A stretch of 64,000 nucleotides of DNA from Azoarcus sp. (GTDB lineage Bacteria > Pseudomonadota > Gammaproteobacteria > Burkholderiales > Rhodocyclaceae): NCBI GenBank assembly GCA_031277415.1, contig JAITMK010000132.1, positions 3,977 to 67,976 of the forward strand, written 5' to 3'. This document shows, one piece after another, positions 1-64,000 of this stretch. A program made the translations under genes and the position numbers. Positions within the stretch are counted from its first letter, which is position 1, and the number at the start of each line of letters is the position of its first letter. A model generated the notes under the pieces. The model was not told the DNA's origin. It saw nothing but the letters and a program-made list of their open reading frames with translations, and ran no database searches.

Positions 1-570
1 GCCCAACGGCCCGAATCGAGGATGCTGGAGCTTGCGCACCGGCTCGACCGTGAAACGTCCGGCTTGCTGATCGTGGCAAAGAAGCGTTCGGCGCTGACCG
101 CGTTGCACGACATGATGCGCAAGGGGTACATGGAGAAGCACTACCTTACTCTCGTCGCCGGTCAATGGCCCAACCCGCTGCAACATGTGCGCGCGCCGTT
201 GCTCAAATATCTCACTGAAGAGGGAGAACGTCGCGTCAGGGTAAGTGAATTGGGAAAACCGGCGCACAGTATCGTGCGTCTGATCAAACGCTGGCGGCAC
301 TTCAGCCTGCTCGACGTCGAACTGAAAACGGGGCGTACCCATCAGATACGGGTACATCTTTCCCACCTCGGGTTTCCGATTGCGGGTGACGACAAATACG
401 GAGATTTCACGCTCAATCGGATGCTCGGGGGTGATGGATTGCGCCGGATGTTCCTGCATGCCACGAAGCTTGTTTTTGAGCATCCGGTAAAAGGCGGGAA
501 GTTGGTGTTCGAGGTGCCGCTGCCTGCGGAATTGCAGGATTTTGCCGCACGGCTCGATGAATGGAGATAG
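1..570 (+). CDS. rluC: 23S rRNA pseudouridine synthase, RluA/C/D family (5' end outside window)
   Basis: HRLDRETSG catalytic motif, GRTHQIRVH and GDDKYG motifs; proximity to maf favours RluC. Confidence 0.85.
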   Translation, partial: AQRPESRMLELAHRLDRETSGLLIVAKKRSALTALHDMMRKGYMEKHYLTLVAGQWPNPLQHVRAPLLKYLTEEGERRVRVSELGKPAHSIVRLIKRWRHFSLLDVELKTGRTHQIRVHLSHLGFPIAGDDKYGDFTLNRMLGGDGLRRMFLHATKLVFEHPVKGGKLVFEVPLPAELQDFAARLDEWR

Positions 571-577
571 ACCGAGG

Positions 578-1303
578 TCAGGCCAACAGCAAAAACAGCG
601 CCGGGCGTTTTGCAAGCATGGGCAGCGATGTTTTGCGCCAGTCGGCAATGGCGAGAGTGCGCAGGTATTCATCGGCGCTGCCAAGGTCGCGCGCAACGCA
701 CAGGCGGGTAGACGGTCGGCAAACGCGAAGCAAGGCGGCGAACAGGTGTTCGTTGCGGTAGGGCGTTTCGATGAAAATTTGCGTGCGATTAAGTTGCCGG
801 GACTCATTCTCAAGCGCACGCAGATGACGGTCACGGGCGTCCTTTGCGGACGGCAGGTAGCCGTGAAAGGCAAAGTTCTGGCCGTTGAGGCCCGAACCCA
901 TCAGGCCGAGCAGAATGGACGACGGGCCGACCAGCGGAACGACGCGCACGCCAAGGGCGTGGGCGCGGGCAACGAGCCGCGCGCCGGGATCGGCAACCGC
1001 CGGGCAACCGGCGTCCGACATCAGGCCGACGTCTTCGCCGTCGAGTGCCGGGGCAAGCAGGGCATCCAACGCATGATCGCCGCCTTCAGCAGGTAACTCG
1101 CGGATATCGGTGTCGCGCAGCACGCCGGGAAAGTCGATACGTTTCAGGTGGGCGCGGGCGGTACGGGCGTTTTCGACCACGAAATGACGAATATTGACGG
1201 CGCGGGACTGCGCTGCGGCAGGAAGAAAATCCGTCCAGGGCGCCTCTCCCAGACTGGCGGGAATGAGCACGAGATCGCCGTTGCCCGCGTTTGGCGCGTT
1301 CAT
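578..1303 (-). CDS. RsmI-like SAM-dependent (tetrapyrrole methylase family) methyltransferase
   Basis: SDAGCPAVADPG, VVPLVGPSSILL, FAFHGYLP and IFIETPYRN motifs. Confidence 0.85.
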   Translation of the reverse strand: MNAPNAGNGDLVLIPASLGEAPWTDFLPAAAQSRAVNIRHFVVENARTARAHLKRIDFPGVLRDTDIRELPAEGGDHALDALLAPALDGEDVGLMSDAGCPAVADPGARLVARAHALGVRVVPLVGPSSILLGLMGSGLNGQNFAFHGYLPSAKDARDRHLRALENESRQLNRTQIFIETPYRNEHLFAALLRVCRPSTRLCVARDLGSADEYLRTLAIADWRKTSLPMLAKRPALFLLLA

Positions 1304-1893
1304 GGCAATGGCACGCCTGCCGCGCGAAGCATGCGGGCAAGCGCAATCAGGGGCAATCCGATGAGCGCGGTGGGATCATCGCCCGAGAGCGCGTCGAGCA
1401 GCGCGATGCCCAACCCTTCGCACTTGGCGCTGCCCGCACAATCGAGCGCCGGTTCGCGTTCGAGGTAACGGCGGATTTCAAGTTCGCTCAGAGAGCGGAA
1501 ACGCACGCGGGTGAGGATGTTTTCGCACTGTTCATGCCCGTTGCGCCCGTCGATGAGGGCGACGGCGGTATGGAAGAGCACTTCCTGCCCGCTCATGCGC
1601 TGTAATTGGGCAACCGCGTTTTCAATCGAACCCGGTTTGCCGAAAATTTCCGCACCAAGGGCGGCGACCTGGTCGCTGCCGATGACGAGATCACCCGGCC
1701 GCGGCCCAGAGACATTACGCGCCTTGGCAAGCGCCAGCCGTTGGGCGAGACGTTCGGGAGCCTCGCCGGGCAGGCGAGTTTCGTCGACTTGCGGGCTGGA
1801 CGTCTCGAAAGGCAGTCCGAGGCGTTCGAGCAACTGACGGCGATAGATCGAGGTCGAAGCGAGAACGAGACAGGGAGGAGAAGATGAGTTCAT
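1300..1893 (-). CDS. maf: Maf/YceF family nucleotide pyrophosphatase
   Basis: LVLASTSIYRRQLL, LVIGSDQ, LIGLPL motifs; start moved to ATG 1893. Confidence 0.9.
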   Translation of the reverse strand: MNSSSPPCLVLASTSIYRRQLLERLGLPFETSSPQVDETRLPGEAPERLAQRLALAKARNVSGPRPGDLVIGSDQVAALGAEIFGKPGSIENAVAQLQRMSGQEVLFHTAVALIDGRNGHEQCENILTRVRFRSLSELEIRRYLEREPALDCAGSAKCEGLGIALLDALSGDDPTALIGLPLIALARMLRAAGVPLP

Positions 1894-1903
1894 GCCGGAT
1901 GCG

Positions 1904-1951
1904 AAGAAAAAAACCGCTGCCGGTCGCAATGACCCGTCCGGCAGCGGTTTT
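1904..1951 (-). terminator. Intrinsic terminator downstream of the peroxidase gene
   Basis: AAAACCGCTGCCGG (1910-1923) / CCGGCAGCGGTTTT (1938-1951) inverted repeat with T-run on minus strand. Confidence 0.75.
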
Positions 1952-1966
1952 GTGAGTTCGAGGCGG

Positions 1967-3010
1967 TTAATTGAACGGCTTGGGTTGTGGCGTATTGTTT
2001 TGTGAAGGCGGCAGAATCGGCAGTTGCAGCTTGGGCTGATCGCCGGTCAGGGTCTTCAGGAACGCAACGATCTGCGCCACTTCTTCCGGAGTGTACTTCT
2101 TGGCCAGTTGCAGGCGGCCCATCAGATCCACGGCTTCTTCCAGCGTTTTGGCTACGCCATCGTGGAAGTAGGGATAGGTCAGTTCGACGTTGCGCAAGGT
2201 CGGCACCTTGAAGAAGAAGCGATCCGCGTCTTCCTTGGTCACACCGGCACGGCCAATCTCGGGACTGTTGGTCTTGTACGGCTCAAAAACGCCCATTTTC
2301 TGGAACGAATTGCCGCCAACCGCTTCACCGTTATGGCAGGCAACGCAACCACTGCTCTTGAACAATTCGTAGCCTTTGAGTTCCTCGGCGGTAATAGCTT
2401 TCTTGTTGCCTTTCAGCCATTGGTCGAAGCGTGAATTGGGCGTTACCAGCGTTTTTTCAAACTCGGCAATCGCGTCGGTCACCAACTGCATATCCAGCTT
2501 CTTGTTGCCGTAAACCTTGGCAAACTCCGCACGGTATTGCGGAATCGAGTTCAGCACTTCGAGGGTCAATTCGTGCGTGAAAGCCATTTCCTTCGGATTG
2601 GCAATCGGACCGGCTGCCTGTTCCTGAAGGTCCTTGGCGCGGCCATCCCAGAATTGAACGAAACTCAGGCTGGAATTCAAGACCGTCGGCGAATTGATCG
2701 GGCCTTGCTGCCAACGGTCGCCGATCGATGTCGGCAGGTTGTCCGATCCGCCCATGCTCAAATTGTGGCAAGAGTTACAGGAGATGAACCCCGATTTGGA
2801 CAGACGGGGATCAAAAAACAGTTTTTTCCCAAGTTCAACCTTGCCCGGATTGGTGACCTTGGCCGGAGTAATCGGCTGGATCGGTTCGTTTTTGCCTTGT
2901 GCCGCAACACTGGTTGCGCCTGCAATACCCGTCACCATGATAGCAGCCGTTATGACACTACGGAATGTTCGGGAAGTCCGGATAGATATTGATGTTGATG
3001 TTTTGTTCAC
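1967..3010 (-). CDS. ccpA: Di-heme cytochrome c peroxidase (CcpA family), exported
   Basis: Two CxxCH motifs (CNSCH, CVACH), QFWDGRA, FKVPTLRNVELTYPYFHDG; N-terminal signal peptide. Confidence 0.95.
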   Translation of the reverse strand: MNKTSTSISIRTSRTFRSVITAAIMVTGIAGATSVAAQGKNEPIQPITPAKVTNPGKVELGKKLFFDPRLSKSGFISCNSCHNLSMGGSDNLPTSIGDRWQQGPINSPTVLNSSLSFVQFWDGRAKDLQEQAAGPIANPKEMAFTHELTLEVLNSIPQYRAEFAKVYGNKKLDMQLVTDAIAEFEKTLVTPNSRFDQWLKGNKKAITAEELKGYELFKSSGCVACHNGEAVGGNSFQKMGVFEPYKTNSPEIGRAGVTKEDADRFFFKVPTLRNVELTYPYFHDGVAKTLEEAVDLMGRLQLAKKYTPEEVAQIVAFLKTLTGDQPKLQLPILPPSQNNTPQPKPFN

Positions 3011-3265
3011 GGAAAGTCTCCAAAATAGTTATAAATCCAAGGCTGCCCGTCTTTTTGCACACCGTCCGCTGGCCTGCAAAAGCAACCTTGTCACCCCCGG
3101 ATTCGGCGGAGACGGGGTATGTGATATTCGTTCTATTGTTGCAGTGTGTCAAGACATTGACAAACATTTAAAATAGCGGATCTGGTGACGTCCCGCCCGC
3201 GTGAGAGACTTTTTTGTTCTCTCCTGTACCATTCATATTTTCTCCAACGATCACTTGAGAACATC

Positions 3266-4177
3266 ATGAAAACTTTGCGAATGGCAGTAGTAGGTTACGG
3301 CAACATCGGCCGCTATGCGGTTGAAGCGGTACAGGCGGCGCCGGACATGGAACTGGCCGGAGTCATCCGGCGCTCGGCAAAGCTCTCGCCGGAGGAAGCG
3401 AAAAATCTGGCCGGGATCGAGATCGTCACCGATGTCGGCATGCTGGGTCAGGTCGATGTGGCGCTGCTGTGCGGCCCGACCCGCAGCATCCCGGAAACCG
3501 CGCCGCAATATCTGACTCGCGGCATCCACACGGTCGACAGCTTCGACATTCACGGCGAAAAACTCTGGCAACTGCGCTCGACCCTGGATGCCATCGGTAA
3601 AGAACACGGCAGCGTCGCGGTCGTCTCTGCCGGATGGGATCCCGGCAGCGATTCGCTGTTGCGCGCGCTTCTGTTGGCAATGGCGCCCAAGGGTCTGACC
3701 TACACCAATTTCGGCCCCGGCATGAGCATGGGGCATTCCGTCTGCGCAAAATCGAAGCCGGGCGTCAGGGATGCGCTGTCAATGACGATTCCCACCGGCA
3801 CCGGCGTGCATCGGCGCATGGTCTACGTCGAACTCGAACCCGGCGCGGAACTGGCGCAGGTCGCGGCGGCCATCAAGGAAGACGAGTATTTCGCCCACGA
3901 CGATACCCGCGTCTTCGCCGTGCCGAGCATCGATGAACTTAAGGACGTCGGCCACGGCGTACTGATGGAGCGCAAGGGTGTCAGCGGCAGCACACACAAT
4001 CAGACGTTCGAATTCCGCATGAGCATCAACAATCCCGCGCTCACCTCGCAGATCATGGTTTCCTGCGCCCGCGCCGCAGCGCTGCGGCTCGCCCCCGGCG
4101 CCTACACGATGCCGGAAATCGCGCCGATGGATATGCTGCCCGGCGACCGGGAAATGTTGGTCAAGACGTTGGTGTGA
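3266..4177 (+). CDS. ddh: meso-diaminopimelate D-dehydrogenase
   Basis: VVGYGNIG Rossmann motif, TVDSFDIH, SAGWDPG, FGPGMSMGHS, HRRMVYVEL, DVGHGV. Confidence 0.9.
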   Translation: MKTLRMAVVGYGNIGRYAVEAVQAAPDMELAGVIRRSAKLSPEEAKNLAGIEIVTDVGMLGQVDVALLCGPTRSIPETAPQYLTRGIHTVDSFDIHGEKLWQLRSTLDAIGKEHGSVAVVSAGWDPGSDSLLRALLLAMAPKGLTYTNFGPGMSMGHSVCAKSKPGVRDALSMTIPTGTGVHRRMVYVELEPGAELAQVAAAIKEDEYFAHDDTRVFAVPSIDELKDVGHGVLMERKGVSGSTHNQTFEFRMSINNPALTSQIMVSCARAAALRLAPGAYTMPEIAPMDMLPGDREMLVKTLV

Positions 4178-4329
4178 TTGTTTGGACGAAAACCGTGCTG
4201 GTGGGGCCGTGCAGACGCTGGAAACATCGGGGATGCAGGGGCTTTCGAGGAAAAACGCCCTTGCTTCTCCCCTTACGCAAGTTTTTTTGTATGAAGCTCA
4301 ATTGAAACATTTTACATAGGCAACCCATC

Positions 4330-5754
4330 ATGGATTTTTTTTCCATCATTGTGAACATTTTCGTCGCTATTGCATTGATATTCGCAGTTGTTGTTTTTAT
4401 TTCGCCTAAAATCCTGATCAAATTTTGCGCGGCGCGCGCAGAAGCACTCGGCAAGAAGATCCAAGCCCAGGAAATTGCCCAGGAAAACAAGGAAGCTATC
4501 GCCGCCTTCGACAACATCATCCACGGTTTTGATAACGACGATTCGCCCAACGCGCGCAAACAGGTCGTAGAAGCGCTTTTCCACAAGGCCTTTTGCCTGG
4601 AGGAACTGGACAAAATCGAAGAAGCAATTGCCGTCTTTGACGACATTGACCGCCGTTTCGGCAGCGATGATTTGCCCGATGTGCGCGAATGGGTCGTAAT
4701 GGCACTCATTGGCAAGAACCTTGCCTTGGAAAAACAGGGCAAGACCGAGGAAGCGTCCACCGTCCATGACGACATTGACCGCCGCTTCGGCGGTGATTCG
4801 TCCGATGTGCGCGAAAAAGCTGCGAAAATTCTCACCACCAAGGGCGCTGCCTTGTTGAAACAATACAAGACCGGGGAAGCAATTGCTGTCTTTGACGACA
4901 CCGTCCGCCGCTTTGGCAGCGATGATTTGCCCGGTGTGCGCGGATGGGTCGCAAACGCACTCATCAATAAAAGCATTGCCTTAATGGAACAAGACAAGGC
5001 CGAGGAAGCAATCGCTGTCTACAACGACATTGATCGTCGTTTCGGTAGCGACGATTCGCCCGACGTGCGCGAACAGGTCGTGAGGGCACTCTGCGGCAAA
5101 GGATTTATTCTGGGAAAACAGGATAAGACCGAAGAGGCAATTGCCGTCTATGACGACGTCGACCGCCGTTTCGGCAGCAACGATTCGTCCAATATACGCG
5201 AATGGGTCGCAAATATGCTCACCGCCAAAGGCAGTATTCTGGGGGAACAAGGCAAGATCGCAGAAGCAATTGCCGTCTGTGACGACATAATCCGCCGTTT
5301 TGATGGCGACGATTCGCCCGACGTGCGCGCATGCATCGCAAGAGCGCTCGCCGCCAAAGGCGGCACCCTGGCAAAACAGGACAAAACCGAGGAAGCAATT
5401 GCCGCCTATGACAACATAATTTGTCGTTTTAATACCGACGATTCGCCCGAAATGCGTGAGTACATCGCAAATGCACTCGCCGCCAAAGGCGTTATCCTGG
5501 GGGGACAAGGTAAGATCGAAGAAGCAATTGCCCTCTGTGACGAAATCGACCGCCGTTTCGGCAACGATGATTCGCCCGTCGTGCGCGAACAAGTCGCAAT
5601 GACACTCACCACCAAGGCCATTTACCTGGAGAACCGGGGAAAGACGTCGGAAGCAAAGGCCGTCTATGACAGCATCTACCGCCGCTTCTGCAACGACGAT
5701 TCTCCCGACGTGCAAGAATTCGTCGAGATAGCATTTGCAGCTTTAAACCGGTAA
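4330..5754 (+). CDS. Membrane-anchored TPR-like repeat protein
   Basis: N-terminal hydrophobic helix then about 10 repeats of EEAIAVYDDIDRRFGSDDSPDVRE. Confidence 0.8.
   Translation: MDFFSIIVNIFVAIALIFAVVVFISPKILIKFCAARAEALGKKIQAQEIAQENKEAIAAFDNIIHGFDNDDSPNARKQVVEALFHKAFCLEELDKIEEAIAVFDDIDRRFGSDDLPDVREWVVMALIGKNLALEKQGKTEEASTVHDDIDRRFGGDSSDVREKAAKILTTKGAALLKQYKTGEAIAVFDDTVRRFGSDDLPGVRGWVANALINKSIALMEQDKAEEAIAVYNDIDRRFGSDDSPDVREQVVRALCGKGFILGKQDKTEEAIAVYDDVDRRFGSNDSSNIREWVANMLTAKGSILGEQGKIAEAIAVCDDIIRRFDGDDSPDVRACIARALAAKGGTLAKQDKTEEAIAAYDNIICRFNTDDSPEMREYIANALAAKGVILGGQGKIEEAIALCDEIDRRFGNDDSPVVREQVAMTLTTKAIYLENRGKTSEAKAVYDSIYRRFCNDDSPDVQEFVEIAFAALNR
4489..5751 (+). repeat. About ten 129-bp (43-aa) coding tandem repeats
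   Basis: Recurrent GAAGCAATTGCCGTC...GACCGCCG(T/C)TTCGGC...GATTCGCCCGA(C/T)GTGCGCGAA; one unit is 42 aa. Confidence 0.85.
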
Positions 5755-5759
5755 TCACA

Positions 5760-6278
5760 ATGAGACGGATGAGAACAATACTGCTTGTTTTTCTGCTGGG
5801 TTTGTTTTGCAGAAACGCGTTGGCGTCGTCCGATATAGAACTTGCCAACATTGTTCGCAATGCGATGATTGAACGATTACTGGATGGCGACAGCACAAGG
5901 CTGAAGCAGGAAACTCCTGTTGAGGGTGCGTTTGTCAGGGAAATTGCTCCTGAACGACTCGGTTCCAATATCGTAAATTCTGCCTTCAAGGTTACAGGGA
6001 CAAAGTTTGAATTTGAATCATCGGAGCATGATATTCCTCAACATTTGTCTCACGTAGTCGTATGGATTTTTTCCTATCACGATAACAAGTCAGCCTTTCG
6101 CAATGCAAAATCCATCCGAAGTTTTTGTAAAAATGGTAATTGTTTCAAATCGAAAATATTGACTATTTTTTCATCTACCATCGTGGAAAATAAAATAGTG
6201 ATCGTTTTTACGGAAAATTCCGGAAACGAAAACGTTGTTTCTTTCATCAAGTCTGCGCCAGGACTCTTTGAGAAATAG
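5760..6278 (+). CDS. Hypothetical exported protein (AT-rich)
   Basis: Signal-peptide-like N-terminus (ILLVFLLGLFCRNALA); no family recognised. Confidence 0.6.
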   Translation: MRRMRTILLVFLLGLFCRNALASSDIELANIVRNAMIERLLDGDSTRLKQETPVEGAFVREIAPERLGSNIVNSAFKVTGTKFEFESSEHDIPQHLSHVVVWIFSYHDNKSAFRNAKSIRSFCKNGNCFKSKILTIFSSTIVENKIVIVFTENSGNENVVSFIKSAPGLFEK

Positions 6279-6330
6279 CCCGCACAAGTTGGGGTGGCGA
6301 AGGAATTTCAACGTTTTTGTGGTTAGTTGG

Positions 6331-6364
6331 ATGTTGGGATTCGCTTCGCTCGTCCCAACCTACG
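6331..6364 (-). repeat. REP-like palindrome (GTAG type)
   Basis: Minus strand GTAGGTTGGGACGAGCGAAGCGAATCCCAACA between convergent genes. Confidence 0.6.
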
Positions 6365-6371
6365 GCTCAAA

Positions 6372-6908
6372 TCATAAACCACCATCAACAGTAATAATTC
6401 CACTTCTAGAACATAGAAGCTCTTCAGTTTCCATTTTTATCAACTTTGCCTGCTTCACATCAATTCGCCACGCGAATTGCACAGGCGACATATCCCCCAC
6501 CCCCTTTCCATTTCCATTTCTTTCGAATACTCCAATAACCTCCTCTTCCATATTCTCTCCTCGAAGACTACAAAAGCCAATGAATTGCGGGCTTTGTTTT
6601 GAATGATCTGGAAATTTCAAAACATCCCTGACAAACCCACTATTATTCACAAGCATCACGTATTCATCGCCACATATTCGCCACGTAATAAGAGAAACAT
6701 CGTCGGAAACTCTAGTTCCACCTAAATCTTTCAGTCCCAAATCTTTATGTCTTTCCTCTATGATGACAACACGTTCGTTTGGTATCGTCCGTTTCAAAAG
6801 TGCTTTACGCACGTCAGACCCACACCGCACAGCACTGAAAGCGTCTGCTGCATATACCCCCGTGTTACAAGAAAACATCAACAGGACAACAAATAGTCCC
6901 TTCAACAT
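6372..6908 (-). CDS. Hypothetical exported protein
   Basis: AGGAGG RBS before ATG 6908; signal peptide ending VYA-A. Confidence 0.65.
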   Translation of the reverse strand: MLKGLFVVLLMFSCNTGVYAADAFSAVRCGSDVRKALLKRTIPNERVVIIEERHKDLGLKDLGGTRVSDDVSLITWRICGDEYVMLVNNSGFVRDVLKFPDHSKQSPQFIGFCSLRGENMEEEVIGVFERNGNGKGVGDMSPVQFAWRIDVKQAKLIKMETEELLCSRSGIITVDGGL

Positions 6909-6934
6909 GCTAACGCCCTCCTGAGTGATGGTTT

Positions 6935-9616
6935 TCACCCCTTCCCAAACCTCAACTCCCCTCCTTCAAACGTCACGCGAATCACATCCTTCGCCAGAAA
7001 CCGGCCTTCGAGTATGGCTTTGGCGAGGGGGTTTTCCAGTTTTTCCTGAATTGCGCGCTTCAGCGGGCGGGCGCCGAAAACCGGATCGAATCCCGCTTTG
7101 GCGAGTTCCGCCAATGCCGCATCATCGACTTCGAGCCGCATGTCGAGCCGCGTCAGACGCTGTTCCAGGTGTTGCAGTTGAATTTTGGCAATCCCGGCGA
7201 TATGCGCTTCGTCGAGGGCGTGGAAAACGACGATTTCGTCGATGCGGTTGATAAATTCGGGGCGGAAGGACGCCTTCACTTCATCCATGACCGCCCGTTT
7301 GATGAGGTCGTCACCCCCGCCCGCCCGCCGGGCCGCCCCAAGGGCGGGCGCGCCCCCTTGGGGAGCAGCGAATTCGGCAGAGCCGGATGAGCGTGGGGGC
7401 TCACCCCCCCCTGTCATCTGCTGAATCATCTGGCTGCCGAGGTTGGACGTCATGACGATCACCGTGTTCTTGAAGTCCACGGTGCGTCCCTGCCCGTCGG
7501 TCATGCGGCCATCGTCGAGGACTTGCAGCAGGACGTTGAACACGTCGGGATGCGCTTTTTCCACTTCGTCGAACAGAATCACGCTGTAGGGTTTGCGCCG
7601 CACCTGTTCGGTCAGGTAGCCGCCTTCTTCATAACCAACGTAACCCGGGGGCGCGCCAATGAGGCGGGCGACAGAGTGTTTCTCCATGAATTCGCTCATG
7701 TCGACGCGAATCAGATGCTCCCCGGAATCGAACAGAAAACTCGCCAGCGCCTTGCAAAGCTCCGTTTTGCCCACGCCGGTCGGCCCCAGGAACAGGAAAG
7801 AACCGTAGGGCCGGTTTTCGTCGGAAAGTCCGGCGCGCGAACGGCGGATGGCGTCCGAGACGAGCCGCACGGCTTCGTCCTGCCCGACGACACGCTCATG
7901 CAGACGCTCTTCCATCTTGAGCAGTTTTTCGCGCTCGCCCTGCATCATCCTGGAAACCGGAATGCCCGTGGCGCGGCTGACAACTTCGGCGATTTCTTCC
8001 GCGCCGACCTGGGTGCGCAGCAGCCGGTTCTGCTTTGATGCGCCGCCTTCATCACCATCCATTTTTTCGGCAGCTTTCAGTTGCGCTTCGAGCCTCGGCA
8101 ATTCGCCGTATTGCAGTTCAGCGAGTTTATCGAACTGACCTTTGCGCTGGAATTCGGCCATGCGCACCTTGAGATGGTCGATTTCCTCCTTGATGTGCCG
8201 GGCTCCGTGCAGTTGGGCTTTTTCGGCTTTCCAGACTTCTTCGAGATCGGAGTACTCCTTCTCCAGCCGGGCAATTTCCGCTTCGATCAGGGAAAGGCGC
8301 TTTTGCGAGGCTTCGTCCTTTTCTTTCTTGACCGCTTCGCGTTCGATTTTGAGCTGGATGAGGCGGCGGTCGAGTTTGTCCATGACTTCGGGCTTGGAGT
8401 CGATTTCCATCTTGATCCGCGCCGCCGCTTCGTCGATGAGGTCGATGGCCTTGTCGGGTAAAAAACGGTCGGTGATGTAACGGTTTGAGAGTTCGGAAGC
8501 CGCAACGATGGCCGGGTCGGTGATTTCCACCCCATGATGGATTTCGTATTTCTCCTGCAAACCGCGCAGGATGGCAATAGTCGCCTCGACCGTCGGCTCT
8601 TCGATCAGCACCTTCTGGAAACGGCGTTCCAGTGCCGCATCCTTTTCGATGTATTTGCGGTATTCGTCCAGCGTCGTCGCGCCGATGCAGTGCAAATCGC
8701 CCCGCGCTAGCGCCGGTTTGAGCATGTTGCCGGCGTCGATGGCCCCCTCGGCCTTGCCCGCGCCGACCATCGTATGCAATTCATCGATGAAGAGAATGAT
8801 GCGGCCTTCCTCGCGGGTGATTTCTTTCAGCACCGCTTTTAGACGCTCTTCAAATTCGCCCCGATACTTGGCCCCGGCGAGCAGCGCCGCCATGTCGAGC
8901 GCAAGCACCCGTTTTCCCTTGAGCGTTTCGGGAATCTCCTCGTTGACGATGCGCTGCGCAAGACCTTCGACGATGGCCGTCTTGCCAACGCCGGGTTCGC
9001 CGATCAGCACGGGATTGTTCTTGGAACGCCGCTGAAGAATCTGAATGGCGCGGCGGATTTCATCGTCACGCCCAATCACGGGATCGAGTTTGCCCATGCG
9101 CGCGCGCTCGGTGAGATCCATGCAATATTTCGATAGCGCCTCGCGCTGCCCTTCGCCTTCCTGGTTGTCGACCGCCGCCCCCCCGCGCACGGCATCGATG
9201 GCCGCTTCCAGCGCCTTGCGGTTCAGGCCATATTCGCGCAGCAAGCGCCCGGTTTCGCCTTTGTCCTCGACAAGCGCGAGCAGGAACATTTCACTGGCGA
9301 TGAACTGGTCGCCGCGTTTTTGCGCTTCGCGGTCGGTGAGATTGAGTAGCCCCCCAAGATCGCGCCCGACGGTCACGTTACCGCCGTGACCTTCGACTTT
9401 CGGCAGGTTTTCGAGCGCGCGGGCAAGCGCCGCTCTCAAGGGTTGCACGTTGACGCCCGCGCGCTGCAACAGCGATACCGTGCTGCCGTCTTCCTGTTCG
9501 AGCAGGGCCAGCAGCAAGTGCTGGGGTTCGATGAACTGCTGGTCGTTACCGACCGCCAGACTTTGCGCGTCGGCAAGCGCCTTCTGGAACCGGGTGGTGA
9601 GTTTGTCGAGTCGCAT
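6935..9616 (-). CDS. clpB: ClpB chaperone
   Basis: Start [11 protein letters not shown]; GEPGVGKT and GPTGVGKT Walker A motifs, middle coiled-coil, GARPLKR. Confidence 0.97.
7314..7411. repeat. GC-rich palindromic repeat-like element inserted in frame in clpB
   Basis: CCGCCGGGCCGCCCCAAGGGCGGGCGCGCCCCCTTGGGGAGCAGCGAA...GAGCGTGGGGG encodes a low-complexity ~30-aa insertion in NBD2. Confidence 0.55.
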
Positions 9617-9677
9617 GGTGAAAATCCTGTGTAAAAACCGGAAAACGTCTGCCAGACAAATTGGCCGAATGGCCTTT

Positions 9678-9706
9678 ATGTGGGGGAGGAAGCATTCGGC
9701 TTCAAG
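9678..9706 (-). promoter_or_regulatory. sigma32 (RpoH)-type promoter of clpB
   Basis: Minus strand CTTGAA-N14-CCCCCACAT, close to the sigma32 consensus. Confidence 0.7.
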
Positions 9707-9833
9707 AGGAAATCGCCTGCGTGACGAATTACCGTCACACATGCCCAACCTGTCTTTTGATGTGACATAGGTCGTTCCTCCCTTACCCCGGATCAAACAG
9801 AATCCCAAGCAACATCTTCGTAAATACAGGGCC

Positions 9834-10346
9834 ATGAACCAGATGCCCGATCCCCCTGTAACACGCACTCGACAGATCGGAGTCAGCCTGATCGAAGTGC
9901 TTGTTTCCGTTTTCGTGCTCGCCTTCGGCATCCTCGGCATTGCTGCCATGCAGGCCGGGGCATTGCGAAACAACCAGGGCGCGTTCGAGCAGAGCGCTGC
10001 CGTTTTTATCGCGCACTCCATTCTCGACGCCATGCGCGCCAGCATGGTGCACGACTCTGAGAACCCCGGCAGGCTGATCGTCCGCCAGGGCTATGCGACG
10101 GGTAATTTAATTTGCCAGGACAGCCAGATTTCCAGTACCGACACCCTCGTCGCAAACGATCTCAAACGCTGGCTCAAAAATATCCGCGACAACCTGAACG
10201 GCGGCGTGGCCGATGACAACGCCTGCGGCAAGATCGTATGCGACGTGGGCGACCCCAATCTCTGCACGGTATCGGTTCAGTGGAACAACAGCCGCTCCCT
10301 GGGCGGAAATGCGGCGCAGGTCGTGGAAACACGGAGCCGACTATGA
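9834..10346 (+). CDS. pilV: Type IV minor pilin PilV
   Basis: Class III signal G|[24 protein letters not shown]; C-terminal CTVSVQW. Confidence 0.9.
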
Positions 10347-11317
10347 CCCGCCTCCCTGTGAGCCCTGCCCTCTCCACCCAGCGTGGCCTGACCCTCGTTG
10401 AACTGATGATTTCCATGCTGCTGGGGTTGATCGTTGTCGGCGGCGTTCTGGGAATTTTCGTTGCCAACAGCGAAACAAATCGCCGCACGGGCGACCTTGC
10501 CCGCATTCAGGAAAACGCCCGCGCTGCCGTGCAATCCATAAGCCGTTCGATGCGCGAAGCAGGCGGCAATCCCTGTGGAATTCCTCCGGACAAGGGGCTG
10601 ATCATTCACACGGCAGACGCTCCGACAAGCAGTTGGTGGTCGGGCGGCGAAGGTTTCACATCAACCCTCAGCGGTTACGCAGGCGGAAACGGTTTTTCTG
10701 CCAATGGAAATGTGACGATGGTCGCCGGTAGCGACGCAGTCGTTACCGTCTCCGGCAACGCCTTTACCAAGGCCGTCATCAGCGACAGCCCGCCCGGCGG
10801 GCCGATAATTGTCCGCACGAGAGAAGGGTTCGCTGCGAACGATATTTTGTTTGCCTGTAGCATGGACAGAGGCTTGGGCGTGGTTTTCAAGGCAGGGGGA
10901 ATTTCCGCATCCGGAGCCAACTGGCAGATCAATCGCGCAACCCCTTTCGTGGGCACAGTCGCAGCCATGACAGCCACCTCTTTGGGGAAAGTCAACGCCG
11001 AAGGCTGGTTCGTCGGTGAGAACGTATGGGGCGGCACCTCCCTGTTTCGCGCATTCATCGGAGGCGGCGGGCAACCGGAAGAAATTGCCCAAGGCGTTTC
11101 GAACATGACGATCACTTATCTGTTGTCGGGCCAAGACCAATATGTGACTGCCGACGCAATCAACGACAATGACTGGCCAGGCGTTATCGCCGCCTACATC
11201 GAACTCACCGTCTCAAGAACCGGCAATAACGAGACCATCAACCGCACGGTCGGGCTGACCGTCAATCTCCGGAACAGGTTCGTATTGAACGCTACGGATG
11301 GAGAGACTTCGCCATGA
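10343..11317 (+). CDS. pilW: Type IV minor pilin PilW
   Basis: QRG|LTLVELMISMLLGLIV, RIQENARAA; ATGA overlap with pilV. Confidence 0.88.
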   Translation: MTRLPVSPALSTQRGLTLVELMISMLLGLIVVGGVLGIFVANSETNRRTGDLARIQENARAAVQSISRSMREAGGNPCGIPPDKGLIIHTADAPTSSWWSGGEGFTSTLSGYAGGNGFSANGNVTMVAGSDAVVTVSGNAFTKAVISDSPPGGPIIVRTREGFAANDILFACSMDRGLGVVFKAGGISASGANWQINRATPFVGTVAAMTATSLGKVNAEGWFVGENVWGGTSLFRAFIGGGGQPEEIAQGVSNMTITYLLSGQDQYVTADAINDNDWPGVIAAYIELTVSRTGNNETINRTVGLTVNLRNRFVLNATDGETSP

Positions 11318-11889
11318 CCCGCTCTGTTTCCGCCGTCCCTGTTTCCAGACTCCAGCGCGGCGCGTCGCTGATTATTGCCATGATCCTGCTGCTGGTCATG
11401 TCGCTGGTAGCAGCCGCCTCGTTGCGCAGCACACTCATGCAGGAGCGCATGAGTTCCAACACTTATGACCGCGATCTGGCTTTCCAGTCGGCAGAAGCCG
11501 GACTGAGGATGGGCGAACGTCAGGCAGAAAAAGCCGATCTGACTGCCTTGTCGGGCTGTCAAAGTCCAAAACCTTCAACAGGACTTTACCGGAACACCGA
11601 CCCCGCCTTATGTCCGCAGCCGCTCTGGGAAGGTCCGGCGCCGGGCGCCTCCGGTTCGTACTGGCACGACGCGCAGAACGATGCCGGAAGCGACGACATC
11701 AGTTTCAGCAGCAATAACCTGTCGCTCGCTCCCTATTACATCGTCGAACTTATCTCCGAAAAAGCGCCCTGCCAGATCAACGCCCCCGACTCGGACAGGA
11801 ATTGCAAGCGCTTCCGGGTCACAGCCAGCAGCAGAGCCGCCGAGGGCCGCTCACAGGTCATTCTCCAATCCATCTACGCCACCCAATAA
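11314..11889 (+). CDS. pilX: Type IV minor pilin PilX
   Basis: QRG|ASLII lacking Glu5, LMQERMSSN, AFQSAEAGLR, YYIVE. Confidence 0.9.
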   Translation: MTRSVSAVPVSRLQRGASLIIAMILLLVMSLVAAASLRSTLMQERMSSNTYDRDLAFQSAEAGLRMGERQAEKADLTALSGCQSPKPSTGLYRNTDPALCPQPLWEGPAPGASGSYWHDAQNDAGSDDISFSSNNLSLAPYYIVELISEKAPCQINAPDSDRNCKRFRVTASSRAAEGRSQVILQSIYATQ

Positions 11890-11932
11890 AAACAGGAAGG
11901 CAAGAGCGCCCGACCCCACAGGAAGCCACGCC

Positions 11933-14900
11933 ATGCACAATCATGAAAACAACATGTCCGAAGCCTGGAAGACACTCTCTTTGTTGCTTCCCTGCTTCCT
12001 TCTTGCCGCGGTGCCTGCCAGCGCACAGATTCTGATCCCCTCCGTCCCGCTGAACACGGGCCAGAGCAACCCCCCGCTCGTCATGCTGGTCGCGGGTAAA
12101 GATCACAAAATGTTTTACGAAGCCTACAACGACACCTCGGATCTCGACGGCGATGGCGTGATCGATATTCGCTTCAACCCCCGGATCGTTTACTACGGAT
12201 TGTTCGACAGCAAGCTGTGCTACAAAAACAATGGAACCACCGGAAACAGCCTGAGCGACGTTTTCATCCCCGAGTCCGCCGTCACCGACATGACGCTCCA
12301 TAAATGTCGCGGAGGGCAGTGGTCAGGAAACTTTCTCAACTACGTCACCACCAGCCGCATGGACGCCTTGCGCAAAGTCCTCTATGGCGGCGAGCGCGCC
12401 ACGGACTCCGCTTCCGAAACCGTACTGCGCCGCGCCTATATCCCGCGCGATGCGCATGGATGGGGCAAGGAATACACCAGCGTACTCGTAGACGGTTACA
12501 ACATTTCCGACTACACCCCGCACCCCGTACCCACTTCGGGAAGGCGTCACTTTTTCGGCAGCTACACTCCGCTTACGAATTGCAGTACCCCTTCAACCTG
12601 CCGCTCGGCGGCCCCGGTGCTGCACGTAGCGCTCAATACCGGAAGTTCCTATCGCATATGGGACTGGTCCGGCTCCGAAGCCGGCAGCCTCTTCAGCGAC
12701 TCGGGGGTTGGAGCCACCTCCAATAAAAAATACAGGGTATTTGTTCAGGCCTGTTCCCTTGCCTTCACCCTGCCGGACGGCACGGCCAATTACCGGGGCG
12801 AAAACTGCAAACCCTATGTGGATTCCAAGGGCGTCACCGTATACCGGCCTACCGGCGTGCTGCACAAGTTCGGAGAAGACGGAACCATCCTCTTCGGACT
12901 GCTTACCGGCAGCTATGACACCAACGTTTCCGGCGGCATATTGCGCAAGACCGTTTCTTCCTTCGCCAACGAAGTCAACCCGCAAACCGGCCAATTCACC
13001 GCCAACAACACCATCGTCAAGACTTTCAACAACATCATGGTTCGCGGCTTCATGGGCAATACCATGCAGTACGTGAACTATCTCGGCGGCAACGCCTGGA
13101 TCGGTGGCCGTATCATGAACGAACGCGAATTTCCCGACTGGGGCAACCCCGTCGGCGAAATGATGTACGAGGCGCTGCGCTATCTCGGCGGCGCAGGCAC
13201 CCCGACTTCCGTTTTCCAGATCAGCACCGTTACCAACGACAATGCTGTCGGCCTGGCTCGCGCCACCTGGGACAAACCCTACAACCGCGTGCCCTGGTGC
13301 TCCCAGCCCAACATCCTCGTTCTCTCGGACATCAATCCCTCGTTCGATTCGGACCAACTGCCGGGCGCGCGGTTCCGGAGTTGCACAAAGTCGACAGCCA
13401 ATCTCACTACCACGGCAGCCTGCGTCACGGGCGCAACCGACTTCACCGGCTCTTTCGGGTCGCTCAACGTCGGAAAACTCGTCGATGAAATCGGCTCGAA
13501 AGAAGGCATCAACGGCAAGAGCTTCTTCATCGGCCAGTCCGGCTCGACAACCGACTGGGCGCCAACGGCCAAAACCGTTTCCTCCCTTTCCACCGTTCGC
13601 GGCCTTGCGCCGGAAGAACCCGGCAAAGAAGGCAGCTACAACTCCGCCGGCGTTGCGTATTACGGCAAAACCGTCGGTGTTCCCACCGTAACGGGGAAAA
13701 AAAACCAGCCTGTCGACACCTGGGTCATCGCGCTCGCTTCCCCTTTACCCAAAATCGAAGTGACCACGCCGAAAGGAACCATCACCATCGTGCCCTTCGG
13801 TAAATCCGTCGTGGGCAGTGGTTACGGCATCGACCCCGCGCGCACGCGCTTTCAGCCCGCCACCCAGATCGTCGAGTTCTACGTCACCGATCCTCCAAAG
13901 AACACGGGCCTTTACGATGCGAAATTCCTGGTCAACTACGAAGACATGGAACAGGGTGCGGATCACGACATGGATTTCATTGTCGAATATCACATCCAGC
14001 AACAAGCGAACGGAAATGTCAAAGTCATGCTCACGCCAAAATACATGGCGGCAGGCATCGTCATGAACGTCGGCTACATCGTCTCCGGCGCAGGCGCGCA
14101 GGATGGGCCTTACCTCGTCACGCAAAACATACGGCAAACTTCTACCAGCAGTTATTACTATCTCAACGTGCCGGATACGCAAGCCGCCGGATACTGCAAC
14201 AGCAACAACTCCGGATGCTATGCCCTGCCCGCTTGCACCACCGGCAACCACGGCATATGTAATCTTGGCAACATAAGCACACGAACCTTCACCCCAAGCA
14301 GCGCCGGAAATGCGGCCACCCTGCTGAAAGATCCGCTCTGGTACGCCGCCAAATGGGGCGGATTCCGCAGCAGGGCCAACGACGCCAACAACTGGCCCAA
14401 CACCCCTGCAAAATGGGATACCGACGGTGACGGCCAGCCCGACAACTACTTTTCCGTCAGAAACGCCCTCGCGCTGGAAAAGGCGTTGACCACCGCCCTC
14501 AACGCCATCCGGGAGAACACGGACAAATCTTCCGGCAAAATCTCCACGAGCAGCGACACCCTCGGTTCCTCCGACACCCTGGCCTTCAGCACCGCGCTCA
14601 GTTCTACCGTCGACCCACCCGACTGGAGCGGGGATCTCGTCGCCAAGGTCATCACCCGTGTCAACCAGGACAACCCCACCGGACTCGGCCCGGTGCGCTG
14701 GCGGGCCGCCGAACAGCTTTCCGCTGCCGCCGCGCGGCGCATCTTCACCCGCAACAACGCCAATTTGCAGGACATTTCGAGCCACGGCATACAATTCCAG
14801 TGGAATCAGCTCAATTCGGCTCAACAGGCTGCTCTCACCGGGGGGAACCAGTTCAACGGGGCTGATGTGCTCGATTACGTGCGCGGCAGCGCCAGCAAAG

Positions 14901-16423
14901 AGATTGCGAACTCCGGAAAACTCCGCACCCGCGCCAGGGCAGGCAGCGCAGCCAGCCCGCTCGGCGACAGCCCGAACAACGGCCCGCATTACTTCAAACC
15001 CACCGACACCGTTTATCTCGGCGCAAACGACGGAATGCTGCACGCATTCAATGCCGCAACGGGCAAGGAACTGTTTGCCTACATCCCTTCCGCGCTCATC
15101 CCGAAACTGCCGGAACTCGCCCGCCCCGACTACGGCCATGCCTGGTATGTCGATGGAGAAATCGCCGTTGGAACCGTTACCCAGGGAGCCGCCACAACCC
15201 ACATGCTGATCGGCGCACTTGGGCGCGGCGGGAAAGGGCTTTTCGGGCTTGACGTGACAAACCCGGCCAGTTTCTCCACCAATCACGTTGCCTGGGAACT
15301 CAATGCCCCGCCAGACGGACAATGCGGAACGAATCCGGACCACGACAACCTCGGCATCATCCTCGGCAAGCCCCTCTTTGTCACCTTGAACGACGGCAAA
15401 ACCTACGCCCTCACCGGAAACGGCTACAACAGTTGCACCGGCAAGGCCGCGCTCTACGTCATCGACATCCTGACAGGCCAGGTCGTCCGGCGCATCGACA
15501 CGCCCATTGTGGGCAACAACGGCCTCTCCACCCCGGCCGTGCTGGACACCAACGGCGATGACAAGATCGACTTCGCCTGGGCAGGGGATCTCCTCGGCAA
15601 CCTCTGGCGGTTCGATCTGAGCTCAAACTCGCCCGCAGATTGGAACGTCCGCTTCGGTTCCAGTGCCGTGCCCATGTTTACCGCAACCAGCAACACGGGC
15701 AAAGCGCAACCCATTACCGCGTCTCCGATCGCCATCCTCCTCGACAGCGGAACAGATGGCTCTCCCGCTCCTTTCGTCTTTTTCGGCACGGGCCGCTACC
15801 TCACCCTCGCCGACAGAACCGATCAGAGCGTCCAAAGCTGGTACGGGCTCATCGACGATAACGGCAGCGGAACCATTACCCGCAATCAACTGGTACGGCG
15901 CAAGTACGAGTCTTCCGGTTCCGCCGTACTCTCCAACGGAAAACAAACCTCCACTCGAACCATGCAGACACAGGGTAACGTCAACGACATGAACAACAAA
16001 CGCGGCTGGTTCATCGATTTCGACTTCAAGGGCGACGAAGGCGAACGGGTCGTCGGCGCCCCACTCGTCATCAAAACCCACCGCGGCGCAGTGGTCGTAG
16101 TCCCCTCCATCATCCCCAGCGACGATCCCTGCATGGCAGGCGGGCGAGGCTATCTCAACTACGTTTCCGCCCTCAGCGGCGCGGCAGTCGACTTCCCCTT
16201 CATCGACCTCAACGGCGACGGCATCATCGATGCGAAGGACGTGCTTGGCACAGGTTCCGTCGACCTGCAAATCGGCATGCCGGGAAATCTTGTCCTGATC
16301 AGTAGCAGCGGCGGCGGCAAGCAACTCGTCATCGGAGGTACGGAAGAAGACCTCGGCATTGACCTGGGAGGCGGATCAACCCACCGAGGACGAGTTTCCT
16401 GGCGGGAAATCATTCGGGAGTAG
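11933..16423 (+). CDS. pilY1: Type IV pilus tip adhesin PilY1/PilC
   Basis: Signal peptide; VYLGANDGMLHAF, ELFAYIP, GALGRGGKG, DTNGDDKID Ca loop, GRVSWREI C-terminus. Confidence 0.92.
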   Translation: MHNHENNMSEAWKTLSLLLPCFLLAAVPASAQILIPSVPLNTGQSNPPLVMLVAGKDHKMFYEAYNDTSDLDGDGVIDIRFNPRIVYYGLFDSKLCYKNNGTTGNSLSDVFIPESAVTDMTLHKCRGGQWSGNFLNYVTTSRMDALRKVLYGGERATDSASETVLRRAYIPRDAHGWGKEYTSVLVDGYNISDYTPHPVPTSGRRHFFGSYTPLTNCSTPSTCRSAAPVLHVALNTGSSYRIWDWSGSEAGSLFSDSGVGATSNKKYRVFVQACSLAFTLPDGTANYRGENCKPYVDSKGVTVYRPTGVLHKFGEDGTILFGLLTGSYDTNVSGGILRKTVSSFANEVNPQTGQFTANNTIVKTFNNIMVRGFMGNTMQYVNYLGGNAWIGGRIMNEREFPDWGNPVGEMMYEALRYLGGAGTPTSVFQISTVTNDNAVGLARATWDKPYNRVPWCSQPNILVLSDINPSFDSDQLPGARFRSCTKSTANLTTTAACVTGATDFTGSFGSLNVGKLVDEIGSKEGINGKSFFIGQSGSTTDWAPTAKTVSSLSTVRGLAPEEPGKEGSYNSAGVAYYGKTVGVPTVTGKKNQPVDTWVIALASPLPKIEVTTPKGTITIVPFGKSVVGSGYGIDPARTRFQPATQIVEFYVTDPPKNTGLYDAKFLVNYEDMEQGADHDMDFIVEYHIQQQANGNVKVMLTPKYMAAGIVMNVGYIVSGAGAQDGPYLVTQNIRQTSTSSYYYLNVPDTQAAGYCNSNNSGCYALPACTTGNHGICNLGNISTRTFTPSSAGNAATLLKDPLWYAAKWGGFRSRANDANNWPNTPAKWDTDGDGQPDNYFSVRNALALEKALTTALNAIRENTDKSSGKISTSSDTLGSSDTLAFSTALSSTVDPPDWSGDLVAKVITRVNQDNPTGLGPVRWRAAEQLSAAAARRIFTRNNANLQDISSHGIQFQWNQLNSAQQAALTGGNQFNGADVLDYVRGSASKEIANSGKLRTRARAGSAASPLGDSPNNGPHYFKPTDTVYLGANDGMLHAFNAATGKELFAYIPSALIPKLPELARPDYGHAWYVDGEIAVGTVTQGAATTHMLIGALGRGGKGLFGLDVTNPASFSTNHVAWELNAPPDGQCGTNPDHDNLGIILGKPLFVTLNDGKTYALTGNGYNSCTGKAALYVIDILTGQVVRRIDTPIVGNNGLSTPAVLDTNGDDKIDFAWAGDLLGNLWRFDLSSNSPADWNVRFGSSAVPMFTATSNTGKAQPITASPIAILLDSGTDGSPAPFVFFGTGRYLTLADRTDQSVQSWYGLIDDNGSGTITRNQLVRRKYESSGSAVLSNGKQTSTRTMQTQGNVNDMNNKRGWFIDFDFKGDEGERVVGAPLVIKTHRGAVVVVPSIIPSDDPCMAGGRGYLNYVSALSGAAVDFPFIDLNGDGIIDAKDVLGTGSVDLQIGMPGNLVLISSSGGGKQLVIGGTEEDLGIDLGGGSTHRGRVSWREIIRE

Positions 16424-16479
16424 CAGGCTCGTTCTCTGCATTACGAAAACAAGCTCCAAAAGGCGAGAGTAAAGGAGTT

Positions 16480-16507
16480 GCGCCGGGGAAACCCGGCGCT
16501 TTTTTTT
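16480..16507 (+). terminator. Intrinsic terminator after pilY1
   Basis: GCGCCGGG-GAAA-CCCGGCGC followed by T8. Confidence 0.85.
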
Positions 16508-16552
16508 GGATATCACGCGAACTGTTTGATGGGGTTGAAACTTCTGTCCTTT

Positions 16553-17551
16553 TCACGGCCTTGTAGGCATTCCGGGCGTATATCCCTGTTCTGATGCCTT
16601 GCGAAACCACTTCTCGGCTTCAGCATCATTCTTGGCTACACCTCGTCCATGGGCGTACATTATTCCAAGGTTATATTGACCCATCGCATTGCCTTGTTCT
16701 GCAGACCTGCGAATCCACTTCACGGCCTCGTCATAATTCTGGGGCACACCCTGTCCATTGGCATACAACCCTCCAAGATTACTTTGAGCCACCGCATTTC
16801 CCTGTTCCGCCGACATGCGGAATAGTTTTAATGCTTCAGCATAGTCCTGTGTTACCCCCCGGCCTTCGAGGTACATCCTTCCAAGATTATTCTGCGCATT
16901 TATGTCTCCCTGTTTCACGGCTTTCATGTACCACTTCACGGCCTCAGCATCATCACGCGCTACGCCCAAGCCATTGGCGTACATCATTCCAAGACTGTTC
17001 TGACCCAGCGCTTTTCCCTGTTCTGCTGACTTGCGAGTCCACTTCAATGCCTCGGCATAATTCTGTGCAACACCCCGGCCTGCGATGTACATTGTTCCAA
17101 GGTTGTTCTGACCCAATGCATTTCCCTGCTCTGCCGACTTGCGATACCACTTCACTGCTTCCGCATCATTGCACGCTACGCCCAGACATCTGTCGTACAT
17201 CCATCCAAGATTACTTTGACCCCACGCATCCCCCTGTTCCGCAGCCTTGCGGAACCATTCCAAGGCTTGCGCATTATCCTGCGCGACACCCCGGCCTGTG
17301 ATATACGCCATCCCAAGGTTATTTTGCGATTTCGCATATCCCTGTTCCGCAGCCTTGCGGAACCATTTCAGGGCTTGCGCATTATCCCGCGCAACGCCCT
17401 GGCCTTCGGCATACATCGCCCCGAGGATGTGTTGCGCGGGCACATTGCCTTGCTCTGCCGCGCGTTTGACGGCCTCGAAATCCTGCGCCTGAACCGGCAG
17501 GGTAATGCAAATTGCAAACAAACCCATGCACCAACGCAGAATCTGAAACAT
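16553..17551 (-). CDS. Exported Sel1-like repeat protein (8 repeats)
   Basis: Eight 36-aa units AEQGxAxAQxNLGxMYxxGxGVxxDxAEAxKW; AGGAGA RBS; signal peptide. Confidence 0.92.
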   Translation of the reverse strand: MFQILRWCMGLFAICITLPVQAQDFEAVKRAAEQGNVPAQHILGAMYAEGQGVARDNAQALKWFRKAAEQGYAKSQNNLGMAYITGRGVAQDNAQALEWFRKAAEQGDAWGQSNLGWMYDRCLGVACNDAEAVKWYRKSAEQGNALGQNNLGTMYIAGRGVAQNYAEALKWTRKSAEQGKALGQNSLGMMYANGLGVARDDAEAVKWYMKAVKQGDINAQNNLGRMYLEGRGVTQDYAEALKLFRMSAEQGNAVAQSNLGGLYANGQGVPQNYDEAVKWIRRSAEQGNAMGQYNLGIMYAHGRGVAKNDAEAEKWFRKASEQGYTPGMPTRP

Positions 17552-17662
17552 CTCATTTCTCCTACCTGAAGCAATTCGAAAAAACAAACATGCCTAAAGA
17601 GTATGAGAACTCCCAGCAAGCATCCTCCTGTATTTCAACCGTTCCGGAACAACCAGGGCAAC

Positions 17663-19123
17663 TCAGCGAACGTCCGAAACGCGCGCATTCACGGAGTATC
17701 GGGACGACGTACTCCCCAGAAGGAAAGCAAAACCGTAGTCTTCCAGGTAGTAATAGGAGGCGATTTCGTCGACCCTCCTTCCAACGGTATGGCATTTCAA
17801 TTCTTTTGCCCTGCCTTGAAGCTGCGGATGCAATTCTGTGGCCTGCAGGTTACGGGCGACTTTGCAAATGACTTCCGACTCCCGGTTGGATTGGTTGGTA
17901 ACGAGATCCGTGATCTTTACACGCTGCCAATACCCCAATTGGCCGTTGATGGACATATTGTCCCAGTCTCCCCGCAATTCCAGCCTGTCGGCCTGAAAAA
18001 CGTTTTGCTCCTCGGCGCTATAGAGCATCTGGCTGACAGGAACCATGCCGAGAAAACTGATCTGCTCCGTCCTGTCGTCGCCCTCCTGCCATGTGACGTG
18101 GAAAACGCCCGGTGTCGAGGTAGGTTCGATCGAGACATCCTGCTGGAAGGCCACGGGTTTGTTCGAGCGGGCTGCCGCGCTGCCGCTCAGCGGCAACCGG
18201 GTTCCTTCGATGCGCATGGAAGTAATGGATCGCACGGGCGAAACATGCCTGAGTTGTGCAAGTTGCGCGGCAATGTTCGCATCCAGATCGGGCAGGACGG
18301 AAAAATTCGGCAACCGCTTGCCGCGCGGTTCGGGAGGCAGGAGGGTCTGGGACAGGTTTTCGTTGCTGCAAATCGCCGACAGCATGGTAGCGGAATCGCC
18401 GGTAGCCTGCGGAATCCCCAGGACGGACGGATAAGTCTGTACCCCGCCGTCCGTGACCGTCTGTTGTTGATCCAGGTAATAGACATGAAGAAGGGAATAC
18501 GACTGCTTCTGGCAATCCGCCTGGTAGAACCCGGCCCGGCGGGCATATGGCGCCTTGGAAAGCCGGATATACGCGAGATAGGGATAATCGACTGCCGCCC
18601 AGAAGCGAACGCTGCCATCCGCCTGTGCTTTCAGGCTCGAAATTTCCAGTAAAAGCTGCGCCTCCGTCTTCTTGTTGTAGGCCAGTTCGCGCCAGGAGGG
18701 AGCACGCTCACAGGCTTCCTTGACTGCATCCAGCCGATGAACAGCCTTGGCGGCAGATTCGCTCAAGGCAAGCGGCGGAGCATAGAGCGAGGTTCCGCTG
18801 GTGTAATGCCTTTCCTTCCTGGCAGGGGATGTCTTTCTGTCCATAATGTCTGCATAAAGCCAGTCTGCCCTCCCGCTCGCGCAATCCACACGAAGATACA
18901 GTTCTCCGGTCGCCTTGCCCCCGGACTCCGGCAAACGCACGGCCAGAAAAACCTTTTCATCATTGCGCAGCACACTTTCCCCGATCACGTTGTTTTTTTC
19001 GGCGGCTTCTCTGACAGCCTCATCAATGTGTTTCTGATCGGTAGTCAGTTTCAGCGAGGAAGAAGGGGAACTGCACGCAAACAGGACAAAAGAGAAAGCG
19101 GCAAGCAGGTATGTTGATTTCAT
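17663..19123 (-). CDS. Lipoprotein of unknown function
   Basis: Lipobox VLFA-C at residue 17; no clear family. Confidence 0.7.
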   Translation of the reverse strand: MKSTYLLAAFSFVLFACSSPSSSLKLTTDQKHIDEAVREAAEKNNVIGESVLRNDEKVFLAVRLPESGGKATGELYLRVDCASGRADWLYADIMDRKTSPARKERHYTSGTSLYAPPLALSESAAKAVHRLDAVKEACERAPSWRELAYNKKTEAQLLLEISSLKAQADGSVRFWAAVDYPYLAYIRLSKAPYARRAGFYQADCQKQSYSLLHVYYLDQQQTVTDGGVQTYPSVLGIPQATGDSATMLSAICSNENLSQTLLPPEPRGKRLPNFSVLPDLDANIAAQLAQLRHVSPVRSITSMRIEGTRLPLSGSAAARSNKPVAFQQDVSIEPTSTPGVFHVTWQEGDDRTEQISFLGMVPVSQMLYSAEEQNVFQADRLELRGDWDNMSINGQLGYWQRVKITDLVTNQSNRESEVICKVARNLQATELHPQLQGRAKELKCHTVGRRVDEIASYYYLEDYGFAFLLGSTSSRYSVNARVSDVR

Positions 19124-19206
19124 GATGAATACACTCTCGAAAAACGCTATTGGTACATGTGCTGGTACATCGAAAAAACCTCTGCATTACCCTGCATCCA
19201 CTGCTT

Positions 19207-19281
19207 GTCATCCTGCTTGATACCGCAGGATCCATGCGGTAACTGGATTCTGCGACTTCGCTTCGCTACGCGCAGAATGAC
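19207..19281. repeat. REP/MITE-like palindromic element
   Basis: Terminal inverted repeats GTCATCCTGC...GCAGAATGAC with internal hairpins and TTCGCTTCGCT core; intergenic between divergent genes. Confidence 0.55.
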
Positions 19282-19382
19282 AGGAGGGGTTTTGCAGATG
19301 TTCCAAAAGGATTCGGTATTTTAACCTTAATCTCCCGGAACCGTCCCTTATCCACGCAAGGCAAAAAAGACCATCGGCTATC

Positions 19383-20333
<951 letters not shown>

Positions 20334-20343
20334 GCATTTCCGC

Positions 20344-21324
20344 ATGCTCGCCGTGCCCGCCCGCCTGCGTGCCCTGTTCCGGTTAGGCCCGGGCAAACCG
20401 GAAGCCGCGCCGGTCGGGTTGCGGCAGGGGCGTATTTACATTCTGCCCACGTTGCCGGGACTGGCTTTCGCGGGGATGCTGGTAATCATGCTGGTCGCTT
20501 CGATCAATTACGGCATCAGCCTGGGCTACGCGTTTACGTTTCTGCTCGGCGGCGCGGGAATTGGCAGTGTCCTTTTTGCCTTTCGCAATCTGTTGCGGAT
20601 CTCGATCCGGTACGGCAAGGCGGAATCCGCGTTTCTCGGCGGCAACGTGGTATTTCATTTGCTCTTCGATAATCCCGAGCCACGCCGCCGCCCGGCACTG
20701 CGGCTGATCGGCAACGGCAGGCTGGGAGAAACCTGCTTCGATCTGCCCCCCGGCTCATGCAGCGAAATCCTCCTGGCTCTACCCGCAGAGCGGCGCGGTG
20801 TGCTGCCGATTGGCCGCACGGTGATCGAAACGCGCTGGCCGCTCGGGCTTGTCCGCGCATGGAGTGTATTCGTTCCGGATATGGAGGCTTTGGTTTTCCC
20901 CAAACCGGAAATCGATCCTCCTCCACCCACGTCCTTTCCGGGTAACCGCTCCGTGGATTGGGGAAACCTGCACACGGGCAACGAGGATTTCGCCAGCTTG
21001 CGCGCTTACCAGGACACGGATTCTCCCCGGCATCTGGCCTGGAAAATCTATGCGCGCACCGGAGAAATGATGACAAAAGAATTTTCGGCTTCAGCAGGAG
21101 ACGAACTGTTCTTCGACTGGGATGACCTTCCTGTCGAATTGCCCGAAGAGCCACGGCTTTCAAGGCTGGCCGCCTGGTTGCTGCGAGCCGATCAGGCCGG
21201 GCACCGTTATGCATTACGCCTGCCCGGATGCGAATTTTCCTCCGCGCGGGGCGAGGCACACTTGTACCGTTGCCTTGGCGCACTGGCTTTACATGGAGCG
21301 GGACGGGAAAGGAAATGGGAATAA
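20344..21324 (+). CDS. DUF58 domain protein
   Basis: Two N-terminal TM segments; EDFASLRAYQDTDSPRHLAWK motif; follows moxR. Confidence 0.85.
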   Translation: MLAVPARLRALFRLGPGKPEAAPVGLRQGRIYILPTLPGLAFAGMLVIMLVASINYGISLGYAFTFLLGGAGIGSVLFAFRNLLRISIRYGKAESAFLGGNVVFHLLFDNPEPRRRPALRLIGNGRLGETCFDLPPGSCSEILLALPAERRGVLPIGRTVIETRWPLGLVRAWSVFVPDMEALVFPKPEIDPPPPTSFPGNRSVDWGNLHTGNEDFASLRAYQDTDSPRHLAWKIYARTGEMMTKEFSASAGDELFFDWDDLPVELPEEPRLSRLAAWLLRADQAGHRYALRLPGCEFSSARGEAHLYRCLGALALHGAGRERKWE

Positions 21325-23330
21325 AGGGATTGAGCGCGTACCTGCCTAATGCTCTATTCCGTAACCGTGTTCCTGCGGAACGCGCCGCTGCGCTCTCGCT
21401 GCATCGAGACCAGGGGGTCTGGCTCCTGGCAGCCGCAGCACTGACCCTCGTTCCTCATCTGCCCCAACTGCCCGCCTGGAGCATCGCGCTCTGCACAGCG
21501 CTGCTCATCTGGCGCAGTTGGCGTTTCTGGCACGGGAAAGCCGCGCCGCCGCGCTGGGTATTGCCGCCGCTCGTGCTGGCCGTCGCCGTCGGCATCCGCC
21601 TCGACCTGGGGCAATTTTTCGGTAAAACGCCAGGGCTGATTTTCCTGGCGGCGCTGCTTTGCCTGAAACTGTTGGAAATCCGGAACATGCGCGATATCCG
21701 CGTCGTGGTGCTTCTGTGCTTTTTCCTTCAGTTCGGGCTGTTCTTCAACGATCAATCCATGTCCGCCGCAGCACTGGCCCTTGTTGCCCTGCTGGTCACG
21801 CTCGGCAGCCAGATCGCGCTGGCCGATCCGTCCAGCAGCACACGCGAACGCCTGAAAACGGGCGCGGCATTGCTTGCGCTCGGCGTGCCGTTCATGCTGG
21901 CGCTGTTCCTGCTTTTCCCCCGGATTCCGCCGCTGTGGGGTATCCCAACGGATACGGTCGCCTCCACCGGCCTGTCCGATTCGATGTCGCCCGGTTCGAT
22001 CAGTGAATTGATCCTCTCGGACGAACTCGCTTTCGCCGTGGAATTCGACGGCCCTCTTCCGGCTCCGGCCGACCGCTACTGGCGCGGCCCGGTACTGAGC
22101 CAGTTCGATGGCCGCATCTGGCGCATGGCGGCACGTTTGCCGAAAGAGCTTCCTGCCTATACGCCCTCCGGCCGCCGTTTCGATTACCGGATCATGCTCG
22201 AACCTCACCAAAAGCACTTTGTACCAACGCTCGATTACCCCGCCGGGCCGGTGGAAGGAGTGCGTTTTTCCCTCGATTTTCAAACGCTGACGCAACATCC
22301 GGTCAGCTACCGCAGGCAATTCACGTTCAGCGCCTTTCCCGATACGGAAGTCGGACTACAGGAATACCAATACCCGGCAATGCTCGATCTGGCTCGCCGT
22401 TTGCCCATCGAAGGCAATCCGCGCGCACGGGCGCTGGCCGCCGAACTGAAAACGAGAACGCCCCAGCAAACGGTCGGCCGGATTCTTGGCTGGTTTTCCG
22501 AGGGACAATTCACCTACACGCTACAACCTCCAAAGCTCGGAGAAGACAGCATCGATTCTTTCCTGTTCGACACCCGCGCAGGCTTTTGCGAACACTTTGC
22601 CGAGGCTTTTGTTTTTCTGGCACGTGCGGCGAACATCCCGGCTCGCGTGGTTACAGGCTACCAGGGAGGGCATGTCAACCCCATCAACGGAACCATCAGC
22701 GTGCGCCAGTCGGACGCCCACGCCTGGGCCGAAGTCTGGTACGCGAAGCGCGGCTGGGTCAGGGTCGACCCCACCGCGCTCGTCGCGCCGATGCGTATCG
22801 AACAGGGGCTGGAAGGAGCGCTGGACAGGGGATTGCCCTTCATGTTGCGCCCGGAAAACGCATGGTTCCGCAAAGCGCGTGACGGTTGGGAAGCCGTCGC
22901 AATACGATGGAACCGGCTGGTCATTGCATATGACGGCAACCGGCAACGCGATCTGCTGAAATCCTTCGGGCTGGATGTTTTTTCTCCGTCGAAAGCGCTC
23001 GGTGTGGTTTCCATCGCCACCGCTCTCCTGATGGTCGCGTTTTACGGTTGGGCACAACTTCGCCGAAATGACGGCAGAATCGACCGCCTCGACAAAGCCT
23101 GGGCACGATTTTCGGCGCGGCTTGCCCCGCTCGGCCTTGCCCGCGCACCCGCCGAAGGCCCGCTCGACTACGCCAGAAGACTGGCTTCCTCCCGGCCTGC
23201 CGATGCCGATGATCTCACCTTGATCTGTACCCGGTACGCCCGTTTGCGTTATCGTCTACCGCCCTTGCGTGCGGAAGTCGACGCACTGGCACGTATCATT
23301 GATACTTTCAGCTTCAAACCGTCGGTTTGA
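21315..23330 (+). CDS. tgpA: TgpA-like DUF3488/transglutaminase membrane protein
   Basis: Multi-TM N-terminus; GFCEHFA, RVVTGYQGG, DAHAWAEVW, WVRVDPT catalytic motifs. Confidence 0.88.
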   Translation: MGIKGLSAYLPNALFRNRVPAERAAALSLHRDQGVWLLAAAALTLVPHLPQLPAWSIALCTALLIWRSWRFWHGKAAPPRWVLPPLVLAVAVGIRLDLGQFFGKTPGLIFLAALLCLKLLEIRNMRDIRVVVLLCFFLQFGLFFNDQSMSAAALALVALLVTLGSQIALADPSSSTRERLKTGAALLALGVPFMLALFLLFPRIPPLWGIPTDTVASTGLSDSMSPGSISELILSDELAFAVEFDGPLPAPADRYWRGPVLSQFDGRIWRMAARLPKELPAYTPSGRRFDYRIMLEPHQKHFVPTLDYPAGPVEGVRFSLDFQTLTQHPVSYRRQFTFSAFPDTEVGLQEYQYPAMLDLARRLPIEGNPRARALAAELKTRTPQQTVGRILGWFSEGQFTYTLQPPKLGEDSIDSFLFDTRAGFCEHFAEAFVFLARAANIPARVVTGYQGGHVNPINGTISVRQSDAHAWAEVWYAKRGWVRVDPTALVAPMRIEQGLEGALDRGLPFMLRPENAWFRKARDGWEAVAIRWNRLVIAYDGNRQRDLLKSFGLDVFSPSKALGVVSIATALLMVAFYGWAQLRRNDGRIDRLDKAWARFSARLAPLGLARAPAEGPLDYARRLASSRPADADDLTLICTRYARLRYRLPPLRAEVDALARIIDTFSFKPSV

Positions 23331-23412
23331 CCGGCACACAACCCGCAATAAGTCTTCGCGCCGATGCAATCCCTGTCTGGCAAACAGAGTTCACGATGAA
23401 GAGTTTTTTCAA

Positions 23413-24555
23413 ATGAGATCAAAACCCCCCTCCTCTCTGCTTCGCCTGGGCATCGTTTTCCTGACGCTCACCTTCGGGCCGGTCTGCACGCGCGCGGATT
23501 TCACAACGCGCGAAGATGTCACCGCTTTCATCGAAGAAATCGCCGCGCGCAATGAACTCGACCCCGCGCCAATCTACGTGGCACTTTCCCGCGCCAGTTA
23601 TCTGCCACGCGTCATCGAACTGATCAAGCCGCCCACCAAACGCGGGGCACGATCATGGAAACGTTATCGCAGCCAGTTTCTCGGCCACACGCATATCGAA
23701 GCCGGACTCAAAGCCTGGACGCAGTACGAAAGCGAATTGCGCCAGGCTGAAAAGCAATACGGCGTGCCGCCGGAAATCGTCCTGGCCATTCTCGGGGTGG
23801 AAACGATTTACGGTCGCAATACGGGCAGTTTCGAAACGCTTTCCGCACTGGCTACGCTGGCCTTCGACTATCCGCCGCGCGCCGACCTGTTTCGCGGCGA
23901 ACTGGAGTCGCTCTTCCTGCTCGCCAGGGATCAGAAACGCGACCCGGCCAGTTACACCGGCTCCTACGCAGGCGCAATCGGCTGGCCGCAATTCCTGCCG
24001 AGCAGCATCCTCCGTTTTGCGGTGGATTTCGACGGCAGCGGAAAAATCGACTTCGACAGCGACGCAGTAGACGCCATCGGCAGCATCGCCAATTACCTGC
24101 GCGAACACGGCTGGGCGGCGGGCGCGCCCATCGCAGTAAGAGTCCGGCTCACTCCCGGCGCGGATCCCGTGCCGCTCATCGAAGCAGGCATCGAACCCCG
24201 TTTAAGCCAGACACAACTGCAAGAAGCCGGTATCCGCCCGCTCACCGGCTCCCTGCGTCCCAACGATGAAGCCGCGTTTGTCGACCTGGAAACACCGGGA
24301 GCAGATACCGAATACTGGCTCGGCTACCGCAATTTCTACGCCATCACCCGCTACAACCGCAGCAGTTTCTACGCAATGGCGGTATTTCAGTTGGCGGATG
24401 CGCTACGAACGGCGCATAACGGCGGCAGTGTCGACGCCGCATCCCCCAAACCCGCAACAGCGCGCAAGGCTTCGCCAAAGGCCAAGGCAGGCAAGTCATC
24501 CAAAGCAACGCCGCGCAAGAAACAGGCGCCGCAGCGCTCGCGCCGGACGAAGTGA
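23413..24555 (+). CDS. mltB: Lytic murein transglycosylase B
   Basis: ILGVETIYG, GSYAGAIGWPQFLPSS, VDFDGSGKID, AITRYNRS. Confidence 0.93.
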   Translation: MRSKPPSSLLRLGIVFLTLTFGPVCTRADFTTREDVTAFIEEIAARNELDPAPIYVALSRASYLPRVIELIKPPTKRGARSWKRYRSQFLGHTHIEAGLKAWTQYESELRQAEKQYGVPPEIVLAILGVETIYGRNTGSFETLSALATLAFDYPPRADLFRGELESLFLLARDQKRDPASYTGSYAGAIGWPQFLPSSILRFAVDFDGSGKIDFDSDAVDAIGSIANYLREHGWAAGAPIAVRVRLTPGADPVPLIEAGIEPRLSQTQLQEAGIRPLTGSLRPNDEAAFVDLETPGADTEYWLGYRNFYAITRYNRSSFYAMAVFQLADALRTAHNGGSVDAASPKPATARKASPKAKAGKSSKATPRKKQAPQRSRRTK

Positions 24556-24565
24556 TCACGCACAT

Positions 24566-24829
24566 TCAAAGCAGCAGCGTCATCAACAATTCTCCCTCGC
24601 TGACCGAATCGCCTTCGGCAACCCGCACCTCCTGCACGGTTCCGGCCCAGGGCGAAGAGATATCGAGCGCAACCTTGCCGGTTTCCAGGACGAGAACCGT
24701 ATCGTCACACGCGACACGGTCGCCGGGTGCAACAACGATTTCGAGCACAGACACCTCACCCTGCCCGCAACATCCGCAAGACTCCCAGCACTCGGGGAAC
24801 CTGGGCATACGAATTTCCTTGAACGGCAT
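24566..24829 (-). CDS. Stand-alone lipoyl/biotinyl-attachment domain protein with Cys-rich loop
   Basis: VAPGDRV...VLETGKVALDISSPWAGTVQEVRVAEGDSV pattern; CWESCGCC insertion. Confidence 0.75.
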   Translation of the reverse strand: MPFKEIRMPRFPECWESCGCCGQGEVSVLEIVVAPGDRVACDDTVLVLETGKVALDISSPWAGTVQEVRVAEGDSVSEGELLMTLLL

Positions 24830-25034
24830 GGCGGCGACACATTGAGCAGAATTTCCGGCAAGCCATTATATCCGGAGGTTTGAACCTGCCGTCATGAAAC
24901 CATTACCGGCGCCTGCCCACAACAGGAAGAACAACCCACGGAAAGCGTGACTCCTGCTTTTACAGAAAGAAAATACATGGTTTCAACCACTTTACAGACC
25001 CGGAAACGCACACTACAATGCGCCCTCTTTCGTC

Positions 25035-25110
<76 letters not shown>

Positions 25111-25122
25111 GGAAAGAACCGC

Positions 25123-25198
25123 GTCCCCATCGTCTAGAGGCCTAGGACACCGCCCTTTCACGGCGATAACCGGGGTTCGAATCCCCGTGGGGACGCCA
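25123..25198 (+). tRNA. tRNA-Glu (TTC); probable prophage attL
   Basis: GTCCCCA/TGGGGAC acceptor, CTTTCAC loop, encoded CCA; C27-A43 mismatch. Confidence 0.95.
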
Positions 25199-26672
25199 CC
25201 TGTACCCCGCTTTTTTGCGGGCTGAAGCGGAAAGTAATTTCCGCCTCAAACGTTGTGGCGTCAAGCGTGATGCCCTCTACCATCTCGCGCAGCATGTCGG
25301 CTAAGCCCTCCGGGGCTGCGCCGCCCATGTCGCCAACAATCCCTTTGAGCATCCGTTTCACGTCCGACGCGCTTATCTCTCTTAGCACACGCGCGTTCGC
25401 GTTTTCACTCTCCATCCCTTCAAGCCTTACCTTGAGCGTTTCTCGCTCATCTTCACAGGCCTCGATCTGGCGAAGTAGCGCATCCGGCGCGCTGGTCTCT
25501 GAGAGCAAATCTACGAGGCGAGTAATTTTCTTGTCGATTTCCGCAATCCTGCGTTTAACGCTCGCGATTTCATCCGTGTTACTGCCTGCCGTTTTCGACA
25601 GCTTGCGGTAGTGCTCTGCAATGGATGAAGCCATTTCATCAGAGCGCATCTGCTCGATGACGCTCTCGACAATCACGCGCTCAATGGTGTCTGCTTGGAT
25701 TCTCGCGCCTTTTCCGATGCGGTACGTCCCGCCGTCTCCACTCCACGCGATACCCTCAGGAGAGACAAGCAGACCCGAAAGCAGATAGACGCGCTTCGCA
25801 GGTTTTCCGCCACTTCGTTTTTTCTGCTCGACCTGCGCCAGTATCGCTTCTGCCTCTTCGTCAGATATCAGCGCATCGTGTGTGTTCCTTTGGATGATCC
25901 ATTCTGCGCGTGGACGGTACTTCTGCCCTCCGACGTATCCATTGCCTGACTTTTCCGCTGTGCGGTTCCAGACAGTATGCCCAGCGTAGGTGAGCGCATT
26001 GCGCTCGATCTCTAGCAAGCTTGTGGTAGGTATGCCCGTACCTGCCAATTCCAAGGCGCGTGAGCGCTTAAATCCGCGCGCTCTGTGCATGAGGTAAGCG
26101 CGAACCTTGACGGCTTCCTCATTCGGCGCCAAGCGCGATTTCGTAACGCGCTGCCCGTCCCTTACTGCGCCGGTTTCTTCGTACTGTAGACGGTATCCTC
26201 GTGGCGCGCGACCGCCTGCCCGCCAGCCTTGTCGGATGTTTTCCGCCATACCTGATAGACCTTTCGCCTTGCTCGTCAGGCTGTGCCATTCGTCCATAGC
26301 TTGCAGGATGGACTTTAGCAGCATTTCCGTGATGGGGTCAGCGTCCGGCAGGCTCTTGTAAATAATCTTGATGCCGCGCCGGGCGCATTCGTGCTCCTCG
26401 AAGATGATGGCGAGTGCACGCCGCCGGGCAATACGTGCTGTATCCAGCACAAGGATATGATCCCATTTTCTGTCGGCTGATCGGATAGCGCGAAGCAGGG
26501 ATTGAAACCCTGGCCTATCGTCGTCCTTACCGCTCTCTACCGCATCAGCGAACTCAGCGACAATTACGATACCGCGCGCGGAAGCAAGTTCTGACAGCGC
26601 ACGCCTCTGCGCGTCTATGGAAACGTCAGAACGATCTTTTGAAGATCGGAGGTAGCTGGCCGCGCGGATCAT
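25158..26672 (-). CDS. Large serine recombinase (integrase)
   Basis: YLRSS catalytic Ser, DTARIAR, GWRAGGRAPRGY, WIIQRNTHDALIS, coiled coil; ends ASPRGFEPRLSP over the tRNA. Confidence 0.93.
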   Translation of the reverse strand: MIRAASYLRSSKDRSDVSIDAQRRALSELASARGIVIVAEFADAVESGKDDDRPGFQSLLRAIRSADRKWDHILVLDTARIARRRALAIIFEEHECARRGIKIIYKSLPDADPITEMLLKSILQAMDEWHSLTSKAKGLSGMAENIRQGWRAGGRAPRGYRLQYEETGAVRDGQRVTKSRLAPNEEAVKVRAYLMHRARGFKRSRALELAGTGIPTTSLLEIERNALTYAGHTVWNRTAEKSGNGYVGGQKYRPRAEWIIQRNTHDALISDEEAEAILAQVEQKKRSGGKPAKRVYLLSGLLVSPEGIAWSGDGGTYRIGKGARIQADTIERVIVESVIEQMRSDEMASSIAEHYRKLSKTAGSNTDEIASVKRRIAEIDKKITRLVDLLSETSAPDALLRQIEACEDERETLKVRLEGMESENANARVLREISASDVKRMLKGIVGDMGGAAPEGLADMLREMVEGITLDATTFEAEITFRFSPQKSGVQVASPRGFEPRLSP

Positions 26673-26756
26673 AGCGCGGTAAGTCTAACCATTTTGCCGA
26701 CGCCAGGAAAATGGTTTTGTTTGTCATAAAACACAGTTAAGCATAGACAACTATGC

Positions 26757-27254
26757 TTACTTCGGCCACGCGCCGATCAATGTTCGCCGCTCGATCTCAC
26801 ATCGGTCAGATTGTTCTGCCACCTCGACAAGTCGATCACCACACTCTCCGAGAGCATCGGCTGCGGCTCTAGCGACACGGAGGCAGGCGGAGGAGGTATC
26901 TGGGGGCAGACTGTTTGTGGCCGCAACCCCTGCGTCGCGCAACCGGCGAACAGCATCAGCAGCAGCACGGGTAGCAGCATCCTTTTCGATTCGTAGCTTG
27001 ACATTCTCTTTCTCCGATTCGTTCGCGGCGTTCTGCCACGCTTGCTCTTTCGCGCGCGCATCGGCGAGAGACTGCGCGTAAACTTCTGCCGCCTTCAACC
27101 TCTCGCCTTCCCAAGCAAGTTGTTCCGCTGCAAGTTGCGACTTCGCGGCGGCTGTCTTGCCAGACTGCACCGCGCTGCCCGCCATGTATCCGGCGATAGA
27201 CGCCACAACGGCGATGGCAAGCGCGATCAGTTGGGTTTTGTTGATCGGAATCAT
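26757..27254 (-). CDS. Rz-like inner-membrane spanin
   Basis: N-terminal TM, Ala-rich coiled coil, last gene of lysis cassette. Confidence 0.8.
   Translation of the reverse strand: MIPINKTQLIALAIAVVASIAGYMAGSAVQSGKTAAAKSQLAAEQLAWEGERLKAAEVYAQSLADARAKEQAWQNAANESEKENVKLRIEKDAATRAAADAVRRLRDAGVAATNSLPPDTSSACLRVARAAADALGECGDRLVEVAEQSDRCEIERRTLIGAWPK
26777..26980 (-). CDS. Rz1-like outer-membrane spanin embedded in Rz (+1 frame)
   Basis: MLLPVLLLMLFAG-C lipobox, Pro-rich mature part, GAAAAGG RBS, fully inside Rz. Confidence 0.85.
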   Translation of the reverse strand: MLLPVLLLMLFAGCATQGLRPQTVCPQIPPPPASVSLEPQPMLSESVVIDLSRWQNNLTDVRSSGEH

Positions 27255-27352
27255 TTGAGCTTGTCTGTGTGGTCAAGCCCGGCGTACATGCCAAAGCAAC
27301 CGACCAACACACCAATCACGAAACTCAGAAATGAGTAACCAGCAACGTCCAT
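27251..27352 (-). CDS. 33-aa single-TM protein in lysis cassette
   Basis: AGGAG RBS, MDVAGYSFLSFVIGVLVGCFGMYAG; stop overlaps Rz ATG. Confidence 0.55.
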   Translation of the reverse strand: MDVAGYSFLSFVIGVLVGCFGMYAGLDHTDKLK

Positions 27353-27365
27353 GATGAATCTCCTT

Positions 27366-27905
27366 TTAGTTAATGGCGGAATGACATAACTCCGCCCGGG
27401 CTTTCGCGCGGGTCCACACGCCCGCGCAAATCTTGTTTCCCGGTGTGGCACAATCGAACTTGCGCACGAACCGATACCGTAGGTAAAAATCGCAGTGCTC
27501 TTGGAGTTTCCTAGCACGCGCCAAGGTGAGCAGAGACGAGTTGCGCCATGTCGTGCAGCCGAACTGATGCACGAAATCCCCCGCCAGATCGACCAACGTC
27601 ATTGGCGTCTTGCAGTCAGGGCATGACCGTCGGACGCAATCCACGTTCTCTTTCGTGGCCAGTGAAAATTCTTCAATGGCGCGCTCGATACTGACGCGAT
27701 CACCCGGCTTCACGCGTAAGCCTGTGCTCGGGTAGTACGTCAATCCACCAACGTCGAGCGTGTGCGGGTCACCCGGCACGGGGACAATGGCAACAGATTC
27801 CGTTGCGCCAGGTTTCGGTGCACCCTCGTAATTCAGCGTGAAGGCAATCCCGGCGGCAGTCATCGCCGCGACCGATCCCCATGTAACGGCGTTTTTCCTG
27901 ATCAT
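27366..27905 (-). CDS. SAR-type endolysin (T4-lysozyme-like)
   Basis: Weakly hydrophobic Ala/Gly N-terminus followed by NYEG catalytic Glu and PGDPHT; FDCATPGNKICAGVWTR. Confidence 0.8.
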   Translation of the reverse strand: MIRKNAVTWGSVAAMTAAGIAFTLNYEGAPKPGATESVAIVPVPGDPHTLDVGGLTYYPSTGLRVKPGDRVSIERAIEEFSLATKENVDCVRRSCPDCKTPMTLVDLAGDFVHQFGCTTWRNSSLLTLARARKLQEHCDFYLRYRFVRKFDCATPGNKICAGVWTRAKARAELCHSAIN

Positions 27906-28237
27906 TTCTCGCCCCCAGCGTTACCAATATCATCGGCAATCCGTAGCACCTTCAACACATCCTGTAGGGAGAGTGATGGGTTAGAAGAAAGCGTTTCAAC
28001 CAACGGCGCAAGAATCTTGTGCCGTGTATCTGTAAGCCGCGTCTGCGAATCCAGAGCTGCAACCTTAGCTGCACTCTCAATCTTTCCCCGTCTGTCACGC
28101 CGGTATAAAAAAATTGCCGGAATCAAAACGCCGAATAGAAAACCAAGCAATCCTAACCATTTGTCGATTGTCATACCTGCGGCAGTTGCAGTAATAACAC
28201 CAAATGCGCTGGCGAGTTTTTCTTGTATTTGGCTCAT
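27902..28237 (-). CDS. Putative holin
   Basis: Two hydrophobic segments, basic cluster RRDRR, directly upstream of endolysin. Confidence 0.65.
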   Translation of the reverse strand: MSQIQEKLASAFGVITATAAGMTIDKWLGLLGFLFGVLIPAIFLYRRDRRGKIESAAKVAALDSQTRLTDTRHKILAPLVETLSSNPSLSLQDVLKVLRIADDIGNAGGEK

Positions 28238-28240
28238 GAA

Positions 28241-28972
28241 TCAATACCTCTCAGGAACAGTGTAATTACCAATGTATCTCGCCGCTCTGGTAACGCGCAG
28301 TCGTCTAAAGTTGAACGGTGTGTTCTGTAATGCCGAACCTTGAGGGGTAGCACCTATAAATGACCCGCCATTTGATCCAAAATCAAAAATTGTTGTATTT
28401 CCTGAAACTGAACCTCCATATTGAACCCCATCAAAAAAAGCATATAAATTACCACCTCTGCGCATGAACGCATACTCGTGCATTCCTTGTAACATTTGTG
28501 AATTGTGAAACCCGCCAGCGTTTGTTCTAAGTACAACAGCAGATCCAGATGCAGCGATCCATCCAACATTGTTCGCCCAGTTTTTACCTGCAAATACAAC
28601 AGAAAAGCCAACTATATTATCGGAAAACTCCGACGCAAATTCTATTGTGAAATCTTGATTTGATTGAATATATAAATGTCCTTTATCGTTCACCTCGAAA
28701 TGCTTACCGAACGTAATCCCTGAAGCGACACCGCTTATAAAATCTGCGCCACCAACAGGCGTAATTGTGTGCTCGTATCTCGATTGATCGACGGCACTGC
28801 CCTCAATTAGTAATACTGTCTCATTCCAGTAAGGGTCAAATATAACTTCCCGGACGTTTGTGCCGTCGTTGTGCAACAGCCGTTTTGCGGTTCGCAGTGT
28901 GCCGACATCGTTGTATATCAGCCTTCGCGCTGTGCGCGGCGTGCCGGTATCGTTGTATATGAACCGTGACAT
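28241..28972 (-). CDS. Putative receptor-binding/tail-tip protein, lectin (LamG/ConA)-like beta domain
   Basis: DPYWNETVLL, DFTIEF, LYAFFDG, LRVTRAARY..NYTVP pattern; 1 nt after fibre stop. Confidence 0.6.
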   Translation of the reverse strand: MSRFIYNDTGTPRTARRLIYNDVGTLRTAKRLLHNDGTNVREVIFDPYWNETVLLIEGSAVDQSRYEHTITPVGGADFISGVASGITFGKHFEVNDKGHLYIQSNQDFTIEFASEFSDNIVGFSVVFAGKNWANNVGWIAASGSAVVLRTNAGGFHNSQMLQGMHEYAFMRRGGNLYAFFDGVQYGGSVSGNTTIFDFGSNGGSFIGATPQGSALQNTPFNFRRLRVTRAARYIGNYTVPERY

Positions 28973-28973
28973 G

Positions 28974-31133
28974 TCAGTAACCGATGATGAACGTGCCGGG
29001 CGCTGACGTAGCCGCAGCGGCATCCGCCTGCGCATCGAGTACGGCGATTACGGCGGGTCCGTCACTGCCGTCCTGTCCGGCTGGCCCTTGAATTCCTTGT
29101 GCGCCCTGGATTCCTTGTATGCCTTGGTCTCCAGCCGGACCTTGTTCACCTTGCACACCCTGCGGGCCGGTTGAACCGGTCGCCCCCGTCGGCCCGATAT
29201 CTCCCGTGTCGCCCTTGTCACCTTTTGGCCCACGCCATTGCGCGCCTGCGCCGTTCGCAGGCCAGCCGTAGGTGCCATCAAAGATGTAGAGCCGCCCGTC
29301 TGCATCGACGTAGTACGCGTCGCCCTGCGCCACACCGGATGCGGGGAGGTTGCTATAGTCCGGCACCGTGCCATGGTACGTAATGCTCGTGCCGTTCTGA
29401 CCATCATCACCGTCTTTGCCCTGTGCCTTGACGCCAGTATCGGTCGTACCGATCCACCAGTTGCCGCCAGCATCGATATGCGGAGACGTACCGTCCACAC
29501 CGGTCGCCTGAACGCCTGTATCGACGAACGCATTGGTAGCGGTATCCCACGCAAACCAGTTACCGTTCGTACCGATATAGGGCGATTTACCCGGCTCTCC
29601 TGGCGCCGATGTGATGTTGGAGATTGCTAACTCAAGCGCCTCAAACTCACCTTTCAGGCTGGAGTTATCGCGTGCATTCCCTGTAATAAGCGCAAATGCA
29701 ACCGGCCAGCTTGACCCGCCTCCTGGCTGTGTGGATGCCTCGCGGTACTTGATGTAGGCTCTAAGCCGTACACCAGCGGCAAGATTCTTCCCTCCTCCTG
29801 TTGATCCTATATTTACAGGGTGCGTATGGCTACCGTCATCAGAGAGAACACCAGGAACAGTAACATTTTCTGATAAAGCATAAATATCATGTCTACGATG
29901 TAATAATACTGGATCTCCAGAATATGTTCCTGTAATTACAGTTGAATAATAAGGAGATATGCTGCTAACCGCAAAATTAACTTCATGGTAGTGCGTTGTT
30001 GGTGATGTGTTTCCTGTATGTCCGTGTGCAATAACAGCACCATTAGTCCTACTTCCAAGAAGGTTTGTAACAGACGCGACTAAAGAATCATCATCATCTA
30101 ACATCGGAACACGGAATGTCGTGCTTCCGTTCCCGCTGGAAAATGCGCCTCTATCTCCCGCCTGCCACGCAGTCTCCGTGACAACACGGCTATGCGTAAG
30201 CGCCCAGGTAAAAATATCCCCATATTCACTCGAACGTTGATATTGTGCGCCATTAAGTGATAGATACCCTTCTGGCGCTGTAGTGCTATAGCTATAGATG
30301 ACAGAGCCAATCGGAAGCGCTTCGTATGCCGTCAGTTTTGAGATGCGCAACACCGGCGCGGAAGACCATGTGATATTTCCACTACCGTCGATGTCTGTTA
30401 TGTCGTAGACAGTGATGGCGTTCGGCCAGTCCGGATCAGACTGAACGTAAATCATGTCGGCCAACGTCGGCGTCTTTCCAAACAGTGATATGGCCTGCGC
30501 GACAGTATCCGGTAGTCCGGCGGGTGTTTCGACAGACCCTAGGCGAGAGCCTAGTTTTTCGAGGTTTTGCAGTCTATCAAGCAGGTTTGTGTACTCCTGC
30601 TGCCAGACGGCGAGCTTTTGATCCATCTCGTTTGCAGTTTGCGCCGCAGAATCCGCCTCTTGCGCGGCGCGGTCTGCTTCCTGTTTGGCGTCTGCGCTGA
30701 CACCTAGAAGTTCATCAACAAGATCATCAGGACTTACTTCTGATGTGATATTCGTCTTGACTGAGCGTGATACCGCTTCTTCAAGCTGCTGAATCTGTAT
30801 CGTCGCTCTGTCAGCGGCATCATTGACCGTTTCTGGGTGGAACCCGCCGACGTTTGTCAGCATCATCGGCTGCGTGTTCGGCACATCACTTGTGATTGCA
30901 AGTGTTTCACCGGCTGGTATTGGAATAGAGAGCGTTACAACACCGCCCTGTGCAGCGTCCTGGTCTGCGTTGAGCGATACCGTTACCCCTGTAACTTCGA
31001 CCTCTACGCCAAAAGTGTTTCCATGTAATACAAGGATATCATCTGGCTTGAATACCTTGAAATTAAACGGGAATGCAACTTGAGCACCATCACTGGTAAA
31101 TAAAACCTTTCGCTCTAACGACTGTATAGTCAT
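28974..31133 (-). CDS. Tail fibre protein
   Basis: Podoviral anchor (GAQVAFPFNFKVF, GGFHPETVNDAADR), tail-collar domain (LPIGSVI...EGYLSLNG), HxH motifs, collagen GXY repeats. Confidence 0.85.
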   Translation of the reverse strand: MTIQSLERKVLFTSDGAQVAFPFNFKVFKPDDILVLHGNTFGVEVEVTGVTVSLNADQDAAQGGVVTLSIPIPAGETLAITSDVPNTQPMMLTNVGGFHPETVNDAADRATIQIQQLEEAVSRSVKTNITSEVSPDDLVDELLGVSADAKQEADRAAQEADSAAQTANEMDQKLAVWQQEYTNLLDRLQNLEKLGSRLGSVETPAGLPDTVAQAISLFGKTPTLADMIYVQSDPDWPNAITVYDITDIDGSGNITWSSAPVLRISKLTAYEALPIGSVIYSYSTTAPEGYLSLNGAQYQRSSEYGDIFTWALTHSRVVTETAWQAGDRGAFSSGNGSTTFRVPMLDDDDSLVASVTNLLGSRTNGAVIAHGHTGNTSPTTHYHEVNFAVSSISPYYSTVITGTYSGDPVLLHRRHDIYALSENVTVPGVLSDDGSHTHPVNIGSTGGGKNLAAGVRLRAYIKYREASTQPGGGSSWPVAFALITGNARDNSSLKGEFEALELAISNITSAPGEPGKSPYIGTNGNWFAWDTATNAFVDTGVQATGVDGTSPHIDAGGNWWIGTTDTGVKAQGKDGDDGQNGTSITYHGTVPDYSNLPASGVAQGDAYYVDADGRLYIFDGTYGWPANGAGAQWRGPKGDKGDTGDIGPTGATGSTGPQGVQGEQGPAGDQGIQGIQGAQGIQGPAGQDGSDGPAVIAVLDAQADAAAATSAPGTFIIGY

Positions 31134-31165
31134 CTTTCACCAAGCACTCAGTATCAAATGGCTTG

Positions 31166-31200
31166 ATTTTGATGAATTAAGAGAAGTCCGTATGAACGTT
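31166..31200 (-). promoter_or_regulatory. Putative late promoter, copy 3 (tail fibre/lysis)
   Basis: AACGTTCATACGG-N16-CAAAAT. Confidence 0.65.
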
Positions 31201-34200
31201 CAGTAACTGTATTCCTGGTACCCGAACACAGGCGCAAGCGGGTTAGACGTATCTCCCTCTATCATCTTCTCTATACCCTTGTACGATCTATTGAACTGCG
31301 TTGAGGGTAGACCAAGGTAAAGGCCAAGAACTTGAACAAATGATCTCCTGAGCGCACTATCTGCTTCGCCTTGCGATACCTGGATAAGGAAATTTCCAGT
31401 GTCGCCAATGACGCGAACACCAGCAGGGCCAGAGTACCCACGTAACCCCGGAACACCTGTAATCTGACGGGTAACGAAAGATAGCTCTCGCACAACCAGA
31501 AGCGTGCCCATCGCGTATTCAAGGTTGGCGTTCAGTATGCCTCTCAAGAATTTTTCAGGATCGTCCCATTCATCACCACCGCCCGGTATGAGCGCATTCA
31601 TCACGATGTAGGTGAGTATCGCCGGTAGGATAATGATTTGCGCAACGTCCTTTGTTAGGGCCGCGTACTCTGCTGGCGTCTCAGCTAGCATGTACTTGGC
31701 TGCCAGAAGGTTGAATGTACTATTGAAGTACGATGTGAACGGAGAAAGTACCCTCATCAAACCTTTTGAGCGATGCCATGCTGATAAATCCTTTATCTGC
31801 CCGCCTGCCTGAGAATCCAGTACCGCCTGTTCTGCCTGTGCAATGGCAGAAACCTCATCAGCACCGTTTGCAAGGGCTTTAGCTTTTGCACCGTAATATG
31901 TCGGCACGTCAACGAAGCGCTGACAGAATGAGATAAACAGGAACGAGTGATTTCTTATGGATGAAATAATCCCAGGCTCGTTGCTGCGTACCGTGTTCAT
32001 GACTTCGTTTATTTCTCGCATCAGTGTGCGTGCGCGGTTTGCCATCAACAGGCTTTCGTTTGCTGCGGCACGCGCTGCATCAATCGGCCCCATTCTCATG
32101 GATTCAGCCACACCATGCACGATCCACCGTGCACCAACCCTGTTGATACTCTGAACAATCCCGGTGAATTGCAGCGCTGAGGTTGTTGCGCTATAGCCCA
32201 TCGCAGCAATACCGACGTTTCGCGGTAGCCATGCACTTACTTCCTCTCCGTACTTCATAGCAAAAGATTCACCGATGGCGACATCTTTTATCCATTCCTG
32301 GAAACGTTTGTACATTTCCGCGCCACGTGTTTCACGCACTGCATTTTTAAATTCATTTGACCGTATCACTCTATTTGCGTTATGGACGGCCTCACGGTGA
32401 GATATGTCATGAATGATTTCATTCACGCCATTGAAGAGCGTTTGAAGACTAAGCAAGATTGGACGGTCAAACACCTCATTCACGCGCGGCTTTGCAAACG
32501 TTCTTCGCGTTGTAGCGGAAGTATAGGACGCTCTTTGTTCAAGTTTTGCTGTGTCTTCTCTTTCCTGCTGCTCTGCCCTGACGCTTGCTTTCGGGTCGTA
32601 CTTAATCGGGTAGTAACCACCGCGCAAGTGGTGTGTATTGCCTTCAGAATCTGTCACCGTGATTGCCTGCGGCTCTACCCATTGCGGCTCTCTCCCAAGC
32701 ATTCTGCGCTCAAGTGCCGCAATCAGCGGACGGTAAGTTTCGATAAAATCCCATATCTTTTGAACGGCTTCGACAGCTACAGGAGGTAGGTTTTTGAACG
32801 CTTCCTGTACATGCTGTGCTGTAAAGCCGTTACCGCCTTCAATGCGCTGCAAGTTTCCTTTATTCCCAGAATTGAGCGCGATGGAAAAAATTTGCTCCAT
32901 AGTGTAGCGCTTACCATTTCCGATGCTGTACTTCGCCGAGGTGATATTTCCTATGGCCTTCTTGACTGGTTTTAATATCTCATCGAGTGATACAAACCCA
33001 TCATGGCTCATCTGCGCTTTAAGATTCCCAGCATCATTTATGGGTTTGAGGAGCAAATCCCACAGCAACCCACCGTCCACGCCGCCGTCCAGTACGCGAA
33101 CATCCGTCGACGCCTTTATCTGACGAGAAAAGAAAATATCTATAGCCTCTTTCTTTTTCCCCCATGGTGTTGCCGGTGTTTCATTTACCCTTTCTTTTCC
33201 ACGATAGTTCTCACGGATATTTGACTGCATCGCGTCGAGCGAATCCAAAAAACGCTCATCACGCTTTCCTATTGCCGTGATCTGACGTACCGCTTCGCCA
33301 ACATCCAGCGCCTCTTCCAGAGTGAGTTTGCCCCACGGCTTTCTTTCGTTTTCGTCCGTTACGATATCGGCTAAATCGAGTTGTGGGCCTTCATTGTTTT
33401 CAAGCTGTTCCAGCCAGTCAGCAAGCGTCGTACCCTCTCTCGGCATTTCACCGGCAATAAACCTGTCAATGATGCGCCAGACCTGCTCAGAGTATCCAGG
33501 AAGGAGGTGGCGCCCGCGCTTGTTGTGGTTGAGAATGTATTTGTACTCACGCTTCGCACGGTTCAGAACCCTGTTCGCCTCATTTGAGAGCATCTGGTTC
33601 AAAACCTTTGTTCTCGTGAATGCCGCCGCCGTTTCAATGTCGCCTGACCTAAGCGCCTTTTCCGCCTCGGTTGCGTTCTTCTGCGCAGTCGCAGAAAAGC
33701 GTTGCGGATTGATATCATCAATCATCATGCGCGCGATAGCGACACGCGCGTATTCACGCGCTGCCGCGTTCATGAACCGCTGGCCGCCATACGCTTTTTC
33801 GAGCGCCGAAAGTTCTGTCTGAGAGAACCGCACCATTGCATCATTGGCTATCGCCTCATCTGCCGCGCGTTCTATCGCCTGCGGGGTCGCAAGCTCGCCG
33901 TGTTGTTCAAGCATCCGCGCGTCTGCAATTTGCGCAATGGCCTGCTCCGGCGGTGTCGCTGCGGCAAGCGCGTCAACGAGTTCAGCGCCGTTGTCGAACC
34001 CGAACATCCCGGCCACGATTTCAGGATGAAGACCGTCTTTCGCGGTCATGCCGCGTTCTCTCAAATTTGCGGAAGATTCTTTCCCAAAATCATCCAGTGC
34101 GCTAATATCCAACCGGCCAGCGCCAAGAGCCTGCGGGTTAGCAACCTGCTCGCCCGCCATTATCTCTTCAAGTATTCCGTATTCGTATGCGCTCGAATAC

Positions 34201-37200
34201 TGTGGCACCCCACGCAATTCATCGAAGAACGCACTCTCGAAGTACGTATTCGAGAAACTTGGATCATCAGGCAGGTAGCCAAGTTCCGTCAGCGCTTCTT
34301 CCATCTTCGAGACGCTCAATCCGCCCTTGTTGCGGATGACGATCTTCCAGCCCTTCGGAAGTGTTGCCTTCTCTTCCGGCTTTAACCCCCACAGGCTTGC
34401 AAGCTCCTCCCGGTTCATACCGCCAAGTTTCGATATAGCCTCGAACAGCGAATCAATCGATTCATCCACCTTACCGCGTGGCGTTGCTTTGCGTTGCTGT
34501 GGCGGTTTACCAATCCTGTCCTGCGGCCTGAGTGGCGCAGTCAGAAATTGCCATGCGCGATAAACGGGCTGACTCATCACCTCGCGCCGAGCATCCATCT
34601 CAGCCTGCGCGCGCGCCTGCGTTGCTTGGCGTTGTAGCCGCTTTATCTCTCGTCCTCTGGCGTAATGCAACCATCGCATGTCGCGCAGTGCCTTTGCCTG
34701 CATTGCGTCAGTTGCAACGCCTACGGCATCAGAGAACTGCTGCAAATATTCGTCGAACTCTTCCGGAGTCATGTTGGCGAGTTCTGCGTTATCAATCAGA
34801 GGCATCGATCCTCGCGCGCGCATCACTCTATTTATTTCCGCCTCAGAAGCAATCATCCGGTCAAACACGGCTCGTACAGCAGGCGTGAGTGTGACGTTAT
34901 GCGCCTTGAGTGACTTGTAGACGGAGCGGATGAAGTTCGACAGCCGACGAAATGCACGCATCAGCGCGGAAGATGGCGCAACACCCTCATGGATGTACCG
35001 CTCAAACCCTCTTGCAAGCTTCTCATGGTGTGGCGTTTGCTCATCAACCGTCATCTGATTCCACGCATCGATGGACGGCACGCCGAACCAGTCGAGCAAT
35101 GCTTGCGTGTCTTCAATGATTCGCCGCTCGCCTGCTGTGATGTCTGCTTCAGGCTTCATCGTGAATTGCTGCGACAAGTCGGCGTAGATGCTCAGGAACA
35201 TATGCCCGAACTCGTGTATTGCTGTGGATGAATCCTGCGTCTGCGTCAGTAAGATGAGGCGTTCTTCAAAACTCGTAAATCCTCGTGGAACGTCTTGCTG
35301 GACTGACTGGTAATAGTTCTCGCCAAGCCGATTGACAAGACGGGCACGAGAGAATACTCTTCTGCTGCCGTGGGAAAACGAGCCAATGGAATTGTCCCAG
35401 TAACTCCCCATCGCCGAGACCGCCCCCGCCCTTGTGGCCGCTGCGGTCTCACTGTTTTCTGGCCTTGACCTATCTCGTACATACACAGGCGATTTAGTAT
35501 TTGCTTTAAGTAATGCGGCAAGCCTTGCTTTAAGCCTATCCCATCCGCTTTCTACTACATCTCCTGCACCATCAGTAACGTTGTGCTGTGGAGTAATTGT
35601 TCTTATCTCTCCGTTACGGATACCAACGATTATTGGCTCGCCGTTCTGCGTCATCGCGTCAATGAGAACGTTCACACCACCTTCCGGTGCCGGATAGGAA
35701 AGCAACGGATCATGAAGGAAATCTGTAAGGTTCGTCACTACTTCTGACGGTATTTCGTGCCCATGATCACGCACAATCTTCTGCCAGTACGTAGGAGAAA
35801 ATGAAATCTCACCGCTTCTTACGCCCATCTCTCTAAGAACAGCAGGTGTTTTCATGCGTACCGTCTTGCCACGGTTTAGGTCGCCAATAGCATTGCGCCA
35901 GCGCGCAATTTCCGCTTCCAGCGTAGCCTGCGCAGCTTGGCTGAACCCTTCTCCTTGAACAATTCCACGAAGAATCCTGTGACCGTACTGCGCGTAGAAC
36001 GCTTCTGTCGTCACGCCTATATTTTGTGCAATCGTGTTGAACATTGACGAAGCCAATAACGCAACGTCAGCCGACTCTTTCGCCGGTCGGCCTGCCGCCT
36101 CAAGCTGCGTTCGGATATCATCCATGATCACGACACGCTGCGCGTCGAGCGCCGCCAATCTCGCATCCTCTGCCATGGCGCGCTCTATCGTCTCTCTCGT
36201 CTCTGTGTCTGCGTCAAACGCCTCACGCTGTGCGGGCGTTGGGATGTCTGGGTTGAACGTGGTGTGGAGTCGTATTTGATCAATTATTGCACTGTTCGGC
36301 GCTACGTTATTCGCAAACTCACGAAGGGATATCTGAACATACCCGTTTTCAGCAATCGGTTCCTGTAGCTGCTGCGCGGCTTCTGGTGAGACTGCTGAAA
36401 GCTGCTCTGATAGACCTTGCTGTGCAAACGCCTCGGATGAAATATAGACGGTTTCTACTTCGCTTTCTCTTCCTACGGCTTCCACAAAATCTGCGTATGC
36501 TTTTGGATCTCTCCTGATAAGATTAATGTCTTTAGAAAGATTAATTAATTGATCTAAAAGTCGTTGATGAAGTTCAGATACCCCTCCAAGAGATTCTTTT
36601 CTCAGCAGGTTGTCGATGCTACTCATGATAGCAACATTGCCTGCACTTCCGACGATGGTTGCTACAAGCGTCTGATAGGCCGCATCCGGGCGTTCTGAAA
36701 GGTACTCTACAAGATGCTGACCAAAGCCTTTTTCAGGGTGTTGAGCAGCCCGTATAAAAACCTGACGATTAAAATCTTGAATGAGCGTGGTTACTTGCTC
36801 TTGCGGCACCTCTTTCAACATAACATTGAATGCTGTTTTTAAGACGCCTGAGCGGTTAGCAATTCCACTTAGCGCAGCCATAAATGGGGCACGCTCTAGC
36901 AATGCTTCAGGAACGCCTTGTGACAGACCGTACAATGCCGCTCTTCCGGGTGAATAGCCCGCTCTTAATCCTTCTCCGTATTCTTCACCTCCTACCATGC
37001 CGCCAAACATTACCAATGGACCCCATGATCCAGCAGAATAAGCAGGAAGCGACATTACAAACTGCGTTATAGATTCAATGCCAGAATAAATAGCAGATTC
37101 AGTTTTTCCAGGATTTCCTATTACGCGCCAATCCGTGCTCTCTGCACGATGTTTCCATGCTTCTTCGCTTCTCTCCCATACCTTGCCCGCTCTACGAAAA

Positions 37201-37745
37201 GAGTCTTTATGTCCCCCAGGAATAAGATTTAACCACGGGTCAAATATCGGCGATAGAACATTTGTCATTGCAGCAGATATCCAACCGCTAAGACCTTCTT
37301 CACCTCTTAAATATCCTCTACCGGAGGCTCTGCCAATATTACGTACAATCTCCTCTAAACCGCCTAGCATTTCAATATCGTCGTGCGCAATGGCTGCAAA
37401 ATTTGGATCTGTCATTCTCCGCTGAAGTTGCGGGTAGTTCCGCATGACACTTCTTACCGCACGCACACGATTATGGTTGACGTAGGCATCCTGGTTTCTT
37501 TCTATAACAGAGACATCTACGCCGTAAATCTTAGCAAGGTTCTGCGCTTCTGCTGCCTTGTCAGGATTGCGCGGCATCGTCCGCTCAAGATACTCCTGAA
37601 ATTGAGCCGCCTGTTGTTCTTGCTCCTGTCTATGTCTTTTTGCGAAATTCTCAAACCATTCATCTTCAGATAAACGTTTATTTACAATAGGACGGCTTGT
37701 TAAGTCTATATTGCCTTGCTCAATAATATTATCTTGGTTTTCCAT
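31200..37745 (-). CDS. Large internal virion (ejection) protein, T7 gp16-position, polyvalent
   Basis: About 2180 aa; HEFGH zincin motif; BECR/MuF-C-like segment; likely ATG 37745 overlapping upstream stop. Confidence 0.75.
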   Translation of the reverse strand: MENQDNIIEQGNIDLTSRPIVNKRLSEDEWFENFAKRHRQEQEQQAAQFQEYLERTMPRNPDKAAEAQNLAKIYGVDVSVIERNQDAYVNHNRVRAVRSVMRNYPQLQRRMTDPNFAAIAHDDIEMLGGLEEIVRNIGRASGRGYLRGEEGLSGWISAAMTNVLSPIFDPWLNLIPGGHKDSFRRAGKVWERSEEAWKHRAESTDWRVIGNPGKTESAIYSGIESITQFVMSLPAYSAGSWGPLVMFGGMVGGEEYGEGLRAGYSPGRAALYGLSQGVPEALLERAPFMAALSGIANRSGVLKTAFNVMLKEVPQEQVTTLIQDFNRQVFIRAAQHPEKGFGQHLVEYLSERPDAAYQTLVATIVGSAGNVAIMSSIDNLLRKESLGGVSELHQRLLDQLINLSKDINLIRRDPKAYADFVEAVGRESEVETVYISSEAFAQQGLSEQLSAVSPEAAQQLQEPIAENGYVQISLREFANNVAPNSAIIDQIRLHTTFNPDIPTPAQREAFDADTETRETIERAMAEDARLAALDAQRVVIMDDIRTQLEAAGRPAKESADVALLASSMFNTIAQNIGVTTEAFYAQYGHRILRGIVQGEGFSQAAQATLEAEIARWRNAIGDLNRGKTVRMKTPAVLREMGVRSGEISFSPTYWQKIVRDHGHEIPSEVVTNLTDFLHDPLLSYPAPEGGVNVLIDAMTQNGEPIIVGIRNGEIRTITPQHNVTDGAGDVVESGWDRLKARLAALLKANTKSPVYVRDRSRPENSETAAATRAGAVSAMGSYWDNSIGSFSHGSRRVFSRARLVNRLGENYYQSVQQDVPRGFTSFEERLILLTQTQDSSTAIHEFGHMFLSIYADLSQQFTMKPEADITAGERRIIEDTQALLDWFGVPSIDAWNQMTVDEQTPHHEKLARGFERYIHEGVAPSSALMRAFRRLSNFIRSVYKSLKAHNVTLTPAVRAVFDRMIASEAEINRVMRARGSMPLIDNAELANMTPEEFDEYLQQFSDAVGVATDAMQAKALRDMRWLHYARGREIKRLQRQATQARAQAEMDARREVMSQPVYRAWQFLTAPLRPQDRIGKPPQQRKATPRGKVDESIDSLFEAISKLGGMNREELASLWGLKPEEKATLPKGWKIVIRNKGGLSVSKMEEALTELGYLPDDPSFSNTYFESAFFDELRGVPQYSSAYEYGILEEIMAGEQVANPQALGAGRLDISALDDFGKESSANLRERGMTAKDGLHPEIVAGMFGFDNGAELVDALAAATPPEQAIAQIADARMLEQHGELATPQAIERAADEAIANDAMVRFSQTELSALEKAYGGQRFMNAAAREYARVAIARMMIDDINPQRFSATAQKNATEAEKALRSGDIETAAAFTRTKVLNQMLSNEANRVLNRAKREYKYILNHNKRGRHLLPGYSEQVWRIIDRFIAGEMPREGTTLADWLEQLENNEGPQLDLADIVTDENERKPWGKLTLEEALDVGEAVRQITAIGKRDERFLDSLDAMQSNIRENYRGKERVNETPATPWGKKKEAIDIFFSRQIKASTDVRVLDGGVDGGLLWDLLLKPINDAGNLKAQMSHDGFVSLDEILKPVKKAIGNITSAKYSIGNGKRYTMEQIFSIALNSGNKGNLQRIEGGNGFTAQHVQEAFKNLPPVAVEAVQKIWDFIETYRPLIAALERRMLGREPQWVEPQAITVTDSEGNTHHLRGGYYPIKYDPKASVRAEQQEREDTAKLEQRASYTSATTRRTFAKPRVNEVFDRPILLSLQTLFNGVNEIIHDISHREAVHNANRVIRSNEFKNAVRETRGAEMYKRFQEWIKDVAIGESFAMKYGEEVSAWLPRNVGIAAMGYSATTSALQFTGIVQSINRVGARWIVHGVAESMRMGPIDAARAAANESLLMANRARTLMREINEVMNTVRSNEPGIISSIRNHSFLFISFCQRFVDVPTYYGAKAKALANGADEVSAIAQAEQAVLDSQAGGQIKDLSAWHRSKGLMRVLSPFTSYFNSTFNLLAAKYMLAETPAEYAALTKDVAQIIILPAILTYIVMNALIPGGGDEWDDPEKFLRGILNANLEYAMGTLLVVRELSFVTRQITGVPGLRGYSGPAGVRVIGDTGNFLIQVSQGEADSALRRSFVQVLGLYLGLPSTQFNRSYKGIEKMIEGDTSNPLAPVFGYQEYSY

Positions 37746-40047
37746 CCCACGGCTCCGGAACTTCATCATCTGAAGGTATTCTGCCAGGTCTTTCTGGCGT
37801 TTTTATTATTGTTGCACTCATAACGTTTTTATGTTTTGTTTTATCAAGATAATCCCTATATTCTTTAGCAATATAACGCATATTTGCATTCGGGTTAATA
37901 CTTTTTATTTTCTCAACAAAGTCAATAGGAATTGAAGAAATGCGCACTTCACGACCATCATCTAGTTTAATATAAAGATTTCCTTGTTCTCCTTCAGATA
38001 TACCCTTATAAAATGAAATTTCATTATCAGGCGAAAATGTATCACGCCTCATTACTTTATCATCAACAATTCTATTTAGAATTTCATCAAGATCTTTTCC
38101 TGTCGCTGTCCGCCCATTAATTGCTTTAAATTCATAAATTTCTTCCTGTACTCTGTACATAAATTCTATGAATTCCGGCTTCTCTTTTTCATTCTTTTCA
38201 GGCTCTTCGTTAAGTATTCCAATCTTTCTTGCAGTTCTAACAACAAGATTAATATGTGACAACAATTCTATACCTTTATTATTATCTTTATTATCATTGT
38301 TATTATCTTTATTATCATTGTTTATAAGATTTGCGCGCAACTTGGTTATTTCATCAAACTTGTTTCCAAGCCTTGATTTCAGGTTCGTCATTTCTGCATC
38401 AGTCAAGCTTCTCACAACATCATGGTTGGTGATGAGATGGACGTAAATTGCAGGATCTGGATCAGTCGGTCCTTTACGTAGCGCCTCTATCTGGCTCTTT
38501 ACTGATGACCTGTCCGTCTCGTGAATAGCCTCCCTGATAGACATGGGTAGTTCGTCGAACTTAAGCCCGGTTTGCTCGGAGTATCGTATCGCTGCTGCTT
38601 TTGCTTCTTCTCGCTCTTGCTTGACAGCATCATTCTGCGCCGTGTGCCGTTCTTTTACGTATTCAATTGCCCGTTTTCGTGCACGAGATGATAGGCCAGA
38701 AGCGTCTATATGCTCGATATATCCTTCAAGCGTTGGTCTTGCTGGCCTACCTCCTCCGCTTCCGAGTAAGCGCATGTTCTTCTCAACGTAGTCTTTCGTT
38801 TGCTTCCTGTTATCAGGCGTTCTATCATCGTTATTAAGCTGCCAGAACCAGTCGGATTCCTGTGTCCCTTGTTCTGCCTTTTTAGCCTTGGATACAGCAG
38901 CGTCAACCCACTTCTCTCCAGCGTTGTACGCTGCCCATGCCTTACCGATATTCCCGCCATACTTATCGACAAGTGCGGCAAGAAGCTCACTGCCTACCCG
39001 GTTATATTCTTCCGGTGTATCGTTTTGCGCTGGCTTTATACCGTGCCCAGGTTTTTTAGCCGTATCCGGCATGACCTGCATTTTGTACATTGCGCCAACT
39101 GGTGATCGCACAGGCTGACCACCTTCAATAAAATCCCTGTTACCGCTTTCTGACTGAGCGGTAATATTAAGCACCCTATCAAAATCGTTAGGTTTATACG
39201 CTTTCTCTCTATCTGAAATAAGAGTACTACCGAAAGCAATTCCTTTTTCATCCTCAACGAAATTAGATAAGGTGATATTATCCTTTATCTTATGCTGATG
39301 CTCCATGCCGCCATTGAACTGGTTGAAGTACGCAACCGCTCCGACCAAGTCGCCTTCATCTATCATCGCATTCAGGTTGTTCGAGTGCGCAGCAGAGACA
39401 ACGCCCTTCGCCTTCCTTCTCGCCTCGTCAATGTGCATCCCTGTGATAGACGAAAACCGCTCCGCCTCTTCAATGGCGCGTCGAGAGGCAGTTTCGACCG
39501 CTTCCGGGTCATTCCTCAACGCGATGATCTCGTCCGCAGCCTGCGCGATAATCGCCTGAGAGGCGCTTGCTTTCCACTTCTGCGCCTCGTTGTGCTCATG
39601 GCGCATCGCGCCCTCTTTGAAGCGCAAGAGTTCTTTTTGCTTGAACGCCTCGAAATACGCTCGCTGTCTGTCGTTTCCGAGCCCTCTTGAAACCTCAGCA
39701 CTGAATTCATCAAGGCGCTTCGTGTATTCATCAGAGAGTGCCTTACCCTCTTTTGGCAGCGCTGCTGCACCTTGCAGTGCGCCATATCCGTCCTGGCCTA
39801 ACTGCAATTCTATGGCCTTTTGCCGCACCTCTCGCGCTGCGTCATCCAAGCGCAGATTGTCCATTTCGTCACGGCGCTCATTTTCAATCTTGAAGAGCGC
39901 ACGCCCTGCATCGGTCATCACGCCCGCAAGCTGTGCATGTTGTGCAGATGGGTCTACGGACGGTACAGCAGCATGAAACCGGTTAGCTGTAGGTTGATTC
40001 AGCCCGACTGACGGCGCGTTATCGTTATAGGTGGGTACAGTTGGCAT
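37729..40047 (-). CDS. Internal virion protein with lytic transglycosylase (SLT) domain
   Basis: MPTVPTY start typical of this family; AQSES, MQVMPDTA, AYNAGE SLT motifs. Confidence 0.8.
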   Translation of the reverse strand: MPTVPTYNDNAPSVGLNQPTANRFHAAVPSVDPSAQHAQLAGVMTDAGRALFKIENERRDEMDNLRLDDAAREVRQKAIELQLGQDGYGALQGAAALPKEGKALSDEYTKRLDEFSAEVSRGLGNDRQRAYFEAFKQKELLRFKEGAMRHEHNEAQKWKASASQAIIAQAADEIIALRNDPEAVETASRRAIEEAERFSSITGMHIDEARRKAKGVVSAAHSNNLNAMIDEGDLVGAVAYFNQFNGGMEHQHKIKDNITLSNFVEDEKGIAFGSTLISDREKAYKPNDFDRVLNITAQSESGNRDFIEGGQPVRSPVGAMYKMQVMPDTAKKPGHGIKPAQNDTPEEYNRVGSELLAALVDKYGGNIGKAWAAYNAGEKWVDAAVSKAKKAEQGTQESDWFWQLNNDDRTPDNRKQTKDYVEKNMRLLGSGGGRPARPTLEGYIEHIDASGLSSRARKRAIEYVKERHTAQNDAVKQEREEAKAAAIRYSEQTGLKFDELPMSIREAIHETDRSSVKSQIEALRKGPTDPDPAIYVHLITNHDVVRSLTDAEMTNLKSRLGNKFDEITKLRANLINNDNKDNNNDNKDNNKGIELLSHINLVVRTARKIGILNEEPEKNEKEKPEFIEFMYRVQEEIYEFKAINGRTATGKDLDEILNRIVDDKVMRRDTFSPDNEISFYKGISEGEQGNLYIKLDDGREVRISSIPIDFVEKIKSINPNANMRYIAKEYRDYLDKTKHKNVMSATIIKTPERPGRIPSDDEVPEPWDGKPR

Positions 40048-40061
40048 AAATTACGCCTCGA

Positions 40062-40205
40062 TCATTTTAATGCGCTCACAAGCGCACTAATTAAGTACCC
40101 AGTACCAAACATTGCGAAAACCAGCCATAGGAGCAGGAATTTCCATGTAGAAAGCTTCTCTGTCATACCCATCAATTCCTTCAAGGATTTGATAAAATTA
40201 ACCAA
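40062..40205 (-). CDS. 47-aa membrane protein (moron)
   Basis: AAGGAG 6 nt before TTG; hydrophobic FLLLWLVFAMFGTGYLISALVSAL; AT-rich. Confidence 0.6.
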   Translation of the reverse strand: MVNFIKSLKELMGMTEKLSTWKFLLLWLVFAMFGTGYLISALVSALK

Positions 40206-40282
40206 GTTCTTCTCCTTGTCTCCTTCAAGGGGTTGATACCAGAGAGCCTTATGTGTTTGCAGCACATGAGGCTTTCGTTTTA
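40205..40282 (+). ncRNA. Candidate cis-antisense (sar-like) RNA
   Basis: TGnTAAAAT extended -10 at 40190-40198; hairpin 40245-40273 followed by TTCGTTTTATTT; complementary to RBS/start of 40062-40205 ORF. Confidence 0.5.
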
Positions 40283-40286
40283 TTTG

Positions 40287-40907
40287 TCACCACCTTCTAA
40301 AAAGACCTTCGCCAAAACCGCTTGGCGGGATGATCCCAGTGCCGCCATTCATACCAATAGCGGGCTGGCTACCGCCAGAAGCAGTGATGGACGAAGGTGT
40401 CGTGTTTTGCGGATTCAGCGCGTACCAGCTTGCAGCAACCTGTGTCGCGCCACCGAGCAGCGACGTAATGCCTGCCATCGCAGGGCTTACAGCGCCAGCA
40501 GACGAAGATAACGCGCGAGATTGCGCAACGTAGTTCATTCCCTCGACGCGATGCCCCCACGCGCTCATGTCCGCGTTGTAGAGGATAGTCCCCTTATCGA
40601 TGTCTTTGAGCAGTTCCGCGTCAGCAAGGGTCTGTCTGTCAATCTTTGTGCCGCTTGCACCCATCGCCGCGCGCTGCTTCCCCATCAACTGACCAGCGCG
40701 CATCGTGAGTTGCATGACTTGATGCTGGCCTTGCATCATCGCGCCCTGTGCGGATAGCTCAGAAAGTCGCGCGTTGATTTCCGCCATTGCGGATTGATGC
40801 TTCAGGATATTTTTTTGATTTTTTGCGCTAATGTACGATGAGAACGCGCTATTGATTGCGCCCAACCCCATAACATACGGCGAATAATTTGTTGTCATAT
40901 TATCCAC
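40287..40907 (-). CDS. Internal virion protein (T7 gp14-position)
   Basis: Ala/Gly-rich, QRAAMGASG motif, position after tail tube genes. Confidence 0.7.
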   Translation of the reverse strand: MDNMTTNYSPYVMGLGAINSAFSSYISAKNQKNILKHQSAMAEINARLSELSAQGAMMQGQHQVMQLTMRAGQLMGKQRAAMGASGTKIDRQTLADAELLKDIDKGTILYNADMSAWGHRVEGMNYVAQSRALSSSAGAVSPAMAGITSLLGGATQVAASWYALNPQNTTPSSITASGGSQPAIGMNGGTGIIPPSGFGEGLFRRW

Positions 40908-42951
40908 CTACCGATACTTCAGCGACGATATTAGACAGCGTAAGAGGTAGCGGGTCACGTTGCTGTACGACAATTCGGCCATGCTCGCCCCATGACGGAG
41001 ATAGGAGTAGATCAATCTCTCCCGTCCTGATCCGTGGCGGCGACCCCATCGGTTCATCTGTCCTTTGTTTGTACATAACAAGTTCATCAGCAGACGGACC
41101 CGCCCAAATACCGGATGATCGAACCGTCCTGAGTTTCACCCTGTTCACATTCTTCGTCCTGCCAAGGCCAAGCGCATGATCTATCTGCGCGGCAATCGGC
41201 AAGGTTTCAATCTCTGAAACGTATGGGAGCCCGATGTGAACGACGCTTGCCGGGTAGTCAATCGTCACGCTACCGCCTGTGACAATTTTTCGCGGAAAGA
41301 CCTTTCCATCCCCAATGATCGATACCTCTTCTCCCTCCAGATGGTCAAGACCTATAAATACATCCTCTGGTTCACCCCTATACGTAAGACCAGAATCAAC
41401 AAAAAAAGCATCTTCAAGGCTATTGAACATCCGGTCTTCAAGACATTCGACGTACCTTACCGTTTGCCCGTTTATTTCACGCCGGACAATCACGTAAGTA
41501 ACATCGCGCTCTTCTTCTGCTACAACACAAAGCGACTCGAAATCTCCCTTTGTCTCATGAACATGCCATGCTGCGATCTGTTGTTCTGGGATGTATGTCA
41601 TCCCAAGCATAACGCCTGACACCATCACGCAGAAGGCTACAGGTATCGGAGCTTTTGAGAGCGCCATCACGCTGATATAGTCATGTTCGAATAGATGCGA
41701 AGCCCTGAGTGAGATATCTGAATTTTTCCACCCGTTAGCCTGCCCTCCATAGCCAAGCTCACGAACATGTCCACCTCGCGAAGCGCTATACAGGATGATA
41801 TTGTTCACCACAATCGGGCGAACTTCTGATGATCCTTCGTATGCCTGCGGAATAACATTGAAAGATGTTTGCGTTATCGCGTCGCTATTAACAGACGTGA
41901 CGATGTATTCAGCGCTTGATGTCAGAAGAACAAGGCTTGTTATTGGAACCATATGAAGGATGTCGCTCATATGGAGCGCGGCAACTTCCTTGCTTATCCT
42001 GTCGTCGTCACGCATCGGCCTTCTAAAACTCAAGGACGATTCTGTCCCGGTCTTCGTCATCCAGATTCGCTGCGGCCTGTACTTTGTGCTTGCGAACGCA
42101 CGACGTTGCTCGAAATAGGTTGTCGTCCTTGGGTAATTACCGTTTCCAGAAAATACGTTTTCGTATATCGGCGGCGTCATCGACATGTCAGGAGAGATAT
42201 TGTCATCGATGATGGATAGCTCGCCATTCGTCTGCCCGATATACCCTAGTAGCCCGGCTTTCATCTTGTACACAAAATATTGTGTCGCGCCAGAGACTGC
42301 CTGCCATGAAATGATGTTTGATGCGCCATTTTCGAATAGGTTGCCGTTCACCTTGGTTATTACAGAAGCAACGGACTCGTATCCGTCTGAGGTTGCCGCT
42401 GTTACCGCATAAGCTATTTCAAACTGTGTTCCTGTCTGGTTCAATTTCTGCACTGTCGGCGCAGGTGGCGGTAAGATTGTCGGCGAGAAAATGATTGCCT
42501 CAATCCTCCAGTCTGTCGCGCCGTAGCGCCTCAACTCCATCGGCGGGTAGTTCTGATGAACCAATGTCAGCACGTCCTCTTTTTGGACGTACTGAAGGTT
42601 CATCAGGTCACCTTCCTGGTACGGTGACGCAATTTCGTAGGGTTCACCATTTGAACCAAGTAGCGTTTTCGCTTGCGTGTGGAATCTGAAGTACTGGTGT
42701 CCAGCCTCAATTGCCATCGTCTGCGTCAGAGAGAACGTAAACGGGATCATCGCCGCGCGCCGGTCGTTGTATTTCGCAGGACGAACAAACCGCAGCCCTG
42801 CCCTATTCTCTACGGGCCCTTGAGGTCTCACAATGAAGTTCACGCATTTCGCTAAACCTGATTGATATTTCGCATCATCCGGGCGACCAGACATTTCAGG
42901 ACTGACAACACCACCTGAAAACGAAAGCTGAACGGTCCTGATCGACGGCAT
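40900..42951 (-). CDS. Tail tubular protein B / nozzle (T7 gp12-like)
   Basis: SFSGGVVSPEMSGRPDD, YFEQRRAFA, IAAWHVHET, VHIGLPY, QRDPLPLTL. Confidence 0.85.
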   Translation of the reverse strand: MPSIRTVQLSFSGGVVSPEMSGRPDDAKYQSGLAKCVNFIVRPQGPVENRAGLRFVRPAKYNDRRAAMIPFTFSLTQTMAIEAGHQYFRFHTQAKTLLGSNGEPYEIASPYQEGDLMNLQYVQKEDVLTLVHQNYPPMELRRYGATDWRIEAIIFSPTILPPPAPTVQKLNQTGTQFEIAYAVTAATSDGYESVASVITKVNGNLFENGASNIISWQAVSGATQYFVYKMKAGLLGYIGQTNGELSIIDDNISPDMSMTPPIYENVFSGNGNYPRTTTYFEQRRAFASTKYRPQRIWMTKTGTESSLSFRRPMRDDDRISKEVAALHMSDILHMVPITSLVLLTSSAEYIVTSVNSDAITQTSFNVIPQAYEGSSEVRPIVVNNIILYSASRGGHVRELGYGGQANGWKNSDISLRASHLFEHDYISVMALSKAPIPVAFCVMVSGVMLGMTYIPEQQIAAWHVHETKGDFESLCVVAEEERDVTYVIVRREINGQTVRYVECLEDRMFNSLEDAFFVDSGLTYRGEPEDVFIGLDHLEGEEVSIIGDGKVFPRKIVTGGSVTIDYPASVVHIGLPYVSEIETLPIAAQIDHALGLGRTKNVNRVKLRTVRSSGIWAGPSADELVMYKQRTDEPMGSPPRIRTGEIDLLLSPSWGEHGRIVVQQRDPLPLTLSNIVAEVSVGG

Positions 42952-42953
42952 AA

Positions 42954-43547
42954 TTAGCGCCTCGCTCTAATCCAAGGTGCTTCATCAGTGATCTTTTGAT
43001 GCCCTTGGTTTGCGTCGCTGGCTGCTGCAATCGACAATGCAAGCTGGTACGCCTGCAAACATCGCTTTGCGTGCTCTGCGCCCGTTCCGCCCTTGTAGAT
43101 CGCTCCAGCAAGTTCTGAGGCAAGCAGCCATGCCAGCGCATCAATGGCAGCCGGGGGGTATTTTGTGGTGTCCTCTTCGCGTCGAATGAACAGCATGAAC
43201 GCGCCTTCTGCGTTCGTCATGACGATGTTGCCTTCTATCGCGTACTCTTGCCTGACATCCATTACGCCCTGCACGCAATACACTTCAAGGCAGCGTATGA
43301 AATGGTTCGGCAGCGCATACGACATCGACCATTCCCCAGGCTGATCTTTCGCCTTCAGTGCAAGGCGATCCCGCGTTGTGGCAAATCCCCAAGCGTGGTG
43401 CTCCAGAAACCTGTCTCTGGTCTGTGCGAAAAAAGCCGCACACAGATAAGCTTGCGTAGATCCTTCTGGCGGATCAATTGAGGAGACGTGCGCCGCTTCG
43501 CCGAGCCTGCTTAACGCAAGATTGCAGATTTCGACGGGCGACGCCAT
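42954..43547 (-). CDS. Tail tubular protein A / adaptor (T7 gp11-like)
   Basis: VEICNLALSRLG, HAWGFATTR, LAWLLASELA. Confidence 0.82.
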   Translation of the reverse strand: MASPVEICNLALSRLGEAAHVSSIDPPEGSTQAYLCAAFFAQTRDRFLEHHAWGFATTRDRLALKAKDQPGEWSMSYALPNHFIRCLEVYCVQGVMDVRQEYAIEGNIVMTNAEGAFMLFIRREEDTTKYPPAAIDALAWLLASELAGAIYKGGTGAEHAKRCLQAYQLALSIAAASDANQGHQKITDEAPWIRARR

Positions 43548-43559
43548 AGAACACCTCCA

Positions 43560-43733
43560 TTAATTCTTTTGGCGAGATTCTTTCTCGGATGTTTTGGCTT
43601 CCTGCTCTTGTTTTTGTATTGGTGCGAACCATGAGGCGGTTTCACCGTCCTTCACATCGAATACCTCAGTATTCTTTCCAGGCTCTCGCAAAACGCCGCC
43701 GTAGTATCCTTTTTTGATCGCTCTCACTTTCAT
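43560..43733 (-). CDS. Small virion-module protein
   Basis: MKVRAIKKGYYGGVLREPG...FDV...ASWF; GAGG RBS; conserved position. Confidence 0.6.
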   Translation of the reverse strand: MKVRAIKKGYYGGVLREPGKNTEVFDVKDGETASWFAPIQKQEQEAKTSEKESRQKN

Positions 43734-43740
43734 GGCTTCC

Positions 43741-44151
43741 TCACGCAGGCGGGATCTCTTCGTTGCCGGTTGTGAAACCGGCGGTGACTGTACCGGCGGT
43801 CGGCGTGCCGCCAGTGGCGGTGTACTGCGCACGCAGATAGCGTTTCGTCACACCATAAGGCAACTCACGGTAAATAGCGCGAGACCCTGCCGTAACGCCG
43901 TTGAACGGTATCGTTGCCACCGTGACAGGCGTAGTAAAGGCTTCCGTGTCTGAGGTTTGCAGTACGAGGTTCATACCGGTTGCGCCGATGATGTTCGCCG
44001 TCACCTGCGCAAGAAATGGAATACCGTTCCATGCCTTGTCGAAGGTTCCATCCAGCGTCGATCCGAGATCGATGATGTTCTCTGACGTGACCGTCGCAGC
44101 GGCAATCGTCTGGTTGTAGGAAAGGCTGTTTTGTTTGCTCATGATGGTCAT
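43741..44151 (-). CDS. Capsid cement/decoration protein (Bbp16-like)
   Basis: SENIIDLG, RYLRAQYT..G..TAGTVTAG; follows capsid gene. Confidence 0.75.
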   Translation of the reverse strand: MTIMSKQNSLSYNQTIAAATVTSENIIDLGSTLDGTFDKAWNGIPFLAQVTANIIGATGMNLVLQTSDTEAFTTPVTVATIPFNGVTAGSRAIYRELPYGVTKRYLRAQYTATGGTPTAGTVTAGFTTGNEEIPPA

Positions 44152-44162
44152 GCTTGTTCTCC

Positions 44163-45248
44163 TTACACAACGCGCGCTTCGGTGTTCAGAAGGGCGTCAG
44201 AGACAACGATTTCATGTTTTCGGAAAGTCTCGATCATCTGGCCTTCCACGTCGGACACAGTGGTAATCCTGCGGAAGTTATCGAACGCGCCCTTGTTGAT
44301 CTGCTGAAGATCGATTGCTTCCATCACATCCGTGTTGCAGTAGATGTAAGTGCGACCGATCAGCGCGAGCATTTCAGCCATATCGTCTTCACTGATACCC
44401 GGAATACTTCCGCGTCCCTTGTGAATTCGCCGCTTCGTAGCGAAGTGTCGGTAATACCCGTTGATGAGGAACTTGTAGATATCGACCGTACCGGCGCGAA
44501 GCGCGCTGATGTCGATGTTGGCAAGACGCACGACGTAGCGCGGATCGGCCACGTACATACCAACATTCATCTCGATGAAGTCTTTGACGCCAGGGTATTC
44601 ATTCCGGCCTTCATCGACGATTGTAATCGGCTTATCGACCGTGCCTTCTGTCGTATGCCGTATGCCCTTCATCGTTTCCTGCGGGTAGAAGCACCCCGCC
44701 TGATTCTCGCCCTGCGTAACAAACCAGATGGATGTGTTTTCGTTACCAGTTCCGCCGCAGTCGATTATCTGACTTCCCCACGGGTCTGTACCGAGATTGT
44801 TAAATCGCGGCGTCAACCCCTTAAACTGCTCCGGTGCGCCCTCCGTGTTGCCATACCAGAAACCGGATTCGAGGGTTTGAACCATCCCCTCGATGTGATT
44901 AACGCCGCTCTTGAAACGCTTGTGAACCTGCGCGTCACGCTCAAGTCTCAGGAGTGCCTGTACGTCGATTTCCCACCTATCGGCGAGGATTGCGCAAGTA
45001 TCCGTGATGCGCTGCGTCCTGCCTTTCGTCGGCGGAACACCTTGGTACAGACGCCGAAACATCGGTTCCGGCATGGACACCTGCATGTCCGTTTCATGTT
45101 TATCTCCGTTCGTCGCCTGCGTCCAGTAGGCTGTTGCGACAAACCCAGAAAGACCCGCCATCAGATTGACAAACGGTCGAACTCGTTTGTAACCATCCTG
45201 GTCTTTGATGTCCGAAATATCGGTGAAATACCCGCCAACCGTTGCCAT
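44163..45248 (-). CDS. Major capsid protein (Bbp17-like)
   Basis: FRRLYQGVPPTK, FWYGN, SIWFV, PRYVVRLANID, DALLNTEARV. Confidence 0.88.
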   Translation of the reverse strand: MATVGGYFTDISDIKDQDGYKRVRPFVNLMAGLSGFVATAYWTQATNGDKHETDMQVSMPEPMFRRLYQGVPPTKGRTQRITDTCAILADRWEIDVQALLRLERDAQVHKRFKSGVNHIEGMVQTLESGFWYGNTEGAPEQFKGLTPRFNNLGTDPWGSQIIDCGGTGNENTSIWFVTQGENQAGCFYPQETMKGIRHTTEGTVDKPITIVDEGRNEYPGVKDFIEMNVGMYVADPRYVVRLANIDISALRAGTVDIYKFLINGYYRHFATKRRIHKGRGSIPGISEDDMAEMLALIGRTYIYCNTDVMEAIDLQQINKGAFDNFRRITTVSDVEGQMIETFRKHEIVVSDALLNTEARVV

Positions 45249-45251
45249 TTT

Positions 45252-45860
45252 TTAACCTCCGTCTCCGTAAATCTGTTGGGCAAAACTCTTCTTCTCTTTC
45301 GATGGAGAGCCGCCTACAAACTTATCCTCGCTGATGCCTTTACCGACTTTCGCGAGAAATTTGATAAACCCAGGGTGATTTCCGAAGACAGATCCGCCTA
45401 TTTCTTTGACGAACGCTTCATCCGCATAGGCGCTGATCGCCTTCTTTGCAAGCGACAGAGATTCGTTCAGGTTGTCGCCGCCGAACTCCTTGTCCGCTTT
45501 GAATTCTTCAGACCACTTACTTCCAAGGCTCCTAGCCTGCCGCGCGGCAAGGCCAGACATTGCGCCTGAGAGTTTCTGTGCAACCTTCCCAGCCGCGTCT
45601 TGCGGCATATTTGCCTCGCGTGCCGCCTCCTCGAATGCCGTGCGGAACTCATCATCCGCCTGAAAGCCATCTGCAAAGGCGAAAGGCTCGTACTTCTCCG
45701 GCGCGCCCTGTGGCTCTTGTGCCTTTTCATCCGACAGATTTCCATCATCATTTTTCTGACCAAGAAGTGAGGATTTCTCGTTTCCGTTTTGTTCTTCGAC
45801 GATGCCTTCCTCGTTCTGCTGTTCACTTCCTTCGTCAATATTTGAATCGTCACTCATCAT
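45252..45860 (-). CDS. Capsid scaffolding protein
   Basis: Acidic N-terminus, APEKYE, DKEFGG, GNHPGFIKFLAKVGK..SED. Confidence 0.75.
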   Translation of the reverse strand: MMSDDSNIDEGSEQQNEEGIVEEQNGNEKSSLLGQKNDDGNLSDEKAQEPQGAPEKYEPFAFADGFQADDEFRTAFEEAAREANMPQDAAGKVAQKLSGAMSGLAARQARSLGSKWSEEFKADKEFGGDNLNESLSLAKKAISAYADEAFVKEIGGSVFGNHPGFIKFLAKVGKGISEDKFVGGSPSKEKKSFAQQIYGDGG

Positions 45861-46116
45861 TTACCCCTAAGACCTCTGCCAAAACACTCGGGAAGGCTTC
45901 TTTTATCGCTGAAAGTAGCTCTACGCCGACTGACCTTCTACCTTCTGAAAATGCAGCCATTGCTGCATCTGTGTGAAACGTTGTATGAAATACCCCGCAC
46001 GAAAACAAAATTCTTTTGAACACGTTGATACCGTGCCGCGTTGATAAGACATTGCGCAATTCATGCGCCGCTTCATCGGCGCGCAACTTAGACTCAGCGT
46101 AATTTTGCGTATCCAT
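45850..46116 (-). CDS. Bbp19-like conserved phage protein
   Basis: VFKRIL..CGVF...F.EGRRSVG motif between portal and scaffold. Confidence 0.72.
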   Translation of the reverse strand: MDTQNYAESKLRADEAAHELRNVLSTRHGINVFKRILFSCGVFHTTFHTDAAMAAFSEGRRSVGVELLSAIKEAFPSVLAEVLGVNDE

Positions 46117-46122
46117 ACTTTT

Positions 46123-46157
46123 ACATTGCCATAGCTATAAAAGCCCGTATGAACGTT
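46123..46157 (-). promoter_or_regulatory. Putative late promoter, copy 2 (capsid operon)
   Basis: AACGTTCATACGG-N16-CAATGT-N6-ATG. Confidence 0.7.
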
Positions 46158-46158
46158 T

Positions 46159-47805
46159 TCACATGCCTGCCATTTGCGTTAGCGCGTTGTCTCCGGACAT
46201 ATCCGCGCTGCTCAGCTTTGCGGCAATATCCGCGCCTTGCTGCATTGCCATCGCTTGTTTCGCGGCCTGCTCCTGCTCTGCGCGCTGCTGCCTGATAATG
46301 GCCGCCTGCGGACCTGCAACGATGATTGACGGATCAACCCCTTCCGCGTCTGATACAACATCCACCCATCTGTCTGCGTCAAACCTGTCAAGCACTTCCG
46401 GTTTGATTTCTGAAATCATTCCAAGCTTCGAGACAAAGCGATCTGTTGCGGCCAATCCGAACGCGCGCTGCGACTGCGCCAACATGGAGATGTATTCGAC
46501 GGAGAGTTCCTGTCCTTGGATCTCAGGTGGAGGCGGCGGCAGGATGCCAGCACGAAGTGCCTTCATGAAGGTCAAATTAACCAGCGGTTCAAGTATCTCT
46601 GCCTGTTGACGCTCTAGCACAGGGCCGAGCACCATCAACTTTTCGACTTCGCGCGCGCTAATCTCTCGCGCCGTTTTCTGCTGATCTCCGCCTTCTGCGA
46701 TCATGAGGATTACGTTCGTATAGAGCGCGTCATGTATGCGTTTACGAACATCCTCAATGTCTTGCAAAAGGTATGATAAATTCATGTATCGCGCATCAAA
46801 CACAGGCTGTGCAGCAGTCTGTGCGGCAGCGTTACCGAAAACTGCGCTACCGGGGCGCGTATCCAGTAAGGAATCCTTGAAGTTTGCCGGGTAGATGATC
46901 GCCGGATCTGTTTGCCAGTCGATACCCTTAGATTTGCGCAATTGCTCATGCTGGAGCTGTTTTATGTCGCCGAGAGCGTCCATTACCGGGGAATCCCCGT
47001 AGACGTCTGGCGGGCGAACGATCCAGCGCGGGCAGAGCGCTGGAAAATCTTCGTATCCAGACTCGCGCAGCACAACGCATTTATCGCCATCTCTTTCTAT
47101 GTAAACAGAGCGCCATCGCATGTTGAGGTTGTCGCGTTTTCGCGTATCCCTTCCGCGCCGTGGCTCGATAGCGTGAAGAACTGTTACCCAATAATCGTAC
47201 TCGCGCGATTCGTAACGTCGCCTGACATAGCCGCTTACATTATTGATACCGAACGTCTCGACAAGTTGCGATACGGTCATATCGAACTCGCGGTATAGAG
47301 TATCGACTTGTCCGAGGCTGTCGCACGCAAACGCATACTCACCCACTGTGAGCGTGTGATTATGTATCACTGTGCGGTAATTATCGTCGATGATGTCTGA
47401 CGCCTGACCGTATACGATTTGCTCTTCGTACAGGCTGTGTAGCGCGCGGTATGTGTTCGACTTTGCGAAGATCATGAACTGCGCCGTCTCGACCTTTGAT
47501 AACCACGTTTTGACGGCGTGCGATTCATCAAGCTCCGGCGATGAGGTTGTAAGCCTCATCCACTTTGATGCCGGGCTGGACATTCCCGCTACCATCGCAG
47601 CGGCGAGCGTCCGAACTGCGCGCGTTACTGTGTTATCAAGTATCTCGTTTGACCTGTCGCCGCCACGGTTACGGTCACTCGCGAGAAAACGACCAGAACG
47701 AGGGAAAACAAGCTTGCTTGATTGCCGCCACCCAAGCTCGTAGCTGGAACGCTCGGACAGCAATCTATGCCATCTGTTTCGTATGTCTTGAGCAATGCAG
47801 CGCAC
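46159..47805 (-). CDS. Portal (head-to-tail connector)
   Basis: AGMSSPASKW, VDTLYREF, YGDSP.MDALGDIKQLQ, REVEKLMVLGPVLER; likely GTG 47805. Confidence 0.9.
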   Translation of the reverse strand: MRCIAQDIRNRWHRLLSERSSYELGWRQSSKLVFPRSGRFLASDRNRGGDRSNEILDNTVTRAVRTLAAAMVAGMSSPASKWMRLTTSSPELDESHAVKTWLSKVETAQFMIFAKSNTYRALHSLYEEQIVYGQASDIIDDNYRTVIHNHTLTVGEYAFACDSLGQVDTLYREFDMTVSQLVETFGINNVSGYVRRRYESREYDYWVTVLHAIEPRRGRDTRKRDNLNMRWRSVYIERDGDKCVVLRESGYEDFPALCPRWIVRPPDVYGDSPVMDALGDIKQLQHEQLRKSKGIDWQTDPAIIYPANFKDSLLDTRPGSAVFGNAAAQTAAQPVFDARYMNLSYLLQDIEDVRKRIHDALYTNVILMIAEGGDQQKTAREISAREVEKLMVLGPVLERQQAEILEPLVNLTFMKALRAGILPPPPPEIQGQELSVEYISMLAQSQRAFGLAATDRFVSKLGMISEIKPEVLDRFDADRWVDVVSDAEGVDPSIIVAGPQAAIIRQQRAEQEQAAKQAMAMQQGADIAAKLSSADMSGDNALTQMAGM

Positions 47806-47806
47806 G

Positions 47807-48097
47807 TTATCCGCCGAGCAGGCTGTTTCCGCCGAGCGGCATACCACCTGATATGCCACCTGGTCCAGTTAATGACGTTGCGCTTACATCATCTCCAAAA
47901 TCAAGCAATGATGATTGACGCTGATTCTCGCGATTCCATCGTTCAGCTTGCGCGTCTTCAGCAGCTTTTGCCGCTTTTTGCGAATCGCTCTGTTGCCTCT
48001 TCATCGCAGATTCTTGTTTACTTGCTTGCCTATGTTGGCTGTAGGCGCTTCCGGCTGATACTGCTGCCATAATACCTAATGCTACTGCTTGAGGCAT
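47807..48097 (-). CDS. Small virion protein upstream of portal
   Basis: Hydrophobic N-terminus, Gln/Ala coil, SLTGPGG...LLGG C-terminus. Confidence 0.65.
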   Translation of the reverse strand: MPQAVALGIMAAVSAGSAYSQHRQASKQESAMKRQQSDSQKAAKAAEDAQAERWNRENQRQSSLLDFGDDVSATSLTGPGGISGGMPLGGNSLLGG

Positions 48098-48541
48098 TTA
48101 TAATCTCCTCATAAAAATACGTCCGGATTCTTTGAAAAGCTTGCTTCTCTCCATTGCTTTATGGAGGACTCCACCGGTTGGCGCGGTAACAACATATGAC
48201 CTTGCGCCAATCTCTTTAGCGATCCTTCCAGAACGCCTAAGTAATGACGCGCCCGCACCGGTATTTCTGTATTTATTACGAACGAAAAGCGCCTCAGTGA
48301 AGGCGTCTATCCGGTCATACTGGAGTTGATGAAAAACCGTTAAGATGCAAAACCCGACGATCTCTCCGTTTACATATGCACACAAAAGGATTGCAATACC
48401 TGCATCCTCAAGTTGTTTATAAGCATCAATATTTGGTTCGGGATTACCAAAACTTGAAGCCTCACGCGCGTACTCAGTGAGAAGCGTGTTTACATCAGCT
48501 TGCGCAAGTGCCTCATCGAATGTTGTTTGCCTTATATCCAT
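48098..48541 (-). CDS. GNAT-family acetyltransferase
   Basis: LFVRNKYRNTGAGASLL acetyl-CoA binding motif A. Confidence 0.78.
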   Translation of the reverse strand: MDIRQTTFDEALAQADVNTLLTEYAREASSFGNPEPNIDAYKQLEDAGIAILLCAYVNGEIVGFCILTVFHQLQYDRIDAFTEALFVRNKYRNTGAGASLLRRSGRIAKEIGARSYVVTAPTGGVLHKAMERSKLFKESGRIFMRRL

Positions 48542-48547
48542 AGGAAA

Positions 48548-48582
48548 ACAATGGCACAGCGCCGAAAGCCCGTATGAACGTT
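48548..48582 (-). promoter_or_regulatory. Putative late promoter, copy 1 (GNAT-portal)
   Basis: AACGTTCATACGG-N16-CATTGT-N6-ATG. Confidence 0.7.
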
Positions 48583-50082
48583 TTACTTTGTGACGACCGC
48601 GTATGGGTCGTAGTCTCGGTATTTGCGGTAGTTTGTGATGACCGCTTCGTGTCCCTCAAACTCCGCTATCGGATAAGCAAATGTGAGCGCAAGCGCATCT
48701 CCCTTATCGGGTGATGACAGACCACGCTTTTTCATATCCTCTTTTTTTTCAAGCGCGACTTGCCCTTTATCGGTGTAACCGTACTCAATACCGGTTAGGT
48801 CTGTTGCAAGAACTTCATCTTTTTCGATGCAACCTCCCGTCAACCACTCTTTGACGCGCCCCCACATCTCTGCGCGCTTGTTTCGATATTTTGTCGGATC
48901 GTCCGCTGTTCCTCCGAAAGCGATCTCAATCACCGGCACGCCGATCTGTCTTAGCCTGTCTATAACACCCCACCCGCCGCCACTATCGATAAATACCGTC
49001 ACATCGACGCCCTCTTTATCGCGCAGCATGGTGACGTGCTCAGCGATGATCGATGCAAGCCGCATCGTGTCCAGACCCCTGAACTGCCGTATCGTGTACT
49101 TGCGCGCGTCCCGCCCTATTCTTGTAGCGATGGCGCTTGAGTCATCGCCAAAACGCGCCACATCAACGCCGACACAAGCACGACTGTACCGGGTGTGATC
49201 GGGCTGCCGACGCATCGCCTCGTCCACCAGGTCACGTGAGATGTACTGCGTGCTGGATGCGCGGGGGAATATACCGCGCACTCTCACGCGGACGAAGTCA
49301 GAATCCTCTCCGTAGTCCTCTACCCACTGGTTGAGTTGCTCTTTGTTTGTACCCTCTACGTCACGGCTGTCGATCTGGGCGGTACGCCACCGATTTCGAC
49401 GTGATCCAAAGCACTCGAAAAACTTACCTGTGTTGCGCGTCGGGTTGCCGAATGCGATAAATATTATCTCTGTCCCCTCATCCGTCAGCGCGCCCTCAAC
49501 GACCTCCCAGATAGGAGGCGGAATAGCGCTTGCCTCATCAAAAATGACAATGACACGTTTCCCCTTGTTGTGCAGCCCGGCGAAAGCCTCCGGTCTCTGC
49601 TCTGACCAAGGGATAAAGTCCGCCCTCCACGTCTCGTCATGCCCCTTATCTCTTGATCTGACAGACGTTGCCTGTGAGTCGAAGTATGACGCTGAAATTG
49701 ATCTTCGTAGCCACGTCGAAACCTCTGGCACTGTTTTTGTCCTAAGCTGAGGTTGAGTGTTTGCTGTGATGACAATTCGCGCATCGACGCATGTCGATAA
49801 CCCCCAATCAATTATCATGCCGACTATGGCTGATTTACCGATGCCGTGACCGCTCGCCACAGCAATACGCAGAGGTGTATATCGCGTCTGCTCTGATGTG
49901 AGATGGTCTCTTATCGTAGCGAGTATGTCTTTTTGCCAAGCGCGCGGCCCGTCCGTGCCAACCAGGTCTCCGTGACCCCAATCGTAAGCGCAGATTGCCC
50001 ACAGTAGAGGGTCGTACCTGCACTCACTCGGCAGCGTCTCGATAAGTCTTGACACGATCAGCCGCCCTAATATCCCGCTCAA
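48583..50082 (-). CDS. terL: Terminase large subunit (start TTG 50082 or GTG 50055)
   Basis: ASGHGIGKS Walker A, FDEAS Walker B, GNPTRN, VGVDVARFGDD, SPDKGDALALTF. Confidence 0.92.
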   Translation of the reverse strand: MSGILGRLIVSRLIETLPSECRYDPLLWAICAYDWGHGDLVGTDGPRAWQKDILATIRDHLTSEQTRYTPLRIAVASGHGIGKSAIVGMIIDWGLSTCVDARIVITANTQPQLRTKTVPEVSTWLRRSISASYFDSQATSVRSRDKGHDETWRADFIPWSEQRPEAFAGLHNKGKRVIVIFDEASAIPPPIWEVVEGALTDEGTEIIFIAFGNPTRNTGKFFECFGSRRNRWRTAQIDSRDVEGTNKEQLNQWVEDYGEDSDFVRVRVRGIFPRASSTQYISRDLVDEAMRRQPDHTRYSRACVGVDVARFGDDSSAIATRIGRDARKYTIRQFRGLDTMRLASIIAEHVTMLRDKEGVDVTVFIDSGGGWGVIDRLRQIGVPVIEIAFGGTADDPTKYRNKRAEMWGRVKEWLTGGCIEKDEVLATDLTGIEYGYTDKGQVALEKKEDMKKRGLSSPDKGDALALTFAYPIAEFEGHEAVITNYRKYRDYDPYAVVTK

Positions 50083-50431
50083 GCACCTCTTTCAACGACA
50101 CGCCAACGTCATGCTCATGCTTGTCAGTAAACATCCCGTAATGCCGCCCCTCAAGCTCAAGCCCTTTAAACTCGTGGCGCAAATCATCAGCTTGTCTTGC
50201 TCGTCTCGTTGCGTCTTGTATATCTATAAGAACATCATCTGCGGTTCTTTTGGTCCGCTCTGAGCGGTCTTTTATAGCCTTTTCGATTGCGGTCTTGACA
50301 CTAACAGTTGCTAACAGTCGCGCCCCCTGCTCATTTGCAGTTTTGCTGCTGTATCCAGCGCGTATTGCGGCCTGAGTTGCGTTAAGGTCAATAAGATATT
50401 CATCAACGAATCGTTGTTGTTTAGGTTTCAA
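50024..50431 (-). CDS. terS: Terminase small subunit
   Basis: KQQRFVDEYLIDLNATQAAIRAGYS motif. Confidence 0.9.
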   Translation of the reverse strand: MKPKQQRFVDEYLIDLNATQAAIRAGYSSKTANEQGARLLATVSVKTAIEKAIKDRSERTKRTADDVLIDIQDATRRARQADDLRHEFKGLELEGRHYGMFTDKHEHDVGVSLKEVLERDIRAADRVKTYRDAAE

Positions 50432-50628
50432 TGTTTCACCTTATAAGTAATTCGCCCTATTATTGCGCGAGACATAAAATTACAGACGTAATATGCTGTT
50501 GATCTACAAATTTCAAATTTTTCGGCTATTTTTCCGTAACTCATGCCGTGTACATGCCTTAATTCACGCATGTTGCGAACATCACTATCAGACAGTTTTG
50601 CGTTACCGTTTGTAATCCCTGTCGTCAT
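50428..50628 (-). CDS. Small HTH DNA-binding protein, candidate late activator
   Basis: NAKLSDSDVRNMREL...SYGKIAEKFEICRSTAYYV helix-turn-helix. Confidence 0.7.
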   Translation of the reverse strand: MTTGITNGNAKLSDSDVRNMRELRHVHGMSYGKIAEKFEICRSTAYYVCNFMSRAIIGRITYKVKH

Positions 50629-50785
50629 CTCTGAAATGCCCTGGGTGTAGTGCTTTGATGCGTTTGATTGCCTTGTCAATCGCGACGATCTTGTCGCTTA
50701 CGCGGTTTCCCTTGTCTTTAACCATAGACGCTTCGACGAGCATCATCGCTGCGTCGTAAGGGAGTAATGTTGAGATCTCTAACAT
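50603..50785 (-). CDS. Hypothetical protein
   Basis: 60-aa ORF at head of late operon; no RBS seen. Confidence 0.4.
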   Translation of the reverse strand: MLEISTLLPYDAAMMLVEASMVKDKGNRVSDKIVAIDKAIKRIKALHPGHFRDDDRDYKR

Positions 50786-50807
50786 GTGGGTAGTTTTGTT
50801 GATAGAT

Positions 50808-50836
50808 TGTGGATAATTTTACATTATTGTGGATAA
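50808..50836. promoter_or_regulatory. Two consensus DnaA boxes in direct repeat
   Basis: TGTGGATAA (reverse complement TTATCCACA) at 50808-50816 and 50828-50836. Confidence 0.5.
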
Positions 50837-50961
50837 CTTTTCGGAAAAATTTTCGTTTGTTTGATCTATATCAATTTGGTTTGTTTTGTGTGTGACTACA
50901 ATACAAACATGGATCGACGATCCAGCCGCGCCTCGGGAACTGTGGGCACAAGGAGTAAAAA

Positions 50962-51162
50962 ATGAAAAATACAAACACCATCGCTATTACCATCGAATCC
51001 CTGAAGTCCATAAAGGGCGATGTAAATAAAAATGTCGCCACGTACTTGAAGCAGCGCGGCATCAATGTGCTTGACGCAGACGTGGTAGTCACATGCCCGT
51101 CAGAACCAGGTCGAATCTGGGTCAAGCGTCCAGGCAAGTCTTCTGTCGATGCCTACGGCTGA
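50962..51162 (+). CDS. Small hypothetical protein (anti-defence candidate)
   Basis: AAGGAG RBS; 66 aa; antisense to flanking operons. Confidence 0.7.
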   Translation: MKNTNTIAITIESLKSIKGDVNKNVATYLKQRGINVLDADVVVTCPSEPGRIWVKRPGKSSVDAYG

Positions 51163-51192
51163 TGCGCTTACGCGGGATATTAGGAGAACAAA

Positions 51193-51660
51193 ATGATTTC
51201 AACTAAAACAGTCGATTTGGGTAATGGTCGCATCATCACCGTGACAGCAACCTGCACCGTCTCTGATGACATTAGCTACTCGGACGGTTGGAACATCAAC
51301 CTGGGTCGTAAGATTTCCAGGAAAGTAGTGTGCTCGGTCGAAAAAGACGGAAAAAATATTTGCAGCGGCGATTTTTGCCAAGTCGTTACCCCGGACGAAA
51401 AGCAGAGATACCCGGCGGCAGTCGGAAGTATCGCGGACAGTATCTACCTGGGCGCTGAATCTTTTGAAAAAGTCAAGACAGCATACGATGCGGCTGTCGC
51501 GGAAGCAGAAGAACCGGAAGCTAAGGAACTCGACGCTAAGGAAAAAGCAAGGGTCGAAGCCCTTGACGAAATGTACACAAAGTACGAGCCAACGCAGCGT
51601 CCATACGGCTGGTGCGATAAATGTCAATCGTGCTGTTACGGCGATTGCGAGGCAGCGTAA
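51193..51660 (+). CDS. Hypothetical protein with C-terminal CxxCxxCCxxxC cluster
   Basis: AGGAG RBS; WCDKCQSCCYGDC. Confidence 0.75.
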   Translation: MISTKTVDLGNGRIITVTATCTVSDDISYSDGWNINLGRKISRKVVCSVEKDGKNICSGDFCQVVTPDEKQRYPAAVGSIADSIYLGAESFEKVKTAYDAAVAEAEEPEAKELDAKEKARVEALDEMYTKYEPTQRPYGWCDKCQSCCYGDCEAA

Positions 51661-51737
51661 ACAGCAGTCGACGGGATCGATCTCGCGCAAGAGGAGCAGC
51701 GTGTTGGCAAAAAGATCTATCTTGCTGATGCCGTATA

Positions 51738-51773
51738 GCCGAAACGACAAACGCCTCCTGAGAGGCGTTTGTC
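51738..51773 (-). terminator. Hairpin terminating the repeat-containing RNA
   Basis: GACAAACGCCTC-N4-GAGGCGTTTGTC then GTTTC on minus strand. Confidence 0.65.
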
Positions 51774-51905
51774 TGAGAAGCCCTTTTCAAATATCGTTTC
51801 AATCCACGCGTCCCGTGAAGGACGCGACAACTACAAAGCGTAAAGGACAATCCCTTTACAAAGACTGTTTCAATTCAACGCCGGTCTAAACCGGCGACAT
51901 GCTGC
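51740..51905 (-). ncRNA. Candidate CRISPR-like RNA (tandem Racr/crlRNA), about 165 nt
   Basis: Promoter, repeat, pseudo-spacer, repeat, pseudo-spacer, terminator in one orientation. Confidence 0.6.
51796..51898 (-). CRISPR. Two divergent type I-C-like repeats separated by 38 nt (not a canonical array)
   Basis: GTCGCCGGTTTAGACCGGCGTTGAATTGAAAC (51867-51898) and GTCGCGTCCTTCACGGGACGCGTGGATTGAAAC (51796-51828); both with 7-bp stem and ATTGAAAC end; no cas genes in window. Confidence 0.8.
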
Positions 51906-51911
51906 GAGAGC

Positions 51912-51941
51912 AGAATATCACAGGAGCTATGATGTCATCAA
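51912..51941 (-). promoter_or_regulatory. Putative sigma70 promoter of the repeat RNA
   Basis: TTGATG-N18-TATTCT with TGn extension; predicted +1 about 51905, 7 nt before first repeat. Confidence 0.55.
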
Positions 51942-52192
51942 GGAATAAATCCATTTCACAGCGGATTCGCACGGCGGGATCTGCTGAACTACGATCTGAA
52001 ATCTACAATGAATGGGCTAAACACTGGGCAAGCAACCAGATGGCCATCATAGCGCGCATGGATCGTGCGCGCGAAAATAAGGACTGGGATCAAATAGCCG
52101 GAAACTTGGCGCAGCTTCATGCGCTTTCTGTGAAGATGTTTTCGGCGCTGCCAAATGTATTGTCTTTGCTCAATGACAATGGTGATTTATGA
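51929..52192 (+). CDS. Small helical hypothetical protein
   Basis: AGGAG RBS before ATG 51929; 87 aa. Confidence 0.7.
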   Translation: MMSSRNKSISQRIRTAGSAELRSEIYNEWAKHWASNQMAIIARMDRARENKDWDQIAGNLAQLHALSVKMFSALPNVLSLLNDNGDL

Positions 52193-52437
52193 CAAACCAC
52201 CCGAATCGTAACTGGCGACGCTGTTGGAAAGTTGATCTTTCCGCAGCAACGGCAACACACTCTGACGGATGGGTTTTCCACTTCGAGCGCGACGAAGAAG
52301 ACGGAGCCTGGGACGGCAGCGTGATCGACTGCCCGCCGCTTGAAGCTGAAACGTCCCCGGAATTCGCGCAACGAGCACTTCGCATCGCGCGCGAAGCAGG
52401 GGAAATCTACACCGAAGCCCTGGCGGAGAGACACTGA
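52189..52437 (+). CDS. Small hypothetical protein (MTNHPNR start)
   Basis: ATGA coupling to upstream gene; 82 aa. Confidence 0.7.
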   Translation: MTNHPNRNWRRCWKVDLSAATATHSDGWVFHFERDEEDGAWDGSVIDCPPLEAETSPEFAQRALRIAREAGEIYTEALAERH

Positions 52438-52438
52438 C

Positions 52439-52675
52439 ATGGCGCGGCCTCGTATTTATGCAAAAGGCACCACGGCAACGCAGCGCGTAGCCGCTTCAAC
52501 GGCGGCACTTGTCGCTGCCGGTGGTGCGCGTAAGACTTTCCGTTTATCACCGGATGCGATGGCCGCGCTACGCACACTGATGAGTTCGCCGGAGGCGCCT
52601 GACACAGAGACAGCTTTGATCGAGCGACTTTTGCTTGATGCTTCTATTACACAAGGGCGGCCTGAACGCTTTTGA
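52439..52675 (+). CDS. Small putative DNA-binding (ribbon-helix-helix-like) protein
   Basis: RKTFRLSPDAMAALRTL...TALIERLL pattern; GGAG RBS. Confidence 0.6.
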   Translation: MARPRIYAKGTTATQRVAASTAALVAAGGARKTFRLSPDAMAALRTLMSSPEAPDTETALIERLLLDASITQGRPERF

Positions 52676-52686
52676 AGAGCGGTTCG

Positions 52687-53097
52687 TCAGTCATCCGTAA
52701 TCCTCACAACTGTCAGTGGCGTCGCGCTGTACCGCTTCTCGATGTGCAGCGTGACAACCTGAGAATCGTCCGCGTAGCAAATGCCGTTGATGGCGTCCAG
52801 AACCGCTTTTGCGACGTTATCGGCATCAGGTTTTACGGTTGGCATCACCTCGCCATTAAGCGCCGCCTGACGCTTCTTTTTCGACCACGACGCAGGTACC
52901 GGGAAGCTAGAGATGACTTCAGCGGATACGGATCCCTCAATCGGCGCGAGGTCCCGCATGGCGTTCTTCGCGGCGAGTTTGACTAGGTTCTCGAAACTGG
53001 CGGTCTTCTCCGGCGTGTAGGCGTGCCCGCTCCGTGTAAAACGTGGCCTGGCTTTACCGACGGGATGGCCCGGGACGGTGAATAAGATGATGGTCAT
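52687..53097 (-). CDS. rusA: RusA-family Holliday junction resolvase
   Basis: GKARPRF, KPDADNVAKAVLDAING, YADDSQV. Confidence 0.9.
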   Translation of the reverse strand: MTIILFTVPGHPVGKARPRFTRSGHAYTPEKTASFENLVKLAAKNAMRDLAPIEGSVSAEVISSFPVPASWSKKKRQAALNGEVMPTVKPDADNVAKAVLDAINGICYADDSQVVTLHIEKRYSATPLTVVRITDD

Positions 53098-53315
53098 ACC
53101 CTTCCCCAACGAAGATCTTCAAGCCACCTTTCGCGCTCTTCGACGGTGCTTTTTTCGGCCTTTTCGAACTTGTCGCACACCCGCAGCCAGAACGGTTCTG
53201 TGAGACGACCGTATGCGCCAACTTTACACGCGGCAAGCCCTTTCTGTCGGTGCTCTGTCACTGCGGTCTCAAGGTCGCAGTGCTGGCAATCGATGCATCG
53301 GACGGCGGCGTTCAT
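53094..53315 (-). CDS. Small Cys-rich phage protein
   Basis: VRCIDCQHC...C...C; coupled on both sides. Confidence 0.6.
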   Translation of the reverse strand: MNAAVRCIDCQHCDLETAVTEHRQKGLAACKVGAYGRLTEPFWLRVCDKFEKAEKSTVEERERWLEDLRWGRV

Positions 53316-53902
53316 GCTGACATCCTCATGTCGATGACTTCTCTCGCACGGTTTTGCGTGATAACGCCGGTACGGACATGCTCCCTCAAAATCTCGATGA
53401 ACCGCGCATCACCGCCATTAGCGGCTGCGATGACGTGATTCTCCCAGTGCGATTTATCCGGGCAGGACGGCGGTTTTCTTGCCCATGCCGTACCGTCGAA
53501 CGTTCCGGATGCGATCCGCCGTGAGGCTTCAGCGAGATACTGCGCTCTCGCTGCGCGGACTTCCGGCGAGGGTTTCGGCTCCGGTAGCGCGGCAGGCGCA
53601 TCGTCTGGCGCCTGCCGGCATAGCTCGATGAACTCCGGGAGCGTCGGCGGAAGAGGCCTGTGTCGGCACGCATCTAGCGCAACCGAGATGCGTTTTGGCT
53701 GATCCGCGAACCCGGCCAGTTCCTTCGCCCAGGTCGCTTTTGCCAGCAGAAGCCCTTGGTCGAACCGTTTTCCGCCGCGCTCGATCTGCACGCCATCGCG
53801 CCATCGGTCAAGCCATAGCGACCCGTACATCCCTTGCAGTTGGCTGAAAATACGCTCAACCAAGGTGTCCGGCAATGGTGTTCGTTTCGATTGTTCTGGC
53901 AT
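53312..53902 (-). CDS. Replication protein P-like (helicase loader)
   Basis: VERIFSQL..MYG, WAKELAGF, PPTLPEFIELCR; follows initiator. Confidence 0.7.
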   Translation of the reverse strand: MPEQSKRTPLPDTLVERIFSQLQGMYGSLWLDRWRDGVQIERGGKRFDQGLLLAKATWAKELAGFADQPKRISVALDACRHRPLPPTLPEFIELCRQAPDDAPAALPEPKPSPEVRAARAQYLAEASRRIASGTFDGTAWARKPPSCPDKSHWENHVIAAANGGDARFIEILREHVRTGVITQNRAREVIDMRMSA

Positions 53903-54887
53903 CAGTTTTTATCCTATTCGCATCAACCTCACAGGCTGCCCTGAACCCGGCAAGCGTCGTCTCAGCCGCGATCCGCCGGGATTCGTCGCGGCTCGGCGCA
54001 CGGCTTCCGTTCGGCGGGGCGCGCTGAACCGCCTTGACGCTGGCCGCATCTCGTCGCCGACCATCGACAACGGCCAGCACCCAGGCAAACCCCTTGCCGC
54101 CTGCGGCTGCCTCCCGTGCCGCATCGTCGAACTCGCCAACCCCGGCGCCAGCCTCGATCAGCGCCGCCAGCTTGGGGTGCGAAGGGCTGACGTTGGCAAT
54201 GCCGTGGCTTCGGATCGCGCAGCAGATCGCCCCGGCTTTGCTCGGAGGTGGAATGTCATCGACATTTTCAAGGTTTGGAGGCGAGCGCACGCCGCTGTCG
54301 GTGTTCGCGCGCGACTCCGGTTCAGGTTTAGTGCGTGTGTCTTCGGAGAGAGGTTTTTTGTTTGGCTTTTGGTTATTGGCTATTGGTTCTTGGTAAGCCG
54401 TATCAGGTGCGTTGCAGGTTTGTTCTTGTACATGTTGTGTACGCGTTACAGGTGCGTTACAGGCTCGATTTAGGATGTCGCGCAACTCCGTTACAGGTGT
54501 ATCCCATTTAGGGGTAATACCAATAGTACGAAGATCTGAAAATAAGCGCGATCTCTCTTCGCGGTGGCGTTTAACGCGCTCCTTTTCGTTATTTGCCCTT
54601 TGTTCACGCTCACTATTTCCTTCCTGACAGCGGACGATTTCTGCGTCACATCTTGCGTTGTGCCATCCATCAGCCTCCAGCGTGAAGAACTCATCAAGAA
54701 TAGTGTCGACGGCTGCTTTTTCTTCGCGTGACCTAGCCCGTGATACGCGGTAAACCTGATCCGATGGGATAGGTCTCTCTGTCGCGTAATACCTGTCAAG
54801 GAGCAGCCGGTAAGCGCCATGTTCGAGTATGGTTAGATGGGATGTATCTTTCGCGTAATCCCCGAGATGATGGTTGTAGTAGTTCAT
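53856..54887 (-). CDS. Replication initiator, YdaU/DUF1376 family (O-like)
   Basis: MNYYNHHLGDYAKDTSHL..LEHGAYRLLLDRYY..E.PI. Confidence 0.85.
   Translation of the reverse strand: MNYYNHHLGDYAKDTSHLTILEHGAYRLLLDRYYATERPIPSDQVYRVSRARSREEKAAVDTILDEFFTLEADGWHNARCDAEIVRCQEGNSEREQRANNEKERVKRHREERSRLFSDLRTIGITPKWDTPVTELRDILNRACNAPVTRTQHVQEQTCNAPDTAYQEPIANNQKPNKKPLSEDTRTKPEPESRANTDSGVRSPPNLENVDDIPPPSKAGAICCAIRSHGIANVSPSHPKLAALIEAGAGVGEFDDAAREAAAGGKGFAWVLAVVDGRRRDAASVKAVQRAPPNGSRAPSRDESRRIAAETTLAGFRAACEVDANRIKTDARTIETNTIAGHLG
54349..54498. repeat. Putative phage replication origin inside initiator gene
   Basis: Five 11-bp (G/C)CGTTACAGG(T/C)-like iterons (54398-54498) next to five TTGG(T/C)TN-like 7-mers in a T-rich tract (54362-54396). 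Confidence 0.6.
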
Positions 54888-54920
54888 TTCAGGTTTAACC
54901 TAAAATTAATTGTCATTCTC

Positions 54921-54980
54921 GACCCGCCTTGACCAGCCGATACCAGCCGAGCCAATCCAAGCCTCGCATTGCCGCGCCGC
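54921..54980. repeat. Degenerate pentamer array
   Basis: 12 units: GACCC GCCTT GACCA GCCGA TACCA GCCGA GCCAA TCCAA GCCTC GCATT GCCGC GCCGC. Confidence 0.65.
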
Positions 54981-55005
54981 GATAGAATTAAATAGGTAGT
55001 GACTA

Positions 55006-55251
55006 TCATCCCTTCGCTTCCCGCAAAATCCCGCTCGATCCCGATAAATCCCGCTCGATCCCGGTTAATCCCAAGCGGGATAGCCGTGCCGCCTGTAAGG
55101 TGACGGCATGAAATTCAGCCACAATCATTTTTTCAAGCAGGTAAGAAGCGTGCTCTGCTGCGGTATCGTTGTTCAGACCGGCAAGCACGTTGAGACGGTC
55201 AATCATGTCTTGGGAGAGTCGCACGTGAACGGATTGCTTCTCAAGGCTCAT
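55006..55251 (-). CDS. CII-position small DNA-binding protein
   Basis: VHVRLSQDM..RL..LA ribbon-helix-helix-like pattern upstream of initiator. Confidence 0.65.
   Translation of the reverse strand: MSLEKQSVHVRLSQDMIDRLNVLAGLNNDTAAEHASYLLEKMIVAEFHAVTLQAARLSRLGLTGIERDLSGSSGILREAKG
55008..55077. repeat. Seven 10-bp phased ATCCCG repeats
   Basis: (A/T)TCCC at 55008, 55018, 55028, 55038, 55048, 55058, 55068. Confidence 0.75.
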
Positions 55252-55254
55252 AAA

Positions 55255-55455
55255 TCACTCGTCATCGTCATCGCATCTATACGTGAGTGGGTTTGCTTTG
55301 AACGTTTCGTCATAAAACCTACTCACGAACCAGTAATTGAACCTTGCCCTCTCGATGCGCTCATGGATCCTGTCATGCAGGAAGAGCAGAGGCGAGAGCA
55401 GCCAGAGCAGCACCCGGTATCGCGCCTGACGGTTCATCAGCGTCACTCTGTCCAT
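55255..55455 (-). CDS. Hypothetical protein
   Basis: AAGGAG RBS before ATG 55455 (MDRVTLMNRQ). Confidence 0.55.
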   Translation of the reverse strand: MDRVTLMNRQARYRVLLWLLSPLLFLHDRIHERIERARFNYWFVSRFYDETFKANPLTYRCDDDDE

Positions 55456-55565
55456 CTGTCGAACTCCTTGCCGACGTACCAGCGGATCAGGCTGTACACG
55501 AGCCAGCACACCGGTACGAATGACAGGATCGCCACGGCCACTATCATTAAAAAAAGCATGTCCAT
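55443..55565 (-). CDS. 40-aa single-TM protein (not in ORF track)
   Basis: AAGGAG RBS; MDMLFLMIVAVAILSFVPVCWLVYSLIRWYVGKEFDRWTE. Confidence 0.55.
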   Translation of the reverse strand: MDMLFLMIVAVAILSFVPVCWLVYSLIRWYVGKEFDRWTE

Positions 55566-55647
55566 ACGTCACTCCTTAGCGATGTCCTCGCCGCGCGTAG
55601 AATTGGAAGTTCTGACACAACCCTTTTCCACGCCGGGAGGACAAACC

Positions 55648-56157
55648 ATGATTGACCTAACTACTGCCATCGGCGCATCCATTACCGGGTACAGCGTCCT
55701 GAGAGACGCCTTTTCCGCTTTCATCAGCGCCCGTGACAGCGAAAAAGCCGCCAAACTCGAACGAGAATTCAGCGAAAAGCTGGCTTCCGCTCTCAATAAT
55801 CTTTTGCAGGTTCAGCAGGCCGCGCTTGTCACGAACCAAGTCCTGGCTGAACAACACGAAGAGATACGTGCACTGAAGGCACAGATGATCGATAAATCGC
55901 GGTACGTCCTGCGTAAGCTTGGAACTCAGGGGGAGTACTTCGCGTATTGCTTCGTACCGCCCACGGAAACGGTTTATGGCACTGGCGACGATCCCCATTT
56001 CGTTTGCCAGCCATGCTTCGACGCAGGCACCAAGAGTGTCCTTCATGGCCTCGGTAGCGGCATCTGGCGCTGTTCCGTGTGTAAAACCTCCATGCACACC
56101 GAGCCCATCAGCCATCCCCCCAGGCGATCCTATGACCCCTTTGAAGGTATCCCGTGA
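55648..56157 (+). CDS. Antisense moron protein: coiled coil plus CxxC...CxxC zinc ribbon
   Basis: GGAGG RBS, TAGAAT -10 at 55598; PHFVCQPCFD...WRCSVCK. Confidence 0.75.
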   Translation: MIDLTTAIGASITGYSVLRDAFSAFISARDSEKAAKLEREFSEKLASALNNLLQVQQAALVTNQVLAEQHEEIRALKAQMIDKSRYVLRKLGTQGEYFAYCFVPPTETVYGTGDDPHFVCQPCFDAGTKSVLHGLGSGIWRCSVCKTSMHTEPISHPPRRSYDPFEGIP

Positions 56158-56193
56158 CATCACCTCACCCCCTCCTCCAACCTGGAGAAACAC

Positions 56194-56454
56194 ATGCTTG
56201 ACCTAACCGTCGAACAACGCATCGAAAACCTCGAAGCCAGGGAAGCAGCGATGCGCGCTGTACTTTTGTCGCTCATAGGCTCTCACCACGACAAAAAAGC
56301 ACTCTTATACGTTCTTGAAAAAATCCAACCACTTCTGGAAGTAAGGCATCTAAACGCCCAGGTGTCAGATGCGGTAGTTTTTGGAGCCGAAGAAGCGCTC
56401 TCTCTATATACCGGCACTCTTCGGAAATACTTGCAACAGGGGGAAGCGGGATGA
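56194..56454 (+). CDS. Antisense moron hypothetical protein
   Basis: GGAG RBS; 86-aa helical ORF. Confidence 0.55.
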   Translation: MLDLTVEQRIENLEAREAAMRAVLLSLIGSHHDKKALLYVLEKIQPLLEVRHLNAQVSDAVVFGAEEALSLYTGTLRKYLQQGEAG

Positions 56455-56527
56455 CCGGGCCGAGCGCATCTCTACAAAGTTCGATCCAGTTGTCATGCAT
56501 GATCTCGCGCAGCTCGTCAGCTTTCAT
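56273..56527 (-). CDS. Hypothetical protein coupled to cro
   Basis: GGAG RBS inside cro 3' end; overlaps opposite-strand ORF by 182 nt. Confidence 0.4.
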   Translation of the reverse strand: MKADELREIMHDNWIELCRDALGPVIPLPPVASISEECRYIERALLRLQKLPHLTPGRLDALLPEVVGFFQERIRVLFCRGESL

Positions 56528-56708
56528 TCGACGGCTCCTCCTTCTTCTGCTCCGGGAACAGGTCGGGGCGGGAAACTCTCACCGCAAGCGGTATTCCTCT
56601 TCTCATCCAGTTGCCGCATCGCTGCACGCCATGCGGCTTCGGATAGCCGAGCTTCTCAGCAAGTGCTGTCGGCCCACCATGCCAACGAATAATTTCTTTA
56701 TCGTTCAT
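56517..56708 (-). CDS. cro: Cro-like repressor
   Basis: IIRWHGGPTALAEKLG...VQRCGNWMRRGIP HTH; divergent from cI. Confidence 0.85.
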   Translation of the reverse strand: MNDKEIIRWHGGPTALAEKLGYPKPHGVQRCGNWMRRGIPLAVRVSRPDLFPEQKKEEPSNES

Positions 56709-56714
56709 GACGAC

Positions 56715-56782
56715 ACTAAACACTATGTTTAATTAAAAGTCAACTCCGTGTGTATCAGCAACATGTTTATATTCCCTATGAT
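56715..56782. promoter_or_regulatory. OR region: pR, pRM and three 15-bp operators
   Basis: Operators TAAACACTATGTTTA (56717-56731), TCAACTCCGTGTGTA (56740-56754), TCAGCAACATGTTTA (56755-56769); pR TTGACT-N17-TTTAGT (minus); pRM -10 TATGAT 56777-56782. Confidence 0.8.
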
Positions 56783-56788
56783 TCAGCT

Positions 56789-57448
56789 ATGCACGAAACA
56801 ATGAAACGCCTCTATACAGCAGCAAAAGAACTCAAAGCCATCTCCGGGCAGACTGAGGTTGCAAAGCTGCTTGGTGAATCTCCACAAACGGTAAATAATT
56901 GGGAGAAGCGCGGAGTCTCAACACAAGGAAGGTTGAACGCTCAAGCAATTATTGGTTGTGATGCGCTGTGGATAAAAACAGGCAAAGGCGTAATGAGTAT
57001 TTATACTCGGCGTGATGGTGTTTCCAGATTTGATGTCCTGGACGCTCGCGCATCCTGCGGTCCGGGCGCAGTCAATGCGGACTACCCCGTTGTCGTCCAA
57101 TCAATCGAGATGCCAAAGGAAATCGCCAGACAGTTGATCGGGCGCACAGATGACGCCGTGCGGATCATCCGCGCCACGCACGACAGCATGGTTCCAACGA
57201 TCAACCCGGACGACCTGCTGTTCATCGACACCACCGTCACAGAGTTCCAGGCGGAAGGTATCTATCTCGTATTGCACGGTAGGGAACTTGTCTGCAAGAG
57301 ACTATCTATCATCGGGAAGAGGCTCAAGGTTACGTCAGACAACAAATTCTACGAATCATGGCTTTGGGATGAAAGGCTAGAAGACGACCGCATCGTTGGG
57401 AAAGTTCTTCGCGCTCTACCGATGGACTTCAAAAATTTTGGGGGGTGA
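56789..57448 (+). CDS. cI: CI-like repressor with S24 peptidase domain
   Basis: QTEVAKLLGESPQTVNNWEKRG HTH; DSMVPT (Ser) and CKRL (Lys) autocleavage residues; CGPG cleavage-loop region. Confidence 0.93.
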   Translation: MHETMKRLYTAAKELKAISGQTEVAKLLGESPQTVNNWEKRGVSTQGRLNAQAIIGCDALWIKTGKGVMSIYTRRDGVSRFDVLDARASCGPGAVNADYPVVVQSIEMPKEIARQLIGRTDDAVRIIRATHDSMVPTINPDDLLFIDTTVTEFQAEGIYLVLHGRELVCKRLSIIGKRLKVTSDNKFYESWLWDERLEDDRIVGKVLRALPMDFKNFGG

Positions 57449-57452
57449 TGCT

Positions 57453-58391
57453 GTGAGGAGCGAGCAAGAAATAGCATATGATTCTCGCAGATATTTCAAT
57501 ATGGTGGATACTTATATTGAAGAAGCAGGACACTTGCAGATGTTTCTCGATCTACGCGGAAGCGATACAGACTACCTTGGGTCTGTAGGCGTTTTGTGTG
57601 TAACAGGGTTTTCATGTGGCATACCAGAGGAAGAAATTGCAGAAATTATATTAGAATCTATTACAAAATATAATAATCAAGGCGCTGATTCCGCTATTGA
57701 GTTTTTAAGTGAATCAGAGATAATAATACATTCAAAGAATGAAGATACAAATAAAGCACAAAAAAATAAACAGTCAAACATGGATCAAAAAAAAATAACA
57801 GATAAAATAGAAGAAAAAACGCAAGAAGAAATTAATAAATATAAGAGATCTGACGGGCTTTTTGACTGGTATATGGTTTTTGATATTAAAAATACAGCAA
57901 CACAGAAACAAATAAGAGAAGCCTTTATTAAACTTCGCTCTGAATTATCTGGAGTAACTGAGACGGATAATATACAAAAAGCAGTCCGCTATTCTTTGTT
58001 GCTAGCCGGTATTAAACAAATAGGCGATAAGGAGAAAAGAGAAAAGTACGATAGATTTTGTCGTTACACGTATGGCCGCGCACAACTTCTCACAGCCCTT
58101 GAGACAACGAGACAAAATATTGAAATGGAGAAAATGCCGGACATATCTTTTATTAATAAAGCAGACACACGCTTAAAACGCATTTCACTTATAGCATTTC
58201 CTTTCTTCGTTGTAGCTACATTATTCAGGTTTTCAAAAGATATGGGTTATAGATGGGATATTGACGATGTTTCTCTAACTACAGCACTGCTAATAATGGC
58301 ATCAGTATTATGCCTACTGATCGCTTTCACACGCATTTCTGACTGGATAAACGGCGATAAACCACCACCCTCACCCGCCGACGAACGGTAG
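57453..58391 (+). CDS. J-domain-like protein lacking HPD, two C-terminal TM helices
   Basis: WYMVFDIKNTATQKQIREAFIKL...IGDKEKREKYDRF; AT-rich; GTG 4 nt after cI stop. Confidence 0.65.
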   Translation: MRSEQEIAYDSRRYFNMVDTYIEEAGHLQMFLDLRGSDTDYLGSVGVLCVTGFSCGIPEEEIAEIILESITKYNNQGADSAIEFLSESEIIIHSKNEDTNKAQKNKQSNMDQKKITDKIEEKTQEEINKYKRSDGLFDWYMVFDIKNTATQKQIREAFIKLRSELSGVTETDNIQKAVRYSLLLAGIKQIGDKEKREKYDRFCRYTYGRAQLLTALETTRQNIEMEKMPDISFINKADTRLKRISLIAFPFFVVATLFRFSKDMGYRWDIDDVSLTTALLIMASVLCLLIAFTRISDWINGDKPPPSPADER

Positions 58392-59276
58392 CCTGATCTG
58401 GCGCATGGCCTGCTTGTGGTCGATGACTTGCTCGACGGTGTATTCTGTCCTTACGCCTTCACGGGTCTGCCACTGCTGCATCCTTACCTGACAAACAAGA
58501 ACGTCACCTTTTGAGAACGCTTCCATGTTTTGGTCTACACGGGAAAGGAATTCAGTATCTATGATACGAGCCTGAATTGTTGCGTTCCCATCATACAACC
58601 TCCATTTATTATCTTCTTTAAAAGCGAGGGAAATTATTGAAAAACTCATCCTGCGAGATTCATCTATTATTAAATCTTCACCAACAGGAGGAGTTTCAAA
58701 AAACACAGCGTCGCACGATTCTACCTGCTCAGAAAAACTCAAGTCATCACCAAAAGCAACGCGGTCAATACCATCCCGGTTAATTGGTGAAATAACAGCA
58801 GCAAGGTTTTCACGTACAGATCTGTCTGTCAGAAGAGTATAAACATGGCGCTCAGTTTCAATAAATTCATCATCTTCTAAATAAATAATGACCCCGTTTT
58901 CATTTTCAGATATAGATTTTATCTTTCTGTTTTTGAGTTTTTTCAAAACACCTACAAGACCGCGTCCAGCGCCAAAAATAATAGCTATCAACGCAGTCGC
59001 GTTTATTGTTGCTTGCGCACCCTTCCCCGTAAGAAGATCGGAGACCTGATTCACAAAGTCTTGCGACAAGATTAGGTCAATACCAAACGACCCCGTTTTG
59101 AATGAAGCCTTGACTTCTGTTCTAGCTCTTACCTTGTTTCCATTCAGGGCGTTGCTTGCAGCGGCCATCATATCGCCCACAGCAAGGAGTGCCGGGGCAA
59201 GCTCTCGCACATCCATTGTGTGCGCATCAAGCGCACTGCCGCAGTAGGTTACGCGGAATGCGGCTGATGAACTCAT
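58371..59276 (-). CDS. Conserved prophage hypothetical protein
   Basis: YCGSALDAHTMDVRELAPALLA...FKTGSF...KWRL...F.KGDVL pattern; upstream TGGTAGGAT extended -10. Confidence 0.75.
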   Translation of the reverse strand: MSSSAAFRVTYCGSALDAHTMDVRELAPALLAVGDMMAAASNALNGNKVRARTEVKASFKTGSFGIDLILSQDFVNQVSDLLTGKGAQATINATALIAIIFGAGRGLVGVLKKLKNRKIKSISENENGVIIYLEDDEFIETERHVYTLLTDRSVRENLAAVISPINRDGIDRVAFGDDLSFSEQVESCDAVFFETPPVGEDLIIDESRRMSFSIISLAFKEDNKWRLYDGNATIQARIIDTEFLSRVDQNMEAFSKGDVLVCQVRMQQWQTREGVRTEYTVEQVIDHKQAMRQIRLPFVGG

Positions 59277-59389
59277 TGCGTTTTTCCCCTGTAGTTACAA
59301 GCAAATCCTACCACAGCCATCCACCATCAGGCTGTCGGCTATCCTGCTACATCACGAGCACCAGCTTCATAGCTTCATACTTTCCTCAT

Positions 59390-59683
59390 CTAGACTACGG
59401 CAATCGTCTTGATGCCGTATCGAACACAAGCCTCGAACTCCATCCAACAGTCACGCGAATCTCGCCAGCCGTCCATGAAGTACACAGCATCTGCCTGCGC
59501 AATGATCTGAAATGATTTACCAAGGCAATCAAGCGCACGGTTGCCTGTAGGCGTCTCGTCTGTGACGTAGCTATCAATGATCTCGTAACCCAGTTCGGTG
59601 ATCAACGATACGACTTCTGCTCGATTGGACTCTATCTGTTCGCGTGTCAGCCCTTTCATGGGCTGAGAAATCATGATTTTCAT
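59390..59683 (-). CDS. DUF4406-like (nucleoside deoxyribosyltransferase-like fold) protein
   Basis: KIMISQPMKG, ADAVYFMDGW..S..C..E motifs; GGAGG RBS. Confidence 0.7.
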   Translation of the reverse strand: MKIMISQPMKGLTREQIESNRAEVVSLITELGYEIIDSYVTDETPTGNRALDCLGKSFQIIAQADAVYFMDGWRDSRDCWMEFEACVRYGIKTIAVV

Positions 59684-59734
59684 ACCTTCCTCCGTGCCGT
59701 GACCATCACGGCTGAGGGTATTTTACACAAAATA

Positions 59735-59774
59735 TAAACATGATGTTGACTAAAACTTAAACATAGTGTTTAAT
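59735..59774 (+). promoter_or_regulatory. OL/pL
   Basis: TAAACATGATGTTGA (59735-59749) and TAAACATAGTGTTTA (59758-59772; exact reverse complement of the 56717 operator); TTGACT-N17-TTTAAT. Confidence 0.85.
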
Positions 59775-59929
59775 ACACCCCATACCACCCCGCCAGCGCG
59801 AGACGAAGAGGATGCGAGGCAGGCAGGTAAGTCCCGGCTGTCACCGGGCGCGGGGGCCGAAGACGGTTACGCCACAGGCGGCCAAGTAGGCGGGTAGATG
59901 CAGCAGATCAACATCACCAGGGGAACGAC

Positions 59930-60145
59930 ATGACAGGATATGAACTTGTGGCTGCCATCGCAGCACTTCCGAGCAACAAGAAAATCGGCATCGCCGCGCT
60001 CCTCCCAAGCGGGATCATCTTCCGACTGGTAGTGGATAAAGACCAGGCTCTGCGCGAGTTCGTCGACATCGGCAACACCGAAACAGGCTTCAGAAATCTG
60101 GACACAAGCGGATCCTACGAAGCTATTTCTGCGTGGGTGGAATGA
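59930..60145 (+). CDS. Early hypothetical protein
   Basis: AGGGGA RBS; first pL gene. Confidence 0.65.
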   Translation: MTGYELVAAIAALPSNKKIGIAALLPSGIIFRLVVDKDQALREFVDIGNTETGFRNLDTSGSYEAISAWVE

Positions 60146-60450
60146 TGAACGAACTCCGCAACCTCATCGCTAAAAAGGAAACACTCCTCGACTTCGCTGA
60201 GCGCCTTGGGCGACAACTCGATGAGGCGGGCATCACCTACGGCGATCTCATGGCCGCGCTGGCGTGGCAACTGCAAAACGAATGCAACTACGACGCTGAT
60301 TACTACCTCAACGACATCGCAAAAGAAGCGCGAGGCGTCATCAAGCACTTCCGCCATATCGACGACGACGAAGAGCGCGCCGACATGGAGGACTACTTCG
60401 CAAGCCGCGAATCGTTCGACGACTACCACGCCTACAGGGGAGCAGCATGA
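60142..60450 (+). CDS. Early acidic hypothetical protein
   Basis: ATGA coupling on both sides. Confidence 0.7.
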   Translation: MMNELRNLIAKKETLLDFAERLGRQLDEAGITYGDLMAALAWQLQNECNYDADYYLNDIAKEARGVIKHFRHIDDDEERADMEDYFASRESFDDYHAYRGAA

Positions 60451-61172
60451 CTACCAAGACACCCACCAAGACACCTCGTAAGAAGCAAGCGAAGCCAAAG
60501 CAAACCGCCGAAGCCACAGAAGTCATCACAGCCTATAAAGGCTTCGACAAAAACTTGCAGTGCCGTGGCTATCAGTTCGAGGTAGGTAAAACCTACCAGC
60601 ACGACGGCGAAGTAAAGACGTGTAAATCAGGATTCCACGCCTGCGAATATCCGCTTGATGTGTTTAATTATTACCAACCATCAGCAGGCAACAGGTTCGC
60701 GGTAGTAAAAGCATCCGGACAAATCAGTCGTCACAGCAATGACACAAAGATTGCCAGCGAAATACTTACTGTAGAGGCAGAGATTAGGATACACGATCTA
60801 GTGGCGCGTGCCGTTGATTGGGTGCTGTTAAAAATCGACAAATCTTGTGAGCAAACCAACACGGGCAACTACTCAGCCGCGACGAACACGGGCGACCAGT
60901 CAGCCGCGACGAACACGGGCAACCAGTCAGTCGCGACCAACACGGGCTACCGGTCAGCCGCGACCGTAAGCGGAAAAGAATCTATTGCCATCTCGATTGG
61001 CGCAGAAGGTCGCGCAAAAGGTGCCGAAGGAAGCGCAATCGTGCTCGTGTATAGAGACGATGAATGCAGGCTTATCCATATACGTGCCAGCAAGGTAGGC
61101 GAAAACGGCATCAAGCCGGACACGTTTTACATGCTGGACAAACACGGCAATTTCATCGAGGCGGACGAATGA
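60447..61172 (+). CDS. Widespread phage early protein with 9-aa repeats
   Basis: AYKGFDKNLQCRGYQFEVG...GFHACEYPLDVF; TNTGxxSAA x4; VGENGIKPDTFY.L. Confidence 0.8.
   Translation: MTTKTPTKTPRKKQAKPKQTAEATEVITAYKGFDKNLQCRGYQFEVGKTYQHDGEVKTCKSGFHACEYPLDVFNYYQPSAGNRFAVVKASGQISRHSNDTKIASEILTVEAEIRIHDLVARAVDWVLLKIDKSCEQTNTGNYSAATNTGDQSAATNTGNQSVATNTGYRSAATVSGKESIAISIGAEGRAKGAEGSAIVLVYRDDECRLIHIRASKVGENGIKPDTFYMLDKHGNFIEADE
60855..60962 (+). repeat. 4 x 27-bp coding tandem repeat
   Basis: AC(C/G)AACACGGGC...TCAG(C/T)CGCG units. Confidence 0.85.
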
Positions 61173-61323
61173 CTCCCCACAGAGCGCGACGGCCAACCCC
61201 CTTCCCGGTTCCGTGTGCCGGGATCGCGCACACACGGGCATGTTGTAACTGGTGATGGAACCCGGCACGGCGGGCAAAGCAGGCGGAACCGTGTGGCATC
61301 CCCGCCTGCATCTGGAGACGGAA

Positions 61324-61500
61324 ATGAAAGCGTTTAGCGTTGTCATAAACGCATACGGATACGAGCAAGAAGAAATCTCTACCGTAGCGAGAAACAGCAT
61401 TGATGCGTTCTGCAATGCCATCAACCTTTTCATCCGCACGCACGGAATCGAACTCGTCCCGGACGGCTTCAGCGTTCGGTGTTCACTTATCGGGGAATGA
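61324..61500 (+). CDS. Early hypothetical protein
   Basis: GGAG RBS before ATG 61324. Confidence 0.55.
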   Translation: MKAFSVVINAYGYEQEEISTVARNSIDAFCNAINLFIRTHGIELVPDGFSVRCSLIGE

Positions 61501-61501
61501 C

Positions 61502-61714
61502 ATGAACTGCCTGAAATCACTTGATGAGCGGGCATCAGCCGTCGAATGCGACTACCTGTCGATGCTGGCATACCACTACGGCACGCACGACCATGACCCG
61601 GAGACGAAAGAAGAAATCGCGCTGCACGACGAGATGTGCGCGGCAAGGCATGAGGCAGCGACTGAGGCGTGGAACATCTCCATTCTCAGAAAAGCACTAA
61701 TGACACTGAATTAA
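61502..61714 (+). CDS. Early hypothetical protein
   Basis: ATG 1 nt after previous stop. Confidence 0.55.
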   Translation: MNCLKSLDERASAVECDYLSMLAYHYGTHDHDPETKEEIALHDEMCAARHEAATEAWNISILRKALMTLN

Positions 61715-61727
61715 AAAAGGATCGAAA

Positions 61728-62654
61728 ATGACAACTCAAACATCTGTCGCCAGACAACAGGACACCTTTTCAAACTGGATCACCGGCGCGGGAGTCAAAT
61801 CCAAAATAGCCGCGATGGTGTCAGGCGTGCGTGGAGAGCAGCTTGTCACAGCCATCGTGACCGCCGTCAATCAGAACGCACAGCTTGGGCAGTGCGAGCG
61901 CGGCTCGATCCTCTCGGCAGCCCTCACCGGGGCAGCGCTGAACCTCTCCGCCTCGCCATCGCTCGGTCATTTCTACATGGTGCCTTATGGCGGGAAAGCG
62001 CAATTCCAGCTTGGCTATAAAGGCATGATCCAGCTTGCCATGCGAAGCGGCGATTATTTTAGCATTAATGCCATGGAATTGCGCGAAGGCGAGTTGCGCG
62101 CATGGAACCCACTCACCGAAGAGATTGACGTGGAAATGGTCACGGACGCCACTGTGCGCGACGCGCTGCCGATCATCGGGTACCTCGCTCGGTTCAAGCT
62201 TTTGAACGGTTTTACTAAAACGATCTATTGGTCACGCGAAAAGGTTGTCGCACATGCCAAGCGTTTTTCAAAATCTTTTGCCAAAAAGGACTCGCCATGG
62301 CAGGAGCATTTTGACGCAATGGCGAAAAAGACCGTGATGCGCGATCTACTTGGAAGATGGGGTGTGATGTCTATCCAGATGGAGCGTGCGCACACAGCAG
62401 ACATGGCCATCGTCCGCGACGACGGTTCGTTCGACTACATCGACATGCAGGACGGCAGCACGGACAGCATCGCAGGTGCAGCAGCCCTGCCTGAATGCAC
62501 ACCAGAGAAATTTGAAGAAGAACTCCATAAGTGGGCTGAGGTCGTCCTATCCGGCAAAAAAACACCCGAACAAATCGCCGACATGGTCGGTACGAAGTAC
62601 GCGCTCACGGAAGAGCAGCGGGCGCGAATTATGAAACTTCAGACAGGTGAATAA
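61728..62654 (+). CDS. recT: RecT-family single-strand annealing protein
   Basis: SILSAAL..A.LNLS..PSLGHFYMVPY..KAQFQLGYKG.IQLAMRSG; W..HFDAMAKKTV. Confidence 0.9.
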   Translation: MTTQTSVARQQDTFSNWITGAGVKSKIAAMVSGVRGEQLVTAIVTAVNQNAQLGQCERGSILSAALTGAALNLSASPSLGHFYMVPYGGKAQFQLGYKGMIQLAMRSGDYFSINAMELREGELRAWNPLTEEIDVEMVTDATVRDALPIIGYLARFKLLNGFTKTIYWSREKVVAHAKRFSKSFAKKDSPWQEHFDAMAKKTVMRDLLGRWGVMSIQMERAHTADMAIVRDDGSFDYIDMQDGSTDSIAGAAALPECTPEKFEEELHKWAEVVLSGKKTPEQIADMVGTKYALTEEQRARIMKLQTGE

Positions 62655-62657
62655 ACC

Positions 62658-64000
62658 ATGAAAACAATCACACACCGGCAAGGCTCACCAGAGTGGCACG
62701 CTTGGCGCGCATCGCGCTTCACTGCGTCGGATGCCGCTGCCATGCTCGGCATCTCCCCCTACAAGACGCGAAATGAACTCCTGCGCGAAAAAGCAACCGG
62801 CATCACGCCGGAGTTTGACGACGCCACGCTTGAACGCTTTGCGCGTGGTCACGAACTTGAAGAAGCCGCACGCCAACCCGCCGAGGGGGTCGTCGGCAGC
62901 ACTCTCTACCCGTGCGCCGGGGAGTATGACGAGTGGCCACTGATAACCGCCAGCTTCGACGGCATCACTATGGATGAAGAAATCATCTGGGAGCATAAGA
63001 CGCTCAATGACGATCTACGAAACGCAACAGAATTGCCAGAGCACTATGCCGTGCAGGTCGAACAGCAGTTGCTTGTGTCTGGCGCAAAAAGATGTCTTTT
63101 CACAGCAACCGATGGACAGGGCGGCGAGAAGCAATTCTTCATCGAATCAAACGAGGATCGCCGCCAACAGATCATTGACGGATGGCGGCAGTTTGAAAAA
63201 GACCTTGATGAGTACACGCCGCCCGCAGCAGAAGAAACGCAGCCGATAGGTCGCGCACCGGAAAACCTCCCGGCGCTGCGCATCGAAGTCACTGGAAAAG
63301 TCATCGCATCCAACCTGCCGGAGTTTCGCGCGCACGCGATGGCCGTTATAGACGGTATCAACACCACCCTTGAAACGGACGAGGATTTTGCAGACGCCGA
63401 CAAAACGGCAAAGTGGTGCAAAGAGACGGAATCAAGGCTCGAAGCAGCCAAAGCACACGCCCTCTCACAAACGGCCAGCATCGAAGAACTTTTTCGCGTC
63501 GTCGATGATGTGAGCGAACGGATACGGCAAAAGCGCCTCACGCTCGAAAAGCTCGTCAAGGCTAGAAAGGAAGAGATCAAGACCGCAATCGTGACAGAGG
63601 CGCTGACAAAATTCAGGCAGCACACAGCGGCCCTGCAAGCAGAAATCGGTACAGCGCTCGATCTTCGCATCGGACAACCCATGTTTGGCGAAGCCATCAA
63701 GGGACTGAAAACGCTGTCCAGCATCCGCAATGCGGTCGACACCGCGCTTGCAACGGGGAAGATCGAGGCGGATGCACGAGCGAAGGATGTGAGAGTAAAG
63801 CTGGCGTGGTTCGGCGAGCATGCCGAAAAGCACCGCGCCCTACTCTTTGCAGATCTGCAAAGCTTGATCGAAAAACCTCTAGACGATTTCCAGCTTGCTG
63901 TGACATCACGCATCGAGCGGTTCGAGCGCGAGCAAGAAATCAGCCGTCAGGAAGAACTCCGTGCAAACGAGGATCAGGCAAAGAGAGCAGAGGCAGGGCT
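62658..64000 (+). CDS. YqaJ-like viral exonuclease with long C-terminal extension (3' end outside window)
   Basis: Hand translation: QGSPEWHAWR..RFTASDAAAMLGISPYKTR..L..EK; ASFDG...IWEHK PD-(D/E)xK motif; absent from ORF track because it runs off the end. Confidence 0.85.
   Translation, partial: MKTITHRQGSPEWHAWRASRFTASDAAAMLGISPYKTRNELLREKATGITPEFDDATLERFARGHELEEAARQPAEGVVGSTLYPCAGEYDEWPLITASFDGITMDEEIIWEHKTLNDDLRNATELPEHYAVQVEQQLLVSGAKRCLFTATDGQGGEKQFFIESNEDRRQQIIDGWRQFEKDLDEYTPPAAEETQPIGRAPENLPALRIEVTGKVIASNLPEFRAHAMAVIDGINTTLETDEDFADADKTAKWCKETESRLEAAKAHALSQTASIEELFRVVDDVSERIRQKRLTLEKLVKARKEEIKTAIVTEALTKFRQHTAALQAEIGTALDLRIGQPMFGEAIKGLKTLSSIRNAVDTALATGKIEADARAKDVRVKLAWFGEHAEKHRALLFADLQSLIEKPLDDFQLAVTSRIERFEREQEISRQEELRANEDQAKRAEAG

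Follow-up and report, generated by a model that had tools for sequence, protein, structure and literature searches.

A podovirus-like prophage has probably entered a host tRNA gene by means of a large serine integrase whose own 3′ end is exchanged in the process. Our best explanation, which we hold at a probability of about 0.85, is that the 64,000-nucleotide stretch of DNA analysed here (the window) contains the left junction (attL) of this prophage in the 3′ end of tRNA-Glu(UUC), that the phage attachment site (attP) lies within the integrase gene, that the T-stem/acceptor region of the tRNA is the target and that integration exchanges the C-terminal tail and stop codon of the enzyme. Comparison with relatives shows the site architecture, the swap of the tail and selection on the tail that is lost. 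That the swap also matters functionally is a further step, to which we give somewhat less than even odds.

The junction lies beside two tRNA genes on the forward strand, both identified with ARAGORN: a host tRNA-Ala(GGC) at 25035–25110 and, downstream of it, the integration target (attB), tRNA-Glu(UUC), at 25123–25198, with the anticodon TTC at 25157–25159. On the minus strand, the prophage-state integrase gene (25158–26672, 504 residues) has a hybrid 3′ end that finishes inside tRNA-Glu; the encoded C-terminus is ...VQVASPRGFEPRLSP, also written ...SPQKSGVQVASPRGFEPRLSP, followed by the stop. An earlier, sequence-only reading had proposed that the C-terminus and stop codon of the integrase are antisense to tRNA-Glu, with the TGA complementary to anticodon-loop bases. 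Both points hold on the ARAGORN tRNA and the ORF coordinates: the minus-strand TGA is the complement of TCA at 25158–25160, which comprises anticodon bases 35–36 and base 37. ORF and tRNA overlap by 41 nt (25158–25198), that is, by 12 full codons, the stop and two nucleotides of a Val codon. Phage DNA supplies the V-A-S-P codons, which lie over the acceptor 3′ strand and CCA, and the antisense reading of the codons RGFEPRLSP covers the T arm, the variable region and the anticodon stem and loop. The predicted crossover separates the third base of the Pro codon (25188) from the first base of the Arg codon (25187), so the host tRNA would template R-G-F-E-P-R-L-S-P and the stop; only these last nine codons and the TGA (25158–25187, minus strand) are predicted to stand on the host side. 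On integration, tRNA-Glu appears to have been rebuilt from host DNA up to about 25187 and from phage DNA at 25188–25198 (TGGGGACGCCA), the phage-borne part of its 3′ end probably amounting to only about 11 nt.

The window ORF is a large serine recombinase with a serine-type catalytic domain and a recombinase domain, identified through Pfam, homologues and structure. Residues 4–149 match the Pfam family Resolvase (PF00239; E 3e-18), and the family Recombinase (PF07508) is matched with 22.4 bits against a cutoff of 21.1. A Y-x-R-S-S motif close to the N-terminus is nearly invariant among 60 homologues. The window integrase is weakly similar to XisF, Ccr and TnpX, and the catalytic domains of TnpX and TP901-1 match. 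The AlphaFold2 model of a homologue 71% identical to the window protein (mean pLDDT 83) has the full architecture of large serine recombinases, including β-hairpins and long paired helices (341–460). With Foldseek, this model aligns over about 570 columns with cryo-EM complexes of full-length serine integrases (E 2e-15); it also matches the phiC31 and Listeria integrases, and its fold aligns with the crystal structure of the phiC31 N-terminal-plus-RD portion (4bqq). No zinc-ribbon Pfam match was found in the window integrase at E ≤ 0.01. C92 is the only Cys invariant among the 60 homologues, and there are no more than two Cys in the window protein, so a Cys4 zinc site is absent.

A protein search with the window integrase returned 1,441 homologues at E ≤ 1e-20, the nearest at 70–71% identity; the GenBank phage collection contains no member of this family of more than 1,400 proteins and nothing above 28% identity. 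The homologues end in one of two ways. Integrated forms (class A) end as in the window, with ASPRGFEPR-x-x-P and a stop inside tRNA-Glu, and lie on contigs of up to 834 kb. Free-phage forms (class B) resemble class A as far as ...ASPR(G) and then continue for 13–30 more residues (for example ...ASPRGSELIPGF...VVIPHRRRA and a stop), on phage-sized contigs; their DNA is common with class A up to TGGCGTCCCCACGG, and the longer tails mostly end ...RRRA or ...AA. At all nine class A loci that have DNA past the stop, tRNA-Glu(UUC) lies antisense in the same register, usually beside tRNA-Ala(GGC). The same ending occurs in 62 distinct homologue C-termini, and with this constant register it makes a chance overlap of ORF and tRNA untenable. 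The tRNA is absent at 10 of 10 class B loci; at one of these, L003, the integrase gene is flanked on both sides by phage genes, the upstream flank carrying ParB and early genes and the downstream flank lysis and baseplate genes.

Three pairs of loci capture the two states side by side. L001 (attP) and L002 (attL), L077 and L040, and L047 and L041 are identical through ...TGGCGTCCCCACGG and differ from the very next base, beyond which one member of a pair enters tRNA antisense (GGATTCGAACC...) and the other phage sequence. From this point of divergence, the phage would carry only the acceptor 3′ strand, the discriminator base, CCA and two or three T-stem bases. In all 40+ free-state loci the ORF stays open across the palindrome centre, and no family member stops before the crossover. 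The sequence-only reading had also suggested that attP lies inside the 3′ end of the integrase gene and that recombination changes the stop codon and the C-terminal tail; in relatives, the matched pairs and the integrase remnants at attR sites bear this out, and no relative examined carries an attP encoding an identical C-terminus, the contrary outcome which that reading had named.

The attachment sites are built around a palindrome that belongs to the tRNA itself. TCCCC-GT-GGGGA (25182–25193, plus strand) is formed by the T-stem 3′ strand and the acceptor 3′ strand and is the inner, RD-type motif of the sites. Free-state sites are imperfect palindromes of about 50 bp centred on it, for example GCCGGGGATAGA-gtgGCGTCCCCA|CGGctaggccag-TCTATCCCCGGC in L010. 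Of 44 free-state sites scanned for dyads, 28 have their best centre precisely at the boundary of CCCCA and CGG, with scores of up to 14/14; attL sites score 1–4/14 at that centre. With the sites aligned at the centre, the consensus arms are cGGGGA.gCGAc..ta.CCCcG for P, TGGGGACGCCA.ctTaaCCCCgg for P′ and cGGGGATTCGAACCCCtGT for B, the tRNA arm. All three arms (B, P and P′) share the inner GGGGA, since TCCCC-GT-GGGGA is part of the tRNA sequence. The outer CCCC lies at positions 18–21 in P and P′ as against 13–16 in the tRNA arm, which is 5 bp nearer the centre, and a position-weight matrix built from the P and P′ arms gives its best fit to the tRNA arm when shifted by −5/−4. In large serine recombinases the outer motif lies 5 bp nearer the centre in attB than in attP (PMC3783163), and the inward shift on the tRNA arm matches this attB/attP signature.

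In the window, attL extends over about 54 bp (25161–25214) and comprises the B arm, the crossover and the P′ arm, as delimited by arm consensus, symmetry and the attL/attR pair of L095. The outer motif of the B arm (AACCCCGGTT, read along the integrase strand) was placed with the position-weight matrix at 25168–25177 (plus strand), with CCCC at 13–16 from the centre; the P′-arm outer motif, TACCCCGCTTTT, lies at 25203–25214 (plus strand), with CCCC at 18–21, and the strand opposite to it encodes Q-K-S-G of the integrase. Sequence identity by itself permits exchange anywhere in the 14-bp core CCGTGGGGACGCCA (25185–25198). Exchange is predicted at or near the dinucleotide GT at 25187–25188 (tRNA nt 65/66), a position given by dyad symmetry only. 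The predicted central dinucleotide is GT in the window and, read on the integrase strand, AC, AA or AG in most relatives; in some relatives, those with CCCC-TA-GGGG, it would be TA, a palindrome of a kind unusual for serine integrases. We also considered the P′ arm as an intrinsic terminator for the tRNA and dropped the idea, as a consensus scan finds none there.

The other ends of such elements were found in relatives with the pattern 'core plus P arm'. The attR-type sites that this returned lie in Rhodocyclaceae, Accumulibacter, Methylotenera and other betaproteobacterial genomes and share one layout, in which host DNA ending TGGCGTCCCCA runs into the P arm and what is left of the integrase tail, and no integrase gene lies upstream; in several of them the host flank contains a terminator-like hairpin. 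One locus, L095, preserves both attR and attL of a single decayed element, 3.5 kb apart and with TGGCGTCCCCACGG as direct repeat, and its P′ arm (AAAGCGGGGAAC) and P arm (GTTCCCCGCTTT) form a perfect inverted repeat of 12 bp, with each arm 14 nt away from the centre. In L103 the B′ side is occupied by a host dehydrogenase, the P side by a replication initiator. The 'attR' of L090 is a scar and not a prophage end, with host genes on both sides. A tblastx comparison of attR right flanks with free-state downstream flanks found host genes only. The flanks of L097 were uninformative.

As a blind test, the P arm of L025 was predicted from its P′ arm as ...CCAATTCCCCCAA. The search gave two matches. 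One of them lies 48 kb upstream on the L025 contig itself (54.9 kb), is correctly oriented and agrees at 12 of 12 positions. On the left of this distant site is the 3′ end of a second integrase gene, 78% identical, which identifies it as a tandem-prophage junction (P2′-O-P1). Together, the matched pairs, the attR sites and this one successful prediction support the model. For the window phage, the model predicts an attR that reads, on the integrase strand, host DNA, TGGCGTCCCCACGG, about 12 nt, TACCCCGCTTT and an ORF remnant with a basic-Ala tail.

These sites also bear on a more conventional account, in which the phage carries the whole 3′ half of the tRNA, crossover takes place in the anticodon loop and the C-termini of phage and prophage forms are identical. 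Such an arrangement is common among tyrosine integrases that target tRNA genes, and the integrase stop codon does lie in the anticodon loop. Free-state relatives, however, leave the tRNA sequence directly after CCCCACGG and contain no tRNA, attR sites retain only TGGCGTCCCCACGG of it, and the dyad centre is at nt 65/66; we regard this account as highly improbable and retain the T-stem/acceptor crossover.

From its attL the prophage runs from 25188 to the end of the window at 64000. Its genes encode an Rz spanin, endolysin, tail fibre, internal virion proteins, tail tubular proteins, capsid, portal, terminase and replication functions, together with a CI-like repressor (56750–57448), 31 kb from the integrase gene, and RecT (61728–62654). 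It is improbable, although not to quite the same degree, that the prophage is dead and the ORF a decayed or truncated integrase, reading into the tRNA by accident. Decayed remnants do occupy this site elsewhere (L095, L089 and L090), but the full-length window ORF can be aligned with homologues over residues 1–504, the structural, lysis, replication and repressor gene set is complete, and the same ending recurs in the 62 distinct proteins mentioned above.

The 64-kb window contains no second copy of the tRNA 3′ end and no palindromic attP. Because of this, and because the prophage runs off its end, attR must lie beyond 64 kb, as had been expected from the sequence-only reading. The protein of the ORF at the right end of the window, sought as a means of extending the window, gave no record, and exact searches for the P′ arm of the window phage in viral and metagenome contigs gave no matches; a search with its predicted P arm found only two further attR-like sites, both from other elements. 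Among public reads, the sequence is present only in one termite-gut metagenome, at about 13×, in which contigs break at tRNAs and no attP, excised form or empty-site junction was assignable to this host.

In its details, integration in the window appears to have replaced the last 20–25 or so integrase codons by nine tRNA-antisense codons. The peptide that spans the core is dictated by DNA, since a subgroup comprising L006 and L008 reads the same core DNA in another frame (WRPHGDS) and another, comprising L019 and L027, has attP inverted within the integrase gene (SNPRGDATL). The conserved 'ASPRG' peptide reflects a constraint on DNA and not a protein motif. The distal tail that is lost on integration is under purifying selection, with pN/pS of 0.37 overall and 0.13–0.21 in close pairs. 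Tails end in Ala in 74 of 109 distinct cases (68%; RA 35, AA 25, VA 7) compared with 19% for control ORFs at these loci, free-state tails have 2.35 basic residues among the last six, and 57 of 62 prophage forms end in Pro, all three of these being counts over phylogenetically non-independent sequences. In the AlphaFold2 prediction for P0003, the core-coded residues 483–499 are disordered, residues 501–508 form a confident β-strand and the last four residues are again disordered.

Taken step by step, the proposed mechanism would run as follows. A roughly 50-bp attP would occupy the last part of the integrase ORF, its P′ arm encoding ...K-S-G-x-x-x-A-S-P and its P arm the next nine or so codons, with a further 10–20 or so codons making up the distal tail. 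The enzyme would take the tRNA palindrome TCCCC-GT-GGGGA, at the T-stem/acceptor junction, as inner half-sites. Integration would restore the tRNA with 11 phage-borne bases, move the P arm and distal tail about 40–50 kb away to attR, and fuse the integrase gene to tRNA antisense, giving RGFEPRLSP and a stop from the complement of the anticodon loop. Excision would restore the long form. The long form would then be the enzyme of integration and the short form the one available for excision.

Whether this swap has consequences for the enzyme is the less certain part of the proposal. The sequence-only reading had suggested that integrase stability depends on the state of the gene. A tail-dependent switch in integrase stability or activity is plausible, given the purifying selection on the lost tail, the basic-Ala C-terminus and the predicted β-strand. 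The strand and basic-Ala end of the free-phage form, both of which the prophage form lacks, could be a signal for a protease or unfoldase or could tune DNA binding; a role of the tail in stability or activity is suggested by analogy with the C-terminal proteolysis signals of the BPs repressor and integrase and with the altered specificity of Mx8 IntX (see below). In its most specific version, whose odds in our estimate fall well short of even, the zinc-less serine integrases of this large, uncultured family would be self-rewriting switches, with a long form that is short-lived or tuned to integration and a prophage form, ending in the fixed tRNA-antisense peptide, that is possibly more stable or biased towards excision; the long form would reappear only on excision. 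In that case the direction and timing of recombination would follow from whether the genome is integrated or free, with no separate regulator.

A serious rival for this functional part keeps the architecture as described and treats the tail swap as neutral, the overlap of attP and integrase gene having arisen from genome compaction or from linkage of the enzyme to its site; we put its chances only a little short of even. The predicted disorder of the core-coded segment in P0003 fits a neutral swap, as do the subgroups that read the core in another frame or in the opposite orientation, and the prophage form must in any case still support excision. The purifying selection on the distal tail (pN/pS 0.13–0.37) argues against neutrality, as do the recurrence of the basic-Ala end across divergent subgroups, the confidently predicted strand and the lack of any family member that stops short of the crossover.

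The attachment sites are testable: attB is a conserved stretch of about 50 bp of tRNA-Glu, and attP can be read straight from integrase genes. Both could serve to map prophage ends in Betaproteobacteria and in other metagenomic genomes, and the family is a candidate set of orthogonal recombinases. For annotation, the C-terminus of these integrases varies with the state of the genome. Should the tail swap alter how stable or active the enzyme is, serine integrases would have a new route to directionality or to control of lysogeny.

In the open-access papers and preprints searched, we found no report of a serine integrase with attP in its own ORF that is rewritten by integration. Compared with the serine integrases of Listeria A118/LI, phiC31, Bxb1 and SPbeta, the family has the same order of domains as far as the model predicts it (catalytic and recombinase domains, then a putative zinc-ribbon-like domain and the coiled coil), the same dyad symmetry of attP and the same outer motif 5 bp inward in attB; it differs in an identity below 30%, in having no conserved zinc-binding cysteines, in its tRNA target and in the location of attP in its own ORF. 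The Sulfolobus virus SSV1 has attP within its integrase gene, which is altered on integration into a tRNA gene; its Int is an archaeal tyrosine recombinase, and the gene is split into two large fragments. The position of attP and the tRNA target are shared with the present system, whereas here a short tail is exchanged and the gene is not split in two. In the integration-dependent immunity of mycobacteriophage BPs and its relatives, attP lies inside a phage ORF, so that integration removes a C-terminal extension; in BPs the ORF is the repressor and the extension bears an ssrA-like degradation tag, and a signal for proteolysis is present at the C-terminus of the BPs integrase as well (PMC4557955). 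The likeness lies in an attP within a phage ORF and in the loss of a C-terminal extension, the tails lost here ending mostly in ...RRRA or ...AA; however, BPs interrupts its repressor and has a tyrosine integrase, whereas here attP is in the integrase gene and the CI-like repressor is 31 kb away. The closest analogue is Mx8, whose target is a tRNA gene. Its attP lies in the integrase coding sequence, and integration gives the gene a new 3′ end and the protein a changed C-terminus (IntP to IntX); the altered integrase remains active with modified specificity (PMC6070905). An attP in the integrase gene and a new C-terminus on integration are thus common to both, but Mx8 Int is a tyrosine recombinase and the present enzyme is of the serine type, which makes Mx8 an analogue and not a member of the same group. 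The present system further differs in its short palindromic attP with a predicted 2-bp crossover, in the only 11 nt or so of tRNA that the phage would carry, in a new tail read from tRNA antisense and in its occurrence as a large metagenomic family rather than a single phage. Editing of an integrase gene by integration, known from the tyrosine integrase of Mx8, is here indicated, by comparison with relatives, for a serine integrase.

The att core is read in more than one frame within the integrase family. At the int 3′ ends of two relatives, L006 and L008, the core DNA, TGGCGTCCCCACGGGG, is unchanged but the frame differs, giving …WRPHGDS… instead of …ASPRG…. We therefore conclude that the conserved …ASPRG… 'motif' is a DNA constraint imposed by the tRNA and not a protein motif. 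The orientation of attP inside int is itself reversed in one subgroup of the family (L019:4200–4440 and L027:4090–4265, numbered within each locus). There, the int open reading frame (ORF) translates the sense strand of the tRNA (…SNPRGDATL…), and the arms co-vary about the same predicted GT centre. In this subgroup the int stop codon is followed, 9–28 nt on, by an entire tRNA-Asp(GTC) gene, which may be a phage copy that maintains expression of a tRNA-Glu/tRNA-Asp operon after insertion.

Conserved cysteines are absent from the zinc-ribbon-like domain of the family in the integrase alignment (A1), where the sole invariant cysteine is C92 of the catalytic domain. The window integrase (25158–26672) has two cysteines in total. 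Despite the missing conserved cysteines, the hairpins and coiled coil are still present in the predicted fold.

A tandem-prophage junction with the structure P2′-O-P1 was found at L111:427–457, on the same IMG/VR contig as the related locus L025. Here the core links the 3′ end of a second integrase (78% nucleotide identity) with the adjacent prophage's P arm and tail; the tail of one phage is therefore borne by the integrase of another. Scars have also built up at the tRNA-Glu site. Two core-plus-P-arm remnants stand in succession upstream of the tRNA in L089 (positions 1155, 1720 and 3859; L109 is on the same contig), and a lone core-plus-P-arm scar at L090:893 has host genes on both flanks. 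At L095:1790–5370, attR and attL enclose a 3.5-kb remnant in which int is reduced to its final ~90 codons, alongside a sulfatase-modifying-factor-like gene and a cation/proton antiporter-like gene.

The host part of the window contains two tandem repeat arrays, one of 129-nt units (4475–5713; 7–9 copies, 61–78% alike) and one of 108-nt units (16576–17415; six copies). A third, of five 27-nt units (60828–60989), lies within a prophage ORF (60447–61172). Another prophage ORF, of 2,189 aa (31200–37769, minus strand), has a single PHROG match, to phrog_9880, of unknown function (E = 6e-300). Because it is placed between a tail fibre gene and a gene for a 772-aa lytic-domain protein, its product probably belongs to the internal virion proteins that are ejected.

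Integrases that are ~70% identical are carried by unrelated phage types. The window prophage has a podovirus-like set, with internal virion proteins and tail tubular proteins (26757–50431), whereas the related locus L003 has a Mu/P2-like baseplate set (L003:9789–19754), and the two differ in gene order near int. Together, these observations suggest that the int-attP cassette transfers among phage lineages.

Follow-up and report, generated by a model that had tools for sequence, protein, structure and literature searches.

Three exact copies of the 13-mer AACGTTCATACGG on the minus strand of a prophage are likely to be the upstream elements of three internal activator-dependent late promoters, with a small helix-turn-helix (HTH) protein resembling Bbp27 of phage BPP-1 as their activator. 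A preliminary description of this DNA had proposed activator-dependent late promoters from the window alone (the window being the whole 64,000-nt stretch analysed), and the proposal is strongly supported by comparison with BPP-1 and about 20 relatives, in which boxes occur at the same junctions and with the same spacing. The sequences show the anatomy of the sites, a form that is conserved in the family with a box sequence of its own in each phage, the synteny of the HTH gene and the covariation of helix and box. Promoter activity, positive rather than negative control, the identity of the binding protein and leaderless translation are what we infer here from sequence.

Boxes and predicted starts in the prophage

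The prophage belongs to the BPP-1-like (Rauchvirus-related) podoviruses; it is temperate, and its virion genes are T7-like. The virion module follows the BPP-1 order (Head-tail_con portal, Bbp19, GP7 capsid, Bbp16, tail tubular B, gp14-like, SLT and large LPD protein), while the portal is 52% identical to that of BPP-1 and 61% identical to that of its nearest relative; an identity of 52% is too distant for placement in the genus. The sequencing runs that contain the window are DNA metagenomes only. The proposed transcription units are listed in Table 1, and the later genes of the S2-driven unit encode tail tubular proteins A and B, a gp14-like protein, an SLT internal protein and the 2189-aa LPD22 protein. 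The regulon was originally thought to consist of the head, capsid and fibre/lysis modules, and each of these three blocks does follow a box, but in this phage the regulon of the boxes would not include terS and terL; BPP-1 differs in having a fourth box before terS.

Table 1. Features of the late region of the prophage, with positions in the window.
Feature	Positions	Strand	Details
60-aa ORF	50603..50785	-	First gene of the HTH-terS-terL unit; no Shine-Dalgarno (SD); 6 nt past AAAACT
Candidate activator, 66-aa Bbp27-like tri-helical HTH	50428..50628	-	Directly upstream of terS; stop overlaps terS TTG start (TTGA)
terS (Terminase_2)	50024..50431	-	TTG start; no box before terS in this phage
terL	48583..50082	-	Stop adjoins box S1
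Box S1 (AACGTTCATACGG)	48570..48582	-	terL TAA 48585-48583, gap 0 nt; predicted -41 to -29
S1 -10-like CATTGT	48548..48553	-	Then 6 nt and ATG 48541 (predicted +1, GNAT gene start); no SD
S1-driven unit (proposed)	46159..48541	-	GNAT acetyltransferase 48541-48098, 96-aa ORF, portal to 46159
Box S2	46145..46157	-	Portal TGA 46161-46159, gap 1 nt
S2 -10-like CAATGT	46123..46128	-	Then 6 nt and ATG 46116 (predicted +1, Bbp19-like gene start); no SD
S2-driven unit (proposed)	31200..46116	-	Bbp19-like, scaffold/protease, GP7 major capsid, Bbp16-like onward
Box S3	31188..31200	-	Shares 1 nt with TGA 31202-31200 of 2189-aa LPD22 ejection protein
S3 -10-like CAAAAT	31166..31171	-	Predicted +1 31159; 26-nt leader; SD GGTGA 31141-31137; fibre ATG 31133
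Predicted RNA hairpin at S3	31130..31175	-	z = -2.3 in folding
S3-driven unit (proposed)	26757..31133	-	Tail fibre 31133-28974, 264-aa protein, lysis genes (lysozyme-like 27905-27366)

An exact scan of the window reproduced the three identical 13-mers of the preliminary description at the same positions, their placement right after the stops of terL, portal and the large ejection protein (gaps of 0, 1 and -1 nt), and the hexamer exactly 16 nt past each of them. The identity between S1 and S2 runs past the 13-mer to 20 nt in common (AAAACGTTCATACGGGCTTT), and S3 matches this extended sequence in 16/17 positions (AACGTTCATACGGaCTT). No further copies with 0-1 mismatch were found in the window, and hits with 2-3 mismatches were at chance level. 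Some 13-mer occurs three times in 4/40 dinucleotide shuffles of the window, and the only other 13-mer triples in the real sequence are coding tandem repeats within one host gene, so that the triple count alone is just moderately improbable. The three boxes occupy the three largest intergenic gaps in the terS-to-fibre operon (41, 42 and 66 nt). Placement, spacing and the family comparison given below together make a chance origin of the boxes untenable. One part of the earlier motif did not survive this comparison: the CGT-N4-ACG dyad is missing from the boxes of relatives and is probably incidental in the window box, which is asymmetric. A point against the promoter reading is that the 3' half of the window box does not follow the consensus of the family (GTTCATAC vs GTGCGCGTAC).

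It also counts against this reading that all three window hexamers begin with C rather than T and that there is no -35. A consensus scan found no TTGACA-type promoter at the sites; none of them has a -35 resembling that of sigma70 promoters, and an extended -10 is not a feature of all. A detail absent from the preliminary description is that the predicted +1 positions at S1 and S2 coincide with the first base of the start codon (the A of ATG) of the gene that follows. Since these genes also lack an SD, which is clearly present on other late genes in both the window and BPP-1, the mRNAs starting at S1 and S2 are predicted to be leaderless. At S3, the SD and AUG of the fibre gene would pair with the 5' arm of the predicted hairpin (31175-31161), an arm that precedes the predicted +1; similar hairpins span the -10 at site 3 of BPP-1 and of the relatives L003 and L007.

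Conservation of the layout in the BPP-1 group

In the Bordetella phage BPP-1 itself, the box GGGTGCCCGTGCC is present in four copies, directly past the stops at the terL to GNAT, bbp20 to bbp19 and bbp10 to bbp9 junctions, with one copy before terS, and each copy is followed by N15, TAnnnT, N6-7 and an ATG without SD. The predicted starts in BPP-1 that correspond to those in the window are 24092, 20708, 26255 and about 6146. About 20 metagenomic relatives have their own 11-14-nt box per phage at the same gene junctions, in 3-4 copies per genome and on one strand only, and share a layout of box, N15-17, (T/C/G)AnnnT, N6-7 and ATG, again without SD. The motif scan of related prophages that had been suggested at the outset gives a layout conserved at the same junctions with a phage-specific box sequence. 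Automated scanning flagged 32/103 loci on the gene strand, while the reverse complement gave 3 and shuffled sequences gave 4-8; the box seeds were then picked by eye. For the box copies so defined, nAnnnT was found at the expected offset +-1 in 71/73, compared to 9% at control offsets; the first base of the hexamer is T in 41/71, and an ATG lies 6-7 nt past the hexamer in 50/71 sites. The ORFs that begin at these ATGs are full-length homologues whose N-termini align (terS, GNAT, Bbp19-like (MSNYDPTD...) and fibre), and at 50 family sites, as at S1 and S2, the start codon is at the predicted +1 without an SD. With an A-11/T-7 hexamer 6-7 nt from the start and an absent or replaced -35, the sites resemble activator-dependent (class II-like) sigma70 promoters. 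The sole box core common to the whole family is GT, 26/25 nt upstream of the hexamer. In some relatives both box and hexamer are kept although they fall within the last part of the terL coding sequence, and this points to a function at the DNA level. In the searchable papers we found no description of this box layout, nor of late promoters or a late regulator of the BPP-1 group.

The candidate activator and competing readings

The preliminary description had recognised no Q-like gene, and there is indeed no Q-family match between RusA and terS, but that region does contain the ORF of the candidate activator (50628-50428). Genes for Bbp27-like HTH proteins of 60-80 aa precede terS/terL in 83/103 loci, with the same orientation, and the 3' end of the gene adjoins or overlaps the first box in BPP-1, L003, L007, L010, L012-14 and others. 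The distance between boxes correlates with the distance between recognition helices (Mantel r=0.45, p=2e-4), whereas the correlation is weaker for the N-terminal part of the HTH protein (r=0.22, p=0.06) and there is none for helix 2 (r=0.05, p=0.33), all three values being uncorrected for shared ancestry. Examples of such helix-box pairs are SKGYVS with AGTTnCCnTA, SKSSVAKIC with AGGTGTACGT, and KRTVRDIC with AG(G)TGCGCGTGA. The predicted structure is tri-helical and all-helical with a core pLDDT of 82-90, and resembles the DNA-binding domains of sigma region 4, resolvase and DeoR as a generic HTH, none of these matches being significant. It speaks against the assignment that the RYERR conserved at the C-terminus is missing from the window protein, for which there is no close homologue. 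Searches of Pfam and NCBIfam gave no match to a named late-activator family; Pfam DUF1492 matched the window protein only, with E=0.04, and Sigma70_r4 was found below threshold in 15/62 family members. The public collections searched contain >1000 Bbp27-like proteins, none carrying a functional name.

In the mechanism that we propose, the 66-aa HTH protein would bind the box at about -41 to -29, in place of a -35 hexamer, and would recruit or stabilise the host sigma70-type RNA polymerase, which would read a minimal -10 (CAnnnT here, TAnnnT in most relatives) and begin transcription 7 nt past the hexamer. With the A of the ATG as start, S1 and S2 would give leaderless GNAT-to-portal and Bbp19-to-ejection-protein messages, while the message from S3 would have a 26-nt leader with an SD that is free only in promoter-initiated RNA, read-through RNA alone being occluded. 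In this phage the activator would share a transcript with terS and terL and be translationally coupled to them, and as it would be made together with them, the boxes would raise virion proteins after, and above, terminase expression. A bolder version, which we put forward tentatively, is that Bbp27-like proteins are minimal surrogates of sigma region 4, a single 60-aa HTH docking at -35 and directing the host holoenzyme to a box private to the phage; every BPP-1-like phage, as well as some satellite-like islands, might then have an orthogonal activator/box pair with a readable helix-to-box code and obligately leaderless late messages.

It is unlikely that the boxes mark real phage-specific promoters read by another phage or host factor, with the HTH protein acting elsewhere, for example in packaging specificity near terS. 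Binding of the box by the HTH protein is a prediction from sequence comparison, and a packaging role would be in line with its translational coupling to terS in the window and in L024, and with its PHROG matches, in which it aligns with the HTH part of 'endonuclease/HNH' families near terminases. However, it is specifically the recognition helix that covaries with the box, the HTH gene adjoins the first box in most relatives, and comparison of the gene lists of BPP-1 and the window showed no other conserved small DNA-binding gene beyond cI/Cro. We also consider it improbable that the box is an operator at which the HTH protein represses otherwise constitutive promoters as a negative timing control. 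While repressors are common among small HTH proteins and a site overlapping -35 could occlude polymerase, the missing -35 and the lack of a general extended -10 mean that these promoters should be very weak without a factor, the phage-specific sequence is positioned exactly at the expected -35, and the HTH gene is the last one before terS, which is the position of the late activators RinA/Ltr and lambda Q.

An element acting in RNA, either a processing site or a signal for re-initiation past the upstream stop, would explain both the contact of the three boxes with stop codons and the ATGs without SD at S1 and S2, but is very improbable: boxes adjoin stops because the genes are tightly packed, and in relatives the box may sit in coding sequence or far from a stop. 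Furthermore, no stable or shared RNA structure was predicted at S1 and S2, which fold like shuffles (z = -0.17 and -0.44), no Rfam families were found at the sites, and what is conserved from box to ATG is a hexamer with A2 and T6, spaced as in a promoter. There is hardly any likelihood that the boxes are landmarks of recombination or packaging (a module boundary, pac-like sites) or a chance repeat. They are located at module junctions, the terL types differ among relatives and thus point to mosaicism, and a 13-mer triple appears in ~10% of shuffled windows, yet none of this accounts for the fixed spacing to hexamer and ATG, the 3-4 copies on one strand and the box-helix covariation.

Comparison with known late regulators

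Mu C, P2 Ogr and P1 Lpa activate late promoters through upstream sites of this kind, and the Mu Mor/C, P2/P4 Ogr/Delta and P1 Lpa systems resemble the one proposed here in having several dispersed late promoters with a common phage-specific site upstream and with a -35 that is poor or missing. Mor/C is dimeric and its site a dyad, the zinc finger protein Ogr recognises TGT-N12-ACA near -55, and the Lpa site is near -22; these are other protein folds and families. The box described here is asymmetric. Membership of Mor/C was rejected with no Pfam match among 62 members and no dyad in the boxes of relatives, and that of Ogr/Delta with no zinc-finger Ogr_Delta match and an all-helical HTH fold; as the HTH protein matches none of their families, the three activators named at the outset serve only as analogies. 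Similarly, in T4 middle promoters (MotA box plus TAnnnT, with sigma appropriation by AsiA) an activator box replaces the -35 and a minimal sigma70 -10 is kept. T4 MotA is a 211-aa two-domain protein which needs the co-activator AsiA and has a box centred near -30, unlike the single HTH proposed here, for which no AsiA-like partner was noted short of a systematic search.

With regard to T7-like phages, these have in common with the prophage the T7-like virion module and a phage-specific sequence of ~20 nt recurring before late blocks. Promoters for a T7-type polymerase were rejected, as the window prophage contains no ORF of fitting size or family for a phage single-subunit RNA polymerase, none is annotated in BPP-1, and a sigma70-type -10 is conserved instead. 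Lambda Q is comparable in that its gene lies between the replication/nin region (RusA) and terS, but Q acts at one promoter and then at a pause site and terminator; Q-type antitermination was rejected with the missing Q-family match and with 3-4 sites at which coding sequence follows at once, so that a pause site or terminator would have no space.

The closest parallel in gene position is the Ltr superfamily of late activators of Gram-positive phages (RinA, ArpU, the Sigma70_r4-like LtrA, the DUF1492 protein LtrB, and LtrC; PMC3152322, PMC3753634). As in the BPP-1 group, where the box in relatives lies between the HTH gene and terS (there is none in the window), a small activator gene closes the early/replication region immediately before terS, late-promoter recognition is phage-specific without cross-reaction, and the DNA-binding domain is sigma-region-4-like. 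In contrast, Ltr proteins are larger, have two domains and recognise 7-nt direct repeats that precede one promoter, that of terS, while the proteins described here are single HTHs of 60-80 aa with a box at -35, 3-4 predicted promoters per genome, first genes predicted to be leaderless, and Gram-negative hosts. Membership by sequence was not found: NCBIfam gave no match to RinA (TIGR01636) or ArpU (TIGR01637), and the DUF1492 match is the weak one given above.

If confirmed, these findings would provide the late-gene switch of the BPP-1 group, including the model phage of diversity-generating retroelements, and would name a function for an unannotated protein family of >1000 members. They predict leaderless late mRNAs in phages of Proteobacteria, which is unusual there, and correct several gene starts, such as that of BPP-1 terS. 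They would also offer small activator/promoter pairs that occur naturally as a set, are orthogonal to one another and have their specificity apparently in one helix, and would extend the Gram-positive rule of a late activator just upstream of terS to a Gram-negative group with a different architecture.

Box and hexamer at three junctions of the late operon

The 13-mer AACGTTCATACGG has three exact copies in the window, all on the minus strand (boxes S1, S2 and S3, see table), and the sequence confirms the preliminary description, which had placed each copy at a stop codon and 16 nt from a CAnnnT hexamer: CATTGT (S1), CAATGT (S2) and CAAAAT (S3) each lie exactly 16 nt past the box. S1 and S2 share 20 identical nt and S3 is a 16/17 match. 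In the operon running from terS to the fibre gene, no intergenic gaps are larger than the three that hold these sites. Some 13-mer triple was seen in 4/40 shuffled windows, and all remaining 13-mers present at least three times in the window trace to tandem coding repeats in a single host gene; the copy number of the box is by itself suggestive, and it is the placement which carries the weight. Copies with two or three mismatches are at chance level in the window. The sole two-mismatch copy, AGCGTCCATACGG, lies within an ORF on the opposite strand to the boxes and was judged a chance match, and the single exact match to AACGTTCATACGGRCTT among the viral contigs searched, on an unrelated contig and within a coding ORF, was likewise rejected as chance.

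A σ70 consensus scan found no promoter at S1-S3, as would be expected of promoters lacking a -35 sequence, and on inspection by eye none of the σ54, σ28, σ32 and ECF-type patterns fits. There was no Rfam match at the sites, and the predicted folds of the S1 and S2 RNAs are no more stable than those of shuffled sequences.

The prophage occupies the minus strand of the window from ~59 kb down to ~25 kb and contains no phage RNA polymerase gene. It has a CI-like S24 repressor, a DUF1376 replication protein and RusA; after a reversed five-gene block come a 60-aa ORF, a small HTH ORF, terS and terL, then GNAT and portal genes, a Bbp19-like protein, scaffold/protease, GP7 capsid and a Bbp16-like protein, followed by tail tubular A and B, a gp14-like protein, an SLT internal protein and a 2189-aa LPD22 ejection protein, with the tail fibre, lysis genes and a serine recombinase adjoining tRNA-Glu at the far end. 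The virion module is of the Bordetella phage BPP-1 type (portal 52% identical to that of BPP-1); the closest portal among the collections searched is only 61% identical, a search of genome contigs with tail tubular B gave one distant relative only, and matching sequence was found only in termite-gut DNA metagenome runs. The recombinase ORF overlaps tRNA-Glu with its 3′ end, so the prophage probably ends here, at its attachment site. The reversed block, which lies between RusA and the late operon and is read in the opposite direction to its surroundings, is moron-like. A hairpin within the late operon could act in attenuation or in RNA stability.

Features of the prophage, its surroundings and related loci
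Feature	Position	Strand	Remarks
Box S1	48570-48582	minus	preceded by terL TAA
Box S2	46145-46157	minus	portal TGA, then a single A, then box
Box S3	31188-31200	minus	first base is the A of the TGA of the 2189-aa protein gene
Bbp27 homologue	50628-50428		MTTGITNGNAKLSDSDVRNMRELRHVHGMSYGKIAEKFEICRSTAYYVCNFMSRAIIGRITYKVKH
CI-like S24 repressor	56750-57448	plus	
Reversed block	50962-52675	plus	five small genes, function unknown, GC 0.47
Hairpins in reversed block	~51750-51900		resemble bidirectional terminators (by eye)
Two-mismatch box copy	51596-51608	plus	within plus-strand ORF
DnaA boxes	50808-50836	minus	two, perfect, TTATCCACA, 20 nt apart
DnaA box	56967-56975		
ATG of divergent region	50785		ACCCACA just 5′
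Hairpin in late operon	40242-40276		16-bp stem, in 21-nt gap between 67-aa ORF and gp14-like gene
Serine recombinase ORF	25158-26672		
tRNA-Ala(GGC), tRNA-Glu(TTC)	25035-25198		side by side
Host gene with repeats	4330-5754	plus	repeats of ~129 nt (43 aa)
BPP-1 (L030), terS start region	26253-26318		fourth box in annotated terS (bbp26) CDS; annotated start 26318, predicted leaderless ATG 26255
L024, GNAT start	4325		should be 4337
L024, Bbp19 start	8010		should be 8043
L111, region with Bbp27-like HTH	10001-10450		80 aa, in small island

Boxes in BPP-1 and other relatives

BPP-1 (NC_005357) has a 13-mer of its own, GGGTGCCCGTGCC, immediately past the stop codon at the same three junctions (terL/GNAT, bbp20/bbp19, and the large protein bbp10/fibre bbp9), and a fourth box just within the annotated start of terS. 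Its layout of box, N15, TACTGT, TAGAGT or AAAACT, 6-7 nt and an ATG without Shine-Dalgarno sequence (SD) agrees with that of the window, and is found again with AGTTGCCTTAC in the related loci L003 and L007, AG(G)TGCGCGTGA in L012 and L013, AGGTGTACGT in L010 and L014, GGTGCGCATGAC in the nearest relative L024, and in further relatives with GGGGTGTGCATACC, GAAGTACGCGTATCG, GGTGCACGTGACG, AGTTTCCATAAC, GTTCGCGTACC, CCGTACATAGCCC, GGTACCCGTAAC, GTGTAGTTACGC and others. The motif scan of relatives proposed in the preliminary description found the layout kept at equivalent junctions, with box sequences other than that of the window. With an automated criterion (a 9-mer present at least twice, then nAnnnT-N6-7-ATG at a fixed distance), 32/103 loci were positive on the gene strand; the reverse complement gave 3 and dinucleotide-shuffled sequences 4-8.

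The nAnnnT hexamer was present at the expected offset ±1 for 71/73 box copies (24 loci) versus 9% at control offsets, with T as first base in 41/71 and an ATG 6-7 nt downstream in 50/71. The proteins opened by those ATGs are full-length homologues with aligning N-termini, i.e. TerS, GNAT, Bbp19-like (MSNYDPTD...) and fibre (MTISST...), and the remaining genes of these operons have ordinary SDs. Several relatives carry box and hexamer within the last codons of terL, and therefore the constraint acts on DNA. Boxes aligned by their hexamers have a common GT 26/25 nt upstream (~-38/-37; 48579-48578 in S1). Six bases past this GT, most also have (G/A)T(A/G) as a second block; in the window box GTTCATAC, and likewise in GTACATAG of the related locus L084, the GT is in register with the second block two bases closer. 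The CGT-N4-ACG dyad highlighted in the preliminary description is no family feature when the boxes of relatives are compared. Annotated gene starts are also touched by the layout: the terS start of BPP-1 is probably 21 codons too early, and gene calls in L024 likewise run into the proposed promoter.

A small HTH protein as candidate activator

Every informative relative has a 60-80-aa ORF immediately upstream of the first box, which in BPP-1 is Bbp27, annotated as 'endonuclease', and in the window is a 66-aa HTH protein. With a profile, 83/103 loci were seen to have a Bbp27-like ORF upstream of terL and in the same orientation, and 1061 proteins of the public collection were matched, of which 0 had a functional name; a word-based search with the window HTH returned no protein besides itself. 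The model of the latter is a three-helix HTH (helices 14-25, 31-37 and 42-50, the last being the recognition helix; core pLDDT 82-90), for which fold and family matches were generic and none significant (HTH_38, resolvase HTH_7, Sigma70_r4, DeoR DNA-binding domain, ECF sigma region 4, KorA), as was also the outcome of PDB sequence and fold searches, and comparison with Mor/C, Ogr, Q, RinA and ArpU gave no match. Across 23 phages, box distance correlated with recognition-helix distance (Mantel r=0.45, p=2e-4, a statistic which ignores phylogeny), more weakly with the N-terminal part (r=0.22, p=0.06) and not with helix 2 (r=0.05, p=0.33), and phages carrying SKGYVS have a common box AGTTnCCnTA despite differing terL types.

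Unlike BPP-1, the window and L024 have no box before terS. In both, the stop codon of the HTH gene and the start codon of terS share bases, as TTGA in the window and ATGA in L024, and candidate activator and terminase therefore form one unit. The first gene of this unit, the 60-aa ORF, has no SD and starts 6 nt past AAAACT. The paired DnaA boxes sit in the divergent promoter region upstream of the unit, which may serve as an origin or in replication-coupled control of the activator. Other repeats precede the HTH gene in relatives, i.e. a large palindrome in BPP-1 and five copies of TTTGTCGGT in L003.

Proposed late promoters and their relation to known systems

We propose that the HTH protein would occupy the box, at the -35 position, so that the host σ70 holoenzyme can use a minimal -10 sequence, with transcription starting 7 nt downstream of the hexamer. 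At S1 and S2 the predicted +1 (48541 and 46116) would coincide with the first base of the start codon ATG, so that the messages would be leaderless, whereas at S3 (+1 at 31159) a 26-nt leader with SD GGTGA is predicted. The corresponding predicted starts in BPP-1 are 24092 (bbp24), 20708 (bbp19), 26255 (terS) and ~6146 (bbp9). In a predicted S3 hairpin (z=-2.3) sequence upstream of the +1 pairs with SD and AUG, and would occlude read-through RNA only; at the fibre junction of BPP-1 and L003/L007 there is also a hairpin, which spans the -10 sequence and is terminator-like in BPP-1.

Repeats at gene junctions could also be read by another binder, act as a repressor operator or as an RNA element, mark recombination or packaging, or have arisen by chance. 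Against these alternatives stand the fixed spacing of promoter type, a bias to one strand and the missing -35 sequence, together with the absence of RNA structure from S1 and S2 and a covariation which is specific to the recognition helix. The three-box feature is real, and the family layout and the candidate HTH factor support and extend the activator-dependent late regulon suggested in the preliminary description, as judged from sequence comparison.

The box system follows the logic of activator-dependent late promoters. Functionally it comes closest to the RinA/ArpU/Ltr superfamily of Gram-positive phages, whose genes sit immediately before terS and which are phage-specific in what they recognise (PMC3152322, PMC3753634). 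The promoter anatomy, with a box replacing the -35 sequence plus TAnnnT, recalls T4 middle promoters; tests for membership placed the system in none of the named families. Late promoters of the BPP-1 group, Bbp27 function and leaderless late genes were undescribed in the literature searched, with the original 2004 BPP-1 genome description outside its reach, and Liu et al. 2004 may already have mentioned the repeats of BPP-1.

A Bbp27-like HTH is also encoded in locus L111 (Cupriavidus necator H850, GCA_009663695.2), together with an integrase, AlpA, a primase, an AAA_25 protein, a tail-spike-like protein and an Sf6-type small terminase, and is followed by GGTGCACGTATC-N16-TACAAA-N5-ATG. By its gene content this island looks like a satellite, and satellites may carry or exploit the late switch.

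What the first reader, a model, noticed from the sequence alone, without database searches (positions are those of the whole stretch)
40062..40286. sar-like antisense RNA over the RBS of a small membrane protein inserted between ejection-protein genes
Seen: minus-strand 47-aa hydrophobic ORF (AAGGAG-N6-TTG). On the plus strand there is an extended -10 TGaTAAAAT (40190-40198) with predicted +1 near 40205, exactly at the ORF start codon. The transcript would carry TCTCCTT anti-SD sequences and end at hairpin AGCCTTATGTG-N7-CACATGAGGCT followed by a T-rich tract (about 78 nt). Established: P22 sar RNA silences ant in this way near the ejection genes, and type I toxin-antitoxin loci pair a small membrane toxin with a cis-antisense RNA. 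Inference: an undescribed antisense-controlled membrane toxin or exclusion moron.
Basis: partly seen in the sequence, partly recalled or inferred. Interest (0 to 1): 0.75.

Follow-up and report, generated by a model that had tools for sequence, protein, structure and literature searches.

The report
Mobile small-membrane-protein cassette with antisense RNA
A 230-base mobile cassette in a prophage's DNA-ejection genes encodes a conserved 47-residue membrane protein and, by comparative evidence only, an 80-base antisense RNA over its ribosome-binding site; the same unnamed cassette is in many unrelated phages and about a fifth of complete E. coli genomes.

Summary
The 47-aa ORF is a real gene. 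It matches PHROG 6632 (unknown function, E 1e-13), and relatives show 11-15 synonymous against 0-2 non-synonymous changes in the membrane segment.

The ORF and its upstream hairpin form a ~230-bp cassette. It sits co-oriented in late operons of unrelated phages: endolysin|Rz, baseplate V|W, tail K|I, and here gp14|gp15 of a BPP-1-like podovirus prophage. Four of six related podoviruses have no insert at this junction.

The antisense RNA is supported by comparison only:
- All 12 lineages keep TGnTA(A/T)A(A/C)T in codons 3-6, using codon choices that are free elsewhere in the ORF.
- Synonymous change is suppressed across codons 2-17.
- In most relatives the hairpin is a two-way terminator. In the window it lost its sense T-run and gained a sense-strand C·A mismatch, but kept a perfect plus-strand stem and T-run (-34.5 against -19.7 kcal/mol).

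No transcript data could be obtained, because the window comes from a termite-gut metagenome. Toxicity is untested. The resemblance to sar is functional, not homology (18.3 bits against a cut-off of 43).

Verdict: an undescribed candidate family resembling type I toxin-antitoxin or sar/ant systems. Interest is moderate to high, pending RNA evidence.

The parts
40062..40205 (-). Small ORF of 47 aa plus stop: MVNFIKSLKELMGMTEKLSTWKFLLLWLVFAMFGTGYLISALVSALK. It has a charged, amphipathic N-terminal 22 residues and a C-terminal membrane-spanning segment.
   Evidence: PHROG 6632, E 1.3e-13, profile 3-42 of 45. Homologues of 45-49 aa occur in many phages. Mean Kyte-Doolittle value is 2.08 for residues 23-46 against -0.08 for residues 1-22. 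Purifying selection: 15 synonymous to 2 non-synonymous, and 11 to 0, in codons 18-45 of related pairs.
40206..40241 (-). 5' leader of the ORF. It holds the ribosome-binding site AAGGAG (complement of 40212-40217), 6 nt before the TTG, and a second AAGGAG (40220-40225) in the loop of a small stem-loop (40208-40236). The stem CCCCTTG/CAAGGAG partly sequesters the working ribosome-binding site.
   Evidence: Sequence. The stem-loop is predicted on both strands. A stem at the equivalent place in relatives has different sequences and some two-sided changes (pairs 67/81, 68/80, 70/78).
40190..40198 (+). Extended -10 promoter element TGATAAAAT, antisense to codons 3-6 of the ORF. Predicted +1 is near 40205. 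There is no good -35 (CATCAA at 17-bp spacing).
   Evidence: The same element sits at the same codons in all 12 lineages: TGCTAAAAT, TGATAAACT or TGCTAATAT. By the family's own codon usage, the chance of keeping the two needed synonymous choices in all 12 is 2e-10 if the lineages were independent.
40205..40286 (+). Predicted cis-antisense RNA of about 80 nt. It has a 5' anti-ribosome-binding-site stretch UUCUUCUCC and stem-loop 1 with a UCUCCUU loop, followed by the terminator. It is fully complementary to the start codon, ribosome-binding site and leader of the ORF.
   Evidence: Fold of -34.5 kcal/mol, z = -6.47. Predicted lengths in relatives are 74-89 nt. Below-threshold, full-length resemblance to the two-hairpin countertranscript model ctRNA_pGA1 (30.5 bits, gathering score 45) and to sar (18.3 bits, gathering score 43). 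No transcript evidence.
40242..40286 (+). Intrinsic-terminator-like hairpin (stem 40242-40257 / 40261-40276, 16 pairs, 3 G·U) with tail GTTTTATTTG. It is oriented for the plus (antisense) strand only.
   Evidence: top hit. Hairpin alone: -22.2 kcal/mol on the plus strand against -12.1 on the minus strand. T count in the 9 nt after the stem: 7 on plus against 3 on minus. In 15 relatives the homologous hairpin has T-runs on both sides.
40287..40907 (-). Upstream flanking gene: gp14-like internal virion (ejection) protein, 206 aa.
   Evidence: PHROG 418 internal virion protein, E 4e-22. Pfam T7_gp14 below cut-off. tblastn hit to BPP-1 Bbp12.
37729..40047 (-). Downstream flanking gene: gp15-like internal virion protein with a lytic transglycosylase (SLT) domain, 772 aa. 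It starts 14 nt after the small ORF's stop.
   Evidence: Pfam SLT, E 2.5e-10; PHROG 10475. In relatives L114, L116, L118 and L119 this gene directly abuts the gp14-like gene.

Best explanation
The region is a ~230-bp mobile cassette (a moron) inserted between the gp14-like and gp15-like ejection-protein genes of a BPP-1-like podovirus prophage. It has four parts:
1. A hairpin terminator.
2. A short leader with a strong ribosome-binding site.
3. A gene for a 47-aa tail-anchored membrane protein (PHROG 6632).
4. Inferred: an ~80-nt cis-antisense RNA. It would start at an extended -10 promoter built into codons 3-6 of the gene, run across the start codon and ribosome-binding site, and stop at the hairpin.

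The protein gene has no promoter of its own and always points the same way as the host late operon. It is therefore transcribed only with the phage late genes.

The inferred role of the antisense RNA is to pair with the leader. This would block ribosome binding, probably starting with contact between the UCUCCUU loop and the AAGGAGA loop, and would probably trigger duplex cleavage. Stray or early transcripts would then give no protein, and the protein would appear only when late transcription outruns the antisense RNA. This is the logic of P22 sar/ant, IS10 RNA-OUT/RNA-IN and type I toxin-antitoxin pairs such as SymR/SymE.

In most host phages the hairpin also terminates sense transcription, giving a double lock. 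In this podovirus the essential gp15, gp16 and fibre genes lie downstream. Here the sense terminator function has been lost and the antisense terminator kept.

Shown: the gene, its selection, its mobility, the conserved motif and the strand asymmetry of the hairpin.
Inferred: the transcript, its regulatory effect, and any harmful or membrane-active role of the protein.
For: Real, selected protein:
- PHROG 6632, E 1e-13.
- 16 cluster representatives among 1.8 billion proteins.
- Codons 18-45 show 15 synonymous to 2 non-synonymous, and 11 to 0, in related pairs.

Mobile cassette:
- The same hairpin, leader and ORF lie between endolysin and Rz in Stx/lambdoid phages, SPN3UB and others.
- They also lie between baseplate V and W in SEN34, Actinobacillus pPE4 and others.
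- They lie downstream of tail gene K in lambda-like phages of enterics and Pseudomonas.
- One copy sits in a non-phage-looking intergenic site.
- Homology begins ~12 nt before the hairpin and ends at the stop codon.
- 1190 of 5426 complete E. coli genomes carry a match.
- At gp14|gp15, four related podoviruses have no insert.
- Cassette GC is 0.41 against 0.51 for the late region.

Antisense promoter:
- TGnTA(A/T)A(A/C)T sits at codons 3-6 in all 12 lineages, including a Pseudomonas phage.
- Codons 3, 4 and 5 have 100% codon identity, against 0.2-0.5 beyond codon 18.
- Joint chance of the needed codon choices is 2e-10 under independence.
- Synonymous change is suppressed in codons 2-17, for example 1 against 12 changes, matching the footprint of a whole promoter.
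- No conserved sense-strand RNA structure explains this.

Antisense terminator:
- The A-run before the hairpin (the antisense T-run) is conserved in every copy.
- In the window the sense T-run is gone and a C·A mismatch appears on the sense strand. The plus strand keeps 16 pairs and a T-run: -34.5 against -19.7 kcal/mol, z -6.5 against -2.2.
- The other podovirus cassette, L112, shows the same bias: -25.5 against -17.1.
Against: - No RNA evidence of any kind. The window comes from a termite-gut metagenome with only DNA runs. E. coli RNA runs gave unstranded contigs or strains lacking the cassette.
- The -35 is poor: TCGCAA or TCGAAT in relatives, CATCAA in the window.
- In 13 of 15 relatives the hairpin folds as well or better on the sense strand, with more G·U pairs there. 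For most copies the sense terminator could therefore be the selected function, with the upstream A-run merely helping it.
- Constraint in codons 9-13 could instead reflect an internal ribosome-binding-like GGAG 9-10 nt before the invariant Met14.
- Lineages are not independent, so the 2e-10 figure overstates significance.
- The strand-asymmetry argument rests on one or two podovirus lineages.
- Nothing shows that the protein is toxic.
Confidence: 0.55

Rival explanations
1. There is no antisense RNA. The cassette is simply a terminator or RNA-stability hairpin followed by a late-expressed small membrane protein. The TGnTAAAAT motif and low synonymous change at the 5' end would then come from the conserved N-terminal peptide ([DN]-F-[SI]-K), AT-rich codons and the usual constraints on translation initiation regions. 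In the window the hairpin would be a decayed sense terminator kept as an intercistronic processing or stability element.
For: - In most relatives the hairpin is a canonical sense-strand terminator with a strong T-run, and it is more stable on the sense strand.
- The -35 is weak.
- The 9-mer is not rare by itself.
- There is no transcript evidence.
- There is no Rfam family.
Against: - The needed codon choices (Phe TTT or Ile ATT; Ser AGC or Ile ATC) are invariant in 12 lineages, while the same amino acids use mixed codons elsewhere in the ORF.
- The rare Arg codon CGA is invariant at codon 12.
- A decaying hairpin would not keep a perfect 16-pair stem with G·U pairs and a T-run on the plus strand only.
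- No conserved sense-strand structure reaches into the coding 5' end.
Confidence: 0.3
2. This is a dual-start lysis or membrane-timing protein. The conserved nucleotides in codons 9-14 would be an internal ribosome-binding site (GGGAG, AAGGAG or GAAGGA) serving the invariant Met14. Translation would then give a long form (45-47 aa) and a short form (32-34 aa) with opposed activities, as with holin and antiholin. An antisense RNA, if present, would affect only the long form.
For: - Met14 is invariant, and a ribosome-binding-like motif lies 9-10 nt upstream in every lineage, including the window and the Pseudomonas copy.
- One gene caller annotated the 36-aa form (P0002).
- Many copies sit inside lysis cassettes, between endolysin and Rz.
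Against: - The motif coincides with conserved [RK]-E residues, so it may be a coding effect.
- The cassette also sits in tail, baseplate and ejection-gene clusters.
- This reading does not explain the invariant codons 3-5 or the antisense-only hairpin in the window.
- No holin family matches.
Confidence: 0.1
3. The ORF is a chance reading frame, and the region is only an intergenic spacer with a hairpin.
For: - The ORF is short, starts with TTG and is unannotated in most records.
Against: - Profile match of E 1e-13.
- Conserved length, start position and ribosome-binding site in more than 12 lineages.
- A strong excess of synonymous over non-synonymous change.
Confidence: 0.02

Closest known systems
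P22 sar RNA / ant (Rfam RF00262)
   Same: A short (~69 nt; here ~80 nt predicted) cis-antisense RNA in a temperate phage. It starts inside the 5' end of its target gene, covers the ribosome-binding site and ends at an intrinsic terminator in the upstream intergenic region. It lies next to ejection-protein genes. (The description of sar is from my own knowledge of Liao et al. and Wu et al. 1987.)
   Different: There is no sequence or structure homology (18.3 bits against a gathering score of 43). The sar target is a ~300-aa antirepressor with its own promoter Pant in immI. Here the target is a 47-aa membrane protein with no promoter of its own, and the unit is a mobile cassette found in many phage types.
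Type I toxin-antitoxin pairs with 5'-overlapping antitoxin RNA (SymR/SymE; also Sib/Ibs, Sok/hok, and prophage pairs such as SR4/BsrG and RCd/CD toxins)
   Same: A small hydrophobic protein gene whose translation start region is covered by a short, terminator-ended antisense RNA from a constitutive-looking promoter. It is carried on mobile elements. SymR is 77 nt and overlaps the ribosome-binding site and start codon (own knowledge; reviews PMC2887945, PMC8309996).
   Different: No toxin promoter lies in the cassette, so expression depends on the host late operon. The membrane segment is C-terminal rather than N-terminal. There is no homology to any known toxin family. Toxicity and RNA are untested.
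IS10 RNA-OUT / RNA-IN
   Same: The geometry matches. An outward-facing promoter sits inside the first codons of the ORF and gives a ~70-nt stem-loop RNA complementary to the ribosome-binding site and start of the mRNA. The element is mobile (own knowledge).
   Different: The IS10 target is a transposase. RNA-OUT does not end at a shared two-way terminator. There is no homology.
Phage morons (HK97/HK022 type; e.g. HK97 gp15, Cor)
   Same: An extra gene is present or absent between otherwise adjacent late genes. Its base composition differs. It occurs in unrelated phages. It often encodes a small membrane protein.
   Different: Classical morons have their own promoter upstream and a terminator downstream of the gene, and are expressed in the lysogen. 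Here the terminator is upstream and the only promoter-terminator pair lies on the opposite strand.
Gifsy-1 isrK-orf45-anrP locus (PMC4825925)
   Same: An intrinsic terminator lies immediately before a 45-aa ORF in a lambdoid prophage. Read-through makes a translationally controlled mRNA, and a short RNA controls translation of the small ORF.
   Different: IsrK is a sense RNA acting in trans on the read-through transcript. Neither the protein search of phage records nor the Rfam search detected any homology. orf45 serves translational coupling to an antirepressor.

Membership tests
PHROG 6632 (phage protein family of unknown function) | Significant match to the family profile over most of its length | tested here: met
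   E 1.3e-13, 51.6 bits, profile positions 3-42 of 45.
Type I toxin-antitoxin system | Small (<60 aa) hydrophobic membrane protein | tested here: met
   47 aa. Residues 23-46 have a mean Kyte-Doolittle value of 2.08.
Type I toxin-antitoxin system | Antisense RNA with its own promoter and terminator, complementary to the toxin mRNA | tested here: inconclusive
   A conserved extended -10 and an antisense terminator are predicted. No transcript data could be obtained.
Type I toxin-antitoxin system | Toxin gene transcribed from its own promoter within the locus | tested here: not met
   Homology among copies begins ~12 nt before the hairpin. Only ~30 nt separate the hairpin from the start codon. 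No sigma-70-like site was found.
Type I toxin-antitoxin system | Protein is growth-inhibiting when expressed and is neutralised by the RNA | not testable with these tools
   Needs expression experiments.
Type I toxin-antitoxin system | Homology to a described toxin family | tested here: not met
   No hit in Pfam, NCBIfam or PADLOC.
sar RNA (Rfam RF00262) | Covariance-model score at or above the gathering score | tested here: not met
   18.3 bits against 43, E 0.61 in a 551-nt search.
sar RNA (Rfam RF00262) | Antisense to the ant antirepressor ribosome-binding site in an immI region | tested here: not met
   The target is a 47-aa membrane protein between gp14-like and gp15-like genes.
ctRNA_pGA1 (Rfam RF00236) | Covariance-model score at or above the gathering score | tested here: not met
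   30.5 bits against 45. The match is full length (1-79) but shares only the two-hairpin architecture.
Phage moron | Present or absent between genes that are adjacent in related phages, and found in unrelated phages | tested here: met
   Absent in L114, L116, L118 and L119. Present in at least 5 unrelated contexts.
Phage moron | Own promoter upstream and terminator downstream of the gene | tested here: not met
   The terminator is upstream and nothing follows the stop codon. The only predicted promoter-terminator pair is on the opposite strand.
Holin | Match to a holin family | tested here: not met
   No Pfam or PHROG holin match. A dual-start motif is possible but untested.

The most novel reading that the evidence does not exclude
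PHROG 6632 cassettes would be a new, widespread family of promoterless 'late-operon hitchhiker' modules. A membrane-active small protein is made only when a phage commits to late transcription. A lysogen-expressed antisense RNA, with its promoter written into the protein's own first codons, and a two-way terminator keep the protein silent otherwise. The cassette moves between siphoviruses, myoviruses and podoviruses of Enterobacterales, Pasteurellaceae, Pseudomonas and gut symbionts. Its terminator is re-tuned strand by strand to fit whether the host phage has antitermination.
Probability: 0.35. Interest if true: 0.75.

Novelty: new member of a known kind. Interest (0 to 1): 0.6.

Why it matters
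If the antisense RNA is real, this would be a new family of antisense-controlled small membrane proteins. It sits unannotated in roughly a fifth of complete E. coli genomes, including the lysis cassettes of many Stx phages, and in phages of several other genera.

It would be a compact example of a promoter embedded in coding sequence. It would also show a terminator whose two directions are selected separately according to the host phage's transcription strategy.

The system is directly testable in laboratory E. coli lysogens. It could bear on lysis timing, prophage silencing or exclusion.

If the RNA is not real, the finding reduces to a widespread small late membrane protein of unknown function, which is still an annotation gap.

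Tried and rejected
- **Near-identical phage DNA.** Megablast of 39000-41500 against phage records found nothing.
- **Word-indexed protein search.** It returned only the window's own protein. phmmer over 1.8 billion representatives was needed.
- **Transcript evidence, window.** Only DNA runs from a termite-gut metagenome hold the window.
- **Transcript evidence, E. coli copy.** RNA runs are kept as unstranded contigs that run straight through the cassette. The four raw-read runs offered either lack the cassette or have reads only on Rz.
- **Literature.** Peptide strings occur in no held paper. General searches for type I toxin-antitoxin systems, prophages and lysis gave nothing on this family.
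- **Published Hfq-bound sRNAs of E. coli O157 Sakai** (Tree 2014, Table S2). None could be tied to the cassette. Prophages Sp5, Sp6, Sp10 and Sp15 carry a different insert (an antirepressor plus another 48-aa ORF) at the endolysin|Rz junction. EcOnc11 and EcOnc33 lie elsewhere. EcOnc22 is an unrelated antisense RNA in the tail I|J spacer.
- **Gifsy-1 orf45 (PMC4825925).** Considered as a possible homologue and set aside: neither the protein search of phage records nor the Rfam search of relatives' loci detected any link.
- **Rfam.** Only below-threshold architectural matches were found.
- **NCBIfam and PADLOC.** No hits.
- **RefSeq label.** The 'lysis protein' name under the E. coli match belongs to the neighbouring Rz gene, not the small ORF.
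- **Homology of the L112 54-aa ORF to the family.** Not supported (hhalign probability 0.5%).
- **67-aa GTG-start form of the ORF.** Rejected (and the family alignment).
- **Structure prediction.** Not run, because a 47-aa single-helix model would not discriminate between the hypotheses.

Full report
**1.
The minus strand carries AAGGAG (complement of 40212-40217), six bases, then TTG (40205-40203). This opens a 47-codon frame ending at 40062. The plus strand carries TGATAAAAT at 40190-40198. It also carries the hairpin AGCCTTATGTG-N7-CACATGAGGCT (40245-40273) followed by TTCGTTTTATTTG.

The terminator scan lists this hairpin, extended to 16 pairs at 40242-40276, as the best terminator-like site in 37-43 kb, on the plus strand. 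An RNA from 40205 to 40288 folds into two stem-loops at -34.5 kcal/mol (z = -6.5). The complementary strand reaches only -19.7 kcal/mol (z = -2.2).

The 9-mer promoter motif is not improbable on its own: 2 found against 1.55 expected in the window. There is also no -35 worth the name. The window sequence alone therefore proves little.

**2. Setting.**
The window is bacterial DNA from a termite-gut metagenome. It holds a prophage whose late genes all lie on the minus strand:
- portal
- GP7-type capsid
- Bbp16-like protein
- tail tube A and B
- gp14-like internal virion protein (40287-40907)
- the small ORF
- a 772-aa protein with an SLT domain (37729-40047)
- a 2189-aa protein
- a collagen-repeat fibre

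**3. The ORF is a real gene of a small, unnamed family.**
It matches PHROG 6632 (unknown function) at E 1.3e-13. The profile begins at the TTG, not at the upstream GTG. Pfam, NCBIfam and PADLOC give nothing. An exhaustive phmmer search of 1.8 billion cluster representatives finds 16 hits. Most are 45-49 aa proteins, or longer calls that contain the 45-aa sequence.

All share the same plan: a charged N-terminal ~20 residues with invariant F4, K6, E10, M14 and E16-K-L, then W-K-F and a hydrophobic C-terminal segment. Related pairs differ mostly by silent changes in the membrane segment: 15 synonymous against 2 non-synonymous, and 11 against 0. The protein is therefore under purifying selection.

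**4. The ORF travels with its hairpin as a cassette.**
tblastn and locus retrieval place the family in unrelated settings, always pointing the same way as the surrounding late genes:
- Between endolysin and Rz in Stx-converting and other lambdoid phages, SPN3UB, and an enterobacterial prophage group.
- Between baseplate V and W in SEN34, Actinobacillus pPE4, and prophages of Brenneria, Pantoea, Symbiopectobacterium and Yersinia.
- Downstream of tail gene K in lambda-like prophages and two Pseudomonas phages.
- In a site with no phage genes nearby (closest relative, 60% identity).

The aligned DNA is homologous from ~12 nt upstream of a GC-rich hairpin to the stop codon, and not beyond. There is no room for a sense promoter between the hairpin and the ribosome-binding site.

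A 236-nt query covering the E. coli version finds matches in 1190 of 5426 complete E. coli genomes. The small ORF is usually unannotated, and the 'lysis protein' label in the results belongs to the adjacent Rz gene.

At the gp14|gp15 junction, four related podoviruses have the two genes abutting. One has a different hairpin plus a 54-aa membrane ORF, whose homology is not demonstrable. A second sample carries a copy identical to the window. The cassette GC is 0.41 against 0.51 for the late region. 'Inserted moron' is therefore well supported.

**5. Evidence for an antisense promoter.**
On the antisense strand every lineage has an extended -10 at codons 3-6:
- TGCTAAAAT in most copies, including the Pseudomonas phages
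- TGATAAAAT in the window
- TGATAAACT in the closest relative
- TGCTAATAT in two others

The -11 A, the -7 T and the TG are invariant. These bases depend on free codon choices: Phe TTT or Ile ATT rather than a C-ending codon, and Ser AGC out of six codons or Ile ATC. Elsewhere in the same ORFs, Phe is 50:50 TTT to TTC, and Ser AGC is 30%. Keeping both choices in 12 lineages has a chance of 2e-10 if the lineages were independent. They are not fully independent. Codon identity beyond codon 18 is only 0.2-0.5, however, which is close to saturation.

Synonymous change is suppressed across codons 2-17, for example 1 change against 12, and 1 against 10. That span is about the footprint of a promoter reading outwards. 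It includes an invariant rare Arg codon CGA at the position of a weak -35 (TCGCAA or TCGAAT, 17-bp spacer). A consensus fold of the sense strand finds only the hairpin and a small leader stem, and nothing that reaches into the coding 5' end.

Transcription from this promoter would begin opposite the start codon. It would give a 74-89-nt RNA in every member.

**6. Evidence from the hairpin.**
In 15 relatives the hairpin has an A-run before it and a T-run after it. It is therefore a terminator in both directions. In most of them it is slightly more stable on the sense strand, with G·U pairs there. That fits a double lock on the small ORF. By itself, though, it would allow the view that only sense termination matters.

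The window copy discriminates between these views. The sense T-run has become CTCTGGTAT, and one pair is C·A on the sense strand but U·G on the plus strand. The plus strand keeps a 16-pair stem and GTTTTATTTG: hairpin -22.2 against -12.1 kcal/mol, and 7 against 3 T's in the tail.

A podovirus of this type must transcribe through this point to reach gp15, gp16 and the fibre. Loss of sense termination is therefore expected. Retention of a perfect antisense terminator is expected only if something is terminated on that strand. The other podovirus cassette (L112) shows the same bias and keeps TAAAAT at the same codons.

**7. Predicted RNA.**
The window RNA would have three parts. The first is a single-stranded 5' UUCUUCUCC. 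The second is a stem-loop presenting UCUCCUU, complementary to an AAGGAGA loop on the mRNA. The third is the terminator.

Rfam has no family for it. The best below-threshold matches are two antisense RNA models: ctRNA_pGA1 (30.5 bits against a gathering score of 45, full length) and sar (18.3 bits against 43). This is a likeness of architecture, not membership.

**8. What is missing.**
I could obtain no stranded RNA data for any family member. I also found no paper mentioning the protein. Mapping to the published Hfq-bound sRNAs of E. coli O157 Sakai failed, because the Sakai prophages examined carry a different insert at the endolysin|Rz junction. Toxicity, membrane activity, exclusion or a role in lysis remain conjecture.

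An internal ribosome-binding-like motif 9-10 nt before the invariant Met14 is conserved. It could mean a second, shorter product. This might coexist with the antisense model or explain part of the nucleotide constraint.

**9. Verdict.**
The gene, the insertion and the 'undescribed' status are solid. The antisense RNA is the best-supported reading (about 0.55), but it rests on comparative inference. 'sar-like' and 'type I toxin-antitoxin-like' describe how the cassette probably works, not what family it belongs to. The cassette fails the sar model and lacks a toxin promoter.

It is best filed as a new member of the known kind 'antisense-controlled small membrane protein on a mobile element'. 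Its unusual trait is that it rides promoterless in phage late operons behind a terminator whose two directions evolve separately.

Noticed in passing
L110 10383-10529; L120 19749-19895; L121 6125-6271; L122 6887-7033 (E. coli O157 Sakai prophages Sp5, Sp15, Sp10, Sp6): At the endolysin|Rz junction, where other E. coli prophages carry the PHROG 6632 cassette, the four Sakai prophages examined carry an antirepressor gene followed by a 147-nt ORF directly before Rz. Translating the Sp5 copy gives an unrelated 48-aa membrane protein (MGWLMISDKLITLVKSLCVLVGISFLVMLVAIFFSTAWRVLTLSGLVG). The junction looks like a moron hot spot where small membrane ORFs recur.
   Followed up: partly
L112 3640-3885 (and L113): A relative of the window's podovirus has, at the same gp14|gp15 junction, a different hairpin plus a 54-aa membrane ORF (MNFNVNKEARKV...). 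Its hairpin is also more stable on the antisense strand (-25.5 against -17.1 kcal/mol), and TAAAAT lies antisense to codons 2-4. Homology to the family could not be shown (hhalign probability 0.5%).
   Followed up: partly
window 37782-37799 (+), with tail to 37809: A second plus-strand terminator-like hairpin with a T-run (TGCCAGGTCTTTCTGGCG TTTTTATTAT). It is antisense to the late genes, just upstream of the junction between the SLT-domain gene and the 2189-aa gene. A weak promoter-like site overlaps it.
   Followed up: no
window 40327-40310 (-): A marginal sense-strand terminator-like hairpin (CGCCAAGCGGTTTTGGCG, then AAGGTCTTTT) inside the last codons of the gp14-like gene, just upstream of the cassette. 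It may be chance: 8 such sites were found in the scanned region against 6 expected.
   Followed up: no
window 31200-37769 (-): The 2189-aa putative ejection protein contains an HEFGH zinc-protease-like motif. Its identical copy in L111 is recorded with an LPD22 domain. Relatives carry ART-PolyVal or acetyltransferase hits instead, so this looks like a polyvalent effector-like giant internal protein.
   Followed up: no
window 25035-25198 and 25158-26672: tRNA-Ala and tRNA-Glu genes abut, and the second overlaps, a 504-aa minus-strand ORF at the left edge of the low-GC phage-like block. This is probably the prophage end and integration site.
   Followed up: no
L120 2715-2775 (+) (Sakai 2902714-2902774): The published Hfq-dependent ~85-nt RNA EcOnc22 (Tree 2014, Table S2) lies antisense to the tail operon in the I|J spacer of Sp15. 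It sits next to a 39-aa ORF that is itself preceded by an A-run and a hairpin. The layout is analogous to the cassette, but there is no homology.
   Followed up: partly
proteins P0004, P0005, P0011: Three long proteins (498-1317 aa) match residues 3-27 of the small protein in 5-6 repeated stretches each. This may be a repeated amphipathic motif or a compositional artefact.
   Followed up: no
L089 4738-5376: The closest relative of the window protein (P0003, 60% identity) sits alone in ~260-nt and ~230-nt spacers between two secreted-protein genes, next to metabolic genes, in wastewater and other metagenome contigs. This is the one copy seen with no phage genes nearby.
   Followed up: partly
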